64,000 nucleotides of DNA from NCBI RefSeq assembly GCF_026210795.1, contig NC_089429.1, forward strand, positions 3,038,001 to 3,102,000. The letters are read 5' to 3'. Origin of the DNA: Rhizophagus irregularis. Lineage: Eukaryota. Shown in pieces: positions 1 through 64,000 of the stretch. The notes beneath the pieces were generated by a model. The model made no database searches and was not told where the DNA came from. It saw nothing but the letters and a program-made list of their open reading frames with translations. Position 1 is the stretch's first letter. Each line of letters begins with the position of its first letter. Both the position numbers and the translations under genes were made by a program.

Positions 1-788
1 GTAACAATTTGTTCAGAATGAAATCCAGGACATGGTTTATTTGAAAATGATGGCGGTGGTGGCGGTAATGAATATTCTAAGTATTCTCTTACTTTTTTAG
101 GATTAGGTAAGACAAAAAACAAACCAGGTAAACCAAGTTGTCATTTTTGATTATTTATTTTACATCTTAAGTTTCTAGAATGTTTGTTAAGCCTTTTTAC
201 ATCATAGTCATTATCAAGAATAACCTTTTGTCCACATTTGCAAAATACTTCACATTTATTAATAATAGCTGCACAAAATTTATTATCACTTAAGCGAGTT
301 CAAGTATGCTTCCACTTCAACATTATAAAAGTAAAGTTTTAAAAGTTTTTGTAAAAAAAACACGTATTTAGTTTTAAAATATATACTTTTGATCATGAGA
401 AAGGGTGAAAAAAAATATTAAAACAGGATAAATTTGCTAAAACGAATAATATGACTATGAGAAAATCCATTTAATTCGCCAAAACATATAATATGACTAT
501 GAGAAAATTCATATAATTCGCCAAAACTAAAAATTATGACTACCCCTTAAATTTCATGAATTCACCAAAACTTAAATTTGGACATTAAATTAAATTTGAG
601 TTAATTTGCTAAAACTTAAATGTGACCTGTATATGTATTTTCTGGGGTCCTACCAGTGGTGATCGTCATTATATGTAAAATATCTTTTGAATTTCAAAAA
701 TTTTTGACTGAGATATTATTCTAATTATAATATAAAATATCATTACTATACGTAAATTTATGGGTAGAACAAGTTTGCCTTAGATTAT

Positions 789-1229
789 CACAGGTCGAAA
801 AGTGAAAAATCAGGCACCAATCAGTCACCAATCAGGTAGCTGATTGGTGACTGATTGGCATTTTCGCCAAATACAGTCACCAATCGGGCAGTTTGCTAAC
901 TTTTGATCCAGTGATCAGAAAAAGTTGAAATATAGCTCATTGGAATCGTCTCAACAGGACGAATCTAATGGTAGTAAAATCGCATTTCTAGGATTAATAC
1001 TTGATGAGAAATTAAGTAAAATATAAAAATAAAAATGTATCATTTATATTTTATTTAATTTTTTATTAACTATTAATCCTAGAGATGCGATTTTACTATC
1101 ATTAGATTCGTCTTGTTGAGACAATTCCAATGAGCTATATTTCATTTTTTTCTGATCACTGGATCAAAAGTTAGCAAACTGCCTGATTGGTACTTGATTG
1201 ATACCTGATTTTTCACTTTTCGACCTGTG
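789..1229. mobile_element. Fold-back MITE with CAC...GTG termini
   Basis: The left half (cacaggtcgaaaagtgaaaaatcagg...) is an imperfect reverse complement of the right half (...cctgatttttcacttttcgacctgtg). TAT on both sides is a possible 3-bp TSD. Confidence 0.8.
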
Positions 1230-2715
1230 TATAAAAGCTGTACTTTAGATAGTTTTTGAAAAAAATAGGAAAGTTTGATTTTATAAGCAAAATACAATTT
1301 TTTGTTTTAAAAAAGATTTTTTTTAATCAAATTTTCAAAATTTTAGTATGATTAGTATTTAACTCAGGTTTGTTTTACACTGAAGACCTCTGATTCTCTT
1401 ATAAGAGTTACTACATCGAATCAGGCTTCATGAATAAGAGTTAGTATTATGTGATAATAGTAATATAAAAAACGTGGTTAACAAAAATAAAATACAATTT
1501 CAAATCAGAATTCAATTTATTAAAATAAATTAAATAGGACCTATATTTATACAAAATATAGTAATACAAAATATCCTTATTTCAAGAACTATGATATAAT
1601 AAATGACATTATATATCCAGTTTATACTCGTATAATAGGAGTATTGTCCATCATCTATGTATAATATCTTTATATAGATCGTATCCTTGATCAGTGACCT
1701 GAAGTAATAGATTTGCATTACTGGCTAATCCTTAATTCTATTCCTTTAATTCTATAATTCCTACTCTACCTACAACTTCTGTTTTTCATTAATTTATGTT
1801 TGATTTCTGCTGGTTACAACACATTTATTATTTAAATTGAAATTTTTGAAAAAAAATTTATGATGTGTTTTTTAATTCTGGCCAAAATTATAATTTTCAG
1901 CCAGAATTAAGTGATGTGGTGACAATAAATACTGGTGATATTTAGTAATACCTTTTATTTTTTATTTAAACAAAACGTTGACTAACGTTTCAATTTTTAC
2001 TTTTTGCAGATTTATAACTTCTGGATAAAATTTCAAAGGTAAAATTCCTTCAAAATTCTTTCATGTTTTTTTTTTATTTAGTGAAACGCTTTCTAACATT
2101 TCATTTTTTTTTGTAAGTCATCATCATTCCTGAAAAGAATTTTAAAGATAAAACTTCAAAATTCTTTATTTTTTTTTGTTATTTTTAATTTGCGAAATGT
2201 TTACTAACATTTTGATTAATTTTTTTTTGTAGAATTTTTGTTCTCTAACTCCTGGACGAAAGAATTTTGAAAGTAAACTTTGAAAAAAAGTAATTTTATT
2301 TTTATTTTTATTTAACGAATGTTAACTAACGTTCATTTCTTTTTATTGTAGATCCAGAAAATTACCAGAATTCTGAAAAAAATTTTAAAATTTTGTGCAA
2401 ATTTTATTAAAAATTTTTTTCTAATATGCGTTGAGCCATTGACAGGATAGTAGATCTGCACAAAAATTTAGGCTGAAGATTTTCTCAGAATTTTACCTTA
2501 AAAAATTTACTGATGTTAGAATATCATTCATCTTATATTTTTTATTTGAAGTGAATGCTAAAAAAAGGACTAAATTGACAAAAAATTTTTTTTAAAATAA
2601 CAAATATTCTGGATCAAATAATTAGATCTATATTACCAAATTTAGTGCACTTGAATTTTAAATTAAAAATCTACACCTTATTTACAACAAATTTTCCAGC
2701 ATTATACCTTACTAC

Positions 2716-3531
2716 TAGAGTTTCGCACAGGTCAGATCAGGTTGGGTTACCTGGTTAACCCAAACTAAAATTTTTTTTCAGATCAGGTCAGGTCGGGTAA
2801 ACCGTTCTGATCCGACCTAACCTATTTGACCTGAAAGTATTCGGGTCACTTCAGGTAACTTGGGTTACCTGAAGTTTTATTATTAAATATTGTAAAAAAA
2901 CGTTTTGTAATGTTTTTTACTATTTGTTTTTATATATAAAATGTCAAAACTATTTATTTCAGCATTTTTCCTTTTGATTTTACATGTAAAAATGCCAAAA
3001 CTGATAGTTTCAGCATTTTTTTCGATTTTACATGTAAAAGCACCAGAATAATTAGTTCTGGCATTTTCTTTTTAATTTTACATGTAAAAATGCTGAAACT
3101 GATAGTTTCAACATTTTTTTCAATTTTACATGTAAAAGCGTCGGAATAATTAGTTCTGGCATTTTTCTTTTTGATTTTACATGTAAAAATGCCAAAACTA
3201 ATAGTTTTGACATTTTTTTCAATTTTACATGTAAAAGTGCCAGAATAATTGGTTCCAGCATTTTTCTTTTAGATTTTACATGTAAAAATGCCAAAACTGA
3301 TAGTTTCAGCATTTTTTTTTTTGATTTTACATGTAAAAACACCGGAATCATTATTAGTTTCGGCGTTTTTAATTTATTTGACCCAAATATATGTCAGGTC
3401 AACAGGACAGATCAGGTACCGACTAGTACTGACCTGACCCATGTCAGGTCATGAATTTGATGACCTGACCTGAATATTTCAGGTCAACCCGTCAGGTCAC
3501 CTGATCTGTCAGATCAGTTTGCAGAGCTCTA
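2716..3531. mobile_element. Non-autonomous hAT-like element with subterminal caggtca/tgacctg motifs
   Basis: Termini are tagagtttcgca / tgcagagctcta. Both ends carry clusters of caggtca/tgacctg. cttactac occurs on both flanks, offset by 4 bp on the right. Confidence 0.55.
2940..3370. repeat. Tandem array of ~50-55-bp units containing ttttacatgtaaaa
   Basis: About 8 copies of the palindromic core ttttacatgtaaaa, each followed by gcc(a)aaactgatagtttcagcatttt-like sequence. This array explains the repetitive ORF at 3052-3351. Confidence 0.9.
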
Positions 3532-3682
3532 GCTACTTACTACATTTTCACTTTTTATATTTATCTAAGGGCCAAAATTATTTTTTTCATATTTCTCTTA
3601 AATAAAATTGTTGATGTTATAACGGTAAATCCTAATCAGAGACCCAGGAAAATTCCATTTTTATAAATCAGAATTTTTGCTG

Positions 3683-3883
3683 TACGGAGTGACACCCTCA
3701 TAAGTGCACATATAAGTGCACGCGCTATATAAATTCTCTTTAAGTCGCAAATGGCACATCTCCCCAACTTATAAGAGCTCTTAATATTTTACTCTCTATA
3801 AATGCACACCCTCTCTAAGTGCACATTCTACTATTTTTTTACTATGGTCCTAAGGGGGGTGCACTTAGAGAGGTGTCACTGTA
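3683..3883. mobile_element. Small Tc1/mariner-like MITE
   Basis: agtgacaccctcataagtgcac is inverted against gtgcacttagagaggtgtcactg, followed by TA. Confidence 0.5.
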
Positions 3884-4150
3884 TTATGAAATAAAATGGA
3901 ATTTTTATGATTTTTAACAATTTTATTTTAATATGTAACAACTAGCCAATCATTATTGCATATTTTATTGACTATATCATGATAGAAGTCTCATTAAAAA
4001 ATGTGATTTTGCAATTTTGCAATATCTATACAGTTTTTGGTTAAAATTATTATCGTATCACTAGTGCAATCTAAATTGGCCAACATTAAGATGTAAGCCG
4101 GCTAGAATTATCAAATGTTTCTTACTATAATTAAAGGTCATCTAAAGCGG

Positions 4151-4889
4151 GAGCATCCTTATCCTGGGCCACGGTCCAAATGCTTATCCTGGACCAGCAA
4201 ATCTAATTGGATGAGATTGTTTTGTGTAACATTTGTCTTGGAAAAAAAACAATTCACGTTTTTTAAAAAAAAAGTTACGAAATGCCTTTTTTTAAAGCAT
4301 TTAATACTACCGTTTTAAAGTAATATGTTATTTAAATTTTGTATTTTGGTATGCATTTTATTAAACTTTATTAATAAATAAGTAAAATTGCATATATAAC
4401 TTTATAAAAAAGGTCTTTACATTATTTTTTACTGTAATTTTATTATTAAAATTATTTTAACGTTAATATCAAAACAAAAGTACAAAGTAATAGTATTATA
4501 TTAGCTTTAAAAGTTTTGTTATAAATGTGTAATTTACAACCTTTTTTGAACAACTTTGCTTAACCCCAAAACTTAAAAAAAAAACACTTGATTTCCAGAA
4601 TAATATCAATATATCATAAAACTCTTCAAAAGAAAATAAAAAACATTTAGTATTATCATAAAACTACAATAAATACAATTAAAATTAAAATATACAAACT
4701 GAAATGAAATATGAAATACTAAGTACTAACATACCACAAAAAAGAATAGAGAAAGAGTGAAAGATAGGAAGAGTAAGAGATAAAATAAATTATGCCGGAG
4801 TTATGTAATAAAAGGGCTGATTAGCCAATCAAAAGTTGACTGGTCCAGAATAAGCATCTGGACCGGTGAATCAGGTTAAGGATGGCCCT
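4151..4889. mobile_element. Nested MITE
   Basis: gagcatccttatcctgggccacggtccaaatgcttatcctggaccag is inverted against ctggtccagaataagcatctggaccggtgaatcaggttaaggatggcc. The flanks taaagcgg / taaagtgg resemble a TSD. Confidence 0.6.
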
Positions 4890-5096
4890 AAAGTGGGGGC
4901 GAATCACGTGACTTCAAAAAAAATTGTTTTCATAAAATAAAACTTTTTACTATATATTTAACCATTCTAAATATACATCCTAAATGCATTTTTGCCTGCT
5001 CTGCAAGTTTACTTTGAGCGCAGAGTAGGGTTTTGAATGCTATTTTTGATTTATTTGACTTTTTCAATTTCGTTATCCATTTTTGGATATGATCGG

Positions 5097-5340
5097 TAAG
5101 GTTGCTTGCCGAAACTTAGGGGTTTAGGCAAGATGGCATTTCGCCGAAAAGCGAAATTCTGCCAAAACTATATTAAAGTTATATTAAAAAACTGGCGAAA
5201 TTTTGGAGAAAGGCGAAACTGCCGAAACTTATTATAAATGCCAAAACTGCCGAAACTCTGCCGAAATTATAATAAATCTATAGTAAAATTTTGACAAAAC
5301 TAATCGTAGGATTTTGAAGAGGTTTAGACAAGCAACCTTA
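5097..5340. mobile_element. Nested hAT-type MITE with an 8-bp TSD
   Basis: TIRs are taaggttgcttg / caagcaacctta. A perfect ATGATCGG lies at 5089-5096 and 5341-5348. gccgaaa is repeated internally. Confidence 0.85.
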
Positions 5341-5724
5341 ATGATCGGCAAAGTTATATGTAAAGTCAAAAACAATATTCAAAATCCACTTTTTTTTCTT
5401 AAGTAAACTTGCAAAGCAGATAAAAATACACTTATATTATGATTTTAAAGTTTCTATTAATCTTTCTTTATAAAAAATTATTCTAATTAAAATTACACCG
5501 AATCACGTGATTTTCCCCGCTTTAGACGACCTCTATAATTGGTAATTTTTTATCGAAATAAAATCGGAATTTTTTCCGTTATCGTGATAAAAATTTGCGA
5601 TTTAATATCGGAATAAATCCGGGTCTCTGATCCTGATGGTAGTAATAATCACATGATTAAAAATTTTTTTTTATCAAGATGAAAGCGATCTTTCAATAAA
5701 CAAAAAAAAAAATTTTTTTAAATA

Positions 5725-8700
5725 ATGATAACATTTATAAGAAATACTAAGTCAAAATGTATTCCGCGACCGAATATTCATATTAATTTAAGAGTTTATT
5801 ATTTGATATCGTTAAAAAGGAATAAAAGTAATAAAAGGTTTGAAACCTTTAGATTACATTTCGGAAATGACCTCACCAAGACTATTAGTGAACTTTCACC
5901 AGCCCAGACTTGGCCCTTCGCAATACATAATTATTCAACGACAGCAGAACATGCTATGTCCACTGTTTCTTCTGAAATAAGCTATCATTCCCCAGAACCG
6001 TTAAGCATAAATAACCCATTAGTAATCCTTCCTCAACCTCGTTATACACCCAGAGAAACGGGAAAAATACTCTTTACAGAACATCTCGCTGTTTTACGAG
6101 CGTGCTTAAAAATAGGAGAAGTAGAACGTGCAAGGCATATTTTAACCAATTTATATAAAAATTCAAGTGATACGAAAAAACATTTAGACATAAAGCTACA
6201 TAATGAGTTTATTGAATCTTATTTAGAAACAAAACCTGTGCCTAGGATCAATGAAGCCTTACAATGGTTTGATAAATTGAATTATTATGGGCTAACTCCT
6301 GATTTAGCGACTTTTGCTATTTTAATAAGAGGTTATTTGAGGTGCGAAATTCCTTTAGTATATTCGTTAATATAGTTTTATTTTGGTTAAGCAAAAAGAT
6401 TAACATTATTTAAATGAAAAATTTTTAAGATTGGATTTAGATTTTCTCGGATCTTCGATGTTAAATATTCTAGTAAAAGAAATTGAAGAATGTGGTTATT
6501 CGTTTGAACAATTAATTGAAAGTAATTTATTATCTGACAAAGAAACAGAAAAAGTATTATATGTAAGTTATATCTAAATGGAAAAGCTACTATATTATTG
6601 GTTTATTCAATGAAACTTTAAGATTTGATGTCAAATATTTATTATAGTTATTACGAGCAGATACAGATTCCAACAAAACATCAAAAAAGCTTATGGAAAA
6701 AATTGAGAATGTTATTGAAAAACAAACACCCGTTATGATAAATGAGTTGAACGTGGATGAGCCAATTTCTACAAAGGTATAATTTAGTTGATATACTTAC
6801 GTTTAAAAAATATAATAAAATATCTTTATTCAAATCTTTCTAGTCGTTTGGAGTAAGGTTGATGAAAAGTGCTCTTTCGGCTATCAAGGAAAGAGATCTA
6901 GGTTCAGTTAAACGTCAAATCAAATTAGAAGAGAATGCATTACTAGCTGCTACGGAGCGTTGGAAGCATGGAAATGAACGAAAAGATAAATTTGTTAATT
7001 TGCAAAAGAATGTTTTGAAAAAATCAATGTGGTCGTGGCACGAAAAGTTAGTTCCTCTAATTCAAGAGGAATTGAAGAGATGTAAAAACAAAGATACCTT
7101 ATTAACTGGTAAGTGCTTGAAATGTTTTTCTTAAAAATTGATCTTAAATTTTGAGTAAACTATGTTTATATTTACACTTATATTCAAAAGATAGAGAACG
7201 CGCAAGTTACGGACCATTTTTGCAATTATTAAGCGCTGAAAAACTTTCGGCTATTACAATATTAGAATTATTGCGTCAAAATGGCGGAGGAGGAATTGGT
7301 GAAGGAGTGAAAACTACACGTGCTGTGCTTTCGATTGGAAAATCGGTTGAGAATGAGTATAATTCAGAACAATTGAAGAAGAGACGAAATCGTTTTGCGG
7401 TACAATATATGTTTATTTTTTGGTACTATATAAATGTGCGATATTCAAGAAGCTTCTTATTCCAATTTACCTATATTATAGTTCAACAAAGATTTAAGCG
7501 TTCATGAACTGTTTGCTTCTGGAAAACTTTTCAATATGACGATTCGGCGAGCAGCAGCCAAATTTGAGTCAAAAGATATGCAAACAAGTTGGAACCCCGA
7601 ATGGCCAATAGCCGTCAGAGCTAAGGTAGTATTTATTTAATTTTCAGTAATTTTACAAAATATATTTAATGTTTACTCTTTATTTCAATTTTAAAGGTTG
7701 GTTCTATCTTAGCTTCCATGTTACTAGAATGTGCAACTATACCAACTACTACTATTAATGAAGAGAAAAACGAGAAAATGTAAATATAATAATAATAATT
7801 TACTATTTTATTTATTCAAATGGTTAAGTTTTAATACGAATTTAGTTCTATGGAAGCACCCGCCTTTTATCATTCGTATATTCAACATAAAGGGAAAAGG
7901 ACGGGAATTATTAAGTTTAATCCACAATTAATTCAATATTTGTCAAAGGAACCTGTCAGAGATAGTATACATCCACAAATGTTACCAATGTTGGTTCACC
8001 CAAGACCTTGGTTAACTTATAATAGCGGTGGATATCTTACATCTCCAAGTATGAATTATTATTATTTATTATTTCTCGTAAGATATTTTTATATCTTTAA
8101 ATTATCGGTTTTAATACTTAAATTTATTTCTATGTAAGCATATGCTATGAGATCAAGAGATTGTCCCGAACAATTGGCTTATCTGCAAAAAGCATCTGAA
8201 GAAGGACATTTGGACCGTGTTTTCGCAGGATTGGATGTTCTAGGATCCACTTGTTGGACAATTAATAAGAAAATATACAAAGTAGTGCTAGAAGCTTGGA
8301 ATAAAGGAGAGGCTTTAGGCAATATACCACCAGCTGAAATAGACTTAAAAATGCCCGATAAACCTGAGAATTTTGAAACTGAAATGTCTGTAAAAGTTAA
8401 GTGGTTTAAAGATTGTAAAGATATTGCTCGTAAAATTTGTAATAATCATTCTGAAAGGTGTACAGCAAATTATAAAGTCGATATTGCTGGTGCTGTAAGT
8501 AACTATAAATATTTTGAATTTATAAATAAACGAAACTTATAATTTTATTTCTTTTATAGTTTTTAAACGAAAATATGTACTTTCCTCACAGTCTTGATTT
8601 CCGAGGTCGTGCATACCCTATACCACCTCTGTTTAATCACTTAGGAAATGATTTGTGTCGAGGTCTATTACTGTTTAAAGACTCCAAACCATTGCGTAAA

Positions 8701-10527
8701 AATGGGTTGACTTGGCTTAAGATTCAAATTGCCAATCTAGCTGGGAATGATAAAGTTTCCTTTGAAGATCGTATAAAATTTACTGAAGACCACTTGGAAG
8801 ATATAAAAGATTCCGCTAAAAACCCTCTCGATGGCAGAGGCTGGTGGATAAAAGCCGAAGATCCTTGGCAATGTTTGGCTGCGTGTTTTGAACTACAAGA
8901 TGCATTAGAGTCTCCAGATCCCGAAAAATACCTCTCACAAATTCCAATACATCAAGATGGCACATGTAATGGATTACAACATTATGCGGCACTTGGTGGT
9001 GATTTGGAAGGAGCAAAACAGGTCGATTTATATCCTTCAGATAAACCATCTGATATATATACTAGCGTAGCTGCGAGAGTAAATGAAATGATAGCAAAAG
9101 ACTTAGCTGCATATTCTGAGCCGTTAGAATCTCTGGAAGATAAAAAACAGAACAATTTATATCCTTTTAATATATATAGTGATATGGATGCGAAAATAAA
9201 TGTAAAAGATTTAGCATTAATTTTGCATGGCAAGATTTCTCGTAAAATTGTCAAACAACCTGTGATGACAAGTGTTTATGGTGTAACTTTTATTGGAGCT
9301 AGGTTACAAATAGAATCACGTCTCAAAGAGAGACAAGATATTCCTCAGGAGAAAATTAGAGATTTATCATTGTATATTACTAGACTTGTATTTGAATGTC
9401 TTGGAGAAATGTTTTATGGTGCTAGGGCTATCCAGGACTGGCTTGTCGAATGTGCTAAGAGAATTTCAAAGAGTGTACCGGCAGAAGTTGTGTTAGATCA
9501 AAATTCTTCCGAATATAGAGATGATGAAAATTTCATTAATCATAATCTAGAAAGTTTACAATACAATGAAAACGGTAATAAAAAGAATACTATAAATGAC
9601 AGTGAAAAAGAGTTATGTGAGAGTAAAAGGAACAACCACGACAATTTGATTAACAAAAAAAGACCTATAGCTAAAATTCCACCTAGTAAGCCAGGTCAAA
9701 ATCAAATGACAACTGTCGTTTGGACTACTCCATTAGACTTGCCAATTGTGCAACCTTATCGTAAATTAAGCAAGAGAGCTGTCAAAACTAATCTTCAAAC
9801 AATTAATATTTCAGATCCGAATCATCCTAGTCCAGTGGACTCTACTAAACAACGACAAGCATTTCCACCCAATTTTATTCATTCTCTCGATGCAACTCAC
9901 ATGTTAATGACTGCACTAGCTTGTAACGAAAAAAATTTAACTTTTGCTTCTGTGCATGATAGTTTTTGGACTCATGCTTGTGATGTGGATGTTATGAATA
10001 AAATAATACGTGATCAATTCATCCAACTTCATGAACAGCCTATCATGGAAAATCTACGAAATGAATTTATTGAGCGTTATAAAGGATATATAATTCCCGT
10101 TAAAATATTAAGAGAGGATCTTGAAAAATTAAAATTGCAAAAGATGGAAGAGACAGAAAAGAATTCGATAACAATAACAGATAATGGATACGAACCAACC
10201 CTTAGCTTAGATGATTTATATAAGATAATACCAAATTCTCAAAAGAACAAGGATTCAAAACTCAGAGAATTTACAAACACTTTAAGTGCTAATAATGCAA
10301 TTGATTTGGACAATGAAGTAGCAAAGTCATTGACTGACATAACAAACATTAATAATATATCAGATGATTTATTCGATGAGGATCATGATATAGATGAGGA
10401 AGCAGAAACAAATAAGAAAAAGAAAAAATATATTCACATTTGGGTGGATTTAACTTTTCCAAAATTGCCAGAAAAAGGTGAATTTAAATTATCCTCAATT
10501 ATGGAAAGTCAATATTTCTTTGATTAA
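5725..10527 (+). CDS. RPO41: Mitochondrial single-subunit (T7-like) RNA polymerase; nuclear multi-exon gene
   Basis: Motifs DFRGRAY, HQDGTCNGLQHY, RKIVKQPVMTSVYG, FPPNFIHSLDATH and SVHDSFW; N-terminal PPR-like region. ORF pieces at 5725-8542 are separated by short GT...AG introns. Exon boundaries are approximate. Confidence 0.95.
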
Positions 10528-12693
10528 GCTTTTTTTAATCTCAAGTTTAAATATTGATATTTAATAAATTATTTAAAATTTGGCAAATAGTCATATCATA
10601 AATTTTCTATTGTCACATTATATATATATGTATTTAAATGTTAATTAAAAATGAATAATTATACATGTAATTTAATTTTTTTTACATTAATATTTAATCT
10701 TCTATAACTTGCATGATTTGAAGTTATTTGGTTATTTTAAAATCTTATAACCCTATAATCTAAAATTATTATTTTACAAAGTCAAATAATAAATTATCAT
10801 ATAAATAATTCATAGTCCTATTATATTTATTTATTTAAAATAAAATAAAATCTGAAATAAAATATAAAATTTGATTTATATTTAATTTAAATTATAATAA
10901 CCTAGAATGATTTAACCTACTAGTAAATTTTATATAATTAAATAATTTTGCCCCAATTTTCAAAAAAAAAAAAATGTAAATTATAATTACAATTAAATTG
11001 AGAGACATTGTTAAAAATGTATGTAAGAAAAGTTAATTATAGTATTCTATAATATTCAAATAAATAAATCTATATAAAGTGAAATGAATAATTTTTTTTT
11101 TTAAGAAAAAAAATGATTAATATAAAATATAAATTTTTGAGGGATGATTAAATTCAGATTATTTAATCCAGAAAGCAAATTAGCAAAATTCTAATTTAAG
11201 TATTAAAAAAAAATAAACTTAATGATGAAAATAATGTTGCTTACTAAAAAAAGATTAGTTAAGTTGAACTGACATCTTAGTTTCAAATTCAAATACCACC
11301 AATATTGGATTATTAAAAAATAAGCCAACATTAATATCTATTTATTAAACACAAATTAATATTACTCTGCAATAGAGGTATGCTCCAGTAGAATTTGTTC
11401 AATCTGTCATCCATTTTTTGACTGAATCAGATGATTTAGATTAAGAATAAATGGATTTCAGAAAATTTGGATGGATCTGTTAAATAATACCAGATTGATC
11501 AGATATTACACAGATAATTGGATTGATCAGATTAATCAGATAATCTGGTCAAATCCAATATTTTTTTTTATTGGACTTGCTTTTTTTTAAAAAAAAAATA
11601 CTTTTATTTTTAGAATATTTTTGGTCAATCTTCTCTTTCAGAATTTGGCTTAAATGACTTAGGATATTCTCTTTACTTTGTTTTTTTAGGAAACATCTTT
11701 TTGGAACTGAATTTCAGCTTAAAGATAAATTAGAGAAGAGGATTTTGTTTCTTTTTTGTTTTTTTATTTATTTATTTATTTTTCTACTATTTTTCTTTAT
11801 TCTTTTTGAAGGATAAGACTGCGCACATGCCAATGGCCTCATAAAAAACGTTAGAAGGACACCATAACCTTTAGTTGAAATGTGTGGCCTAATCGTACAC
11901 ACTAATTTACCATGATGCATAGATTTCAGCTTTTCAGATTTTTGGGATATTGGAGAATCCCAGATATCACATATATAATTCATAACTGACCTGCATGAAT
12001 TTAAGCATTTTTGCTCCCTCTAAAATAGATCTAATTTGCTAAAAATCAAATTATCACATTTTAAATATATACTAATTTGCTAAAACTCAAAATATAAGTT
12101 ATAGTTAAATTCTAAATAATATATGATTTGTAGATTGGTAAATTTAATTTTTAATTTACTGAAATTAATAATCTTTTTTTTTATTATCAATAAAAAAATT
12201 AATAATTAATATAAATTAAACTGCCAATTTTTATAATTTACAATTAAAAATATGTAGATTATAGATAAAATAATAATTAATAAAAATAATAAATTAAAAT
12301 TAAATATAAATAATTATTAAAAAATAAAATGTTGTAAAACTTAATTTTGGCTGGAATTTTGCCAAAATATAACTCAGACCCTAAAACTAATATTTTTAAA
12401 ATTATTATTAAATATTATCTATAAAAGTTATAATTAAGGATAAATTAAATTAATTTTTAAAGTTAAAATATAAATAAAAGATAAAGTTATATGACTGTTT
12501 GCTCAAAAATAAGTTAAATTTTAAAAGAAATACCAATTTGCTTAAATATAAAATATGACTTTGTAAAATCAACACAATTTGCTAAAACTCATAATTATGA
12601 CTATTAATTAATTTTCAATTAATTTGCTTTATCTAAAAGGGAATTACTAAACTTAACCGGGAGGAAATTTCCTCCCCCTCCCCTGTAATGTAT

Positions 12694-12747
12694 TAAGCCG
12701 TTTATGACTAAATAATATAATTATATTATTTAGTCATAAACGGCTTA
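12694..12747. repeat. Perfect 54-bp palindrome
   Basis: taagccgtttatgactaaataatataa|ttatattatttagtcataaacggctta, centred between 12720 and 12721. Confidence 0.95.
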
Positions 12748-12764
12748 GACTAGGTTATTTAGTA

Positions 12765-12918
12765 ATAAAATAATCTAACTATAACTAAATAATCTAAGTA
12801 TGACTATAAATAATCTAAATATAACTAAATAATCTAAATATAACTAAATAAATTAAATATATCTAAATAATCTAAAGTTAACAACCTAAATATGATTAAA
12901 TAATCCAACTAAATAACC
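12765..12918. repeat. AT-rich tandem repeats of taaataatctaaatataac-like units
   Basis: Several degenerate ~19-21-bp copies directly after the palindrome. Confidence 0.8.
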
Positions 12919-13746
12919 TGTTTATCAATTAATTGTGTACCTAGTTATTTTTTCTTACTATATTCCTTCCCTTTGAATTCGCTTTTCTTTAGCCTTTTTC
13001 CGTTAATTATTTGTGATCATGTGATTAAATAATCTAAATACGACTATGCCTAAATAATCTAAATATACCTTTTTTTATTATGAGCTGTGTGTTAATAAAT
13101 GCTTTCTCGTATAATTTATTCTGGTGAGGCTTCACGGTTGATCGGTTACTAAGTAGGTGGTGATTTGTTTTCCATTTTAAAGCCTTTTGATTACCGGCTG
13201 GGTATGTAGTGCCATGCTATATCCTTGGTTGCCAGTACTGGGCCAGCCGGTTTGGATGCTAGTTCTATATTAAGAATTTGCGTCTATTTGGTTGCCTTTC
13301 CAGATCCCAAAATATGGTAAAAAAAAATATCACGTCGGATGGCGCAGTAGATCTGTGATTAATTTCGGCCGGCACTTCCGAGGTCCGATCATGGTTTAAT
13401 CTAGGTCGAGGCAATGTGTATGCTATTTTTTTGAGCGTCCCTAGTGTCCCAGTGTCCCTAGTGTCCCTAGTAAAAGTAAAGTTGTGGCCGAATTTATGGA
13501 ATATTACGTTATCAAAATTAAACAAAAATCTATTGTGCCAAAAATAATAATAAAATTTGTCTAACTTCAATATCAATTTTGGATATTCTATTGGGCGTGC
13601 AATTTGTATTAGCTTGGCCGGCCCATTTGTTTGCTAAGAAGTACACCATAACTATTGCGCCAGTATATGTATGCCGATTTCGTGTCTGTGGTTGGAGGTG
13701 CATTATGTATTATCGTCAGCGGCCAGAGAAGCGCATTCATATTGTA

Positions 13747-14673
13747 TTTCCAGTATGTTTTCAGGCATATTAGGATGCAAAATAGGACGGATTTTTTCTT
13801 GTTGTCGCTATGAAAATTTGTTAGTGACGCTCTTAGTGACGCTCTTAGTGACACCCCTTGTATGCTTTTTCAAAGTTTGGGGACGCTCGATTATCTTCCT
13901 TTGTATCTGTCACTATGTCACTAAGAGTCACTAAGAAAAAGTAAAGTTCTAGTAAAAAAATCGAAATTTTTCTATGCTATCCTATGGCTTATATGCGATA
14001 TAGTATGATACATATATGACATATGCGTGATACATATATGCTAAAAAAAATGAAAAAAAGTTAAGGAACTCGGACTTTTCTTAGTGACTCTTAGTGACAT
14101 GGTGACACCCATCTAGAAACCGTCCGAGAGCTCTAAAAATCTGAAATAGCTATAAATTTTGTCACCAAAAGCGTCGCCAAGGGCGTTACCAAGATTTTCT
14201 CGGTGACAGTGACATCTTTTTTCTAGTGACAAACTGTATTATTTTTGTTTACCTCTAAATTACCTACCAATATCTCCGCCGAAGCTATCTTAGCCTGCTT
14301 TTTCCGATGGTACTGTTCCTTTTTACGGTGCTTTCTAGCATGTAGATCGCAAAACCCATATCCAGAATAAGTTCGTTTACCACATTCAATGCAAGGTATA
14401 TATGAGGGAGAATTCCGATGTATTTGGCACCCTTTTGGATGGAAGCACCCCCGATTACAAACTTCTCCGGTCCTGAGAATATATGGACATCGATAAAATG
14501 TCATTTTTGATAACTATGAATAGTTCGATTATGTATCGATTTATATATTTCGGAATTAATTTTCATTTTGAACTTTTTTCTCCCGGAGTATATACTTTCT
14601 CTCGAACTGTATATTTGTTATATAATACCGCGACCCAATCCGAGCTTTCAGAGTTCCTCGACGCGCTCCGCCC
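13747..14673 (+). repeat. Left inverted repeat of element A
   Basis: Reverse complement of 49079-50005, with only a handful of substitutions or indels. Confidence 0.95.
14223..14504 (-). CDS. Small Cys/His-rich zinc-finger-like protein inside the inverted repeat
   Basis: CPYILRTGEVCNRGCFHPKGCQIH...CIECGK...CDLH plus a basic tail. Identical protein at 49247-49528; paralog at 38404-38631. Confidence 0.7.
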   Translation of the reverse strand: MTFYRCPYILRTGEVCNRGCFHPKGCQIHRNSPSYIPCIECGKRTYSGYGFCDLHARKHRKKEQYHRKKQAKIASAEILVGNLEVNKNNTVCH

Positions 14674-17600
14674 TTTTTCACCCAAAGGCTGAAAAAGATA
14701 AAACAGAAGGGGTCCCAGAGGGACCAGGCCAGGTAATCCGCTATTCCGGTGAAAAATACTTGTCGGGCATCCCAACTCGAGATAATATAGTTGCGGAAAA
14801 TGATGAGGGATTAACCGCAATCCTTGAAGACGCTCTATTCAATTGCCAAGAAATACCATTCATGGCCACTGATAATGAAGGATCCAGCCAAAAAATAAAT
14901 GGAAAGTATTGCTATGTATTACGGCTCTACGGTTCTCTCATTAATGGCCAAAAAGCGATAGTAATCCTTTTGGGAATTCAGGTTTTCTTTGACGTTCTTG
15001 TTCCAGACGGAGAGACTCCAGATGAATGTGAAATGAAAATAAGGGATATTCTCTCTGGGGAGGTGGATACTCAAAAAATTGAGCATATTAAAGCTTTCCC
15101 TTTTCGGGGTTATCATACGGAAAAAAAGACATATTTACGAATCTATATGAGTGGTACCGGTAAAGAAAAAACAGCCATTATGGCTGTTCAAGATAATAAT
15201 TACGAAACTGCTTCAGACGATTTATACTCATTCCACCGTAAGGTGGCTCGAAGAATGGAATTCAACTTTCTGGGTGGTCTATGCTGGGCAATTACATGTA
15301 CAAGAAAAGGATTGACCCTCTCTGCCCCCACACATTTTACTTATCTAAAAAATATTTTCAACCCGTTAAAGACCTTACTACGATAACTGATCGTTTCCCT
15401 ATTTCAGCACTCAGAAGGGATCGTACTGTTATCCTCACATGGGATATAGAAACGCAATCACAAGAGTTGGGTGAATTTGCCGAAGTCCTTAATCTGAAAC
15501 AAAATGTCTTTATGATTTGCATGACACTGCATTGGAAAGATGATCCAAAACCGCTAAAGCAAATATGTCTTGTCGACATTGAGACAGAACCAGATCCACG
15601 CTGGACCACAATCGTATGTGGAAACCAAGAAAATCTGCTAAAGGCATTCGCTCTCTGCTGGCGAGCATTTGCCCCTGACATCCAAGTTGGGTTTAACGAT
15701 TCAGACTACGATTGGCGTTTCATTATGGAAAGAGCCTATCATCTCAACATTCTCGAATGGATATGGGAGCGGATGACAGGAAAGTTTGAAACAAAGGAAG
15801 AAATTATAAAGTGGAAATATCGTGGAAAGATAGGAGCGAAATCCGAAAATACTTTTAAGAAGAAAGAAAAGAAAAAGAATAGTGAGGACAGAGATAGTGA
15901 AAATACTCTTCACATTCTTGAGAATGGAGAGGAGGATACGGAAGTCAAAGAATTTCTGGGCGGTCCGATTAAGATCAAAATTTCTGCAGAAGATAATTTC
16001 TTTTCCAGCTTCCTTAAACTGCCAGGATGTGTACCAATTGACGTTAGAGTTTGCCTCAAAAAGCGTTACCCCCGTTCTGAAGTCGAAAAGGAAGGCTCAC
16101 TTAAATTCTTCTTACAAAAATGCGGTCTTGACGCTAAAGTTGACATGCCATACAATAAAATGTGGAAAACCTATTCAGAGGCGAAAAAGAACCCGTCCCC
16201 ATCAACTGCAAGAAAAATGCGGGAAGTAGCATATTACTGTATTATAGATGCACTGTGTTGCCAGGAGCTTTTGGTAAAGCTAAGTCAAATAAATGAATAC
16301 AGAGAAGTCGCTTCTATAGCTTATGTATCTTTATTCGACTCACACTATCGCGCAAATGGAATGAAGGTACGAAACCTTCTAGGCGCTTATGCTTTTAAAC
16401 ATGATATGCTATTTAGCGCAAGGATACCTGAAAAGGTGGAAAAGGGTAAGTATCCAGGCGCATATGTTTTTCCACCTAAAAAAGGTATCGAGACGAAAAG
16501 GCCGGTAACGGGTTTGGATTTTAGATCTTTATATCCAAGCCTTATTATGGCCTATAACCTCTCTCCAGAAAAGTTTATATTTAATCCAGAGGAGGCTGTC
16601 ATTATAAAAAAGAATGGGAACAGTTTACACGAGATTAGCTTTCCATTCAATAAGCGCACTATTCAAGCTTGGTGCGTAAGACATGATAATCGATCTGAGA
16701 AGAAAGGTTTATACCCGACCGTATTAGAGGAATTATTTGCGATGAGACAAGAACTTAAAGCGCAACTTGCCTCATTAGGAAAGAAGAAGGATCAACTTGG
16801 AAAGATAATAAGTTCGGTGAAAGAAAAGGGTAAAAGAATTCCTGAGAAGTTAGATTTAGAATATAAATCTCTTTGCTTCGAATATGACTGCTTGAATTCA
16901 AAGCAGAAAGCTGTCAAGCTATTTATGAATACCTTTTATGGAGAGGCCGGAAACCCATTATCTTCAATCTTTCTCCGTGCATTGGCCGGGGAGGACCACT
17001 TCCGCTGGCAAATACAATATCAAACTTGTTGCAGAATATGTGGAAAAGAAAGGCTTTGGAACCAAATATGGGGATACTGATTCTTTGTATCTTACCTGCC
17101 CAGATAAGTATTTTGAAAAATGCGATGAAGCCTTCTTCTCAGAAAAGAACTATCCAAAGAAGCGTACTGGACCGAAATGGTCAAAATTACTATGGATGTG
17201 ATGAAAAAGTTGCGCGATCAGATAAATGCTTATCTTAGGATAAAAAGTGGGACCTCTTATCTAAAAATGGCTTACGAAGAGGTATTATTTCCCGTCTGCT
17301 TTACTGGCAAAAAGAAGTACTTTGGAGTCGGGCATGAAGATGTAGTAAACTTTAAACCGAAAACCCTTTTCATGAAAGGGATAGAAACTGTAAAGCAAGG
17401 TAAATCCCAGCTTCTCAAATTCATCGGAGAGAAAATTATGAGAGAGGCTATGGATATTAATAATACACGCTCAATTCACGATATTGTTGAAGCTACTCTT
17501 AGAGAAGCCCAGAACAAGGAATGGGATTTCAATGATTTTATCGTAATGGGTACATGGAAGCCTAAGAAAAAAAATCTCTGCAACAATCGCTTTATGGAAC

Positions 17601-17959
17601 GTATGAGGGAGAGAAATAAGAGGATTCCCGATCCCGGCGAACGCTTTAGCTATGTCGTTGTGAAGGGTCCCCGTCTTCGCAATGAGAAAGGCCGGTTAAT
17701 ACCGGTTAGAGTTGGAGATTATATGGAGTATGCGGACATAGCAAAAGAGAAAAACATGGAAATAGATATCAATTATTATTTAGGCACTACGGTTGGAATG
17801 TGCGCACGCTTTATCAATGAGGATGATAGATACCAACCACCAGCTTCACATAAAATTATGCAACTTAAAGATTCGGATGAAAAGGAAAAGCAGACCGACA
17901 AATATTCCCAGGATGAGGCAATAAAATGGCTTAAAAAATATATAAAAGACTTACAATAA
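14630..17959 (+). pseudogene. Family B DNA polymerase (RNA-primed, asfarvirus/NCLDV-like), split by frameshifts
   Basis: ExoI WDIET, ExoII GFNDSDYDW, ExoIII YCIIDA; polymerase motifs [29 protein letters not shown]. Spread over ORFs 14568-15386, 15281-17080, 16938-17201 and 17177-17959; no introns. Confidence 0.9.
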
Positions 17960-18510
17960 AATTTCTAGGTATTTCGATGATTCGTCCGAAGCCGATATAG
18001 ACGATATTATCGAATTATATGGTTAAGTATTCTAGCGGAGGTGTGGCAATTTCAGCTAAGAATACTTAGCCGTTAAGGCACTTCGTACAATATTATTTGT
18101 ATATTTTTTCTCGTGTAATAATACTGGCTAACTTCAATTCCTATATTCGATCTAGTCACGAGGTGATGAGATGGTCGGCGTTACAAATTGTAACGCGCAC
18201 GTGACTGACCTCTTCCGGCCTCCGATCATATATCCCGACCTCAGATATGTCTGGAGATAATCATTAGTATTTTGCATATTAAAGTTTACGATCAGCCGAA
18301 AATCTGCATATTTTAAACATAGTCTTTATTGGTATAATGGCCGAACTACGTGACCAAGTTTCCCAGTACATAGGATTCGAACCCAACAAAATCTATCTCC
18401 CGATCACAGAAGAGGATAGATGGGTGTTTCGTAAAATAATAGCAGATCAGGAGGGAATGGCAGATATCGTAATGGACGACTATCGATATTTACTACAACA
18501 CGGTAGTCGA

Positions 18511-19557
18511 CTAGGATTTGAGATGATAAATATCTGGCCTATTTCTATATTTTTTGTAGGTGAAGTATCGGTCACTTTCTTTCGGCTTGGCGCTCCACAT
18601 ATTCCATATTTTTTTCCCGACCACGAGCCATATAATTGCAATCAGTAGTAAGGTAAGTATGGAATATATTAACATAGGCGACATTAAGGAGTCCGCAACA
18701 ATAGGAATAGCCGGTACTAGAGGTATTGCTTGGGCTGATGATACCATTTCCGCACCACTTGCAGAAATAATTTGGGATGAATCATTCATAGGCGGGAGTG
18801 GAAGGGATATTTCATTATTTTCCTTCAATTCTAACTGGTCCCCGAAGGACCTATTTTCCTCCCTTAATTTTGATCGCGCTGAATACAAAGCATCTATTTC
18901 CCGTCTAAATATGCTATTTGATGACTCTATTCCCTTTTCCATACATTCTATTGTATATTCTTTCGAATTACGGTCTTCCTTTACTCGTTCCAATTCAAGC
19001 CTAAGAGAATCAATCTCTTTAAGATCGGATGAGCTTATTTGGGCTGGCTCTTCTACCACCCCTCCCGTTGCATCCAAATCATGATATGTACGCTCTAGAT
19101 CTATGTCCTCCAACTTACCTTCCAATTCGCGTATTTTAGTTTCAAGAGAAAGAATCTGGACCTTGTCAGCGGACGAAGCTTTCTGGGCCAAAGTCGCCTT
19201 TCTCTTCAGTGTTTTAATCTCTGATTTGAGCAATTTGATTTCGGCAGTATATTTGGCTTCAAGCTCACGTTGTCTCTCAGAATGAGACTTTCGTTCGGAA
19301 ATAAGTTGGGATCCAACCTTAGTACTGGACGCAATTAACTGGCTAGTTTTATTTACAATATCGGCATAGGATCGTTGAAATTCCTCCTCTCGCTCTGAAT
19401 ACTCTGAATTTTCGGCCTGCAACTTTTCGTTGAAATCAGTAATTTCAGAGTTAAAATCGATAGCAATTTTTAATTTTTTTTCGAGCTCTTGCTCATATGT
19501 ACTACCCAGCCGATGTCCTCTATCTTTTATATCCTTCAATGTATGTACATTGGACAT
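18511..19557 (-). CDS. Coiled-coil protein with a C-terminal transmembrane helix
   Basis: 348-aa ORF with a heptad-rich body and the hydrophobic segment MLIYSILTLLLIAIIWLVV followed by GKK. Confidence 0.7.
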   Translation of the reverse strand: MSNVHTLKDIKDRGHRLGSTYEQELEKKLKIAIDFNSEITDFNEKLQAENSEYSEREEEFQRSYADIVNKTSQLIASSTKVGSQLISERKSHSERQRELEAKYTAEIKLLKSEIKTLKRKATLAQKASSADKVQILSLETKIRELEGKLEDIDLERTYHDLDATGGVVEEPAQISSSDLKEIDSLRLELERVKEDRNSKEYTIECMEKGIESSNSIFRREIDALYSARSKLREENRSFGDQLELKENNEISLPLPPMNDSSQIISASGAEMVSSAQAIPLVPAIPIVADSLMSPMLIYSILTLLLIAIIWLVVGKKIWNMWSAKPKESDRYFTYKKYRNRPDIYHLKS

Positions 19558-19814
19558 AATCTTGGCATGGTTATATAGCAGGAAAAAAAAATATGTTGCA
19601 TTTTTTTTGAGACCACGTAGTCCCGAAATTTCAGAAGCACTTTATTTTTTCTATATATCGATACATATTGGTGGGCATTGAAATATATCAATAATATATT
19701 GAAAATTATTAATACGTATTGAAAAATATTGAAAAATATTGATATGCACATATTGATACGCATTGATATTTATTGAATAGTATTAATATTTTTAGTATAT
19801 ATAATCCAGTAAAG

Positions 19815-20423
19815 ATGGTAGCCCGTATCCATGATACATATTATGATGCTAAGGCAACCCTGTTATCAGAAGCCGACATCAAGGAAATTAGAGAATCCAG
19901 AGGTAGGATACCCAATGCAACACAAAAAATGGCTAGTAAATTTCATATCGGACCTAAGCGTGTTTATGAAATATGGGATAACAAAGAACGCCTTCAGCAA
20001 GGGGTGGTCCCAGAGGGAGTAGTTATTTCATCTTCCTCCGGTCAGCCTGTTTTGGACGAGAATTCCCAGACTGATAAGATAGAACAGACTGAGTCAAATA
20101 TACATGGCCAAAATACATCCCCCTTTGCAGAACTGGAAAAAAATATACGTGATGCTAAGGTTGAGTCTAGCAAATCTACCGATTCAGCTTTAGAAAAAGG
20201 AGGCAGTAAGGCGAAAAAGACTGGAGGAAAGAAATCGAAGTCCAAGTCCACGTTAGTAGAGCTAACACCATCTAGTATTCAGACTCAGCCAATCCAGACT
20301 TCAAAGAAGGATATAAATAATGTAAATTTGGATGCATCATATGAGAAGATGGTCGAAAAAAGCACAAAAATCGTAGATGAAAAAAAGAAGCGTTATACTG
20401 AAAATAACTCGCCTATCCCCTAA
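19815..20423 (+). CDS. Putative HTH DNA-binding protein with a low-complexity tail
   Basis: IKEIRESRG...TQKMASKFHIGPKRVYEIW resembles a helix-turn-helix. Confidence 0.5.
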   Translation: MVARIHDTYYDAKATLLSEADIKEIRESRGRIPNATQKMASKFHIGPKRVYEIWDNKERLQQGVVPEGVVISSSSGQPVLDENSQTDKIEQTESNIHGQNTSPFAELEKNIRDAKVESSKSTDSALEKGGSKAKKTGGKKSKSKSTLVELTPSSIQTQPIQTSKKDINNVNLDASYEKMVEKSTKIVDEKKKRYTENNSPIP

Positions 20424-21314
20424 GAAGACTTTCGCAAAACTCATTGATTTCCGCATTAAATTTGAGAGTAATGAAAAGCTTCTTCTCAAGCTCTTTCACG
20501 CGAATTGCCATATCCTCATAACTCACTTTTTTTTTTAATGTGTCCTCCTCACTCAAGTCCTGCAAGTCATGTGAAATACAGTCCGGAGCTGGCAGATCAT
20601 CACATTCGGGAGTAGTCCTCGCGTAATTCACCTCGAGCTTGTTCTTAACCTTATGCATAGTGACTGGGATAATATAATCTTTTCCATTAAAAGGAATCTT
20701 TAGCTCATTTGTATTCCAGTCCACTGCGCACCCATATTTCTTTAGGAGTTGGTTAGAAAATATTAGCGTTGACTTATGATAGTCTACAACTATAAAATCT
20801 TCATGAATAGGTGAGTCCAGGAGCTAAAGTAATTGGCAAATTGCGGGCGACACCAATAGATTCAATCGGGACAGTAGCTACACCGCTAAGGTCGTGTTTT
20901 TCAGATTCATCTATTTTAGCCTTAACACGAACAACAATATTCTTTGTTATAATTGGAGGCTCTGCTCTGGAGTCAAGAGTCATGGCTGGAATCTTTAAGC
21001 GTTTGATTTTGCACTTCACAGTAGCAACACTCGTTTTCGGCTCCTTCTTCTTGACGAAATCGATCTCCATAGGACCATCTAAAAACTCCTCCTCTTGACT
21101 AGACTCATCCGAAAATAAATCGTTGGAAGATGCCGATGTGTCATTTTGGCCGGAGACCGCGCTCCATAGGAGCCACTATCTGTTCGGACATAACGGGACT
21201 AGAGTCTTTGGAGAAACGTTCAGGAAAAAATAATTTAAGCTCACTTAGGAGGACTTTACGAATAGTTTCATCTAGCGGAATTTCTCTCGACATAGTGCTA
21301 GACTTCTTCTTCAC
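20413..21314 (-). pseudogene. Retropepsin-like aspartyl protease region of a Gag-Pro polyprotein
   Basis: PMEID linker, TLDSRAEPPII (DSG-like active site with G to R), LSGVATVPIESIG flap, and LIFSNQLLKKYGCAVDW after a frameshift near 20805. Confidence 0.75.
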
Positions 21315-23789
21315 TTTTTTTTTGACTTAGATATATGAACATCAAGAATACCATCAGAATCAGAAGAATCAGAAGAACTTGTATCAGAATCGGAACTATC
21401 GCTAGAAGAAGTACTGTCTGAAGAGGAATCTGAATCTGGTTCTATAGCGAGATTGACCTTACCTTTCTTCGACTTCTTGCTTTTCTTTTTCTTCTTTACA
21501 GAGCACTTACGAGAAGTGTGTCCAAATCTACCACACTTGGTACATTTTTTCTTAACGGCACTTTTAACGGCGGATTTGATAGCATTTATTGTGGCACTAT
21601 TTAGTGTCATGCCGGCCATACTGTCAGTAATATCATCCACAGGGTCATAATTATAATCATCTTCAGGTTGCTTATTTGATTTTGTCCTTAGAAGTTCACT
21701 TAAAAATCGTCTAATAATAAGGTCTTCCCCTCTCTTATTGGCCGATTTTTTACTATTATCTAGAGTCTTAGTTCCTCGGAGACAAAGTCTCTTGAAAGGA
21801 TTTAGCTATAGCTTCTTGTAAATCAGCCTTAGTGATATTTTCCTGGCCAGAAGAAGACACCGGTGATAGATTTGGCGCCGATTGTTGTAACGCCTGAATC
21901 CTACTATTTACAATCCTATCAATATCTTCTGTAGTAATATTTTGATGGGAAGGCGCTTTTGATTTTGTCTTAGTGGCCGGCTGGTTATAAATATCTTCGC
22001 CCAAAAGTAAATCATTCCTTGCTGTTTCAATCTCTTCCAGTGTCTCAATCAAATCATCGTTCAAAGGTCTGTTTAAACCCAGTCGTTTCATTTCTAACTT
22101 GTTTTCAGGAGACAAACCACGTAAAAATTGTATTCTTTTTTCACGATCGGATATTCGAGCCCAGCCAGCATATTTATCTATCTTTCTATAGAAATTTCTA
22201 ACTGAATCAGATCCTTGAGTCAAAGTACCAAAGATCAATTCCTGTTGCTCTCGAACAACTGTAGGATAATTCCTTTTAAACCAATAGATGACCTGACTAA
22301 TATTGATATCAGGAAGGACTATATGATTGTTGTTATTTAAAGCTCCATTCGGGGCATTGGTTGCTGTACCAGCATCGACAGGACACCCACCAGCAAGAGA
22401 CCAATCTTCATCTGCGTGAACATTATGTGCTGGGATAACTGTAGCGCCAGTAGCTCCAGCTGGCAATCCTGGTGGTGGAGTACCATCAGGCGCATTAATC
22501 ATGGCGGCCGTTATGTTAGCATTATTTAGGGCCACTACGGCGGCCATATTTGCTAAAGCATTCCCACATCTTACATGATTCAATCGCCATTTTTTACCTT
22601 TAAGCTTATCTTCAGCCCAACGTGATGCCTCATCTGTCAAGCAGGACCAGAATAGCTCTAAAGCTCTCTGTTTACCACCCGCATTAGCAGTAGTGATATT
22701 GGCCGCCGTAAGATAGAGTCTGTAATCTTTTATGAATTCATCTATATCTTCATCCGCTCTACCTGAGAATCTTTTTGGTGCATATCCTGCCATCCTTAAA
22801 TGTTGAAGATTATTTTGTAATGCGAATATTTGTCCTTGCAAATTTAAATTATTCTGGCGTTCTGCTTGGGTCTTATTTTTCCATTTCTCATATCGCTCAT
22901 ATAACCTGTCTCGATTAAATTCTAACAGACCTATATTCCCTCTACTTTGCTGTAAGTGGTGGGCATTTCGCTGATACAATAATTGTAAGGCAAATTTTTC
23001 TTGTATCAGTACACCTATACGGGTTTGCTTTCTTGCTATATTAGCTATCATTCTATTTATCTGGTTTTGAGCATTGGTCCGCAACTGATGGAGATCACCA
23101 ATAACATTAGCCATCCCACCTTCAGCAAGATCTCTTCGCGTAATAGCAAGATCTCGCTCACCTTCTCGCATCATAGCGCCTTCTTTGCTCACGGACTAAA
23201 TCCTGATGCAAATTATTCTCTTTTCGACGTATCTGCCTTGTCGCCCTTTTTATTTGGTCTATTAGAATATCTCTGCTCGTTGTCCTATTATTTAGATAAC
23301 CATCTATAGCATTTGCTAGCTCTGCGATTGCGCCATATTATCATCGGAATTATACAAGTCCGGAGAATTACCTCTTTCCGGTAAATTTTTTCGTGATGAG
23401 ATAGTCCTGATCCGGCATCGCAATTTCTTTACCTGCTCCTCGGAATCTACTAACAGACTCTCTATACTAGAAATATGTTTTTCATTATCACGAATATCCT
23501 TCTTAGCTTGATATAGTTGCTTTTTTAGGCTGGAGATTTCGGATTTTAGCTCTGCTATCTCCTCTTTCGAAGCATTCTCAAGACGTTCTATCTCACCGTT
23601 AAGAGTTTGGATTTCTTGTTCACAATGGACACATTCACGTTCCAGCTCCCTGATCTGCTTTTCATTTTGGCAGTTATTATCAACTTCTGCTTGCAATTCA
23701 CTACGAAGATGGTAGTTCTCCTCCTTCAGCTCAGCTTTATATTCTTCACATGTTCTTCTCTGCCTTGGATGGGGCCTCCGAAATGCCAT
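21311..23789 (-). pseudogene. Gag-like protein: coiled coil, retrotransposon capsid domain, CCHC zinc knuckle
   Basis: PKRFSGRADEDIDEFIKDY...LTDEASRW; MHR-like LTQGSDSVRNFYRKI...QFLRGL; knuckle CTKCGRFGHTSRKC. Pieces at 23316-23789, 21768-23192 and 21311-21640. Confidence 0.8.
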
Positions 23790-23819
23790 TCTTTTTTGTG
23801 ATTATAAAAGAGAATCAGA

Positions 23820-25463
23820 ATGAGCCAACCACAAATCTTGATAGACCCTATTGAGGCTCAGAGAATTGAAAAAAATATCATATTACGTGGAATATATTAT
23901 CGCCCAACTGGCTATCATTCTAATCCCAAATCGTTAAGAGATGCATGTAAAAAAGAGGGGCACCAATTCCGCCTAAGTGAATGTAAAGATTTTTTAGAAA
24001 ATCAAGAGTCATACCAAATTAATAAAACCTCTCCAAAATACATCCCTAGAGTCAGCTATGGGCGAATAACACGTCCCAATTGCGTACATCAGTGCGATAT
24101 ACTATTTCTCACACATGATCGTTATAGAGGTAAAAAATATAAAGCAGTGCTTAATATAATAGACTGTGCCTCCAGATACAAAGCTTCAGTTCCACTTAGA
24201 TCGAAGAAAAGTTCTGAGGTTGCTAAAGCATTTAGGAAAATATATGATGACCCTAGTAATCCTCTTACCTATCCTAAATTACTTCAAACAGATAATGGGC
24301 GAGAATGGATGGGCGAGACTTCTCGACTAATGCAAGAGCACAATGTTATAATTCGAGTGATTGGCCCATATAGTCATAGAGGACTTGCTTTTGTGGAGCG
24401 TTTCAACCAAACACTCTCAAAAATTCTATACAAAATCCAGTATGCTATTGAATCAATAACTTCCGATCCTCAATTAATAAGAGCATGGGTTAGATATATA
24501 CCAGTAGTTATTGATTATCTAAATAATTATCCCACGCGCCTTATTCGAGAACCAGGATCAGAAAAGTGGGGACTCGAGCCAGTGAAAGCCATTGTATTAG
24601 ATCGAGTAGAATCTAAACCATCTACAAAATATAAGCGCCCAGTTGGAAAAGATGAAATGAAATTAAAGAAGGGAGATACTGTCCGCTATCTACTTGCCAA
24701 TGCGGAATGGGAGGGTGGAATGGAAGCAGTGCGTAGAAGCACTGATCCTATATGGTCGCCTTCTATTCATAAAATTCGAAAAGTTGTTGTTATAAAGAAT
24801 GAGCCAGTTTTATATTATCTCGATGGTGAATTTGCACCATCTCGCGGGTTTGTGCGAGAAGAACTTATGTTAATAGCTGATCCAGAAAGGGTTGGTCGTC
24901 CGCCTCAAAGCATATTGTCTGTACATATTGCATATGCTTCCCCTACTAATAGCGAGCTAGATCAAGCGAAGAATTATGCTAAGAAGCGCAATGGTCAATG
25001 TCTAGGAAAGACCGGACGAACAAATGGCCATAGCATATATCTTTGGTCTTGTAAGAATGGTGCGCATCAGTGGGAGTATCCATTAAAATATATTATAAAA
25101 AAATTTGAATGGTGTCCTCTTTGCCATCATACTACCGAAAGAACTGTACGATATATTTTTGAGGATTTGTTAGGCAAGAAATTTCCACCATGTAGGGGTA
25201 AGTTCTTAGATGGGCTACACTTGGATGGATATAATGAGGAATTGCGTCTTGCATTTGAATTCCAGGGTCCTCAACACTATCATCACAATAATTTCTATCA
25301 TCGGGAGAATGAAACTTTAGAAACACAAAAGATTCGTGATCAGAAGAAGCGGGATATATGCAAGAAGCAAAATATATGCCTTATCGAAATTCCATATACC
25401 GCTGATCTCCTATCCTATATCAGGCATACTCTAATCGAGAAAGGGTTCTTACCAAAGCAATAA
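23820..25463 (+). CDS. rve (DDE) integrase fused to a Zn-ribbon and PD-(D/E)xK endonuclease
   Basis: DDE triad in [16 protein letters not shown] and [11 protein letters not shown]3-like [10 protein letters not shown]-terminal WSC..H.W..WCPLC and [22 protein letters not shown]...RDQKK...LIEIPY. Intact 547-aa ORF. Confidence 0.9.
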
Positions 25464-25529
25464 GTCGCATGATTTGGGAAACAATGTTCGGACATTTTAT
25501 AGTATATAGTAATTCAGCGACCCATCACA

Positions 25530-26274
25530 ATGAGAAGAATGGAATATTATATTTATCATCTCGATGAGGTTAAAAGTATGAAGAACACCAATCACCCTGC
25601 AAGTCCTGCATTTCCTTTTCGTCTGTTAATCTGCGGTGGATCTGATAGTGGAAAGACCAATATGATCCTTAATCTTCTTCTTGGTAATAAAATCCAGCGA
25701 TTACATAAGAAAAGAAAAGGGGAAAGATATGTCAAGAATGATGATCTGGTCCTTATCGGGAAGCATATTCAGTGAACCGAAATGGGTATTGGTCAAAAAC
25801 TGCTATAAGATATTTGCAAATGCTCCAGAAGCAACTCGGGAGAATGTTACATTTCGGGCCTTAAAGGCGAACGCTATTCCAGATGTAACTAAGTTTTCCT
25901 CGGACAGAAATACAGTTGTTGTCTTTGAGGACCTTTGCGCTGAATCAAAAAAGATTCAGGATCAGATTGTCCCATATTTCATTAGCGGGCGACATCAAGG
26001 AATATCGAGCATATATGTGAGTCAGAAGTATACGCAAACTCCTAAAATAATCCGTGAAAATATTACGCATTTAGCCCTATGTCGAGGGAGTGGTAGTCGG
26101 GACGATATTAGTCGTATTGTGCACCAATACACAGATAATCCAAAAAAAGCATCCAAAATTATTGACAAACATCTGCGGGATCGGAATTTTGTGGTCTTTG
26201 ATTTTACTAAACCAGTAGATGATCCATTAGCGATTAGACTGGGTTGGGACACGCCTTTGAAATTAGAAGAATAA
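25530..26274 (+). pseudogene. A32/FtsK-HerA-type viral DNA packaging ATPase (one frameshift near 25770)
   Basis: [15 protein letters not shown] (Walker A), VVVFEDL (Walker B), [14 protein letters not shown] (arginine finger/Q motif), [11 protein letters not shown]. Confidence 0.85.
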
Positions 26275-26435
26275 AATCTAAATTAGTGAATCTCTGTTCA
26301 CAATGAAAAAATTATCCTTAAATGATGCTTGTATTATTGCCGAATCTCATGGTGGAATGTACCCCGCGAACATCCGCACAGGATACGGCTAGGATGGGAC
26401 CAAATTCTCACTAATGAATAGAATTTTCTTAGGTA

Positions 26436-27137
26436 CTAAGGACGAAATGTATATTTTTTCCTGGTTTCTAGATCATGTTCAGATTCACTATGCCTCTTCG
26501 CCCATAAATTCCTTTCATAAGTGCTGGAATATATTTTTGGCTCTATAGTTATATTACTATACTTCATATTGGAAAGGATCTGATCAACAAGAGAGACAAT
26601 TTTTCTATCCTTAGCAGAAATAATATCTTCCAGATGCCGGCATTTATTCTCTAACACATCAATAGACTTTTCTGCTGATGTAATGGCCTTTTTCGTATCA
26701 GGAATTATACTTTTGAAAAAAGCTACCGAATCTGATAATTGGACAACTTTCTCACCACTCTCTTCCAAAGACCTGGTCATAGCTACCTCACGAGACTTAT
26801 ACTGCTCTTGCAATTCGAGAAGCTCTTCAATCTTTTTTTCCAATACCTGCTTTGATATACACAATTCCTCATTTTTTTGCCTTAGCAAAGTTTCACAGTC
26901 GCTAGTAATAGGCTTCATCTTCTGACGCTCTTTTTGCTTAATATAATTTCCAACCGCCTTATTTAACAAATCTTCCACTTCGGGATGAATACTACTTGCC
27001 TGTTCCATCGATAATGGATGTTTTCGTGAAGTAAGACGTCGCCATACATCTATTTTGATGGAACAAGGGAGCTGGTTAAGTTGCTTTAAGTAATATACGT
27101 GAAAAGATGGTGTTAGTATACCGGTCATTGTTACCAT
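26436..27137 (-). CDS. Coiled-coil hypothetical protein
   Basis: 233-aa intact ORF, heptad-rich. Confidence 0.6.
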   Translation of the reverse strand: MVTMTGILTPSFHVYYLKQLNQLPCSIKIDVWRRLTSRKHPLSMEQASSIHPEVEDLLNKAVGNYIKQKERQKMKPITSDCETLLRQKNEELCISKQVLEKKIEELLELQEQYKSREVAMTRSLEESGEKVVQLSDSVAFFKSIIPDTKKAITSAEKSIDVLENKCRHLEDIISAKDRKIVSLVDQILSNMKYSNITIEPKIYSSTYERNLWAKRHSESEHDLETRKKYTFRP

Positions 27138-27361
27138 AGGTAACTAATAAAAAATTTTGAGAATTTTATAGATTCAGAAATTTTATAAGAAAAATTTTGA
27201 GAATTTTATAGATTTTGGGCGAACCGAGTTCGCTGAAATTTGCCAAGAAAATTTTCTGGGACATAATGTCTCGGAAAATGCCAAGATTTTTTTTTATTAT
27301 CTAATACACTGCTTTATTAATAATATAACTTAATAAAAATTACATGTATGAAATCTCTATT

Positions 27362-29264
27362 CTATGAATTTTTGGGGGTCGAAACTGTTACTACCATTTC
27401 ACTAGAACTATGGTCACTATCCCCCGAGTCAGGATTATATAATATTTTGTGAATTGTACACGCTACAACCGTTCTCAATGTCAATAAAGTATGGATAAGC
27501 GGATATACAGCACTTGGTGAAGTCATGTGCAACGGAATTGTTGCCTCCTCTATTAAACAGTACTTGTAAATTCCCGATTCTTTTCGCATAGCATAAAGTT
27601 CTATAACATCGCCTAGAAATGGATAGAGCAAAATATGAACGATTTATGAATATATAAAAAAATAGAAGTAATTTATTTGTACCTGCAATGTTAATAGTAA
27701 ATATGGTCAGATTCTGCCTCTTTGATGATTGGTTAAATATCTTTTTAAGGTTTTTTATGTTTCTCGTAGTGTCTATAGAATCCTTGGAAAAACGGATTAA
27801 TTTTTTGTGATCACGAACCCGCTTATCCTGACTGGAATTAGGTCTACCGGTCTCAAGATAAACAATTTCAAGTTCAGCTTTTTTTCCTAACTGGGCTACC
27901 ATCATATAATCAGCTCTTCGGGCAATTTTACGAGAACCTTTTCGTGTAGCACTAGCTGAACTCCCTTCTTCGCCCCTTAATTTAGAAGAAATATTAATTG
28001 AAGCAAAAGATATGATAGTGGTGTATCTTTTCAAGTTAAACTTACCATATGTCCCACGCTGTTGGTTTTCCTGGTAAATCACTCATCACTATATTTATCA
28101 ATGGAGCGAGAACTTCGCAAACATATGATCCTTCATTTATCGATTTTTCCTTCTTTATATATGCTTCGTATTTTGGCGATTTCCAAATTTTGAGCCTATA
28201 ATTGTTTATCAGTTAATAAGTAAAAAAAAATGCCAATTTTTCGAGACCGCATGGTCCCAGAAATTTGATGACTTACATTGATTCTAACATTCGTTTTGTT
28301 AAATCATGTAATTCTTCGGTTTTATCCAACCATTCTCCATAATTAATATTGCCCAAATCATCATCCATATTAATTTTAGATTCCTCATTCCGGATAAATT
28401 CTTTACAGGCTTCCATTACATCATGATTCTGTTCTAACTTATATCTTCGAAATGGCTCCTTAAAAATATCAGAAACTGACCCAGGCATATTTGTAAAGGG
28501 TTCTGACTTGATATCTAGAACACCTGAACAAATCGGATGATCGAATCCAAGACTCTCCACATTAATTTCTTTGAGTTCCGTTTCTATTCTCTCCCACATG
28601 GTTTTCTCATAACTAGCGCTCTCAGTTATGCACTGTCCAACATCACGCTTCAAAGATCGTAAATTTGTATTTGCATCTTCATACCAGGCTTCGGTATCGA
28701 TTACTAATGCTTCCATTTCTGAGAGTGAACATAGATCTTCGAATGCAGTTCCAACCTAAAATGTATTTAAAATTAGTTTCCAAGACTCGTGTGACAAATA
28801 ATTTAATTATACATCGCGGGATCAGATTAGGTTTCCATTTTCATAAAGTCTCAAATGCCGGCAAAATGTTTGATATGTAGCCATATGCTAATATATGATA
28901 TAAAACTAGTTACTGCCGTGCGGGAAGTAATAATATTACAACGGACATCAGCCTCTTCGCTAGTGATAATACCATACTAGGAAACCTAAAAAATACAAGT
29001 CATCATATCCATATATTTTCATAAAATAATTCATTACCATACCCGTTTAGCTAATTTTTTCCCGGTACCAAAACTTTGAAGTTTCTTTCTTCGCTCGACA
29101 TCTTCTGGGGGGACTCTTTCTAAGACTCTTTTCAGAACATTCTCAAAATCCTCCACCTCCTTTTCGAGAACGCCTGTCCATTCACCTTCCTCTACTCGTA
29201 CAAATAATGCCGTGGAAATTCTGACAATATCGAGGGGTTCTCTGGTTAAAAGAAACTCTTCCAT
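27362..29264 (-). CDS. Intron-containing cargo gene with a C-terminal PD-(D/E)xK (CR-REase-like) domain
   Basis: Exonic ORFs at 29034-29264, 28273-28716, 27435-28082 and 27362-27631, with GT/AG boundaries. Motif SATRK...RRADYM...IVYLETGR...DHKKL...KDSID. Confidence 0.6.
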
Positions 29265-29998
29265 GTTTAGATAAAATAAGAAGATAATTGTTAGTGAAAA
29301 GCTTGCTAGGCGAAGTAAAAAAAAACAATATATGGTAAATTTTAATACCTTTTCGCCATACTTGCCTTTTTAAATGTCTTGCATTTCCCATTCACGTCCT
29401 CTCTAACTCACATTCATGTTTGGGGAGATAGAAGAAATATGCGAGGCACTTTACGCCAAAATTTTATGTTTAAGAGTAAGACATGCGGAATCATTGTAGA
29501 TCTCAACATTGCAAAGGCGTTGGGGAATATGCATATACGAACTTTTTTTCGCCTGACCGCTTAATACTAAGACCTAGCAACGTTATATAATGTATTTCTG
29601 TCGAAATTAGTGAACCCCATATAGTAGAAATAGCCTGTAGCTCTGGAGAAATAAACTCACAAATAAATGCTATTCCACTAAACGTTGCTAGGGAAAAAAA
29701 TTCGAAATATTTTTGGGTGTGTGAAATTATTTCGTCGCACAAGCATAGAGTATTACTTATTACATCATATCCACTCAACGGGATCAGAAACACGTTTATT
29801 TTCTGTCGCATGGCTGGTCTAACCCAGATTAGGCGGATCACAATTTTTATTTCACATAAATTATGAAGGTGATACATTTCACTAGGCGATCACCCATACA
29901 TTGTAGTGGAGTAAGCGAATGAAAGTAAAAAAAATGATTTATTGTATTATTAAGTAAAGCGTCTTTGGCTAATAATTATACATAAATATAATACTATA

Positions 29999-31117
29999 TT
30001 ATTTTGATAAAGAATCTATGGCCCGAAAAACTCGGCACACATATTCACAATTATTATTTGAATCTGAGAAATCTATAATGTTAAACTTCCCCTCGATAGT
30101 AAAACCATATTCAGATTTAAAATAGTCAATTTCTAGCGAATCACATGGATATGGTTTGCCTGTTATTTTACATCTATAACGCGCATATTCTGAACTTTTA
30201 ACAAAGTTTACGTTGCCATTGTTATAATATTCATTAATACGGTAATATTCAGGATTCGATAGCCACTTTAACATATAAGACCAATCACCATATGTAACGA
30301 TTCTATAGCCTTGCTGATGTAATACTATAAAAGCAACTATATATGCTATATTACCTAATCGATTATGTAACTGATCACTCTTCTTTTCTGCCCACTCGCG
30401 TGGAATATGACCATCATATAGATTATTCAGAAAAGATTCAGGTAAATCTTTAGCTAGAATTTTTCGATCAATATACCATACATATGGATCATAAATATCT
30501 CTTTTACCACGAGGAGATAGAAACTTCTTCTTGTCAGGAGTACCATCATTCCTCACCATATTCCAAACTCGTTTTGCCCAAGTTTCGGGTCTCAACTTGA
30601 AAGCTCTCCAAGCCCGTTGGACAACTTTTACAGTATCGATTAAATGATTTACATGCTTTTTCCAAGTTTCATAATCATCTGCATAGGAATAAATAGATAA
30701 GCCTTTACTGAATTTAAAACAATATGTTAGATAAATCTCTTCAATCTCCTTTTTTGTATTCTTTTGTATAGATGTACTGCGCCTTTTGGCCGTTCTAGCA
30801 ATACATTTCTTCAGATGATCATTGCCACATTCGATGGTATTTTCACGAATAATTACTAAGGAGTCGCATACAGTGCAATAAATATGTAATGAGCATCTCC
30901 CAGCTTTAAATTCCCCATCTATATATACTCTTTCAATCATTTGAATAAATCCATTCTTAGAGAAGTATTTTGGGTTATATTCAAGAAGTTTCTTAAATGG
31001 ATAACGAACACGAGAATACCACATTTCTGGCGTTTCACTACTATACCTATATTGCAAATTGTTTAACGCCTGCACTACTACAGGATTTAAACCAGAATAG
31101 TAATTAGTTTTATCCAT
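29999..31117 (-). CDS. Hypothetical protein with CxxC and an IQ-like motif
   Basis: 372-aa ORF containing YCTVCD and VKVVQRAWRAF. Confidence 0.6.
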   Translation of the reverse strand: MDKTNYYSGLNPVVVQALNNLQYRYSSETPEMWYSRVRYPFKKLLEYNPKYFSKNGFIQMIERVYIDGEFKAGRCSLHIYCTVCDSLVIIRENTIECGNDHLKKCIARTAKRRSTSIQKNTKKEIEEIYLTYCFKFSKGLSIYSYADDYETWKKHVNHLIDTVKVVQRAWRAFKLRPETWAKRVWNMVRNDGTPDKKKFLSPRGKRDIYDPYVWYIDRKILAKDLPESFLNNLYDGHIPREWAEKKSDQLHNRLGNIAYIVAFIVLHQQGYRIVTYGDWSYMLKWLSNPEYYRINEYYNNGNVNFVKSSEYARYRCKITGKPYPCDSLEIDYFKSEYGFTIEGKFNIIDFSDSNNNCEYVCRVFRAIDSLSK

Positions 31118-31442
31118 TTTACGGGTATAGTAAAATTATAGCAATTTATAGCAATTTTATCAGGTTTTTATCAACTTATACTATAAAATATCATGATTCA
31201 AATTTCGCATAACTAGAGCGGACAAAAATTTTCCGATCAACTCAATTTATATGTAAAATTTATTTCGTCATGCAAGCAATCACACAGATGATTTGCTTAT
31301 TACATATTTTGTTGCACATACATATATTCATTGTGGCGGAAAAAAACAGTTTATTATACACACAGTTGTATTATACATATTATTCATACAATTCATTTGC
31401 TCATATTAAATACCTTTGATCTATATAATTATTTTTGCTATC

Positions 31443-34072
31443 TCATGCACGTTCAATACAGTGTAATATCCTGAGCGTTAAGAGACCTCCAAACAAGTCA
31501 TTTTTATTTTCTATTGTTATCACAAGTTCATCTTCCTCATAAATTTCATCTAGGCGTTTTTTAGCATCGGTAACAAAAAGGAAGATATGAGGTCCAACAT
31601 TTCTGCACTTATCGTGTTCTTCCTTCACAAGCCCCTTTGTTAACATAATTGGCTGATATCCATCCATCAATTTTTTACGGCTAACCACCAATTGTTTATC
31701 TTGAATGAGGATGGGTGGGTTTGTAAGCACAAATGAATCTGCAAATTCGGCTCCCTGGAGATTGTGATAAGCAATACATTCTGATGACCGATGTTTAATA
31801 AATTCTCTCCAATTCTTTTGCTCAATCTTCTTATTTGTTGATTGTACCGAAAATACAGGTTCAAACTCAAGGAGTTCATCATTCTGATTTTCGCGCAATG
31901 GGATAAGTTGTGAGAGCTTACATGTGCATAGACCAATTGATCCTTTTTCAATTAATCTCTGGTAGATTGCCCATAATCGGAACATAATTACTGAAATTGT
32001 TAAATGTTCATTCTGGTCTGGGGATAATGCATTGCTTAGAGTATCAAGAACTTTGATTGGTGGGATCACAGAAGTATTCCGACTAGAAAAAATTTCATGC
32101 AGAGTAAGAAAGGGGATCTTAAGCTTTTTTTTACGATTTCCCTCTAGGAAAACAAGCTCATCTTTTTCCAGGTCCTGTAAAATACAAAAATTAGGTATAT
32201 ATGGAAAGCACTGAATATCAAGATTATAAGTGTATTACTTACTTCAACTTTACGTTTCTTACTACCAAATGTAGTTGATCGATCAACAGGCCACTCAAAT
32301 ATGGTGTAGGCTGTTAAAATAGGGACAAGCTCAAGATTGTCTTTCGCCATAAAAACTTCAAAGTACCGGGAATACTTTGTACCGATCTTTTTTTTTAGTG
32401 CCTCAAGAAGCTTTTGGCAGTACTCTGGTTTATATTGACATTTTTGAAGGAAGTATCGTAACCCACTTTGATAAAATTTCTCACCATATGTAAGTTCTTT
32501 ATGCTCAACAGCTTTACCGATGATGCCCATCTGAAATATCATAACTTCTAGAAAACGACCGACAACACCAAGAAGCTCAATTATATACTCCAAATGGATG
32601 GAGATCTTATTGATCCTGCCGATAACAATGCAATAATATAATAAGTAATGTTATGAAATACGCAATCCACAGCTAATATACTATTCACCTTTTTGTTTCA
32701 TCAGTCTAACAAAAATATCAAGTTAGAATAGCTAAGTATTATTACAAAATCAATTAATGAGAATCTTAACACTGATAATAATAACTTACCACTCCTCGGT
32801 TAGCAAGTTCTAATATAACTTCTTTAGCATGTTCGACTTTCAACAATGGTAAATTTATGTCCTCAATTTTCGCATTTGTTGACTCTATTAAATTAAACAA
32901 GGCGTTTGCGTGTGTTCCAGTCAATATCACGAAAAGAAAGTAACCATTTGATATAACCCTTGCAAGAGCCTTGAGAACTGTCTTGAGCCATTCGGGACGT
33001 CCTTCGTTAAATAGTATATTTGTCTCATCAATGTTAATTATAAAAAGGCGTTTATTGCCTTTTTCATTATTTGGGAAATAACCTAAGATTATATCAATAA
33101 CTCGATCGAGTTCAATCGTCTTAATTCCAAGTATTTGTCTAAATTTTGTAAGGGTGATATCGATACTGCAAGAGCGGTTTGAGGTGATTTAGTAGTGATT
33201 TAGTAAGTAAGGATTACGGAATCATAAACAGATGGAACTTACTTCTTCAGAACTTTCAAAGCCTCATGTAGTAATCTTATTGCGAAAGATGTTTCAGGAT
33301 ATTCAAAATCTTCATCCGTCAAATCATCGCACATGATTTGAAAAATCTGACCTGCATGACGGGCTTCTTTCACTGCCTTTACAACTTCGGAATTTATCTC
33401 TGTAGAATAAACCTTTTGGTTTTCAAACGCTACCCTAGCAAATGTTGTTTTTCCTTTTCCAGCCGTACCAACAGCCGTGGGAAATCTTATCTCTTTCTTT
33501 GGCTGGCTAAAGGCTTTTGGATTTATGACAAGGCGATACAAATTATCCATATTCTTCATAAGCTTAATGATCTCTTTTTCACGGTTTACAAACTTTAGAT
33601 GAGTTGAAATGTCAGAAACATCGTTTGGAATATCGTCCGATGGTTCATGAGGTAGAGGATCACGAGCATATGGTTTAATAATTTCTTCGATCTCCTCACT
33701 ACTAATTAGATTATCTATAGCTTGTGAAGTTAGTGGATTAGTGGATTAATAAATATGAAATAGTGAAACGTCACGTTCGAGTTGACCAATCATTACGACG
33801 CAAAGGCTTACCTTCTAAATTGACCAAAAAAAGACGCAGTTAGTTACTGGACAAGACACAGTGACAGCAAGTTACCAATTATGGCGCAAGGGCTTACCTC
33901 TTAGAGATTTGGCATGTTTCCTCAAGTAGTTGACTTTCACTTCATCTTTTTCGATTGTTGGAAGAACTGCTTCCACTTTGGTCGTGTCTCTATTAGTAAA
34001 AAAATCGAGTAGGTCGGCCTTTTCGTTATCATCGAAAGGAAGGTTGTTAATTTCTTTAAAAATAGTTGACAT
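31443..34072 (-). CDS. Intron-containing P-loop NTPase plus REase-like (Crinkler-type architecture) cargo gene
   Basis: Walker A GTAGKGKTT (33239-33559), Walker B FIINIDET (~33020-33050) and C-terminal AEFADSF...ILIQDK. Exons are separated by short introns. Confidence 0.65.
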
Positions 34073-36075
34073 TTTTTTTTATTTGTGAGTTAAGAAATTA
34101 AAAAGAAGTAATTGATAAGAATTTTTTTAAAAAAAAGAAAAATCGATTTGCTGAAGAGATTTATATATGGTTTAAAGTTAAGCTATAAGCTATATGAACG
34201 CGTCTTAAATCTAATTAAACTTCTATTATGAAAACGCGTTTTGTAAGTCCGATACTGATCTTACTGATATAGAAATGATTATAAAATTCGAGTCATCTTA
34301 AGTATGACATGATATGACAATTTTTTATATAATACATAATTAAAAATATAATAAATCCGATGTGCGAAACTTTATTAATTTTTTTTAGCTATGAAATGTA
34401 TGATGCTATCAAAGAGGGAGGGAGTACGCGGATCCTAGGCCATTTAATGCGAGTCCCAGCACCACATTATTTCTTTGCTCTCAGAATAATTTCTACAGAT
34501 AAATTTGTTTCTATATCTACTACTAACTACAAGATTCTCAGCTCCATACTCCTTTATTACACTATATTTTCGAAATAAATAATCCCACCCATATCTACGC
34601 TTATACATATCACTCCTACCCACACAGACTATGTAAAAGATTAAGTTCCGTACCCATGATATATTAATTTCGAACCTATAGAATCGGAGAATAGAAATAA
34701 GTATATGCCCATAATTTTTGATAAAAAATAAACGTTATACTTCATTTCATCCTTACCATGATATTTCATTTTTGTAGCATTCCACTCCGCCAATATTTGA
34801 GAAAATTATTGCTTAATGTTTTTTGGATCGAAAGATTGTTGCTTGATTTATTGCGCCAGATGTTTGATATAAGACATGTGATGAGAATCAGGCAAAGCCA
34901 CAATTTTACTGCGCTGATGATGCTGATATTACCCCCATCACGGGGAATTATTTTTATGATTAAAATTTTATTCGATATACTGCGCCAGACTTCGAGAATC
35001 AGCCACAGCAATTTGGTTAGACGCGTATCAGCGATCCCGATTTTCTCAACGAATATTAAAAGGATCAAGAAAGGTAATATGTCCGTTTTATTTTTGAGCA
35101 TCTATATAGGTGGGAAAATCGATTAATATCGTGATGACGTTCTTCCGGAATCTAGCCAATCAATAATCAAACCCACCTTATTATTATTTTGCGGAATATA
35201 CTCGTTTGGTTGATTGTGGATATTAATGATGAATATAACGGTAAATTTGATTAGTTTCGTTTGTTATTTTTTTGTTTTACTTGCACAAGGCGGATAAAAA
35301 AGTTCACTAACTAAGACTTCACCTTTTTATATAATTTCCAGGATCGATTCTGGAATACGCTTTTGGGGTAAATTATGTTAATATGATCGCATCACGAAAA
35401 TCTGATCAACCTCCTCTCCTTAATTTAACACTATCCATATGTAAAGATCATCAAGGCCCCTTTTTAATAATAATATACGTAAGAATTTTGAGAATATGCG
35501 AGAAAGTTTGAGAATAAATTATTTTGCGCAACTACTTGTTCCCGTGATACATGTGACGTATATACTATGCGCATTTATTAAGTTCTAGATCAATGATTTC
35601 GTTACAATAATTGATTGAAAAAATATATTAGCATACACGCTTCCCACAATCCCTCCATTGTATATCTGAATTTTGTAAATTAATTGCATCTTTGCTTTAT
35701 TGATCATACGAGAAAAAAATACATAATACAAATCAAAGACTGCTACATGATGCTACTTCAAACTAATTTAAAATGATAAAAAATTGAAGCATTATACCGC
35801 TTCCCCTTCTGTGATGCTAATATTATTCTCAAAATCCTAATGAAAAAATTGTCTATTAGCTTGTTGCTTCCTTGCAAATACCCAATATAACCGAAAGTAA
35901 ACTCACCTTAACTGCACAATGTCTTGTCCAGAAGTTTCTTCTCCAGTATTTTTTTTGCCGGCACTCTTTCATACTGCAGTACGTCGTGAATGTTGCATCA
36001 CTTACCTATTTGGAAAAAAAATATCTAGATATCGTACTATGCATTTTTTCAGATGATTGATCTCACATGACTGGC

Positions 36076-36579
36076 CTATGCTACGATCGCGAACTTGAAT
36101 TTATTGCTTGAAGTGAAGCAAGTAAGACAATATTCTGTTCCATACCATTCGCCATGTAATCCATAATTCCCATGCTTTCCATCGCAGATAGGGCATGGTG
36201 AGCTCCATGGCTGAGGTGATGCAAAATTATAATTATCAATCCCTTTAAAGCTATTTCGGAATTTCAGGTATGTGAAATGCTCTAAGACGGATTTGATAAT
36301 TGATTCTGGATCGGGTCTGGCTTTGAAGGTGATAGGCCCTTTTTCTTCACATTGCTCACCGGAGGAGGGAAAAGATAAATCGGATACTTTGTTTTCTGGC
36401 GAATTTATGACTTCCGATTTATATACTTCTGATAGTTGCCATGGCTCATTTCCTGTTTCTTTTTTATAACTTTTGTATAATTTGGAACGAATCTTATCTG
36501 TCAAAATACTTGGTAACCCAGCTAATTTGGCATGCCAATTCAGATATTCGGGAGTTAATATTTTATCGGGCTTGGTCAT
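36076..36579 (-). CDS. Hypothetical protein with a CPxC..H zinc-binding motif (possibly a 3' exon of the next gene)
   Basis: PCPICDGKHG...YCLTC. Confidence 0.5.
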   Translation of the reverse strand: MTKPDKILTPEYLNWHAKLAGLPSILTDKIRSKLYKSYKKETGNEPWQLSEVYKSEVINSPENKVSDLSFPSSGEQCEEKGPITFKARPDPESIIKSVLEHFTYLKFRNSFKGIDNYNFASPQPWSSPCPICDGKHGNYGLHGEWYGTEYCLTCFTSSNKFKFAIVA

Positions 36580-36678
36580 GTTACCTTTTTCTATAATTGC
36601 AAATCAATCTAATTAGGTATTAGTTGATATGTGTAAAAAAATAAATAATAAAGCAAATGTAGTCTCAAATTTACCTGA

Positions 36679-38229
36679 CTATGCAACTATCTCAATTTCG
36701 CGCTGTTCACATTTAATAAAATAGGATCTGGCTTCATATCTACCTTCTATACCTTCCTCATCATCATGATCTAACTTACATAATGGACATGGAGTCTCGT
36801 CGGTAATTCCATAATAATCGAACTTTTCACTACTAAATTCTCTATATAAATTAGGATATTGGTCCAATGCTTTGTTGCGAAAATAGGCGCGGTCATAAGT
36901 TGGATTAGATTGGGATGTAGATGGTACATTTGCTTGAGACATGTCTGATGAAATCATTTCCGATGGAGCATTTGGCTGAGAGAATGCTGGTACTTCAGCT
37001 GGCAGACCACGTGTGTGTGAGCAATTGTTCACGCCGATCAATTTTTGAGATTTGGTTAGTTCATCAGTATAAAGATTTATTATATTCTGGATTTGTGCAT
37101 CAGTTAGTCTAGAGATTGCATCAGCACTAGATGTAACCACACCAATTTTATCTATTCCTATTCCTTTAAACAAGGTATAGATGTTTTTAGCCTTTTGTGT
37201 CATCTTACGCAAATACTCTCTCTTTTTACCGGGAAGATACAGCTCCATTTCATCATAAATCTGCGTTCTTGCCATTTGATCGCTAATATTATTTTCGGAT
37301 CTAAGGGTTATAATCTTTTTTTCATATTCCTCACTATAGTAATACCATCGTAATTTTTCTTTCCGACCGGTCTTTTCAGCCTTGTCAAATAAATGAGCTA
37401 AATGAAGTACAGAACCTGGAGTTAGGTCAGCATTGACTGGGACATCTGGAATATGTTTGCTAGATATAGAATTCGGTAAGGATGTGGAATTATGGCATTT
37501 AATAAATTCAAGTAGTTCGCGTATTAAATCTTGTTCCACTTTCTGATTATAGGGAATTTTTTGGGGTGGAGTGTCCTGCTTATTTCCAAAAGACTCACAG
37601 GGTATCGCTGACTTTGCAGATGATTCCTTTGGAATCGATTCTTCAACTACCTGTTCTGGGGGAGTTACAAGTCCAGTGCTAGTCGTAGAGAGGTCTGTTA
37701 TACAACTGGTGTTAATTGCTGGTGATGACTCCTGGACAATCAATTCGCTCTGAAGCTTTTTTTCCCGCTTCCTCTGCCTGATCTCATCGCTAACCTTTCT
37801 TCTATACTCCTCATCCAATAAATCATCCGTCTCTTTATCCTCCAATGACTTAGTTTCTGTACAAATAGGTTTGCATGCATTAGAATTAAATGTACTATCA
37901 GATGTATTTGATGGTTTTGCCATCTTTTCTAGTTTACCCAGGCGAACAACATTGTTTGGGTTCTCGACAGAGCTAGCATTGGCCGATGATTGTTTGATTT
38001 CCTTGATATCATCATCCATTTTGGCAATAAGGTTGGTCTTTTCTTTATCTCTCTGCTCTAGTCTCGTGAACCTAGCTTCATGTTCTTCCAAAGCGCACCT
38101 TAACTTTGCATTCTCAGCCTTGACCTCTGCATTCTCATCCATAACCTTGATATATTTGGCCTTAACCTCAGCATTCTCGGCCTCAAGCTCAATAATGCGT
38201 TGTCTCAATGAATCAAGTTCAGATGACAT
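36679..38229 (-). CDS. Coiled-coil protein with a helical domain and a C-terminal CPxC..H zinc-binding motif
   Basis: 516-aa ORF; N-terminal AEVKAENAK heptads; PCPLCKLDH...FIKC. Confidence 0.7.
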   Translation of the reverse strand: MSSELDSLRQRIIELEAENAEVKAKYIKVMDENAEVKAENAKLRCALEEHEARFTRLEQRDKEKTNLIAKMDDDIKEIKQSSANASSVENPNNVVRLGKLEKMAKPSNTSDSTFNSNACKPICTETKSLEDKETDDLLDEEYRRKVSDEIRQRKREKKLQSELIVQESSPAINTSCITDLSTTSTGLVTPPEQVVEESIPKESSAKSAIPCESFGNKQDTPPQKIPYNQKVEQDLIRELLEFIKCHNSTSLPNSISSKHIPDVPVNADLTPGSVLHLAHLFDKAEKTGRKEKLRWYYYSEEYEKKIITLRSENNISDQMARTQIYDEMELYLPGKKREYLRKMTQKAKNIYTLFKGIGIDKIGVVTSSADAISRLTDAQIQNIINLYTDELTKSQKLIGVNNCSHTRGLPAEVPAFSQPNAPSEMISSDMSQANVPSTSQSNPTYDRAYFRNKALDQYPNLYREFSSEKFDYYGITDETPCPLCKLDHDDEEGIEGRYEARSYFIKCEQREIEIVA

Positions 38230-38403
38230 GATAATATTTTAATGTTCTATAATGCTAGTATTCAAAATCGGAAAAATATGTAAGCTGATCGTGAACAATT
38301 GTTCACGCCGATCTCTTTTGCCAAGAAAAAAAAATATTAATAGGGGTTTATGACAATCATACAAGTAGGCACGATCCCTTACCCTGAGTGCCTTCGGCTG
38401 GGA

Positions 38404-38631
38404 TCAACTTATTCGTTGTCTCTCTCTTTCGAGGCGACGATAGATTTTTTTGGCATGTTTGGAACAATAGCCCGTATAAGATAATGTAGGTTTATCACAT
38501 ATTCTGCATGGAGATTTTAGCATATTATTTGCATCCGATTTCCAGTGGAGCGAACATCCTGCCAAGCGGGTGCATACTCGGCCACAAGTACTCCCATCCT
38601 TTCTAATATGTGGGCAGGTAAGACGATCCAT
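38404..38631 (-). CDS. Zinc-finger-like paralog of the repeat-encoded small protein
   Basis: CPHIRKDGSTCGRVC...GCSLH...PCRICDKPT...GYCSKHAKK aligns with 14223-14504. Confidence 0.65.
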   Translation of the reverse strand: MDRLTCPHIRKDGSTCGRVCTRLAGCSLHWKSDANNMLKSPCRICDKPTLSYTGYCSKHAKKIYRRLERERQRIS

Positions 38632-38762
38632 TTATTATATTCTTTCTTCACTTCCATTATAAAATCCGATTTCAAATTATGGAAAAATCTGAATTGAACT
38701 TCGGTGGAAAAAGTATAACATAAACGAAAAATATATACCACACCATACCACAGTCATCATCT

Positions 38763-39314
38763 ATGGACACGCAAAGAGCAGTACTTAATATTTTAACAGG
38801 CCGATGGATCAACCCAAACGGAAAGCTATTCCAGAAGTTGATTCGTGAAGGTTACAGATATGCTAACAGACTTTCGGATTATTTAGAAGATATTGGAACT
38901 ATGAATATCGGTGAATTCGAATTAGACCCCTTAATTGACTTCTATTATCCAGCCTTAATTCCGCCTTTATCTGTCTTAGCAATTAGAGAAGATATTCGTA
39001 AAAACTTTCCTATTAGTGTAGAATCTGCGGTTGTAGGAGGAATGAGTTTATTCACCCTTGAAAAAAATAAACAATCCTCGCTTCAGAATCTAATCCGAAT
39101 GAATTATTCCAATGATAACTTGATCACACTAATAGGAATAACTTGGGAGCAAGAAGAGATGAAAACTTGGAGGAACGAGGTGCTCATGAAATTCCTCCAT
39201 AATCCGAATTTGGTACTTTCAAGATATAAACCAAATGCATTATATGACGCATTCACAAAAACAGATATTTTAGAGCCGGAGCATGTATTAGCTCTAACAC
39301 GGCTACTCGGTTAA
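38763..39314 (+). CDS. Hypothetical protein with an NxxTGRxI motif
   Basis: VLNILTGRWINPNGKLFQKLI matches the repeated NPITGRPI / NTDTGRYV motif of element B ORF 56777-57358. Confidence 0.6.
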   Translation: MDTQRAVLNILTGRWINPNGKLFQKLIREGYRYANRLSDYLEDIGTMNIGEFELDPLIDFYYPALIPPLSVLAIREDIRKNFPISVESAVVGGMSLFTLEKNKQSSLQNLIRMNYSNDNLITLIGITWEQEEMKTWRNEVLMKFLHNPNLVLSRYKPNALYDAFTKTDILEPEHVLALTRLLG

Positions 39315-39646
39315 AATGTGAACATGATATAAATTTGTATATAGCCACGGAACCCCCATTCCATGACTATATTTTTTTCGCTTATCATATATACTTGCAA
39401 AATTCAATTTTTTATTAATATATGCAAAAATAAATACATAGATCGGGTCTTAGCCCGCGATACAACTGATACATGACGTCTATGCTACATCTAATCCTAC
39501 AGTCTAACTAACCACCTGACATTTACGTGACTTGGAAATTCGCCCCTCCTTCTTTACGAAATGTCTGTAAAATACATGATTATTAATTATAAGACACTAG
39601 GAATACAGGAAACCACAATACAGTAATTTGCGAAATAGTTAGACTC

Positions 39647-41379
39647 TTACACAATATATCCATCTAGCAATTGAGATAATTTGAGCTGTTCCTCCTCGAA
39701 AAGCTTTCTCTTCTTTTTTGTATCCTCCCGGCTTGCCATCCCGAAGTCAATCAGGTATAGGGCACCTTTATCGTTAATTAAGATATTTTCCTCCCGAATG
39801 TCATTGTGGAGGATGCCATGCTTGTGGATCGCTTCCAATCCCTTAATAGCCCTTGTCTTTTGCTGTTCCGTAATTTTTTGGTCGCTCAACGAAGTGCCGA
39901 CAATAGTCATGCCGATAACGAAGCTCATACCTCCTCCATAATATCCATAACAGACCAACTTCGGGATATACTTGCCTTGGATATCAGCGAGTTCCTTGTA
40001 AATCTCTACTTCCTTCTGCATTTCTTTCAGAACATACGATGGGGCCTTCGATAAGTCTACACTCTTCAAAGCAATCGTATCGCCACGAAATTCGCATAGG
40101 AGCGTTTTTCCACTTCGTCCTTCACCTAGTATGCTCTTAAACTTGAAGTCTGCAAAGCTAAACTTTTCCTGGTCTACGTTGGAAGCGCCAAAGGCGGATG
40201 ACGATTGTTGATTCGCGGAGGTGCTGGAAGCCTGATTAGTTAATGAAGAGCTGGATGATGATTTTGAGTTTGATCGAAGAGTTCGTGAATTATTATCCCC
40301 TTGAGCCGGCACTAGTACTTGAGGTTTAGGAGAGTTGGGATTCTCTTTCGCCTGTCGAGTTAGATAAGCATATGCCTTGAGAACTGGTGGAGATTCGGAT
40401 TGTAGTGGAAGGGTTTTTGAGATCCAGAGCTTCGTGTGTTCTCGGCATAGAAACCAGTGATTATCATAGGTGGTAAGAATACCGTATCTAAGTTCGTTTC
40501 CTCCCATATAATTATAGATTTGTTGAATTACATCCTTGCCCTTACTCGTATTATAAAACTCGGGAAATGTCTGTTCACCCATGTCTTCTAAAACATGCTT
40601 TCTTTTTGCCTCAATCACCAAGATCAACGAACCCACGAGATGACAGGTGAAGTCCGGTATGCCAGGAGAAGTAGGTGGACGTTTTGAAAAATTATAATCT
40701 GATCCTATAAGCTTATTTAACATCAAACAAATGTTGATAGATATAGCAACGCGAACATCCTCTTCATTGACTATCTCTATATCTTGGTTAAATTGTGGCC
40801 TCTCGAATATCGGTTGTTGGTCGAAGCGGAATTGATTCACTTTATCGAAAAAGTCGCCCCATAGTTGTACACTTGTCGGCGGGTCACCATTAACCTTTGT
40901 AGTGGTCTTCGATCTAGTACAGTCCGGAGAATATGTTATGGGTGGCGGAATACACGACAACGCCTCTTCCAAGCTGAGAACTGGAAACGAATATGTGTTA
41001 TTATTACTAGGGCAAATGACGAAAAATTAGCCGTTAAGGCGCTTTGCACAGACTATACCAGACACTTACGTGGCAATTTTACAATAACATGGATATGTTC
41101 TTCGAGAGGTGAGTCTGGAAAGTACTTCGAAATTTTTCTTATTGCCAACAGTTCGTCACTGTCCTGGAGTATTAGATTTCTTAATTGATCGTCCTGATCG
41201 CCAGGGATCGACACCTTCCATAGCTTGAGCCTGTCTGCGTCAATACCAGCGAAGTCATTTTGTTTTTTCGCCTTTATAGCGTCCTTGAGGTGGCTAACCA
41301 ACTTTTCCCTATCAATATCTACGGCAAAAGCACTCGCGGTCGTATTTCCTTTGACGAGACATAGTAAAGTGATAGGCAT
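39647..41379 (-). CDS. Crinkler (CRN) effector-like protein: ubiquitin-like header, REase, protein kinase; one intron (41069-40981)
   Basis: ITLLCLVKG...LKLWKV...HIHVIVKLP header. Splicing the GTAAGT...CCAG intron gives P-LLSLEEAL in frame. PDF...VIEAK nuclease motif; kinase motifs GEGRSG, ALK, HNDIREEN, DFG. Confidence 0.9.
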
Positions 41380-41796
41380 GTTTACGGCTTATATAGTATT
41401 TTTTGCGGAATATTATTGGTGCAAACTGGCGTAAGTGAGGACAAGAATAAAAAAGATTTTATTTGGCGAAAAAAATACTGAGGCAGACTATATGTGAGAA
41501 ATTATTCTGTTTCACAAGCCTGCCGTATGATCGGCCAGGTGCAACGATCGCCTAATCACTGCGCCTCCCTAACCGTGAAGACTCTTCTCACTTATCACCT
41601 GACGTTTTTTATATAGGCTAGATAAAAATGTTAGATTTATGCGAAGCGCCTTTACGGCTAGTCCATGGACCGCATCATTACACGTGACCCGTTTCTCATG
41701 TACTGGTAAAATAATACTTTATTTATGAAATAAAAAACGTTACCAAGTCGGCCTACAATACATAAAAATGCGACTATATCGCTATTACATGATGTT

Positions 41797-42156
41797 TTAA
41801 ATAAATACATAAATATTAATTCTATCATTAGGGGGTGGCTCGGGGAAGAGCGTAGAAATCAACTCATGTGGAGGCATTCCTGTTTCGTTTAGACGTTCCC
41901 CACGAACAAATTTTTCAATTTGCTTTTCAATTGATGTAACTCCCTCAGTATCATTGATCTTCCAGAGTAAAAACTCGGCAGGAGGAACCTTTTCAAATAA
42001 ATGTGGCCACCTTTCTCTAATCATAATCCTTAACTGATCAACTGTTTCGTTGGTAGAGATTTTAAGCGTAGTAACACTTCCTTCTGATAAATTTGATCTA
42101 TCACCTATCTCGCAAGGTAAAAGAAGACAATTGAGAGTGATAATAGTATCAGACAT
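41797..42156 (-). CDS. Stand-alone CRN-like ubiquitin-fold header
   Basis: ITLNCLL...ETVDQLRIMIRE...LLWKIN...INIYV parallels the CRN N-terminal domain. Confidence 0.6.
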   Translation of the reverse strand: MSDTIITLNCLLLPCEIGDRSNLSEGSVTTLKISTNETVDQLRIMIRERWPHLFEKVPPAEFLLWKINDTEGVTSIEKQIEKFVRGERLNETGMPPHELISTLFPEPPPNDRINIYVFI

Positions 42157-42663
42157 CTCGCTTTCCTAAATTCATGAACCCATAGTGAGAAGAACTCGCT
42201 CCCATACATACATAACTTCTGGCATATACATACCTTATTTTGCATTAGCTACGCTAGTGAAACTATTTTCTCTGGGAAAGTTTTTTGCGGAAAGTTGGCT
42301 GAACTTCCACATACCTCTACATGCTTTATATATGCCTGGGAAAAAGTTAAGGAGGCATGAGGCGTAATTAGTATTGTCGTATGATGCCAAGAGCTCTATG
42401 AAAGCACATGTAAACGGAATCCTCTTACCTTTTCACATGTAGATCTACCGGAGAGACATAGTTGGTCTTACGCCTGGCGATCTCGGAATTGCGTGTCCCT
42501 CAGCCTTTCATAACATATGCTTTTATCGTCACTATTTACTTTTAGAGTTGGTCCTGTGTTGCATGTAGACCTCCTTTCAAGCGAAGCGCCTGTGAAGCAG
42601 GCCATTTTTCTCATGATTGTTCAGGAAAAAATAAAGAATAAAGGTTAATATGTTTTTTCGATA

Positions 42664-42778
42664 TATATGCAAAAAATATTATGTCGCACAAGACCTGTCT
42701 GGTGATCCACTTATTTTTCTGTCGCACAGGAGTGGCCCAGCAAATTCTTCCGAGCTGAAGATCACCGCTCCGGACTAG
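42664..42778 (+). repeat. Direct repeat copy 1 (~115 bp)
   Basis: Near-identical to 43627-43759 (atgtcgcacaagacctg...gatccacttatttttctgtcgcacaggagtggcccagcaaattcttccgagctgaagatca...ccgctccggactag). Confidence 0.9.
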
Positions 42779-43559
42779 CTAGATTGGTAGTGTACCACCC
42801 CGCCATAGAGGGTCTTGTTAATTCCAGATTAAGAAAAGCAGAAATAAAATTATTATTAGAGAACCCAGATTGGGTCGAAATCTGTACATTGCTAACCTGT
42901 CTAAGACAATCACTAAATGCAGTAATAAAATCAGGCGCATTTTCCTTTTCAGCTTGAATAAGCATTTCTACCATTTTATCAGGATCAAGATCGTGACTAT
43001 AATAACATCCAAATCTTTCGATATACCTTTGACTTTCTGATGACAATCCTTTATGGAATAATTCTCTAAGATGATTTTTACAGAGCTTGATAACATCATT
43101 ACATCTCTTTATCTTCGAGTAATAATTCACTATTGAGTCTTCACCTTGAAGCAATAACCCATACCGGAACTTATCTATCTCATCTGCATTGTCATCTACC
43201 TTAATCTCATTTTTATCAATACCATCCGGCCATATTTCCTCTCGAAGTTCATATGAATAATATGGCAATTCTATTAGGCTCAATATTTGTGGAAGATAAA
43301 TAACATCAGATTGTAAGAGTACATGGAATAATGATGTTGAATTTCTTACACTGGGCAGACTATATACAAATCGTTTAAGAGTTTCCTCCCTCCAATGCCT
43401 GACTGCCTTTGTCTTCCAATAGATTTTGATTTCGCAAAATAGATCTTCCCAGTCTTGCCATTCTGGTATAAATTCAGGATTTCCTTCATTATCCCATTCA
43501 TACCTCGATCCATATTCTTTGATAAATTCATTGTAGCCTTCATCTGCGTCATCTGACAT
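42762..43559 (-). CDS. Protein containing a Gag capsid C-terminal-domain-like segment
   Basis: LLQGEDSIVNYYSKIKRCN...ELFHKGLSSE aligns with Gag LTQGSDSVRNFYRKIDKY...IQFLRGLSPE. Confidence 0.6.
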   Translation of the reverse strand: MSDDADEGYNEFIKEYGSRYEWDNEGNPEFIPEWQDWEDLFCEIKIYWKTKAVRHWREETLKRFVYSLPSVRNSTSLFHVLLQSDVIYLPQILSLIELPYYSYELREEIWPDGIDKNEIKVDDNADEIDKFRYGLLLQGEDSIVNYYSKIKRCNDVIKLCKNHLRELFHKGLSSESQRYIERFGCYYSHDLDPDKMVEMLIQAEKENAPDFITAFSDCLRQVSNVQISTQSGFSNNNFISAFLNLELTRPSMAGWYTTNLASPER

Positions 43560-43626
43560 TTTACTAATAGAGCAATTATACTTAATAAAAAATAAAGTAC
43601 TGGCAGCGTGCATAGCTTCTTTTCAG

Positions 43627-43759
43627 TATATGCAAAAATTAATATGTCGCACAAGACCTGACTGATGATCCACTTATTTTTCTGTCGCACAGGAGTGGCC
43701 CAGCAAATTCTTCCGAGCTGAAGATCATGAGAATCACCTCACGGCCCGCTCCGGACTAG
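43627..43759 (+). repeat. Direct repeat copy 2
   Basis: Matches copy 1, with a short extra insertion after gaagatca. Confidence 0.9.
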
Positions 43760-44049
43760 TTGGATCGAACTCCCAGATATTCACTCAGCTCGGGATAATC
43801 GAACACGCCTACAATCCTATCCTGTCTTTTATTCTCGACAGCGATAAAGCCGGTTGCCCTATCATATGTGTGCTCATATTTGGCTGGATTGCATAGGGGC
43901 AAATATTGTGTGGGATTAGTAGTAAACTTACCCATTGTCTTGCGCCTGTTATTTCTTGATTTTTTAGCCATTACCAGATAGTTTGTCCGATTCAATTATC
44001 TTTGATCAAAAATATACAAAGTGCCTGATTCATCTCTTTAAACTATCAC

Positions 44050-44526
44050 TTACTTAACCTTTCTCGGTCGCGCCCTTCTTCGTTGCTTAGCCAAAGGCGC
44101 TAAAGCATGAGGGACAGCCTTTTTTTCTCTTACCTCAATTATCTCAACCGAATCGGAATCTTTGGAAGACTCAGACGAATAGTAGGAATTTTTATGCACA
44201 TCGCCTTTCGGCCCTTTTTTACTAATTAGCGAGGGAACTATTTCATGTATTAAGTCGACCACAGCTCCCCTATCTACACATTCGCCCAGATCATCCAATC
44301 CATCTTCCAATTCATCTTCCAATAAATTGACCTTCCTTTTAAGCTTTACATATTTGATATGATAATCTTCCAGTCTTTTTTCTAATGCCCAAATCTGTCC
44401 AGAGAGTGCTTTATATGCTCTTGTATTCTGCTCATCCAGTCCTAATGACTGGGCTAATTTCTCTGTATATCTGATAACTTCCTGCTCGCTGGATACGTCA
44501 GATGGATGCTTTTGATCGGTTACCAT
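44050..44526 (-). CDS. Coiled-coil protein with a basic C-terminus
   Basis: 158-aa ORF ending KQRRRARPRKVK (NLS-like). Confidence 0.55.
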   Translation of the reverse strand: MVTDQKHPSDVSSEQEVIRYTEKLAQSLGLDEQNTRAYKALSGQIWALEKRLEDYHIKYVKLKRKVNLLEDELEDGLDDLGECVDRGAVVDLIHEIVPSLISKKGPKGDVHKNSYYSSESSKDSDSVEIIEVREKKAVPHALAPLAKQRRRARPRKVK

Positions 44527-44652
44527 TTTTGTGATATTTTATATATGCTAGATCTTACCTTGAGCGAAAAAATAAAATTAATAAATAATACCAGGATTAC
44601 CGAAGGTAACGCTCTTCCGATTCTAATCATCTAACCCGTTTACAGTATGTGA

Positions 44653-45802
44653 TTAGTTTTCGTCAAAGAACTCGAATGCTTTTGCCTGATCATAAGGTAC
44701 CCCACAGGGCCTGTAATTGACTATAGTATAGTTTTTTGCAGGGGAGACATGGTTGTCTGCACTGTGGCGAAGTGCTTCACTAGCGATAGTCATAGCCTCC
44801 TGATAAATTCTTTGAACCATGCGATACAACTGCAAATACCGCCCCTAATTTGCGTAAAGAACTAGGAGTAGCGGTTTACCTATTTCAGGGGAGAAATTCA
44901 TCTTTTTTTAGGAATGTATTGAACCATAATACGCCTGGCTTTCCTGGGTCTCGTAACTGTCCGGAAGAAATTGCTTCCTGAATCCATATAAGCAATTGCT
45001 TCGCCCGTTCCTCATTCTTCTCTAGTGATCTAAATACTCGAGGAATGTCTTGTTGATCTCGATTTTTCCCATACCCAGTTACGTTTCCATTAAATATGTG
45101 CAAGTCTTTAATTTCGCCAGGGCGAATACAAAGCATTATCATTACATCGGCTAGGGCTTGTTTATCGGGTATATTTGACACAACATATGAATCCAGTCTT
45201 TCCTTAACCGATTCTAATGAAAAGTGGTCTGGATAATAGATCCCTTCATTCTCACGTAACAATCTATTCTCCTTTTGAATTTTATTAGCCGAACAAGTTA
45301 TGTCTGGAATAAATGTAGCCGAGATAATTTTTTTTGAGGCTCCGAGGGCTTTCAGTTCTCTTCAAGTCTAGCTGGTAGGGCGCTGATGGCCAGCGCTCGG
45401 CATTGTTAGAGGCCGTTCCAGATAAGGCCTTGGCTATAACTTCTACCTCTTTTTCGCTAATATTATCTCGGATAATACGCTCGGCCAAATCTCTAATAGT
45501 CTCTTTCGGTGAAATTTGACACACATTCACTGTCCCCTCTTCTGGTTCTATTTCCTGAGTGGTATCAGGAGTATTGGAAACGGCTCCTTCTTTTTTCCGA
45601 CCAGCCGTCTGCTTAGGAATTAATGCAAATACCTGTTTTTCGCTAAAGTTGTATCCTTTCTTGAAACGACGTCGTGCCTGATCCCTCTTAGTTTTATCCG
45701 TCAAAAGGATGTCTAACGCCAGTGCGTGTCGGCGAGCTCTTCGATACTCATCTCGTTATTGAGCTCGTTTTCTGTTACATATCTAGTAGCGATGCCAGCC
45801 AT
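44653..45802 (-). pseudogene. Tyrosine-recombinase-fold protein resembling a protelomerase (telomere resolvase), frameshifted
   Basis: Reconstructed motif order: MLCIRPGEI (R), VTGYGKNR (K), SSLRKLGAVFA (R, ~44835-44865, absent from the ORF track), EALRHS (H), PAKNYTI (Y). Confidence 0.7.
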
Positions 45803-45985
45803 GTTATTATTTGGTAATATGTAGGATATTTGGTTATACCTAGGTTGTTTGGTATATACTATGCGGAGAAAGTTCAATTCGAAAAAATAAATAATTGTTC
45901 TTCGTGTTACTTCGAAAAAACATAAGATATACTTTAACCAAGAAAATCGATCCACTATCGAGAGGGCTGGCTTTTTATTCGCTCT

Positions 45986-48900
45986 TTACCAAAGCATACC
46001 ATTCTCTTGGAGTGTGCTTACCGTTTTTTTCCATTCCTCATCAGTATCAAGCTAGGAGGATGTGATCCCATCTTCCTCGAGAACGGCGGATTATTTCTTC
46101 TCCTATTAATCTTTCCTGTACTTTCATGTCCATATATTCTTTGGGATCTTCTTTGGTCTCTATAGCCCAACCACATATTCGTGAATCAGTTTCCATCCTA
46201 TCACGGAATGTAATGGAATCGAGTCGGTCTTTTTCGGTGATGGTCACGAAGGCATCTGGATTCTCACCGAGTTCGACTGCCCTTTTTCTGAGACGCTCAT
46301 CTCGCTGAGCTCTGGCCAGAAGTATGGCAGACGATACTTCATTGATAGGCTTAGAAGAATCGGTTGGGGTCTCTTTAGGAGGCAAATTCACTACTTCATT
46401 GATAGGCTCGATAGATTCGGAAAGCTTGCTAGTCTCAGATGTTCCAGATGTTGAGGCGACTGGAGCACGTGTATTTTCTGCCACATAGTCGAAAAGGGCT
46501 TGGGTCAAATCGTCCTGTTTATCTGCTTTCTTATTTTCACTGATATTAGGTAAAGGCGTATTCTTTCTATCGGCTTGGCGCTCTGGTTGAGGTGGGATTA
46601 TTTTTGGAGGAATAATTTCTGGCATATTGAATATGGGTATGTCTGTAGTCTCATTTTCGGGCAAGTCGTCTTGAGGTATATCGGAAAATTCTTCCATATC
46701 ACCTGTGCCAGATTCACGAGAGCTTACGTATGATCTTGGAGCGGTCAAGTATATATTGCCATTCTCTTTTCCCACCACCTGTCTGCACTTGTTTGCTTTC
46801 AATACCAATTTCAGAAAACTTTTTTCCAGCAACTTTACTAGTCAATAGTTTTTCACCATTCTCTCCACACCATTCAAGATACTTTTGATATAATGATGTA
46901 CGACTTTGCGTAGATGTCCCAGCCTCAGCCCTAGATGTAATATAGTCAATTATAAATCGAATGGGACTAGAAAGCTGATCACGCATTGTATCTACTTTCA
47001 TTTTTGTAGAAGGAATTTTTCCTGGACTCCAATTTGATAAATCACGGCTAAGGAGGTATGCATCATGACTACTCCAGGTGCATCAGGATGGTCTAGAATA
47101 TCTCCTAGCCGGTCGAAATATGGTATATTACCTCTACAGCATGCAGAGACATCAAAACAGACTATACGAGAATCACCTATATCTATTTTGAGCGGAGCAT
47201 CCTGATTGCTTGTAACCATATACCCAGCATAATCATTTATTCGTATAGTTTCAAGACCCTTACGCTCTATAGCTACCATTCGTTCTGTTATGAGCGATTT
47301 GAGATGCCCGTTAAATCTATGCCATTCCCCACTAGACATTCCAGTCTCATTCATAACAATAAGCTTTCGAGCTTGAATGGCACTATTAAAACGCCCGAGA
47401 ATTTTTTCCAAATCTGAAGTTGCAAAATGGAGGTGTGACCCCAAGACTTTATCACCAATAAAGTCAGTAATAATATTTTTCCCGCACTGTTGTAATGTAG
47501 ATTTTAGTACCAAGATTGTCCGGAGCTTCATCTCTGGTTTCTGTACTAAATACGCCCACCAGTTCCAGATATATTCGTCAAGTCTTTCATCCCCACTACA
47601 GATTACGTTCTTTACATGCCAGAGAATCGGATTCATGATTTCTTTATTGATTTCTGACGCTGGCTTAGCCAAAAATCCTATGAAAAGATTAAAGAACTTT
47701 GTATCAATGAGCTAGAGTGTTTAGCGAATATGGAAGAAAATTAATATTGCGGTAAAGGATTAGACCTTTGGTAACCGCCTGATCTATTAAATTAATTAAC
47801 TTCACTCCCTCCCCACCTAGCTCAATCAAGTTAACTTCATACTTGGCAAGATCTAGTTTTGGTGCCATATCAAAATAAAGACCACCATTCGTATCCTCTA
47901 TTTTGAGCACCCATAATCTTGATGTTGTTTGAATACAGGCGACTGTTGCCTGAATTGCGTCATAAATCTCATTACGAGAAAATTTCCGTCCAGATACACA
48001 CATATCTATTAGATCGCCCCATACGAAACGGTCATTTGGGTCAGAAATTCTGGGTCGGTCTAATTTTATAGGGTTTGGAAGCTTTTTCTCTTTATCTAAA
48101 GCTGTTTCGCTAATAGTAAGTTTTAATGAAGGATTTCTCGTCCCAAGCTGTTTATCTTGATTGGCACGGTAACAGAAAAAGCTATAAGATCTTTTATTTC
48201 GTCTGATATATGCATTATCACTGGTATGTTCCCCCGATCACATAATGGGCAGTGTGATGGAGAGATGCGTGATAGTGGAAACTTGTCAGGAAAATTATCG
48301 GATGGATATGAGAGATTATACCCTTCGATGCTAGCTTCTTGAAGTAATGTCTCTACTAGTTCGAATTCAGCATCAGTGGTGACATTATTTATGCTAGGAC
48401 ATCCCTCCATTTCTGCTTTCGGAATATCTAAAAGAGAACTTTTAACGACTTCTGATTCATCATTAGGCGGGCGAATCATGAAGTCAAAGAGAGTTCCATC
48501 TTTTGGATGAACTGGTTTTTTTACACGAACATGTTCTCCAGTCTTTTCGTCAAACTTGGAGGATCCAAGCATCCGTAAGGAGAAAGACCTTTTATTTGCG
48601 ATATTATCAATAATACTATTTCCTTGTAGAGCTGTCGGAAGTTTCTTACGAACAAGCTCAGTAAAAACTGCAACCCGAGCAATATTTGGAAGTCTCATAC
48701 CAAAAGTCGAGATATGGAGGGACATTTTTTTTGCATCACTACTGCTGGCAATTGTTAAAGTTTTATAATCCCACTTCGGGAATATTTCCAAACATGTTTT
48801 TCTAAAACCAAGAATAAGTGAATCTAGTATCTCTTTACGTGTTAGCTTAGGCTCAATAGTATCAAGTACTTCTTGTGGTAAATCGAAATCTATGATAGGC

Positions 48901-49121
48901 CGGAGTGGTTCATCCCCATCAATGAATTCGTGTAAGGAATGGCCTTCACGTTCTGAGAGAATGGCTTCTATCTCATCCTCATTATCTGCACCGAGGAAAT
49001 GCCTTGGCCTAACACTATCGTCACGAATTTTATATAGGCATTGACCTATATCAGAGGCTTTAAACCCACAATAGAACGGGGCGGGCGCGTCGAGGAACTC
49101 TGAAAGCTCGGATTGGGTCAT
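45986..49121 (-). pseudogene. AEP primase, Zn finger, D5-like SF3 helicase and winged helix, frameshifted
   Basis: AEP motifs HEFI...RPIIDFD, KMSLHI, SLRMLGSSK; CPLCD; helicase QQCGKN, IVMNE, VTSN; wHTH LYQKYLEWC...GKKFSEIGI; acidic tail. Confidence 0.85.
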
Positions 49122-50005
49122 GGTATTATATAACAAATATACAGTTCGAGAGAAAGTATATACTCCGGGAGAAAAAAGTTCAAAATGAAAATTAATTCCG
49201 AAATATATAAATCGATACATAATCGAACTATTCATAGTTATCAAAAATGACATTTTATCGATGTCCATATATTCTCAGGACCGGAGAAGTTTGTAATCGG
49301 GGGTGCTTCCATCCAAAAGGGTGCCAAATACATCGGAATTCTCCTTCATATATACCTTGCATTGAATGTGGTAAACGAACTTATTCTGGATATGGGTTTT
49401 GCGATCTACATGCTAGAAAGCACCGTAAAAAGGAACAGTACCATCGGAAAAAGCAGGCTAAGATAGCTTCGGCGGAGATATTGGTAGGTAATTTAGAGGT
49501 AAACAAAAATAATACAGTTTGTCACTAGAAAAAAGATGTCACTGTCACTGAGAAAATCTTGGTAACGCCCTTGGTGACGCTTTTGGTGACAAAATTTATA
49601 GCTATTTCAGATTTTTAGAGCTCTCGGACGGTTTCTAGATGGGTGTCACCATGTCACTAAGAGTCACTAAGAAAAGTCCGAGAGTTCCTTAACTTTTTTC
49701 ATTTTTTTTAGCATATATGTATCACGCATATGTCATATATGTATCATACTATATCGCATATAAGCCATAGGATAGCATAGAAAAATTTCGATTTTTTTAC
49801 TAGAACTTTACTTTTTCTTAGTGACTCTTAGTGACATAGTGACAGATACAAAGGAAGATAATCGAGCGTCCCCAAACTTTGAAAAAGCATACAAGGGGTG
49901 TCACTAAGAGCGTCACTAAGAGCGTCACTAACAAATTTTCATAGTGACAACAAGAAAAAATCCGTCCTATTTTGCATCCTAATATGCCTGAAAACATACT
50001 GGAAA
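49079..50005 (-). repeat. Right inverted repeat of element A (identity to the left arm stops abruptly at 50005)
   Basis: Reverse complement of 13747-14673. Confidence 0.95.
49247..49528 (+). CDS. Second copy of the repeat-encoded zinc-finger-like protein
   Basis: Translation identical to 14223-14504. Confidence 0.7.
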   Translation: MTFYRCPYILRTGEVCNRGCFHPKGCQIHRNSPSYIPCIECGKRTYSGYGFCDLHARKHRKKEQYHRKKQAKIASAEILVGNLEVNKNNTVCH

Positions 50006-50365
50006 GTCGTCGGTCTGGATGTGTGTCTCGCTACCGCTCCACCCACCTCGGACTCACGTCCTCGCAGTACCTACTTGGGCCTTAATGGCCCTGGAATCCC
50101 CATATATCCGCCACAATCTGGGACAACATATGGAACAAATATATATACCAAATAACTAGAAAACAATAGAAAAGGAAGGAATAACGGATATAATGAGAGG
50201 GTTGTCCCGGATGTGGCAGATGTGGCAGATGTTTCAGAAAAAATATGAGAGGACATCCCCCCAGAAAAAGTTTTATTTTTACCCCCAGATCCGCCACATC
50301 CGGAACATCTGGAACAAGTCAGGATTCCGTCTAATAATCTATTGGAAGCAGTGAGACAGCAAACC

Positions 50366-50465
50366 AGGTAAATTAGTAGGTAAGCCCCTAGAAGGTCTAT
50401 AGAGCCAGTAAGACCAACCCCGTTCTGCCCCCGTCAGAAAAAATAAGTAATTGAACAATGGGTAT
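50366..50465 (+). repeat. Visible part of the left TIR of element B
   Basis: aggtaaattagtaggtaagcccctagaagg...gaacaatgggtat is the reverse complement of 63898-64000 apart from one small indel. Confidence 0.95.
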
Positions 50466-50504
50466 TGAGAATAGAGCATAACAAGATAAGTTTAGAAGAC
50501 AGTA

Positions 50505-50825
50505 CTAATCCGTCTTCCTCTTTTTTGCCTCCTTAAGGCATTTATCAATACACTGTTTACACGCATCATCAGAATCTAAGATTTTCTGTCCAAGTTTTTT
50601 GCATTGCCGATTGTAAGCCGTCTGCTGTCTCTTAGCAGCGGTTTCTTTCTTTTTCTCCTTAGTCTTCTTCTTGATCATCCAGTCTATTCCAGTAAAAGTA
50701 TTCTTATGCATACCACAAATTGTGCAGTCACCATGCAGCCGGTAACGCCCATTTGTAGTCATATCTTGTATTTCACTAGCCGTTTCAGTTTCCTTCTTGC
50801 ACTTTAGGCAGTAAAAACGTGTCAT
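50505..50825 (-). CDS. Small CxxC...CxxC zinc-ribbon protein
   Basis: FYCLKCKKETET...TTNGR...GDCTICGMHKNTF plus a basic tail; resembles small Polinton-associated zinc-ribbon proteins. Confidence 0.6.
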   Translation of the reverse strand: MTRFYCLKCKKETETASEIQDMTTNGRYRLHGDCTICGMHKNTFTGIDWMIKKKTKEKKKETAAKRQQTAYNRQCKKLGQKILDSDDACKQCIDKCLKEAKKRKTD

Positions 50826-50869
50826 TTTAAGATTTGAAGTCTAAAACCATTCCTTTAATTTGTTGTAAT

Positions 50870-51962
50870 ATGTCACACTTAGAGAATTACTATAAGTACT
50901 ACAATCTCTCCGGAGTACCAGCACGAATTCTAAAAGGTGAAGAGCACTACAACCTATACAAAAAGCCCCTAAAGGAAAAGTCAACAGAACGCCCAAAGGT
51001 AATTGTATGGAAACCAAATGCAACACATCAGGCAGATCTTGCAGAAATGCCAGTTGACCCCAAAGGATTCCACTATTTTCTCGTAGTGGTGGAAGTTGCA
51101 GGAAAGAGAGTTGATGCAGAACCCACTAAAGGATAAGAGCTGCAAATAGAGTTCTAAACGGGTTTGTCAAAATCTACAGAAGAAATCGTATTAAGCCACC
51201 AACACACAGACTGGAGACTTAGACTCCGGATCAGAATTCACTAACGACCAGGTACGTGATTTTTTCCTGAACAGCCTAGGGGTAATGATGAGGTTCGGAG
51301 AGCCAGGAAGGCATAAACAGCAATCTTATGCGAAAGAGCTATCCAAGCCATCCAAGAACCCCTTCTTAAACGAATGGTAGCACAGGAGTTGAAAACCGGG
51401 GTGACATCCGTGGAATGGTCAGAAGATTTCCATAATATAGTGAGTAAAGTAAATGAACTCTGGCAGAGAAATCCCCCAGACATTCCGACAGGATCACCCA
51501 AAGTGTCAAAAAAGACGGATCTCCTCTCTGAAGGAGCACGTGTCGAGTCAAGTTAGATGAACCTATCTCAGTATTCGGTAATAAACTTCACGGAAAATTC
51601 CGTACAGGAGACATAAGATGGAACCCAAACATTCGTGTAATCAAAAAAATGATACTCTCACCCGAACAGCCTCCTACATATCTCCTTAATGGACCACATG
51701 GTCGATTAGGTGTATCCAGATGTGCATATACCCGAAAGGAATTGCAAGTAGTTCCTATTAATGAAAAGCCTCCACCTGACTCTGTGATAAGAGGACAACC
51801 TGAAAGATTTATTCCTGAGCAGATACTTCGGCATCGCATTAGAAAAGGTCAAGACCAGTATTTGGTTAAGTGGGAGCGCTATCCAGACACTGAGGCACTT
51901 GGGAACCTGCTGACCGGTTGAAGGAGGATGTCCCTGACTTAATTCGCAAATTTTGGGAATAA
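50870..51962 (+). pseudogene. rve integrase with a C-terminal chromodomain, several frameshifts
   Basis: HQADLAEM (D), LETDSGSEF (D), YAERAIQ-like (E); chromodomain PEQILRHR...QYLVKWERYP...WEP. Confidence 0.85.
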
Positions 51963-51987
51963 AAAAAATAGAAGAATTAAAGGGTCT

Positions 51988-52731
51988 TATTTTTTATCCC
52001 CTCGATTAGCATCAGGAACTATCGGGATAAAAACATTCTTCCCATCACAGGTAAAGGCTATATGTTCACGTGATTCATGGACATCATAATTGTAACGTTT
52101 CAGACACGTTCGGCTTAACCCAATTTCCCTATGCTTGTAACCACTTAAGACTGCAAGGTCCTCAGTGATAGCATAATCAGGGGGTAAGTTTGATTGTCAC
52201 TCCCTTTACCATGCCGAATGTCCTACCTGTTCCTGAAGCACCAGATATGTTATATGTAATACTCTTGTCAATATCCAACCCTAATTCCTCAGCAGCTTCT
52301 CTCTGAATAAAAGACGCATTAGCACAAGTGTCTGCTAAACACTGAATTGCTATTCCATTAACCTCCCCATCCAGTGCTAAAAGATCTTTAGTATTCTCTA
52401 AACGAGCTATGTCAATATCCATAGGATCATCTACCCTGATATCCTCTTCTTGTTCCTCCTCAACTAGGTCCTCCGGAATCTCTGTGACTTTTCTAGCAGA
52501 CAATAACTCCTCCTGAAGAATCTCGCGGAGTAATTTCCTAAAGTCTGCAGGACGCTTAACAGGGCAATAAAGTCGTTATTCAGTAACAGCTTTTGCAGGT
52601 GTAGACTTGCTACCAGTAACTTTCACAGGAATCTTAACAGGGGTTGCTTTGCCTTTCAATGGCACACTAGAAGAGCTAACTGCTGTCTTATTTGGGGACG
52701 ACTTAAGAAGTTTTGAGATACTCGAACCTAC
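51988..52731 (-). pseudogene. Aspartyl protease region of Gag-Pro
   Basis: PMDID linker, CLADTCANASFI active site, ISGASG flap. It lies in the -1 frame of the Gag stop, with one in-frame TAA at 52576-52578 and a frameshift near 52180. Confidence 0.75.
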
Positions 52732-54930
52732 TTTTTTGACCCAACACGAACCATATAGACATCACCATCTTTTTCTCTCAATTCTACCTTTTCACCAAAA
52801 CTCGCAGTATCAATGTCCATAGCATCATCATTAAGATCGAGGTTTCTCATTGCTCGGGCCAAATCCAGATCATCATGTCTATCTTTAGCCTTCTGAAGTT
52901 GTTTTGTAAGTATTTTAGACGTCCCACGTTTATATCCCATAATAAGATCAATAGCATTTTGATGATCATCCAAAGTCCACTCAGGAGCATCAGGTCATCA
53001 CCAACATCATGATCTACATAACCATCATCCCAATCAGGATCCTGAGGATCCCGAACAACACGTCTCGCGTTTTGGCCGAACAGGTTTAATCTGCTGTCTA
53101 TAGACTGGTGGATTACGAACTGGCCGAGCCTGTAATTGTTTAAATTGCACCTGAAAATTCTTGGTAAGTTCCTCAGCTTGAGCCTTAAGTAACTCTCTTG
53201 TAATTGTTCTTGAGTAACCTCAGATGACTTTGATGTCAGTACGACAGGTTCCTGTTTTCCTAACGGAGGTTGAGTTACATCACTGTAATCTGCTTGAAGT
53301 CGTCGATTTCTATCTTGTAACCCCAAGCGCATTTCAGCCCTTCTCCGTTCTAAATTTCTCAGATGTTTAACCAAGTCATCAGGATTAAGATTACTAAACC
53401 TTTCTGCTTCAAAAATATTATCAGCCGAAAGACCTCTAAAGAACTGGTCGATAATAAGATCATCAGTTAGTTTTAATAATTTTCCAGCCCTCTTTACAGT
53501 TCTATAAAATACATCGACTGGCTCATTTTCCTGATAAAGACTGTTAAAACGGATACGTTTCTTTTCATCTAAAATAGTTGGGAATTGTGTTCTAAGCCAA
53601 TAAAGTGCCTGATTAGGTTTAATACCTGGAAAAACTATAGAACGATTATTATTAGCAGCAACACCAGCATCCGCAGTAGCTAGAGCAACTCTATCTGTCG
53701 GACGAGCACCAGCTCTTCCCCAAGCTTTATCTCCACCTATTAAATCATGGGTAGGAATAAATGCTGCTCTAATAGTTACTAATGCATTAGCTGCATCTGT
53801 AGTATAAACATGTGCTTCAGACCCATTTACATAAGTACGCACATTCGGTCTATCACCTTCTGGTATCACTAATGCTACAAAAGCAGCTAAATTAGCTCCA
53901 CCAGCTGAAGTGATACCAGAAAGTTCCCAATTTTTTCCTGTAATTTCTCGATCAAACCATTCAGCTGCTTCACCGGCCATGCAGCTTCTAAGTATACCCA
54001 TAGCTCTTTTCCAAGACTCTGGTGGCCCTCCAGCAGCATATGGGTTAAGATTAATAGTATCAAGATAACCCATATAAAGCCTAACAAATGTATCAATATC
54101 ATCAGTAGCTTTACCCTCAAAAATTGGCAATCCTATCGCAGTGGTAGCCATATCGTCTCTAGTGGATTGTTTAAAAGAGGTGGAGGAGGGTTCAATTGTC
54201 TAATTCGAAACCATTGTACCTGAATTCTAAGAGCAGCTATCTGTTGGAAAAGTCTATTCCTAAGTCTCCCTAATGTCTGAATCCCAAAACGCACCCTATT
54301 ATTAGCATGTGCTAGCTGTACATTAACCTGTCCAAGTTGTGCATTAGCCAATACAAGTTGTCCTCCAGTCCGAGTAGCCCTCAGCCGCCAATGATTTAAA
54401 AGGATATTACCACGATTCACAGCATTTTGAGCCTCATTACGATCCCTTACTGCTTGAGTATAATCTGCTTGTAATACATTACGTTCATGTCGTGCCTGAT
54501 TACGTTCACCTATAGCCCGTCGACGAAGCTCTACCATAGTATCATAATCTCTTTGCAGGTTATGGTTTTCTTCTATAAAATTATCATTGGCAGCACGTAT
54601 AATAACTAATTGACGTTCTAAATTAGTAAACGTTTCATCAAATGCATTTATCTTACCTTGTGCAAAAACTAACAAATCTTTTGTAATACCAAGTTCTTCA
54701 TGTTTTGCTTTACAGCGATACATTAATATATTAATAATATGTTTGATTTGATTATTTGCCTCCTGTATCTCTGAATCAACAGTTAAACGACCCCTGGTAG
54801 TCAATAAATTTGCATGAGCCTTTAGTATTCTAACTAATTCATCATCGTCTTCTTCATTAGCCAAGTGTGCAGGAGGCGGTCCAGTAGGTTCTGAAGGAGT
54901 ATAAACTGGAATTGGTGTTGATGTCGACAT
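52728..54930 (-). pseudogene. Gag-like protein (coiled coil plus capsid domain)
   Basis: PIFEGKATDDIDTFVRLY...MAGEAAEWF; YWLRTQFP; LYQENEPVDVFY...DQFFRGLS. Homologous to the Gag of element A. Confidence 0.8.
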
Positions 54931-54961
54931 AGTATTTAAACTAAGTTAGAATAAAATTCAA

Positions 54962-55821
54962 ATGGATCTTTATGTATACAATTTGGATGAGTACACGACC
55001 GACTCAAGACAAGGCAATGAGTTTGCTCCATCATGGCCCTTTCGATTAGCCGTAGCAGGTAGCTCAGACTCAGGTAAGACAACTATGATCATTAATTTGT
55101 TAATGGGTGACAAGAAAGCAAAGGAGAATGGTAATCGGTATGTACTATGTGATGCAGTACTTTTAGTTGGCAGATATCTTGACGAGCCAAAGTGGGCAGT
55201 TGTACATGATTTTTCGAAGAGGAGAAGATCCCATTCACTGCAGTAACCCATAGTGAGATTCCAGAGATTGACTCCTTCGACCCTACTCAAGCTACTGTGG
55301 TAATCTTCGAGGATCTGATGGATGCACCTAAAAAAATCCAGGATCTTATCACTGGTTACTTTACACATGGACGACACAAAAATATTTCATGTATTTATGT
55401 AGCTCAAAGATTCTTTGCCATTCCTAAGGCTATTCGAGAAAATGTTAACTACATCTCACTGCATGGAGGTCATGGGAGCCTTACAGATACTAAGAGAATC
55501 ATTCGCCTATATACAGAAGAATCAGAGTCATTAGCACCAGTAATTGATGATCTTACTTTGCAACGTGAATTTGTAGTGTTTGATCTTAGACGGTCTCCCA
55601 AAAGTGATCCACTGTCCATTCGAGTAAGATGGGATACTAGTCTCAGTTCGATCACAGAGCAATCTCAGTTCAATCCTAGTTCAATCTCAGTTCAATCTCA
55701 GTTTGATCCAAGTTTGAACCCAGTTCGATCTCAGTCTGAACCCAGTTCAATCACAGTTCGATCCAAGTTTAGTCCCTATGGTCAGAAAGCTGTATCTGAA
55801 GCAAAAAAGGTGGACACTTGA
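54962..55821 (+). pseudogene. A32-like packaging ATPase (frameshifted)
   Basis: PFRLAVAGSSDSGKT, VIFEDL, HGRHKNISCIYVAQ, PKAIRENVNY, IRVRWD. Clearly homologous to 25530-26274. Confidence 0.85.
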
Positions 55822-56186
55822 TTGAATTTGCTCGGGTATTTCCATCCCCTAAAGAGCGTCAACATTTACTTGTACCTGGTGTCTTAGCCAAGAATACAGA
55901 TACCTGGATTAAATTTGTCTTTCGGGAAGCTTATGGACTCTCTGGTAAGACCCTAGGAGCTGACTTTCAGGACTTCTTAGCAAAAGTACAGGGTAGGACT
56001 GCAAAGACTGAAACTCTGAAAACTGAGAATGTGAAGGAGTTATTCTCCCGATATGAAGCCCTGAAGTCTAGTCGCCCTCTGGATAATAAAAAAATAATAG
56101 AAGGTATTGAAGTCCTTCTACAGATCTTTTCTAAGAGCCACATGGACCGTCGAGCATTACAAGTAGGGATTAATAGTATCTTGTGA
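55818..56186 (+). CDS. Hypothetical protein (possibly a C-terminal extension of the ATPase)
   Basis: 122-aa ORF overlapping the ATPase stop. Confidence 0.4.
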   Translation: MIEFARVFPSPKERQHLLVPGVLAKNTDTWIKFVFREAYGLSGKTLGADFQDFLAKVQGRTAKTETLKTENVKELFSRYEALKSSRPLDNKKIIEGIEVLLQIFSKSHMDRRALQVGINSIL

Positions 56187-56541
56187 GAATATCAAGTAAT
56201 TCGTCTGCAGAAGCTCTAAGAATCATAGCACTTTTTTTACGGCCTTCAAAGTCAATCCTTAACATCTTAGCCTTCAACCCTATTGCTCCTAAAGCACGAG
56301 AAGCAAAGTTCTTAGTCATTGGATTACTTATACGATTTACATAGTTCTCATAGAATGTAGTGAAAGGCTCGTCAATACCATCTGGATATGTATCTCTTAG
56401 AAATTGATATAAAGCAATTTCTCCACTGTCACAACCTATGGCTATAAGCTGTTCGAGAAGCCACTTCCTAATATCTTCATATGGCTCTCCATCCATAATT
56501 TTCATATCCAGTCTTTGTGTAAACAATTGTGTAAAGTCCAC
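56170..56541 (-). CDS. Small winged-helix-like protein resembling the helicase C-terminal domain
   Basis: FTTFYENY...PMTKNFASRALGAIGLKAK parallels VQEFYRVY...PLSKINASRILSNELGINSR in 61453-62283. Confidence 0.55.
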   Translation of the reverse strand: MDFTQLFTQRLDMKIMDGEPYEDIRKWLLEQLIAIGCDSGEIALYQFLRDTYPDGIDEPFTTFYENYVNRISNPMTKNFASRALGAIGLKAKMLRIDFEGRKKSAMILRASADELLDILTRYY

Positions 56542-56776
56542 ATTACTTCCCCCGACGAATGATCTGAACTAACTTATTCCTAGCAAGTCCCAAGGCTTGT
56601 AGAGGGTCATTCTCATTACTAATCTTCTTTATAATCTGTCTGTATAACACGCTGGATAATCCTCTATGTGCTGTTTTTGGAGTGATTACTCCACAGTTTT
56701 GGCACTGGTTTATTACGATTGATGTTGACATGGCTATCTTTCTTTATGTAAAAAAGAATTATTCAAAATTAAGTAA

Positions 56777-57358
56777 CTATTCGGAGCAGTCCTTGCACAA
56801 CTTGTCCGTTAAGTCATTTGGGCTTACAGGCATGAGACATTCCCTACACAACTCAATATTAAGCTCTGCAAGTCTCGGGGTATGGTCCTCCAAAGTTCGT
56901 GGATGACCGGAAGGACCAGAGGAAGGTGTTCCGTTAGTCGTATCTTGCTGTAAGATAAAATCATCATATTCATCTTGGTCAGCCTGAATAGCGGCCCTGA
57001 TTTGTTGTATATCATTGAAAGTTAACCGCTGCCCATCAAGATTTTCCTCATTATAGCGTGTTTCATTGATGATTTCCTCTATAAGCGCCTCTTCTTCATA
57101 ATGGACAAGGTAGTAATCCTCAACTACCTCATAGTCACTCTCAATCAGTCTATGATATGTTCTAGTACCACGTCGAACATAACGTCCTGTATCTGTATTT
57201 AAATATACAGGTTGCTCTTCAGGTGGAGGTGCAGTTTGTCTACGGACAAGCCTTCCATCAATATAATCATGGGATTCCATAACTATTCGATTAAAGGTAT
57301 CTCCACCGATAATAATTGGACGTCCAGTTATAGGGTTAGCTATATAAGGGTAAGACAT
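56777..57358 (-). CDS. Protein with two NxxTGRxI motifs and a C-terminal CxxC-CxxC
   Basis: NPITGRPIIIGG, NTDTGRYVRRG, CREC...CKDC. Confidence 0.6.
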   Translation of the reverse strand: MSYPYIANPITGRPIIIGGDTFNRIVMESHDYIDGRLVRRQTAPPPEEQPVYLNTDTGRYVRRGTRTYHRLIESDYEVVEDYYLVHYEEEALIEEIINETRYNEENLDGQRLTFNDIQQIRAAIQADQDEYDDFILQQDTTNGTPSSGPSGHPRTLEDHTPRLAELNIELCRECLMPVSPNDLTDKLCKDCSE

Positions 57359-57419
57359 GTCTTTTTTCTGTATGTGTCTACATACCTAATAGTTTTCTTC
57401 AATTTACAATAACCAAGTG

Positions 57420-57630
57420 ACATGGTCATCAGTCCTTGTCGAAAAAAAATGCAAGGATACCTGATGATAAAGTTACATGGTCATCAATCCTTGTCAAAAA
57501 AATGCAAGGATACCTGATGATAAGGTTACATGGTCATCAATCCTTGTCGAAAAAATTCAAGGATACCTGATGATAAGGTTACATGGTCATCAGTCCTTGT
57601 CAAGAAATATGAGGATACCCGATAAATAAG
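57420..57630. repeat. Four tandem ~53-55-bp units, each with an internal inverted repeat
   Basis: acatggtcatca(g/a)tccttgtc(A-run)tgcaaggatacctgatgataaggtt, four copies, the last degenerate. Confidence 0.9.
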
Positions 57631-58048
57631 CTACTCCTGTTGAGTCCATTCATTCCACTTCCAGTCCAGTCTCCAAGGATCGCCTCCCCATCTTTGTTCA
57701 CTTAATGCATGCTCTATGGTTTCCCTCTCTTGGGGGTCCACGACCATCCCATTCCTAAGCATTTTCTCCATAATATAAAGCTGATCCTCGGTGAGGCGGT
57801 CTATCCATCTTTTATAGAAGTCGTTTACATCTTCAAATGATATCCAGTCAATATTCCCTTTTTCAAACGGCTTTCCAAGAGCTTGGACATGCCCAATTGT
57901 AGTAGCGTAATTTTTCCATCTCTTATATGCTTCTTGACGAACTTCCCTGCCACCACACACTATCTACTTTACTCGCTGCAATAAGGTCAGTATCTGGGAT
58001 CTTTGCAACAATGCGTTCGACTATTTCTACTGGTAATCGGTCCAACAT
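57631..58048 (-). pseudogene. F-box protein (one frameshift near 57946)
   Basis: From ATG 58048: MLDRLPVEIVERIVAKIPDTDLIAASKVDSVWWQ, then EVRQEAYKRWK in the ORF-track frame. This fits the F-box LP.EI...I...L...V...W pattern. Confidence 0.7.
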
Positions 58049-58142
58049 GATGTTATGTTACTTATACTATAGCCATCTTCAATTACTGTATGCCCATTAC
58101 AAATGGATAAAAAATATAAACTAAATTCGTACAGGGAGCCGC

Positions 58143-58611
58143 TTATGCAAGAAGTTCTGCTAAGGTTTTCTCAGCCTCGTTTTTAGTAATAGCTCGCTTT
58201 GGGGGACCGGTTGATGAGTCCTTAGTCGCATTATAATACAATTCGAAGAGGGCCTCAAGTTTGTCTAAAAGAGCTTGTTTATTCTTGTATGATTCACGAA
58301 TCTTTGCTATCTTAGCAGTATATGCTGCATTATCTGGGAAGAGTTTTCTGGCCACGAACTTCACATATGATACAGGAGAATTTGCCGTCTGGATTCGCTT
58401 GATATACTTCACATGATCCTGGACAAGGTAGCTGGTTTTGCTAAACCCAGATACTAATGCGACTACTATAGTGTCTTTCAATGCACGGATAATGCGAGGA
58501 CAGTTTCATCGAGACAATGGTGAACTGATTGTGCGATGCATCATAAATAACTTTATCACTAATGCTGTCAGTGCTGTTAATAATGCTTGCTAATTCGGTA
58601 TATGTTGACAT
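58143..58611 (-). pseudogene. Hypothetical protein (frameshifted)
   Basis: MSTYTELASII... from 58611 joins ORF 58143-58481 after an indel. Confidence 0.4.
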
Positions 58612-58723
58612 GATTCCTTATACTTTTTTGTACTTTGTAATAAATAGGAATCTTCAAATTGACTTTACATTCAAGCAGAAAAAATATATATACCTACTGT
58701 AAATCCAACCGCATTCTTGGCAA

Positions 58724-60606
58724 TCATGTCCAGATAACCTTGTTTGCATTTTTCACATGGCAGTATCCTGCGGTTTCAAACTTGAGAGCTTTCAATGCTT
58801 TGGATGCATTTTCTGGACAAGTGATAAGTGTAGGACTACTCGGCTGTTCCTCTAGAATAAATCCATCTGTATGGATGCGTCGTACTTTATCCTTATATGG
58901 TTCTAATAACTCTGAAGTCGTCTTCCGTCCATGTGCTAATAAGAATGGAGCGATCCTAGGATACTCACCCTTGAAGGGACTACCTGGGTTTGTGAACTGG
59001 AATCGCCACTGGTCAGATCCTACTGGTACGATGGAGTCAAGTGTGTGGCCTTCTGGAAACTTGAATGGATCTGTTTGATCTGTGGTGAGTGTCTTGTAAT
59101 TGCGTTTCCTCTGGCAGAGTGCTTCCCCATAGTGTATTGAGAACTCTCTTTGCAACACGACCGGCCACGCCACCCTGGTTCTTTATATTGAAGAGAAAGT
59201 GGACATACTCACCAAATATTACAGTCCCAGGAATTCTTGCTTCTCTGTCATATATCAAGGCATTTGGCTTTCCATCCTGGATTAACTGTATATCGAGTCC
59301 AAGTTTCTTTGCTCGTTGTAAGTCAATGAATGTATAGACTCCCCTCTTATTCTGTCGGAAGAGAATGTCATTACCACTTACCTTGCCCTTGGGCGCTCCT
59401 GGGAGCTAGCACGAAATAATCCATACAAGGCATAACCTCTATGGTCTACAAAGTCTTTGAGTATTTGAAACTTACCTTGTCGGATTGGAAAGTTTGCATT
59501 TGATTGCTGAATACTTGGATACAAACTTGTCACGTCGTATTGCCTTCCATAGCCCTTCCATTCATTGTCTGCCCAGATAAGACCTCCCATCATTGCATCA
59601 CTTATCCACTCTGCTTCGACTGGGTCAAGAGGATCATTGGCTGGAACCCCTACACTAAACCGTTCAAAAAGCCAGAGTGCAGTTCTCTTGTACGACCAGT
59701 TGTGGTAAGATAAGTCGATTCCTAGACCGAACTTCTTTGTAGCCTGTAGGAAGGAATCCCGCTCTTCATGGATCCTCTGGTATGTTTCCTCAAGTGTTTC
59801 ATATATTCCAGTTTTACAATTCTTCTCGATAGGGATGAAGGAGTAACTATCAGAGTTCTTACCTTTCTGAAACTGTCCAACTGTAAGAGACTTAACTGTC
59901 TTACCATTGTATATTGTTACTACATTATTAACCCCATCTTCACGATAAACAAAGGGAGACTTTTGTTTTCTATCTAATTTGCTAGGGTGGAGTCTTCCGG
60001 GATTCAGTGCAAGAGAGTAGTGGCCTTCAGACAGGATAAGTGTTGCACGTCTGTCAGATTTGCTCTTGGAAATTCGAGTGGAATCCCCTACAATATTAAG
60101 TGCAAGGCTTCCTGCAAGTTGTTCAACCTTATCCATATATGAGACTGGAACTGGAGCATCACGATTGAGACCTAATGCCTTTTTGATATACTCGGGCTTT
60201 TTGATTGACTTTGGCATTTTAGAGAATGTGCCGTAGATATATTTCAGGCATTCATACAGGCAATCATTTAGCTCCCCGTTGCAACCCCCTGCAACCGGTG
60301 GGGCATCTCTCACATAAATTATGAATCGTTCAAAATAATCAGGGTCCTGCATCATCCGGTAGTCATGGCTTCGTCGTAAGGGTCCAAGAGTGAGAAGAGG
60401 CTGGCTGGTTGGTTTCCTGATGTCCATCCACCGGGTTTCCAGTTTTCATAGGGAAGCAGAATCTGAAATTTATGTGTCGGATACCGGGATTGGAGTTGCT
60501 GTCCAAGTCTGGCAATAGCTCCTCTAGAAAATCTTGCGCCTGAATACTGTAGTTCTTTGATATCTGGTCTTGTAGGCAAAGCACGTGCAATTTTTGAATA
60601 GGCCAT
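58724..60606 (-). pseudogene. Compact protein-primed-type family B polymerase with an N-terminal OTU-like Cys/His motif
   Basis: GGLIW...QYDVTSLYPS (motif A), AKRVLNTLWG (B), IAPFLLAHGR, RIHTDGF (C variant); upstream NDCLYECL...LSEGHYS. Split over four ORFs. Confidence 0.75.
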
Positions 60607-60689
60607 TTGATATAACTATGAATTGTATTCAATTGTAATATAGGTTTTTTATATAAAAAATATAAGATAACTAAGAGGCGCTTATCTTA

Positions 60690-63286
60690 TTAAAAGGAGT
60701 CAATCATATCACAGGCCTCATCAATATCCAGCTCGTCTACAAATCCATTAGCGGCTTCCCATTCACGTTCCATATCAGTTTTTGGACGTTCCTCTGGGAT
60801 TTCTCGTGCCTTACCCTTATTCATCTTCATAGTTTCATAACCGGAGGTGGTAGGGATAATCTCGGCATCATGATCCTCCTTATATGCTCTTATTAGATCT
60901 GCGAGTTCTTTACGGCTAGGTGTTTTAGGTAAGTACCCATTATATTCTATCCAGTCCTGAAGCGGTCTACTACCTCCCTAAGGTAGTACTGGTACTCGTC
61001 CTCAATACGTGTTGTGGGACATTCCTCTACTTCAAACGCGAGTATTTCCCAGTCATAGTTGTCTGACACGTCTTGGTACTTAGCCCATAAATCCTTACCT
61101 GTATTGTGGAGATCATTGAAGACCTGGTCCTTTGAATTCTTGACCCATGGCTTACGATCCCATCGGTGCCTTTCATGCCAAGCCCAGTGTGCTCGAGTAC
61201 CTTCCTTTGGTTCAGGGGTCCCAGTCAACTTCTAGTTCTGTGTCGGGTTCTGGGATAGGTTGCTCTTTAGGAGCCGGTTCGGGTCAGGCTTAGTGACAGA
61301 TGCAGAAAATTCTGCGGGAGGCTCGGGTTGTTCTTCGGGAGCCGGTTCTGGGTCAGGCTTAGTGACAGATGCAGAAAATTCTGCGGGAGACTCGGGTTGT
61401 TGTTCAGGAGCTGGGTTCACAGTTGTAAAATCTGAGTCAGATAGCAAGTCATCTAAGACGTCATAGTCATCAACAGCTTTAAGTGCAGGTTCTTCAGCAG
61501 GCGGCTCATCTTCTTGATCAGGTTCCTCATCGATAGATAACAGTCTGAGAAGCTATCTATAGGTTCATCAGTATCTGACTTTATAGGAGCTGGAGATTCC
61601 TCAGGAATAGGATCCTCATTGATGACAGGTGCGGGTTTTACCTTCAAGCAATCGGGCTTAAGTGGTACTGGTGGTGGAGTCTTTTTGGTCTCTTCAGTAG
61701 GCTTCTTCTTGACAGGAGCGGGTTTTTCCTCAGCAGGTTTCTCTTGTACGTCTTGTGGATTATTAGCAGGAATGCTATATATATTTGCCAAGAACTTTTC
61801 TAAGGCTTTGGGATCAGATGCGGGCTTCTCGGGAGTTTCTACATCTATTCCTTCTATATTGATTTCATCTGTTTCGTGGATCCATTTTTTGGTGAGAAAC
61901 TTTTTGTAAAGGTCCTCCCTAGATATGCTGTAAACTCGTGGTGTTGTCTTACCTACACGTATTTTTCTGCTATTTATACCCAACTCATTTGATAGGATTC
62001 TAGAAGCGTTTATCTTTGATAGGGGTGTAATGCAATGAGTTTCACAGTATGAAGTATATACCCTATAAAATTCTTGAACAGGTAGGTCGGTTATATGATT
62101 TTTTACTATGAGGTAAATGTCCTTTATGAATTGAAATAGGGGTGGGAGAGTTGATATGATGTGATCCTGCTTAGATGTTGTCATAGGTGGTGGATTCCCA
62201 TTGAAGTCTGGGTAAGCGTCTGCAATGGCTCTCGTTGTAAGCATAGAATGCCTCACTGGCACCTGGGTATTTGATAGCGTCACTGAGTTTTTTTAAAGTA
62301 GTTGAGGTCTTCCCTTGCGGGATGGTGACACATCCAAGAACACTGTGCGCCTATCATCATTATCCACTCTGAGAGCATTTTGTTGGTTAGGACGATAGTA
62401 GACATAAAGTTTTTATAATGTGTTGGTGTCTTGTATTTTTCATGGATTTCCATTATGTCACTCGTTACCTTATCCTTTAAAGAGCGATACAGATTATTCC
62501 ACTGGCTTTTTTCCGTGGGCATTTCCTCGAGAAGAAGAAGAATCTTACCCTGTAATTGCCCATTGAAACTTCCACGAATCGTCTCAGGATCGCTGGTCTT
62601 ATAAACGAGTTGAGTGCCTAGGACGCTGCGCTGAATGAAATCTGTTATAATGCCTTTGCCCCAACCCTGTCCAGATTTCAGGTAAAGGATCGAATACATT
62701 TTCCTTCCAGCTGCCACACCGGCCAACCACTTTATGATATACTCAGTAAGATTCCAATCGCCTGAACACCAGATATCCTGAATGTGGGAGAAGATAAATT
62801 TAACCGCGAGGTGGGTTGTAGATTCAAAAGTGGATATCGGACGCAGGATATGGAGGAATCCTGGAAAGATATTGAGATAAAGTTGGCCACCTAGTTTAAA
62901 GATACGGGATTTTTGAGGGTCACAGGTAGCTACACATACAGTACTATATTCGATCATAAACCATTTGTTGATATTAAATTCAACCTTTTGTGAAGGACCC
63001 TGTTCAGATTGTGTGTAAAAGACTTTGGTAATTGGACGGATAAGTTTATTAATATTTTTATCAGGGATGTGCTCGAGGTTTTTGATTTCTGATCGCCACA
63101 TGAAGACTCCATGTGGGTTGGAGCAGAGGGGATAAAGTAACTGCAAAGATAACCTTTAGCTTGATTGAGATCCCTCATATTCTTTGCAGCGTTAATGAGC
63201 CGTTTAAGCTCATCAATACTAAAAGCCTTCTTCTGTTCACCGAACTTGGGGATAACTTGAGCTTGAGTGCTAGTTTGGGCAGTCAT
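60690..63286 (-). pseudogene. D5-like SF3 helicase, winged helix and Pro/Glu-rich tail; no AEP domain visible
   Basis: YLNIFPGF, IWCSG, SGQGWGKG (Walker A), LLLLEEM (Walker B), VLTN (sensor). Internal direct repeat PAEFSASVTKPD twice at ~61270-61410. Confidence 0.8.
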
Positions 63287-63507
63287 TTTTTGTTCTATCA
63301 AATCGAGTACTAATTTATAGTTACCTAATCTTCAATTGCCGAATATTTTTCCAAAGATCTGCACTCCTACCAATTTACCCTCCTGTAGTCCTATGGTCCT
63401 GCGATTCTGCGGTCCTCTGGTTATATCTGGTTATCTTCTAGGGGTAAAAAAAAAAACTATAAACCACGAACCTTTACGACTGCTCTAAATCTTCCCTTCC
63501 CCCTTTT

Positions 63508-63868
63508 TCAAACTACATATATCTGAAATCCAAACCGCTCAAGAGCTCCTTTTACTATAGTTAGCTTTTTTCTAGTGTCCGTTAACTCTTTACAAGCCTT
63601 TTGATACGCCTTCCATTCAAGTTCACGGAGGGTACCCTCCTCCTCCAATGATTGGCCAAGAGCATCGTTTGCTTTTTCCTTCTTTTCTACTGCCCTGTCG
63701 TATGCCTCCTCGGCTTTTTTATGCCGCTTCCAGAGTACTCGTTCAGCTTCGGCTTTCCAGATTGGGCTGACTTCTAAAAGACGTGGCCCGAAATTGCTAC
63801 TTCGGAATGTGTTCCAGGATATGGCCTACAAGTTCAGGAATTACTGATACTGCGTGCGGGGTATACAT
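63508..63868 (-). pseudogene. Second F-box-like protein with a helical C-terminus (one frameshift near 63801; absent from the ORF track)
   Basis: MYTPHAVSVIPELVGHILEHIP / SSNFGPRLLEVSPIWKAEAERVLWKR..., open to the TGA at 63510-63508. Confidence 0.55.
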
Positions 63869-63897
63869 GTTATCTGTCCTTATAGGTTACTTATGGT

Positions 63898-64000
63898 ATA
63901 CCCATTGTTCAATTACTTATTTTTTCTGACGGGGGCAGAACGGGGTTGGTCTTACTGGCTCTAGTACCGACCTTCTAGGGGCTTACCTACTAATTTACCT
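63898..64000 (-). repeat. Visible part of the right TIR of element B (continues past the window end)
   Basis: Reverse complement of 50366-50465. Confidence 0.95.

Follow-up and report, generated by a model that had tools for sequence, protein, structure and literature searches.

Two elements in a Glomeromycota genome, A (~36 kb) and B (~14 kb), each bounded by inverted repeats, form a real family and a striking variant of the Polintons. Both encode an rve integrase, an A32-type ATPase, a family B DNA polymerase (PolB) and an SF3 helicase together with a Gag and a retropepsin. Since these genes occur with no reverse transcriptase (RT) and no detected jelly-roll capsid, the elements likely carry their own DNA inside a retrovirus-style particle, as judged from gene content. 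The window, i.e. the whole stretch analysed, is 64,000 nt of Rhizophagus irregularis (GCF_026210795.1, NC_089429.1, forward strand, 3,038,001-3,102,000).

The original observation, that divergent A and B each hold this gene set between inverted repeats, is borne out by Pfam (in A: PolB (PF00136, PF03104), weak Retrotrans_gag, zf-CCHC, rve, Pox_A32, DUF5906 and Pox_D5; in B: an rve-type integrase with Chromo, Asp_protease_2 (E 6e-9), weak Retrotrans_gag, Pox_A32, weak DNA_pol_B_2 and DUF5906) and by A/B protein alignment (identity 32% over 271 aa for Gag, E 1e-36; 42-45% for the ATPase; 34% for the helicase). It also recognised no RT, RNase H, double-jelly-roll (DJR) capsid, penton or adenain, and none of these families was matched among the 65 long and 91 short element-region ORFs.

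The two elements and their ends

Element A:
13072..13746, no strand: probable outer part of left terminal repeat (A-level depth; presumed boundary, the end may lie further left)
13747..14673, no strand: inverted repeat, left arm (929 bp, 98.9% to 49079-50005)
14520..17959, +: RNA-primed family B DNA polymerase, asfarvirus-like, four frame pieces (PF00136/PF03104; PDB match; tree)
18511..19641, -: coiled-coil protein, a single hydrophobic and likely membrane segment near its C-terminus (Kyte-Doolittle 19-residue maximum 2.83; Atlas matches all coiled-coil look-alikes, under 0.9)
20413..21313, -: retropepsin-like protease ORF, -1 frame behind gag, indel-broken in this copy (frame map; L007 homology)
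21311..21325, -: slippery site A_AAA_AAG directly before gag stop (sequence)
21311..23801, -: Gag (AlphaFold pLDDT 81.8; Foldseek and VIA matches; zf-CCHC)
23808..25463, +: rve integrase, D-D-E intact, C-terminal endonuclease-like domain (PF00665 E 2e-8; phrog_559 E 1e-17; motifs)
25503..26274, +: A32-like FtsK/HerA packaging-type ATPase (PF04665; family model)
39647..42165, -: cargo, Crinkler N-terminal domains and kinase (PF20147 E 5e-29 and 3e-10; Pkinase E 6e-17)
42762..43622, -: second protein with Gag CA C-terminal-like domain (29% over 83 aa to B Gag, E 2e-7)
46047..49274, -: AEP primase (C962R-like), SF3 helicase and D5 C-terminal domain (Atlas 0.98; DUF5906, Pox_D5)
49079..50005, no strand: inverted repeat, right arm, probably interrupted by B (repeat match and public-run depth)

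Element B:
50006..50365, no strand: probable outer part of left terminal repeat (B-level depth; partner arm would fall beyond the window)
50366..50465, no strand: inverted repeat, visible left part (97% to 63898-64000)
50505..50840, -: DUF5679 small zinc-ribbon-type protein beside integrase (PF18930 E 4e-17; same position in L009, L012, L018)
50831..51930, +: rve integrase with chromodomain, convergent with protease (Chromo E 2e-8; rve and Chromo in L012)
51990..52730, -: retropepsin ORF, -1 frame behind gag, motif ADTCA (PF13650 E 6e-9; frame map)
52728..52740, -: slippery site A_AAA_AAG directly before gag stop (sequence)
52728..54154, -: Gag, CA with same 100-residue insert as A Gag (alignment to A Gag)
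54133..54945, -: coiled-coil ORF overlapping gag start; in A the equivalent coiled coil is part of Gag itself
54950..56186, +: A32-like ATPase with helical C-terminal extension (PF04665; L012 orthologue E 2e-11; model)
56170..58505, -: small ORFs of 132, 202, 110 and 120 aa, one with 2C_adapt motif (ORF list, Pfam)
57389-57607, within the preceding stretch: 53-bp tandem repeat (sequence)
58724..60686, -: family B polymerase, organellar/viral type, likely protein-primed (PF03175 weak; phrog_1907)
60693..63331, -: SF3 helicase (DUF5906 E 4e-16; L013 orthologue)
63898..64000, no strand: inverted repeat, right arm, cut at window edge (103 bp, 97%)

Both elements are multi-copy. The ends first given to them are probably too narrow, since 13072-13746 is at A-level and 50051-50365 at B-level depth in public runs. 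The former resembles the A interior (687 in run X7 against ~28 for a host gene), and an X1 contig (depth 480.5) has changes at 13426-13451 and spans polB at 15383-18144; the bin 50051-50567 is at B-level depth, and four public runs show variants at high depth at positions 50130 and 50357. (Run X17 is RNA-like, but may be DNA.) B was probably inserted into the right repeat of A, and no target-site duplication is visible at 13747/50005. Many element ORFs are broken by 1-nt indels; at several of them public contigs read otherwise, so that the indels probably reflect read errors or changes peculiar to this copy.

Gag, protease and their conservation

On its predicted structure Gag is a true capsid-fold protein, matching only retroviral/retrotransposon-type capsids. 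All 35 VIA matches of the model at Z of at least 5 are retroviral, retrotransposon or domesticated CA proteins; the best is PEG10 (Z 11.6, rmsd 2.0 over 85 residues), and those to copia, Arc and HERV-K span both CA domains. PEG10 and HIV CA are among the best Foldseek matches listed (E 0.006-0.06), and the domesticated Gags PEG10, MOAP1, Arc and Ty1-derived Drt2 are among the top fold matches. The proposed likeness to retrotransposon/Arc-type capsids is returned by VIA and by the top Foldseek rows alike. A Gag runs from an N-terminal coiled coil through a CA N-terminal domain with a 100-residue insert and a CA C-terminal domain to a CCHC knuckle and a Lys-rich and Ser/Asp-rich tail; no zinc knuckle was seen in B-type Gag. 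Alignment identifies the A and B Gags as orthologues sharing the insert. An RT motif is absent from all 246 Gag homologues examined, and the 41 of them that were scanned have no RT Pfam match.

The A protease has no Pfam match; its similarity to the B protease is weak (E 0.005), that to the Pfam-positive protease of locus L007 is stronger (E 2.5e-13), and it has the motif LDSRA where homologue P0010 has LDSGA. A_AAA_AAN lies in frame before the stop at 13 of 19 gag ends, with protease in the -1 frame (in public contigs the A run of B is longer and in-frame). Past the slippery site, nine loci have a -1 frame uninterrupted for 217-302 codons, and in all 13 the +1 frame closes after at most 8 codons. 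Of 57 long Gag homologues, 37 have KK within the last nine residues; one of 120 ATPase controls does. The 70 nt that come next form no strong RNA structure (dG -4.5 to -12.7), and polymerase slippage could therefore yield the same Gag-Pro product. At locus L019 gag has neither slippery site nor protease.

With Gag as bait, 20 soil-metagenome loci were found (near-duplicates included: L009/L011; L012/L013/L014). Gag lies among Polinton genes in them, and no RT or LTR was seen. The synteny proposed for Gag-bearing copies recurs in this Gag-baited set: all nine loci that extend 900 bp or more upstream of gag show a head-to-head ATPase (seven) or integrase (two), all eight that reach 1,400 bp or more downstream contain the protease, followed in seven by a convergent integrase, and protease and integrase ORFs end 30-56 bp apart in four measured loci. 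L013 joins helicase, PolB, ATPase and gag, and with its overlapping relative L012 has the same gene set as B. Values of dN/dS are 0.09-0.44 in 14 of 15 computable comparisons (0.13 and 0.21 for the insert alone; 0.82 for one near-identical gag pair), pointing to purifying selection on gag, protease and ATPase. The correlations of Gag divergence with that of the integrase (rho 0.76, p 0.04) and the ATPase (rho 0.65, p 0.11), each with n=6, are both driven by the A/B split and do not establish co-divergence at a fine scale, which counts against the particle reading favoured below. Gag appears to be fixed in the element family and no nested retrotransposon; the earlier argument, that a module found with two polymerase types speaks against chance insertion, is upheld by synteny and flanks. 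Integrase, ATPase and gag-pro form a stable core, with which different replicases can be combined.

Replicases, ATPase and a possible particle

The A replicase (PolB with a C962R-type primase) is asfarvirus-like by sequence comparison. The best PDB match of its PolB is 8ywg (E 1e-113, against 5e-14 for Pol delta), an entry cited in an ASFV polymerase structure paper; the primase (Atlas score 0.98) falls with AEP_C962R clusters, mostly of Nucleocytoviricota. The DNA_pol_B_2 match is at E 9e-4 in B and 1.8e-6 in its intact relative L013; no primase domain was seen in the B SF3 helicase. In structure searches the ATPase model finds the packaging ATPases A32 and IVa2 and those of virophages and adintoviruses (E 1e-8), as well as the FtsK/HerA family with STIV2 B204 (Z 12.5). 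Among 120 homologues, Walker A is GSSDSGKT in 110 and a GRH-type motif is present in 114; Walker B, usually DD/DE, is FED in 111, and the ATPase may therefore have changed function. Since Polintons, according to a passage of PMC4028283, tend to lose the ATPase together with the capsid, its retention here suggests, by analogy, a continuing virion role.

We lean towards the reading that in these Polinton-like elements of arbuscular mycorrhizal fungi gag-pro replaces the jelly-roll genes and Gag builds a particle with element DNA. Its starting point is seen in the sequence: the gene set, terminal inverted repeats, an intact integrase D-D-E, many copies and purifying selection. PolB and the SF3 helicase would copy a free linear form of the element from DNA into DNA; synthesis would start in B from a protein primer at the repeats, and in A from primers made by the AEP primase. 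At the A run that precedes the gag stop, a conserved sequence pattern, a minority of ribosomes would shift into the -1 frame and make Gag-Pro, so that Gag would outnumber protease, as in retroviruses. Gag would assemble a shell, matured by the protease, with the 100-residue insert likely on its outer face. That the A32 ATPase drives or assists DNA loading is the weakest step, and a rather doubtful one: we know of no portal vertex in retroviral CA lattices for a motor, which counts against it, and DNA might instead co-assemble with the basic tail of Gag. The particle would then deliver DNA and integrase to a further nucleus within the multinucleate hypha, where integration would follow. As for the hybrid class first proposed, its capsid fold, fixed family membership and different polymerases stand, whereas Gag shell, protease maturation and ATPase packaging keep the conditional form given them here. 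None of the three refuting results named with it appeared: a DJR capsid (by Pfam and PHROGs), LTR/RT remnants or a TSD around the gag-pro blocks, or, among copies found with Gag as bait, a majority lacking gag-pro.

Gag particles might, alternatively, hold element RNA or proteins, or merely shield an integrase-DNA complex by co-assembly, the ATPase serving DNA segregation or end processing apart from the shell. RNA is the normal Gag ligand, the CCHC knuckle is kept in A Gag, Walker B is atypical and no portal-like protein was identified; yet packaged RNA could not regenerate the element without RT, the ATPase gene keeps its place head-to-head with gag, or separated from it by one gene, in lineages whose Gags are 30-60% identical, and among viral folds the protein is closest to packaging ATPases. 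We regard this as unlikely, if deserving of real weight. It is less probable still that gag-pro is conserved cargo with a non-virion role, such as dominant-negative restriction of host LTR retrotransposons or a co-infecting giant virus, in elements spreading as capsid-less transposons or in helper particles. The rank of domesticated Gags among fold matches, the further cargo and second CA C-terminal-domain protein of A, and the past contact with such a giant virus evident in its replicase all fit; but a restriction factor would have no need of a conserved -1 frameshift into a protease that is kept intact, of a constant position in compact 14-kb B, or of an ATPase partner.

Polinton capsids often escape sequence search, which favours a divergent jelly-roll capsid lying unrecognised in A ORFs or supplied in trans by other copies, with which the ATPase would work. 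Such a capsid is less fully excluded in A than in B: the structure models left out several A ORFs of 350-520 aa, those of 372 and 516 aa among them. That Zhao et al. (PMC10640383) report no MCP in five R. irregularis genomes counts for the Gag reading, and that Polinton capsid profiles are not listed among their queries counts for a hidden capsid. Against this, no DJR or other capsid family appeared among the ORFs in Pfam or PHROGs; B, where ORFs of no assigned function reach at most 202 aa and no unassigned gap between the repeats exceeds 273 bp, has no room for one, and L012 and L013 share its gene set. A hidden capsid is accordingly quite improbable. That the gag-pro blocks are LTR retrotransposon remnants, inserted by chance into two ordinary Polintons, might be entertained in a genus rich in Gypsy elements (a passage of PMC8647823), and is refuted by synteny and selection: the Gags are orthologous with a common insert, no LTR/RT remnants appeared around the blocks, whose flanks match over at most 14 nt and 10 nt, there is no room for RT, and the same gene order recurs under purifying selection in independent soil contigs. 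We give it almost no credence.

Relation to known elements

Novelty is somewhat lower than originally assumed. Glomus/Rhizophagus Mavericks, including a Glomerales expansion that is probably this Gag-bearing family, are reported in passages of PMC11952901, PMC8647823 and PMC11296320, and part of Bellas et al. (bioRxiv 10.64898/2026.06.19.733378) places Glomus and Rhizophagus A32 ATPases near those of Maverick-Polintons. The Fig. 5 legend of Starrett et al. 2021 (PMC8502044) has the labels 'Matrix/Capsid/NC/Pro' and 'S3H' (Gag-like, retropepsin, D5-like helicase) among maps with adintovirus-like PolB, and its Fig. 3 legend names Rhizophagus; by the legend the element is probably B-like. In the accessible portions of that paper the labels are undiscussed, and neither a family nor a frameshift, an ATPase link or a further type of polymerase is described.

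The 15-33 ASFV-related polB copies per R. irregularis genome, in positions that vary by strain (Zhao et al. 2023, PMC10640383), are, like the 'Fundsbetaviruses' (Gong et al. 2020, PMC7017919), read as traces of giant-virus infection. In A, a PolB of this kind is one gene of a 36-kb element that has an integrase and is bounded by repeats; the A-type replicase therefore likely explains the scattered 'giant virus' copies, matched to A by description rather than exact sequence, as transposition products.

Polintons/Mavericks (Polintoviricetes; adintoviruses, in passages of PMC8502044) share with A and B the terminal inverted repeats, rve integrase (with chromodomain in B), A32/FtsK-type ATPase, family B polymerase, 14-36 kb size and many genomic copies. 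A and B differ in having gag-pro in place of DJR capsid, penton and adenain (none detected), and A in having an RNA-primed asfarvirus-like PolB and AEP primase where Polintons have a protein-primed PolB. With the Ortervirales (Metaviridae Ty3/gypsy, Pseudoviridae, Retroviridae) they share the two-domain CA fold, retropepsin, gag-pro linkage by a -1 slippery site and, in A, the CCHC knuckle; unlike them they have no RT, RNase H or LTR, a separate integrase gene on the opposite strand, a 100-residue insert in CA and a genome copied by DNA polymerase. The domesticated capsids Arc, PEG10 and PNMA2, top structural matches that also have the CA fold without RT, are single host genes packaging RNA, whereas the Gag described here is part of a mobile DNA element that also encodes a replicase and an ATPase. 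Should the Gag particles contain DNA, the family would be categorically new; gag-pro with a DNA-packaging-type ATPase and its own DNA polymerase is a pairing absent from known virus families.

Gag and its protease as parts of the elements

The finding holds up, with more behind it than the original prediction could offer: the Gag-bearing architecture of the two Polinton-like elements, A (~36 kb) and B (~14 kb), is almost certainly that of a true family. All six genes read from the sequence at the outset (rve integrase, A32-type ATPase, PolB, SF3 helicase, Gag and retropepsin) are encoded in both, and those that A and B share are distant orthologues (Gag, 32% over 271 aa; ATPase, 42-45%; helicase, 34%; integrase, ~26%). 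A scan of metagenomes with a Gag alignment yielded 20 soil loci, near-duplicates included (L009/L011 and L012/L013/L014). Gag being the bait, counts run from gag outward only. A head-to-head Polinton gene is present in all nine loci with at least 900 bp upstream of gag (ATPase in seven; integrase, as in the gene order of A, in two), and a protease in all eight with at least 1,400 bp downstream, followed in seven of these by a convergent integrase; the ends of the protease and integrase ORFs are 30-56 bp apart in the four loci measured. One locus, L013, links helicase, PolB, ATPase and gag, and another, L012, runs from the ATPase on to DUF5679. In L019, gag is followed by a convergent SF3 helicase, with neither slippery site nor protease; this locus is either a deleted derivative or a member of a different subfamily.

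LTRs around the gag-pro blocks would have pointed to retrotransposon insertions. None flanks them (the longest flank match is 14 nt in A and 10 nt in B, and self-BLAST yields none), and an RT motif occurs in none of 246 Gag homologues. Of the 15 comparisons for which dN/dS could be computed (gag, its insert, protease, integrase and ATPase), 14 lie between 0.09 and 0.44, and a near-identical gag pair gives 0.82; one ATPase pair is saturated. Congruence of Gag with ATPase, a check proposed at the outset, fell short of significance (rho 0.65, p 0.11), while Gags of either type are found with the integrase of their own type (rho 0.76, p 0.04, n=6). These two correlations support the deep A/B split only. 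In the comparison of Gag with protease distances the short proteases are misaligned (identities 0.07-0.15).

Judged by its AlphaFold model (pLDDT 81.8, from an alignment of 32 sequences), Gag is a capsid-fold protein. The Foldseek search places PEG10 and HIV-1 CA on top, with no row reaching E 0.001. In a fold search independent of Foldseek, all 35 hits with Z of at least 5 are retroviral, retrotransposon or domesticated CA, the best being PEG10 (Z 11.6, rmsd 2.0 over 85 residues); the matches to copia, Arc and HERV-K span both CA domains of Gag. The best match in a viral library is the ORF1 of a fungal metavirus (E 0.04); phmmer against PDB sequences gave nothing real, so that the fold search was needed. 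In the N-terminal domain, helix 3 is separated from helix 4 across the Gag family by an Asn/Gly/Ala-rich insert of ~100 residues. In HIV CA the cyclophilin-loop region faces outward, and by likeness to it the insert would do the same. The family is a large one, with 406 representatives at 50% identity. Named homologues of both Gags are all from Glomeromycota (Rhizophagus, Funneliformis, Dentiscutata, Glomus, Paraglomus), which points to an arbuscular mycorrhizal host near Rhizophagus; a search of IMG/VR with a few exact patterns, which proves little, returned no relative of Gag, the ATPase or the B-type PolB.

In both A and B, gag ends in A_AAA_AAG and a stop, with the protease in the -1 frame, a pattern that the original prediction had missed. 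It is present at 13 of 19 gag stops examined; the six without it comprise three premature stops, two at contig ends and L019. The -1 frame stays open for 217-302 codons in nine loci and to the contig end in two, and for 51-57 codons to a break in both window copies; the +1 frame is open for at most 8 codons in 13 of 13. KK lies within the last nine residues of 37 of 57 long Gag homologues, as against one of 120 ATPase controls. Retropepsin (PF13650) is matched downstream of Gag in B and in the metagenome locus L007. The fusion of Gag to protease need not be made by the ribosome: transcriptional slippage at the same A-rich site is an alternative to ribosomal frameshifting, given that no stimulatory stem-loop or other strong RNA structure was found 3' of the site. 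In retroviruses, much Gag and little protease is the ratio of structural protein to maturation enzyme, and slippage by either route would be expected to produce the same here. (B also has a U_UUA_AAC-like slippery site where its coiled-coil ORF meets gag; seven relatives lack it at that junction, and it is put down to chance.)

Other genes, element ends and copies

The families said to be missing are indeed not found: profile searches of 65 long ORFs, and of 91 shorter ones from the gaps, give no match to RT, RNase H, jelly-roll, penton or adenain families, and neither PHROGs (44 proteins) nor NCBIfam (35 proteins) adds a capsid family. For penton and adenain-type cysteine protease, the element ORFs give no profile match, the small ones having been searched by profile alone. 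Between the repeats of B the largest unassigned gap is 273 bp and the ORFs of unknown function have at most 202 aa. A double jelly roll needs more than that, so each of these ORFs is too small to hold one: by gene-space accounting and profile searches, B has no double jelly-roll major capsid protein. In A, too, such a capsid has no Pfam, PHROG or NCBIfam match, but its exclusion is less firm than in B because 29% of A is unassigned and it has ORFs of 372 and 516 aa that were searched by profile only. Zhao et al. (PMC10640383) detected no MCP when they searched five R. irregularis genomes, with profiles among which Polinton capsids are not listed.

Rve (PF00665) is matched in A, L012 and another metagenome locus, L002, with the D-D-E residues present. 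The C-terminus of A's integrase (24960-25463) is an endonuclease-like domain (phrog_559, E 1e-17); B-type integrases end there in a chromodomain, and that of L002 has neither. Both repeat arms of A contain a small Cys/His-rich ORF (14226-14513 and 49238-49525), which has a look-alike at 38407-38631 in the cargo region. The cargo of A at 39647-42165 and 31443-33745 includes Crinkler N-terminal domains, a Crinkler-type kinase and a P-loop NTPase (weak NB-ARC); these elements may thus move Crinkler/effector-like genes within a major plant symbiont. A second Gag-CTD-like ORF of A (42762-43622) lies between 101-bp direct repeats (42664-42764 and 43627-43727, 96% identity), as if it had arrived as a small cassette. 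Just downstream of A's gag-pro, 18511-19641 encodes a coiled-coil protein that has a hydrophobic segment at its C-terminus; one Gag homologue, P0039, has a similar segment at its end, for which reason this neighborhood may be conserved in A-type elements. In B-type relatives an F-box protein, possibly a host-manipulation gene, adjoins the ATPase (L011 464-1012, by Pfam; L012 678-1229 and L013 6256-6807, both by eye). Two candidates were set aside: a tyrosine-recombinase motif seen by eye at 44888-45361 has no profile match, and a weak Retrotran_gag_2 match at 50160-50351 (E 0.0065) is taken as noise.

AT-rich host DNA occupies the left of the window, and from ~13 kb on GC steps to 33-45%. The single-copy reference for depth is taken from this flank:

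5722-10527, phage-type (mitochondrial) RNA polymerase, a host gene with introns (PF00940 at 8560-10527, E 7e-191)

The inverted repeats described as bounding A and B are real (A, 929 bp, 98.9%; B, 103 bp visible, 97%, its right arm cut off by the window edge), but the ends first assigned to the elements are probably too narrow. Depth at 13072-13746 is at the level of A, and the summed depth of contigs from four public runs, which cover all 30 bins of 48500-64000, goes up at bin 50051-50567. Because of that rise, the stretch of 360 bp that separates the right arm of A from the visible repeat of B is probably part of B. One contig from the public run X1, which also covers polB, has changes at 13426-13451. 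The true ends probably lie partly outside the window. No target-site duplication (5-6 bp in Polintons) is seen at 13747/50005, the true ends probably being elsewhere; its absence would also follow from insertion of B into A's right repeat, which is the simplest reading, argued from one side, since the other lies beyond the window.

Contig depth in another public run, X7, is 25-28 for the host gene, 240-810 for A and 1,900-3,600 for B; depth is not copy number, and both families are clearly multi-copy. At several frameshift sites the window sequence and public contigs disagree, so that the ORF breaks in the window probably stem from read errors or are confined to this copy. B (50400-63900) is CpG-depleted (observed/expected 0.60; A has 0.87-0.94 and the host gene 0.89), which would fit a longer time under host methylation. 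Abutting the probable left end of A is an AT-rich repeat of very high copy without a long ORF (11581-13070). Its left edge, at 11581, is sharp (63 loose ends in X7), and at 12694-12747 it has a perfect hairpin with 27-bp arms. Farther left are a MITE-like fold-back element (789-1229; arms of 149 bp, 92% complementary, 15 bp apart) and four tandem copies of a partly palindromic unit of ~99 bp (2938-3375).

Replicases, ATPase and a candidate particle

The PolB of B is of the organellar/viral type (PF03175, weak at E 9e-4, and E 1.8e-6 for L013; phrog_1907; no PDB match; motif C HTDG) and may be protein-primed, as in Polintons; the helicase of B lacks a primase domain. That of A is of the RNA-primed PF00136 type, with 8ywg as its best PDB match (E 1e-113 vs 5e-14 for Pol delta); 8YWG is listed in the ASFV polymerase structure paper. 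ORF 48126-49121 of A is a C962R-like AEP primase. On sequence, then, A has an asfarvirus-like PolB and AEP primase instead of a protein-primed PolB. In a quick tree, in which it fills 34% of columns and sits on a long branch, A's PolB groups (SH-aLRT 98) with three PolBs of ~1,200 aa from viral genomes of 184-191 kb and with one giant-virus bin; in the 36 viral loci surrounding related PolBs, no further gene is in common with the elements. In L002 a third polymerase end, which Pfam does not match and which by its motifs we take to be the C-terminus of a classic Polinton PolB, adjoins an A-type integrase and gag. Gong et al. gave the name 'fundsbetaviruses' to polymerases of R. irregularis that are related to ASFV (PMC7017919), and Zhao et al. 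found 15-33 of these polB copies in each genome, at positions that differ by strain, and read them as repeated infections (PMC10640383). Transposition of A-like elements is a simpler reading, and the likely cause, of these scattered copies.

By its model (pLDDT 81.1), an intact B-type ATPase resembles the packaging ATPases A32 and IVa2 and those of virophages and adintoviruses (E 1e-8). It also resembles FtsK/HerA structures, one of which is B204, the packaging NTPase of STIV2 (Z 12.5). Its profile missed these among PDB sequences, and a fold search was needed; PF04665, the A32/FtsK-HerA packaging ATPase family, is matched. Among 120 homologues, Walker A GSSDSGKT is present in 110, the arginine motif in 114 and Walker B FED, which is atypical, in 111; the named ones are from Rhizophagus and Diversispora. 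The main argument for Gag having taken over the capsid role is that the ATPase has been kept beside gag, since nine capsid-less Polintons described by Krupovic et al. are also without protease and ATPase (PMC4028283).

The mechanism that suggests itself is that element DNA would be copied DNA-to-DNA, that Gag and frameshifted Gag-Pro would build a shell with that DNA inside, and that the DNA would integrate in a different nucleus of the hypha, which is multinucleate. We somewhat favor a Gag particle carrying element DNA; active pumping of the DNA by the ATPase is a tentative proposal, which we would sooner doubt than assert. Equally tentative is the full reading as a new class of virus, with linear dsDNA that is replicated DNA-to-DNA and that an A32 ATPase pumps into a retrovirus-type Gag shell matured by the protease. 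To our knowledge, virus megataxonomy is one of capsid folds each with its own packaging, A32-type ATPases going with jelly-roll capsids and Gag with reverse transcription. To keep the ATPase while replacing the whole shell by Gag-Pro would run against that rule, and would demonstrate that polymerase-made DNA can travel in a CA lattice. The reading as a virus would also mean a fungal dsDNA virus lineage that swaps replicases, one of them taken from asfarviruses. According to Zhao et al. 2023 (PMC10640383) no fungal dsDNA virus was known, and these elements offer a concrete target in looking for one.

Relation to known systems

A full-text literature search, with subscription journals mostly outside it, found no paper describing the family; the early Polinton papers (Kapitonov and Jurka 2006, Pritham 2007), which it did not cover, may already describe Gag. 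For Gag with dsDNA, packaging ATPase and retropepsin together, it returned only Starrett et al. and the preprint of that paper. The legend to Fig. 5 of Starrett et al. 2021 lists 'Matrix/Capsid/NC/Pro' and 'S3H' (PMC8502044), and the pairing of Gag with PolB has thus been annotated once before, probably on an element of Rhizophagus that resembles B. Glomus Polintons, a Maverick expansion in Glomerales and Rhizophagus A32 ATPases are on record (PMC11296320, PMC11952901, PMC8647823, bioRxiv 10.64898/2026.06.19.733378), and the expanded Glomerales Mavericks are likely to be the A/B family. The sections consulted of PMC5751038 and bioRxiv 10.1101/2025.06.16.659975 add nothing on Gag-bearing elements.

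With Nucleocytoviricota (asfarvirus-like endogenous virus), only the PolB and primase-helicase are alike: the core set (MCP, RNA polymerase, capping enzyme, VLTF3) and a length above 100 kb are lacking, A having ~36 kb. Ortervirales (Metaviridae and kin) share the Gag CA fold and a retropepsin downstream of it, but A and B lack their RT, RNase H and long terminal direct repeats. Terminal inverted repeats and an rve integrase are common to A, B and the Polinton/Maverick group. The packaging ATPase is shared with Polintoviricetes, but the double jelly-roll capsid of that class is absent from B and has no profile match in A. In its polymerase, A also differs from Polintons. B thus works like a Polinton but departs from Polintoviricetes in the jelly-roll capsid. 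If the reading as a virus is true, these elements are chimeras that join a replication and packaging module of Varidnaviria to a capsid module of Ortervirales.

Follow-up and report, generated by a model that had tools for sequence, protein, structure and literature searches.

A set ratio of Gag to protease is familiar from retroviruses, and those of the MMTV type shift frame twice, between gag and pro and again between pro and pol. In E. coli dnaX/IS recoding the ribosome shifts on A_AAA_AAG, and in Thermus thermophilus a run of nine T gives transcriptional slippage (PMC5009743). Poly(A) is reported to cause frameshifting in eukaryotic reporters (PMC4552401, PMC4363877), with strong effects from 12 A upward (PMC4552401), and the sliding of ribosomes on poly(A) lysine tracts has been described as selected against or attenuating (PMC4363877, PMC4552401, PMC9207662).

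Maverick/Polinton elements are known from Rhizophagus/Glomus (PMC11296320, PMC8647823, 10.64898/2026.06.19.733378). An element with a PolB gene and genes named Matrix, Capsid, NC and Pro is known here from the legend of Fig. 5 alone (PMC8502044), and the single use of ‘frameshift’ in that paper (preprint 10.1101/697771) concerns another element. A gag–retropepsin PolB element is thus already noted in that legend. The accessible portions of these four sources do not mention a gag–pro frameshift. A search by title and the start of the abstract, with most subscription papers outside its coverage, found no published account of an A9-stop frameshift.

Two Polinton-like elements with gag and protease genes

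The window, by which we mean the whole 64-kb stretch of Rhizophagus irregularis DNA that was analysed, holds two elements, A and B, with the following features.

13747..14676, no strand: left terminal inverted repeat of element A, 99–100% complementary to 49075–50005
14520..17959, plus strand: PolB (family B DNA polymerase) of element A, which the window shows split in three (PF00136, PF03104)
20413..20526, minus strand: ORF3, about 40 aa, predicted helical (VSYEDMAIRVKELEKKL...), conserved, with third-position-biased change
20523..20536, minus strand: site 2, A10-G-TGA in the window and in frame with ORF3; A8–10 with ORF3 in -1 in most relatives
20527..21314, minus strand: -1-frame linker and retropepsin-type protease of element A, with surplus bases at 21157 and 20810
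21311..21323, minus strand: site 1 of element A, A9-G-TGA closing Gag, kept in the Illumina contig and in 45 of 50 relatives
21311..23195, minus strand: Gag A, with capsid-like domain, CCHC knuckle and Ser/Asp tract, split by a surplus base at 21778; its 5' start is approximate
23808..26274, plus strand: rve integrase and A32-like ATPase of element A (PF00665, PF04665)
46714..49274, minus strand: D5-like helicase region of element A (PF19263, weak PF03288)
49075..50005, no strand: right terminal inverted repeat of element A
50366..64000, no strand: element B, inverted ends 50366–50465 and 63898–64000, of which about 100 nt are visible
51987..52731, minus strand: -1-frame linker and aspartyl protease of element B (PF13650, E 6e-09)
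52728..52737, minus strand: site 1 of element B, A6-G-TAG in the window and A9-G-TAG in spanning Illumina contigs
52728..54199, minus strand: Gag B, which shares 32% identity with Gag A across 271 aa and is interrupted by indels in the window

The inverted repeats of element A measure about 930 nt and lie 36 kb apart; no target-site duplication was obvious at their ends, which are approximate. Element B carries DUF5679, an integrase-like ORF with a chromodomain, gag–pro, an A32 ATPase, PolB and a helicase. The A32 ATPase (PF04665) is present in both elements, while the integrase of B is recognized by a weak similarity to that of A and by its chromodomain. The polymerase of A matches PF00136 and PF03104, not the protein-primed model, and that of B gives a weak match to PF03175 (E 9e-4). 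In the relative L026 PolB is one ORF of 1217 aa. The longer relatives (L024, L026, L053 and L071) keep the order A32, integrase, gag, pro, two conserved ORFs and PolB, and in L024, L053 and L071 the integrase/A32 pair stands next to gag in the same order as in the window.

Might these be retrotransposons? A Gag with matches to capsid-type folds and an aspartic protease (PF13650 for B) are traits shared with LTR retrotransposons. We rejected an LTR retrotransposon (Metaviridae/Ty3), since no reverse transcriptase was found, no LTRs are listed and inverted repeats bound the elements. The 55 ORFs of the window gave no match to a reverse transcriptase, 441 fetched proteins contained no YxDD-like motif, and no long terminal direct repeats surround gag–pro among the repeat families listed; past the protease come, in the relatives, the non-RT genes that the window has there. 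By gene content and ends, A and B are arbuscular mycorrhizal fungal elements of Polinton-like type, bounded by TIRs, a nature that the sequence-only reading had left unstated. Searches of Pfam (55 ORFs) and PHROGs (31 ORFs, where coiled-coil matches alone were returned) matched neither a jelly-roll capsid nor a cysteine protease, though remote homologues could escape them.

The Pfam matches of Gag A (PF03732, PF00098) are weak and below cut-off. An alignment-based model of its core reached a pLDDT of 75, against 41 for a single-sequence fold. All Foldseek matches listed for this model are PEG10 CA-like or lentiviral CA, at E 0.018 or weaker, with a TM-score to target of 0.77–0.81 for PEG10; none reaches E 0.001. 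A sequence search of the Gag alignment against solved structures gave two weak matches (E 0.21 and 0.68). The assignment of a capsid-like core draws on these rankings.

Among the proteases of 40 relatives 28 match PF09668, all below cut-off. The motif of copy A is D-S-R, both in the window and in the Illumina run X2, where relatives have D-S-G or D-S-C; copy A may therefore be inactive. The best protein matches are R. irregularis models, 99–100% identical; further relatives occur in other Glomeromycota, and none was found in a search among viral contigs.

The run of A that ends Gag

Where does Gag A end, and in which frame does its protease lie? On the minus strand, 21326–21311 reads G TCA AAA AAA AAG TGA, with nine A at 21323–21315; in element B, 52740–52728 reads G TCA AAA AAG TAG. 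The sequence-only reading had given the letters, positions and translations of both junctions, all correctly, and had regarded the junction as common to the two elements. So it is: each Gag ends in a run of A, a G and a stop, with the protease in -1. A TAA in the -1 frame, one codon upstream of site 1 in A, confines the change of frame to the site. The -1 frame of A reads VKKKVKKKSSTMSREIPLDETIRKVLLSEL..., and the linker comprises, in order, a basic tract, the LDETIRKVL helix, an acidic tract and PMEID; in the window the protease lies one further frame off. The pattern of at least nine A, a G and a stop occurs twice on the two strands of the window (21311–21323 and 20523–20536), both times at an ORF junction of element A, in a sequence with 53 runs of at least eight A.

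Over 20585–21455 and 21480–22200, the Illumina contigs of run X2 differ from element A only in lacking single surplus bases at 20810, 21157 and 21778; contigs of X7 lack them likewise. In the 869-nt X2 contig over 20585–21455 the A9 junction is unchanged. Once the surplus bases are removed, Gag A reads without a break as far as the junction, and the -1 frame stays open across the protease. The earlier proposal that A needs one more indel near 21150 finds its counterpart in the base at 21157, which the X2 contig does not have. Decay of copy A was rejected as the source of the three surplus bases, on their absence from the X2 contigs. A programmed junction had also been set against random indels elsewhere; the junction is indeed conserved, but the other indels of A look like assembly errors rather than decay. 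X2 is possibly the window's own material, and therefore serves as a check for errors and not as independent support. Runs X18–X20 have small word shares, and X19 does not span site 1, so no evidence was drawn from it.

The run at element B is A9 in the spanning contigs of X2 (depth 1610 of 1610) and X18 (4.9 of 4.9), so that the A6 of the window is a minority variant or an under-call. A9 accounts for 33504 of 55280 in X9 and for 75 of 1678 in X17, where short pieces may fail to span the run. The frame relation is identical for A6 and A9. That the -1 frame of B is the protease frame is borne out; the one TAA noted as interrupting it (52576–52578) falls inside a cluster of small indels (52551–52581) where the contigs of X2 and X9 have other readings, and homologous proteins continue across its position (...AVTKNDLLSLLRSADFRKLL...). 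The protease of B ends without an A-run/ORF3 extension. Illumina contigs are the one source of B-type DNA junctions here.

Is the run kept in relatives, as a comparison of many gag–pro junctions should reveal? A metagenome scan with a 40-sequence protease alignment confirmed 126 stretches, of which the best 80 were taken. A junction finder based on the zinc knuckle covered 16 loci; a profile built on the end of Gag, less its last three codons, took its place. This profile matched 50 of the best 80 stretches; 29 had no Gag-end match (many of these contigs start too late) and one had no protease anchor. In 45 of the 50 a stop follows within six codons of the profile, with a run of 9–10 A just before it (A9 in 41, A10 in four). 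The sequence-only reading had put A_AAA_AAG directly before the stop. This heptamer is common, but the invariant is the nine-A run, A_AAA_AAA followed by AAG or AAC: 38 of the 45 end AAA AAA AAG, six AAA AAA AAC AAG and one AAA AAA AAA. The six, which carry A_AAA_AAC, end A AAA AAA AAC AAG TAA; over the whole set, 30 relatives have TGA as their stop and 15 have TAA. Clustered at 90, 80 and 70% identity, the 45 fall into 33, 21 and 13 groups.

The coding of the run departs from that of the genes around it. Terminal KKK is AAA AAA AAG in 38 of 45 cases, a form found in none of the 84 internal KKK triplets of the same genes, one of which is AAA AAA AAA. In all 21 cluster representatives the codon preceding the run has A as its last base, against a background of 23%, and encodes Ser, Ala, Gly, Glu, Val or Leu. 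We claim no p-value, because the sequences are related and the counts are not independent events. Among 34 more distant Gag representatives of at least 380 aa, known as protein only, 13 have a Lys-rich tail by a loose pattern and seven end in KKK. The comparison supports selection and conservation of the site 1 run at the nucleotide level.

The protease was predicted to lie in the -1 frame, and its PMEID anchor does so in 42 of the 45 (40 by profile, two by direct translation); three are off by an indel. Linkers without a stop number 29 of these 42, the other 13 carrying one to three, and the open ones span 137–389 nt. A count of stops over the first 40 codons past the junction gives 10 in the -1 frame, 80 in the 0 frame and 233 in the +1 frame. 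Upstream of the run the -1 frame closes at 3–22 codons (median 7), which places the change of frame at or near the run. Within the linker the conserved helix (12 sequences, a set selected by the motif) shows a bias of change towards third codon positions (290/165/425 differences by position). Programmed recoding at the Gag/protease junction is, on this evidence, very probable. Readthrough of the stop codon was rejected, as it keeps frame 0 while the protease is in -1.

Could Gag instead be joined to the protease by alternative splicing, from the GT that spans the boundary between AAG and TRA, with removal of the stop? A G-T is present at 44 of the 45 junctions, the sequences at B (GTAGGT) and at site 2 (GTGAGT) resemble donors, and several eukaryotic gene models (P0016, P0017, P0039, P0095) appear spliced here. 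But the donor consensus has G at +5, where 44 of 45 site 1 sequences of the A family have A; nothing would hold an intron in frame and free of stops over 137–389 nt; the ATGA and TTGA variants seen at some site 2 junctions lack a GT; and contigs guessed to be RNA show no joint at junction A or B. The gene models themselves bridge the junction in many different ways. We regard splicing as very improbable, and many public gene models of this multi-copy family, which cross the junction by inconsistent predicted introns, are probably wrong.

Separate translation of the protease, by reinitiation or from its own transcript, would make the A run incidental. In its favour, an ATG lies 10 codons into the -1 frame of copy A, the Met of PMEID is another candidate start, and some site 2 variants have an ATGA overlap. 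Against this, 27 of the 32 linkers that are open to the conserved helix have no ATG ahead of it, the GTA variants give no start, and the codon bias of the run is left unexplained. This we hold to be the least probable reading of all.

Ribosome, polymerase or DNA

A second run, which the sequence-only reading did not mention, lies at the far end of the protease. In relatives the protease ORF usually ends at 8–10 A with a stop within two codons, and a short ORF3 of about 30–53 aa follows. The best 80 loci, less seven without an anchor, 13 without the ORF3 motif and two spurious ones, leave 58, in which ORF3 is in -1 in 45, at offset 0 in 10 and in +1 in three. Eight of the 10 offset-0 cases have no stop between protease and ORF3, and six of the 45 -1 cases have A8. 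Among 27 distinct ORF3 sequences the differences by codon position are 1279/1538/3254. The window's own copy has A10 at site 2 in the window and in contigs of X2 and X17, and A9 in an X7 contig.

Such variation in run length raises the question of switching at the DNA level, in which the element's polymerase would change the length of the run and in-frame copies would supply protease to the others. The five relatives outside the 45 have A7 (L037 and L047), A8 (one), A11 (one) or a deleted junction (one), and the 10 offset-0 cases at site 2 and the A9/A10 difference between runs in the window's own copy point the same way. In L037 and L047 Gag and protease share one frame; the sequence-only reading had counted such copies against programming, and they are a small minority, 2 of 50. 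However, copies that are out of frame prevail in every lineage (45 of 50), and at site 1 frame-breaking variants are as frequent as in-frame ones, as is expected of homopolymer mutation or assembly noise. Switching of this kind is improbable.

Does the RNA downstream of the stop hold a stimulator, as the sequence-only reading proposed to check by folding? Folds of 60 and 90 nt after the stop, for 20 representatives together with A and B, revealed no conserved 3' stimulator. The mean z at the 22 junctions was -0.19 (60 nt) and -0.03 (90 nt), with three of 22 below -2 in each; control folds gave -0.13 and -0.24, with none and one of 22 below -2. The window's own segments ranged from -0.63 to 0.79, and folding without pseudoknots or long-range pairing showed no fold shared by the 22. 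Because no conserved stimulator was found, site 1 is not a textbook retroviral signal, unstimulated slippage of the ribosome may be inefficient, and transcriptional slippage remains a candidate.

In transcriptional slippage RNA polymerase would add an A on the T9 template, and the resulting A10 mRNAs would encode Gag and protease in one frame. The process requires no RNA stimulator, the invariant nine-A unit matches bacterial slippage on nine A/T (PMC5009743), and indels made by yeast Pol II rise exponentially with tract length (PMC5650487). A 168-nt contig of X17 has A10 at site 1 and no other differing letter, at a depth of 10.5 of 21.1, and an insertion of this kind reaches 5% in neither of the DNA-like runs, X2 and X7. 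X17, however, is a different sample and is RNA by guess, and a strain variant, or slippage in the library, would give the same picture. Nor is there a one-base variant at the B run among the matches listed; site 2 tolerates A8; and the average insertion rate of Pol II is 7.4e-7 per base (PMC5650487). We consider slippage of the polymerase unlikely, if well ahead of switching, splicing and separate translation.

We favour slippage of the ribosome over slippage of the polymerase, since the run keeps the X_XXY_YYZ register, one lineage carries A_AAA_AAC and site 2 tolerates A8. Within the overlap of 3–22 codons, 45 of 50 relatives have the heptamer in frame 0, as A_AAA_AAA and A_AAA_AAG/AAC, and few heptamers make mammalian ribosomes shift as readily as A_AAA_AAC does (PMC5009743). 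Other observations stand against the ribosome: nine A is the classic length for polymerase slippage, and there are the in-frame cases at site 1 (2 of 50), the offset-0 cases at site 2 (10 of 58) and the linkers with stops (13 of 42). To judge by the sequences, a -1 slip of the ribosome on the A9 run, yielding a Gag–protease fusion, has a somewhat better than even chance of being the mechanism.

How would it proceed? Most ribosomes would stop at the end of the run and release Gag, while a minority would slip back one base and make the fusion. Two Lys-tRNAs on A_AAA_AAA would re-pair perfectly after a slip of one base, and A_AAA_AAG/AAC would offer a second chance. Slow decoding of iterated AAA, the basic nascent peptide and the adjacent stop would take the place of an RNA stimulator. 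A slip at site 2 would add a tail of about 40 aa to a fraction of the fusions, giving a series Gag, Gag-Pro and Gag-Pro-ORF3. In this picture a Polinton-like DNA element would build a shell of Gag, which its protease would mature. A junction programmed in this way would imply a selected stoichiometry of capsid to protease.

Comparison with known recoding systems and elements

If this reading is true, the elements offer a natural, programmed case of poly(A) ribosome sliding or, should the polymerase be responsible, of slippage by a eukaryotic nuclear polymerase. Within the coding sequence of eukaryotes, poly(A) runs tend to be regarded as harmful; here one is selected, and twice in tandem. The signal is just 13 nt long and has no detectable RNA stimulator, and no way other than the A run was found into a domain that looks essential. 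The junction also points to selection on the regulated expression of the gag–protease module in these DNA elements, a point relevant to whether Polintons of mycorrhizal fungi form particles built from Gag.

Of recoding systems outside the eukaryotes, the dnaX/IS type resembles the fungal motif, which holds both A_AAA_AAG and a nine-A run, but the fungal case is eukaryotic and its slip extends the product past the stop. The sliding of ribosomes on poly(A) lysine tracts likewise involves iterated AAA codons and a loss of frame without a structural stimulator (PMC4363877, PMC4552401, PMC9207662); the fungal run, in contrast, is selected for and leads into a conserved domain.

With Maverick/Polinton elements A and B share long TIRs, PolB, an rve integrase, an A32 ATPase and a D5-like helicase; they differ in that neither a jelly-roll capsid nor a cysteine protease was matched, and in the polymerase of A, whose Pfam matches (PF00136, PF03104) are not to the protein-primed model. 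It is possible, though doubtful, that Polinton-like elements of glomeromycotes swapped the jelly-roll capsid for a retroviral Gag and protease, use a shell of Gag to package or move their DNA, and control protein ratios by two structure-free A9-stop switches.

The nearest likeness is to retroviral gag–pro of the MMTV type: a Gag, a retropepsin in the -1 frame, an A-rich X_XXY_YYZ with a stop just after it, and a second -1 junction after the protease. The fungal elements depart from it in having no conserved 3' pseudoknot or hairpin that was found, a run of nine A with the stop adjacent, a third ORF of about 40 aa in place of Pol, and a host element with a DNA polymerase and no reverse transcriptase found. 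In our analysis, then, the junction appears to work like the retroviral gag–pro frameshift, and yet no conserved 3' stimulator was found, which sets it apart from canonical eukaryotic -1 ribosomal frameshifting.

Protease motif and the junction that follows it

20966–20971, minus strand: protease catalytic motif, reading D-S-R
20413–20536, minus strand: second A-run/stop junction and conserved ORF of ~40 amino acids, 3′ of the protease

The D-S-R reading is common to the window copy and to the contigs of sequencing run X2, which may be the window's own material; the contigs of runs X7 and X19, and the relatives, have the usual residue. The ~40-aa ORF after the protease is in frame in the window copy and lies in the −1 frame in most relatives. 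In one metagenome relative (L023, ~1140–1173), the −1 continuation past the protease A-run/stop reads as a C2H2 zinc-finger-like peptide, not this ORF.

Other ORFs of element A

18511–19641, minus strand: 376-aa ORF
39647–42165, minus strand: two Crinkler N-terminal domain ORFs and one kinase ORF
42664–43727: pair of 101-nt direct repeats (96%), spaced 963 nt apart

What else does the element carry? The 376-aa ORF, for which a family match was sought and none found, combines coiled-coil-like sequence with a hydrophobic segment at its C-terminal end, and is kept downstream of gag-pro across many relatives. The Crinkler and kinase ORFs are apparently cargo. Between the direct repeats lies a 286-aa ORF, part of which resembles Gag's C-terminal capsid domain, with E-values of 9e-6 and 4e-7.

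Surroundings, extent and polymerase

5722–10527, plus strand: host phage-type RNA polymerase gene (PF00940), upstream of element A
13747–50005: element A, TIR-bounded, 36 kb
2938–3375, 55645–55776, 57389–57607, 61281–61414: short tandem repeat arrays (periods 99, 11, 53 and 69 nt, respectively)

The host gene probably encodes the mitochondrial polymerase. The element's own polymerase, a single 1217-aa ORF in the relative L026, matches in element A not the protein-primed model but PF00136/PF03104 (POL3_N weakly).

Follow-up and report, generated by a model that had tools for sequence, protein, structure and literature searches.

A predicted telomere resolvase and a candidate hairpin-telomere site on a mobile element of the root-symbiotic fungus Rhizophagus irregularis

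The window analysed here, a 64,000-nucleotide stretch of Rhizophagus irregularis contig NC_089429.1, contains a decayed gene whose intact form is predicted to encode a hairpin telomere resolvase of the TelA-like protelomerase type. The gene belongs to element A, a ~38-kb mobile element of this root-symbiotic fungus, and a perfect palindrome at the left edge of the element is likely its cleavage site, through which the ends of a free linear form would be sealed. We consider it probable that the resolvase serves a ~38-kb linear replicon with hairpin ends that also integrates. The underlying observation is real in our judgement, and the element possibly represents a new class. Feature coordinates are collected in Table 1; published work is cited for the parts of each source that were accessible.

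Table 1. Features of element A, its surroundings and element B in the window.
Feature	Position	Strand	Basis or remark
Perfect palindrome, 54 bp, 27-bp arms, no spacer	12694..12747	.	Candidate replicated-telomere target at the left edge of element A
Outer left arm of element A	12748..13746	.	Multi-copy in four runs; X1 contig 12809-13714
AT-rich array of a 13-bp motif, mostly 19-nt period	12751..13061	.	Beside the edge palindrome
Inverted repeat, left copy, 929-bp (98.9%)	13747..14673	+	
RNA-primed-type family B DNA polymerase (PolB), three frames	14520..17959	+	PF00136, PF03104 (with exonuclease)
Coiled-coil ORF, Gag-like ORF, zinc-knuckle ORF	21311..23801	-	PF03732 E 4e-3, PF00098 E 2e-3, neither reaching cut-off
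rve (DDE) integrase, one open frame	23808..25463	+	PF00665 above cut-off, E 2e-8
A32-like packaging ATPase, two frames	25503..26274	+	PF04665
Small ORF 3' of the resolvase gene, conserved neighbour	44050..44538	-	Matches 36 of 80 related loci
Telomere-resolvase-like gene, pseudogene with frameshifts	44653..45802	-	Motifs, frame breaks, predicted fold of intact relative
Two copies of the terminal-array motif, 19 nt apart, putative operator	45822..45853	-	Directly upstream of the resolvase start codon
D5-type primase-helicase, several frames	46047..49274	-	PF19263, PF03288; directly upstream of the resolvase gene
Inverted repeat, right copy	49079..50005	-	Ends where element B appears inserted
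Element B, nested, Polinton-like	50005..64000	.	Pfam, repeats; extends past the window end

The resolvase-like gene reads on the minus strand from a start codon at 45802 to a stop codon ending at 44653. Its intact counterpart is P0003 (R. irregularis GLOIN_2v1765707, 380 aa), to which three N-terminal pieces of the window copy are 96-97% identical. At least five frame changes separate the two (1150 nt in the window, 1143 expected), and judging from its reading frames the window copy is a pseudogene, like the PolB and primase-helicase genes of the same element copy. All catalytic codons are retained (R 45124, K 45067, R 44854, H 44766, Y 44730), and the five peptide motifs reported in a preliminary description of this DNA were all recovered on the minus strand where it had placed them. 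The gene is no chance reading frame: a search with the 158-aa middle piece gave 186 homologues at E ≤ 1e-3 from 444 candidates. The nearest are R. irregularis proteins with 99-100% identity, and the named homologues among the 120 listed are all from Glomeromycotina. The family is multi-copy in Rhizophagus, Gigaspora, Diversispora, Dentiscutata, Cetraspora, Entrophospora, Glomus and Geosiphon; one member (P0031) carries the database name 'integrase: PROVISIONAL'. A profile search among 1.84 billion sequences retrieved 542 representatives at E ≤ 1e-3, including GC-rich environmental homologues of 268-440 aa that keep the catalytic residues. Such GC-rich homologues (P0193, P0222, P0238, P0245, P0251 and P0191; 30-37% identity, on contigs of 1-22 kb) suggest by their sequences that the family also occurs outside Glomeromycotina. 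Pattern-based scans, of limited sensitivity, found no relatives in IMG/VR, GTDB genomes, phages or plasmids.

An AlphaFold model of the family (pLDDT 86.5, pTM 0.71) was built from 99 diverse sequences picked for coverage from 364; an earlier model on 52 close sequences was set aside for low confidence in the catalytic domain. VIA-align comparison with 48,161 chains gave four rows with Z of at least 8, namely TelA (13.9 and 13.8), TelK (12.1) and ResT (8.7), and below these lambda Int (7.6), XerA (7.2), Cre (6.4) and poxvirus TopIB (5.9; TopIB range 5.1-5.9). Superposition on TelA aligned 258-265 residues with an rmsd of 4.7-5.7; the rmsd was 12.8 for TelK, and structural alignments with protelomerases showed 10-13% identity. 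Foldseek against the PDB returned five matches at E ≤ 1e-3, all TelA (TM by query 0.44-0.50), followed at a small margin by Cre (E 1.1e-3, TM 0.36, vs 1.8e-4 for TelA). The single match at E ≤ 1e-3 among viral models was the EhV-86 telomere resolvase. In the ESM Atlas, which compares sequence features, 17 of 30 matches were ResT-TelK_cat clusters (0.94, 148 of 256 features common), and a phage-integrase cluster appeared at rank 20 (0.92). The model has a helical bundle (helices 103-160) with a 21-residue linker helix (164-184), and its residues 98-371 align to TelA 129-417; the N-terminal helical domain (residues 1-62) is additional to known protelomerases. A helical-bundle N-terminal domain connected by a long linker helix to the catalytic domain is described for protelomerases (PMC11317167, PMC3558466). 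The structural comparison with Cre and phage integrases that had been proposed as a check on the protelomerase idea thus gave the telomere resolvases TelA, TelK and ResT as best matches, in a fold assignment that rests on one predicted model. Because a telomere resolvase is reported to have been converted into a Cre-like recombinase (PMC12270096), the fold does not fix the reaction.

The R-K-R-H-Y pentad, which the preliminary description had named for known telomere resolvases, is kept in most of the 99-sequence alignment (R225 in 88 sequences, K244 in 97, R315 in 91, H344 in 83 and Y356 in 91) and down to ~30% identity in the family. Three residues before R315 the alignment has Ser (44), Lys (35) or Arg (13) in 92 of the 99 sequences, and no His. 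Classical Cre, lambda Int and Xer recombinases carry the His of an H-x-x-R motif at that position, and this motif is absent from the resolvase family in the 99-sequence alignment. The R-H-Y spacing of the family is 29 and 12, vs 28 and 11 in TelA, in which the catalytic residues are R366, H394 and Y405 (PMC3558466). A profile alignment with six phage protelomerases was colinear over 214 columns, with an HHalign E of 0.079 that is not significant; it placed R225, K244, R315 and H344 on TelN R275, K300, R383 and H416, and YPDHF of the family on IDYPTY after the linker helix. The corresponding comparison with lambda Int and Cre gave no catalytic-domain alignment, an unequal control because single sequences were set against the six-sequence protelomerase profile.

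At the sequence level, PF16684 (ResT-TelK_cat) gave no match at E ≤ 1 for the two sets of 11 and 12 family members, and the family HMM scored near zero on the six phage protelomerases. Sequence and profile searches of Pfam and the PDB gave nothing significant (XerH at E 0.9), and against PHROGs one of 52 members matched an integrase family, at E 0.07 only. Pfam yielded no match to Crypton, DIRS or Starship recombinases, and the VIA-align rows contain no solved structure of these families. Since the tested members do not match PF16684, we keep the family outside it; separate by sequence, it is predicted from the model to work like a protelomerase. The protelomerase-like interpretation originally offered for the gene is supported by the predicted fold together with the edge palindrome, and PF16684 membership by sequence is not part of it.

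The bounds of element A were read from contigs of four runs (X1, X2, X4 and X12) of four studies, one of which may be the source of the window. Positions 13747 and 50005 were dropped as element ends, since the contigs show multi-copy sequence beyond 13747. GC content is 40% at 13100-13746 vs 19% in the host flank, and the outer left arm probably forms the distal half of a terminal inverted repeat of ~2 kb. Depth over the outer arm, which is no copy number, is ~2x the internal depth in X4 and X12 and not in X1 or X2; because it is doubled in these two runs only, we infer the full ~2-kb repeat, with its right side cut by element B at 50004/50005, rather than observe it. The right end of element A falls beyond the window, as would any target-site duplication (5-8 bp in Polintons/Mavericks). 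The inner ends of the inverted repeat (14480-14673 and 49079-49272) hold an upstream motif and about the first 13 codons common to PolB and the primase-helicase. Both genes read inward from identical starts, with GCG in the left copy vs ATG in the right. Short units TTAGTGAC and their reverse occur in both orientations at 13820-13940 and 14076-14220, inside the inverted repeat, and are possible replication-origin repeats.

An RNA-primed PolB with a primase and a DDE integrase had been claimed for element A, and Pfam bears out both (PF00136 with PF03104 and PF19263; PF00665). The best PDB match of PolB is 8ywg (E 8e-114, vs 6e-14 for pol delta), which we take to be the African swine fever virus polymerase, and PolB probably belongs to the known asfarvirus-like polB lineage of R. 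irregularis. The C-terminal piece of the primase-helicase matches 10 of 80 related soil-metagenome loci, neighbour counts being limited by the length of most of these loci (<2.5 kb); locus L073 also carries rve and A32. In Gigaspora rosea, 6 of 15 PolB rows are on a contig equal in size to that of one of 17 resolvase rows, five of them within 8-17 locus tags, in a count that omits rows lacking a C2G38-type record. The Gag-like ORF matches Retrotrans_gag clusters (0.91). No second tyrosine recombinase was found among the 165 ORFs scanned in the window, and no Pfam match to a jelly-roll capsid or maturation protease among 62 + 103 ORFs, the element copy being fragmented. The cargo of element A at 39647-42165 comprises an ORF for a protein kinase and two pieces bearing Crinkler N-terminal domains, and the element may move such host-type expanded gene families.

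The preliminary description had called for a palindromic target without noticing one, and a 54-bp candidate is present at the edge of the element, 1 kb outside the obvious inverted repeat and 32 kb from the resolvase gene. Its axis falls between 12720 and 12721 within the central hexamer TAATTA. The 27-bp arm compares with shuffle maxima of 14 (500 shuffles, AT-rich region) and 10 (60 window shuffles). For comparison, the perfect arms of tel sites next to the protelomerase genes of six phages measure 11-46 bp, and the site of phage MAR has the same central TAATTA; the phage sites lie within ~300 bp of the protelomerase gene, vs 32 kb in element A. Element A thus carries a spacer-less palindromic site, to which the shared motif described below suggests that the protein binds. 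Two arms around an asymmetric spacer of 6-8 bp, as in a Cre-type site, are not seen in this candidate, the palindrome being symmetric through its axis. A pattern scan of IMG/VR, of limited sensitivity, found no relatives of the palindrome. At 38290-38307, a palindrome of 18 bp was discounted because shuffled sequence produces arms of comparable length (up to 10). A further perfect 18-bp palindrome, GGGAGGAAATTTCCTCCC, lies at 12659-12676, 18 bp to the left of the 54-bp one and apparently in flanking repeat DNA, and AT-rich palindromes are present in host repeats nearby. An identical GC-rich perfect palindrome of 18 bp was seen in two soil-metagenome loci (L037:9597-9614 and L073:4008-4025), ~3 kb downstream of the resolvase gene.

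In contigs of all four runs, multi-copy sequence continues from 13747 out to about 12710. X1 contigs of two subfamilies (depth 120 and 114) stop at 12710, a position that equally fits a variant at 12740 with 31-letter words, and 12640-12673 is uncovered. In one X1 contig of low depth, alignment begins at 12709 after 1176 other letters; in a divergent copy seen in X2 and X12, it begins at 12692 after ~3 kb of other sequence. The host repeat is broken at 12638, and an X2 contig departs at 12684. Subfamilies that differ by about 10-14% have their axis at an identical position. Among the matches listed, besides which there are 158 loose ends and 700 pieces, we read these contigs as at least three insertions, all starting at one axis and each keeping a short stretch of the opposite arm. 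No strand-switch joints occur among the contig joints listed for the four runs, contigs being unable to show DNA ends.

The centre of the palindrome consists of the 13-bp motif of the adjacent array placed head-to-head (12707-12719, plus strand; 12722-12734, minus strand). In the window the motif is matched 12 times, compared with 2.6 on average and 6 at most by chance. Nine of the matches fall in the terminal region, two just ahead of the resolvase start and one within host DNA; the count is descriptive because the pattern was written from both places. With a matrix made from 10 terminal units, the pair upstream of the resolvase gene ranks first in 13100-64000 on both strands (20.0; next unrelated site 8.5), and 6 of 300 column-shuffled matrices, or 10 of 300 with an AT-richer background, also ranked this site first. 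Among the 80 soil-metagenome loci fetched, 37 have a usable start; the best site of the matrix falls within 90 nt upstream of the gene in 25 of them and elsewhere in 12, though the 37 are not independent cases because they comprise ~10 upstream types. None of 300 column-shuffled matrices reached 25 loci (mean 5.5, max 23). The motif anchor was chosen after the likeness had been noticed. Independently of the matrix, a blastn comparison of the window with the loci found the array nowhere but at L054:1768-1839 (E 1e-5), immediately ahead of the gene at 1844. A motif like TTTTCGAATTGAACTT precedes the resolvase gene at 45873-45890 and in most related loci; variants precede other element genes (14557-14575, 49176-49194 and about 38690), and the motif is a possible element promoter.

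RNA-primed PolB with a primase-helicase cannot complete open linear ends. On a hairpin-ended replicon, replication round the hairpin would generate a head-to-head junction, namely the palindrome at the left edge. A dimer of the enzyme would sit on the two head-to-head 13-bp motifs flanking the axis, cleave TAATTA with a 6-bp stagger by way of a 3'-phosphotyrosine (Y356), and seal each strand back on itself in the manner of TelA and TelK; in all known protelomerases the two cuts are separated by 6 bp (PMC3558466). Through the same motif upstream of its gene, the enzyme may repress its own expression. Chromosomal copies would come from integration of the junction, or of an opened hairpin, into host DNA, with the rve integrase as the probable agent, and such integration would leave a short piece of the opposite arm, 27 bp in this copy. 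The left arm of the palindrome reads AG from 12696, and element B appears to begin with AG at 50005. Polinton ends are 5'-AG. Processing by the integrase 25 nt beyond the axis would be consistent with the AG starts; however, the retained arms vary between copies, and imprecise capture during host repair is equally possible.

The same evidence from fold and target would be given by a telomere resolvase acting on a single internal telRL, as in N15 and phaeoviruses, by which the element would be excised, circularised and opened once at the site. Ectocarpus EVEs offer a direct precedent in the accessible account, one palindrome was seen here, and the outer-arm depth is not doubled in X1 or X2. This arrangement needs conserved element sequence on both sides of the palindrome; however, left of it X1 is uncovered, the X2 contig leaves at 12684, and other copies have different upstream sequence. 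It also sits poorly with the long inverted repeats of element A and with the lack of a second tyrosine recombinase among the 165 ORFs, and we regard it as improbable. We see a similarly slight chance that host repair, or folding back at insertion, produced the palindrome incidentally and that the protein acts only as a site-specific DNA-binding regulator or relaxase at the terminal array. The 13-bp motif does recur upstream of the gene itself, AT-rich palindromes do occur in nearby host repeats, and the PxxLRKLG motif of the family resembles TopIB KDLRTYG. Against this stand the constant position of the axis in the diverged subfamilies, the five catalytic residues conserved to ~30% identity and the TopIB Z scores of just 5.1-5.9.

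Z scores of 12-14 for TelA and TelK vs 6-7.6 for Cre, Int and Xer make it unlikely that the protein is instead a divergent tyrosine recombinase, which would integrate or excise the element or resolve dimers, as in Cryptons, Starships and Polinton-like viruses, with the palindrome as a lox-like site. The absent HxxR histidine, the fully symmetric site centre without an asymmetric spacer, and the rve integrase already present in one open frame argue in the same direction. In favour of a recombinase are Cre and phage integrases close behind TelA in Foldseek, the database name of P0031, the start of integrated copies at the palindrome, and the tyrosine recombinases that act as integrases in many PLVs (10.64898/2026.06.19.733378, PMC11296320). 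The retained left arms, however, vary between copies (about 12, 27 and up to 29 bp), and are therefore a poor fit to site-specific recombination.

Element B had been described as having a protein-primed-type polymerase and no resolvase. No resolvase copy was detected in its part of the window with the family HMM, so that the second half of this description stands; the first half is left with a PF03175 match below threshold (E 9e-4). Besides this weakly supported protein-primed PolB, the gene set of element B includes a D5-like helicase, A32 and a chromodomain. Its inverted repeat, seen at 50366-50465 with 63898-64000, probably starts at 50005, inside the right repeat of element A. A coiled-coil ORF followed by a Gag-like ORF lies near A32 in both elements (21311-23801 in A, with a zinc knuckle; 52177-54945 in B, with an aspartyl protease), and Gag may be a regular module of elements of this type. 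No jelly-roll capsid was recognised in element A or B. The host side (5722-10527 and 789-1229) holds a PPR fragment, a phage-type (mitochondrial-like) RNA polymerase gene and a foldback repeat of 300-450 bp.

With slightly less than even confidence, we put forward a previously unrecognised class of self-replicating mobile element, which in Glomeromycotina would exist as a linear nuclear plasmid, or a minimal virus, with hairpin ends. It would be replicated by an asfarvirus-like PolB and primase-helicase, sealed at both ends by its own resolvase family and integrated at its telomere junction by a retroviral-type integrase; it may use a Gag-like protein for packaging in place of a jelly-roll capsid, and it would carry host-type cargo and explain the 15-33 scattered asfarvirus-like polB genes per R. 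irregularis genome. If the reading of a hairpin-ended replicon is true, these unexplained multi-copy polB genes of viral type gain a mechanism and turn from relics into parts of a mobile element. The fungal family, with a named candidate target, is open to direct in vitro testing, and a compact enzyme evolved in a eukaryote could serve for the production of closed linear DNA.

To our knowledge, the organisms and viruses with hairpin telomere resolvases are a few bacteria and their phages, together with some giant viruses of algae. The fungal family resembles TelA (Agrobacterium), TelK and TelN (phiKO2 and N15) and ResT (Borrelia) in its predicted two-domain clamp with linker helix, its R-K-R-H-Y residues without the HxxR His, and a spacer-less palindromic site of similar size. 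It differs from them in its low structural identity (10-13%), in matching no PF16684 model, and in lying on a nuclear mobile element with a tandem motif array and a motif pair upstream of the gene. TelN has a long C-terminal extension, whereas the fungal family is compact without it and has the extra domain 1-62. A bacteriophage system is reported to have replaced chromosomal telomeres in yeast (PMC13381899).

Among eukaryotic systems, phaeovirus EVEs are the nearest working precedent and carry a telomere resolvase, a tyrosine-recombinase integrase and an internal telRL, with fold-back reads at the palindrome (PMC13236599). Element A is like the phaeoviruses (EsV-1, FsV-158, Ectocarpus) and EhV-86 in being an integrating DNA element of a eukaryote with an integrase, a telomere resolvase and a palindromic site. 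The phaeoviruses, as far as accessible sources describe them, are giant viruses that integrate as circles by a tyrosine recombinase and have an internal telRL, whereas element A is ~38 kb and has rve, long inverted repeats and a palindrome at its edge. Asfarvirus-like polB genes are present in 15-33 copies per R. irregularis genome at strain-variable positions (PMC10640383, PMC7017919, PMC5294986). These 'Fundsbetavirus' or asfarvirus-like genes probably belong to the same polymerase lineage as element A PolB. The accessible parts of the same three papers take them as relics of giant-virus infection, and no bounded element, integrase, resolvase or palindrome was found there. Nor did the literature searched, which did not reach subscription journals and Repbase, yield a description of a fungal protelomerase or of element A.

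Related components have been reported: primase-helicase homologues in R. irregularis (PMC11296320), recent Maverick activity in the same species (10.1101/2021.03.30.436303), and fungal A32 genes, among them fragmented ones and Polinton-like ones of Rhizophagus (10.64898/2026.06.19.733378). Element A shares with Polintons/Mavericks and PLVs its terminal inverted repeats, rve integrase, A32 ATPase and multi-copy insertions. It differs from Polintons in an RNA-primed PolB with primase-helicase instead of a protein-primed PolB, a telomere resolvase, a Gag-like ORF, and no capsid or protease recognised by Pfam. Its polymerase matches PF00136 and PF03104 and not PF03175, and because the polymerase type differs, element A falls outside the Polinton definition (10.1101/2023.08.22.554363, accessible part). 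If the proposed life cycle holds, element A adds a hairpin-ended, RNA-primed route to the self-synthesising transposons.
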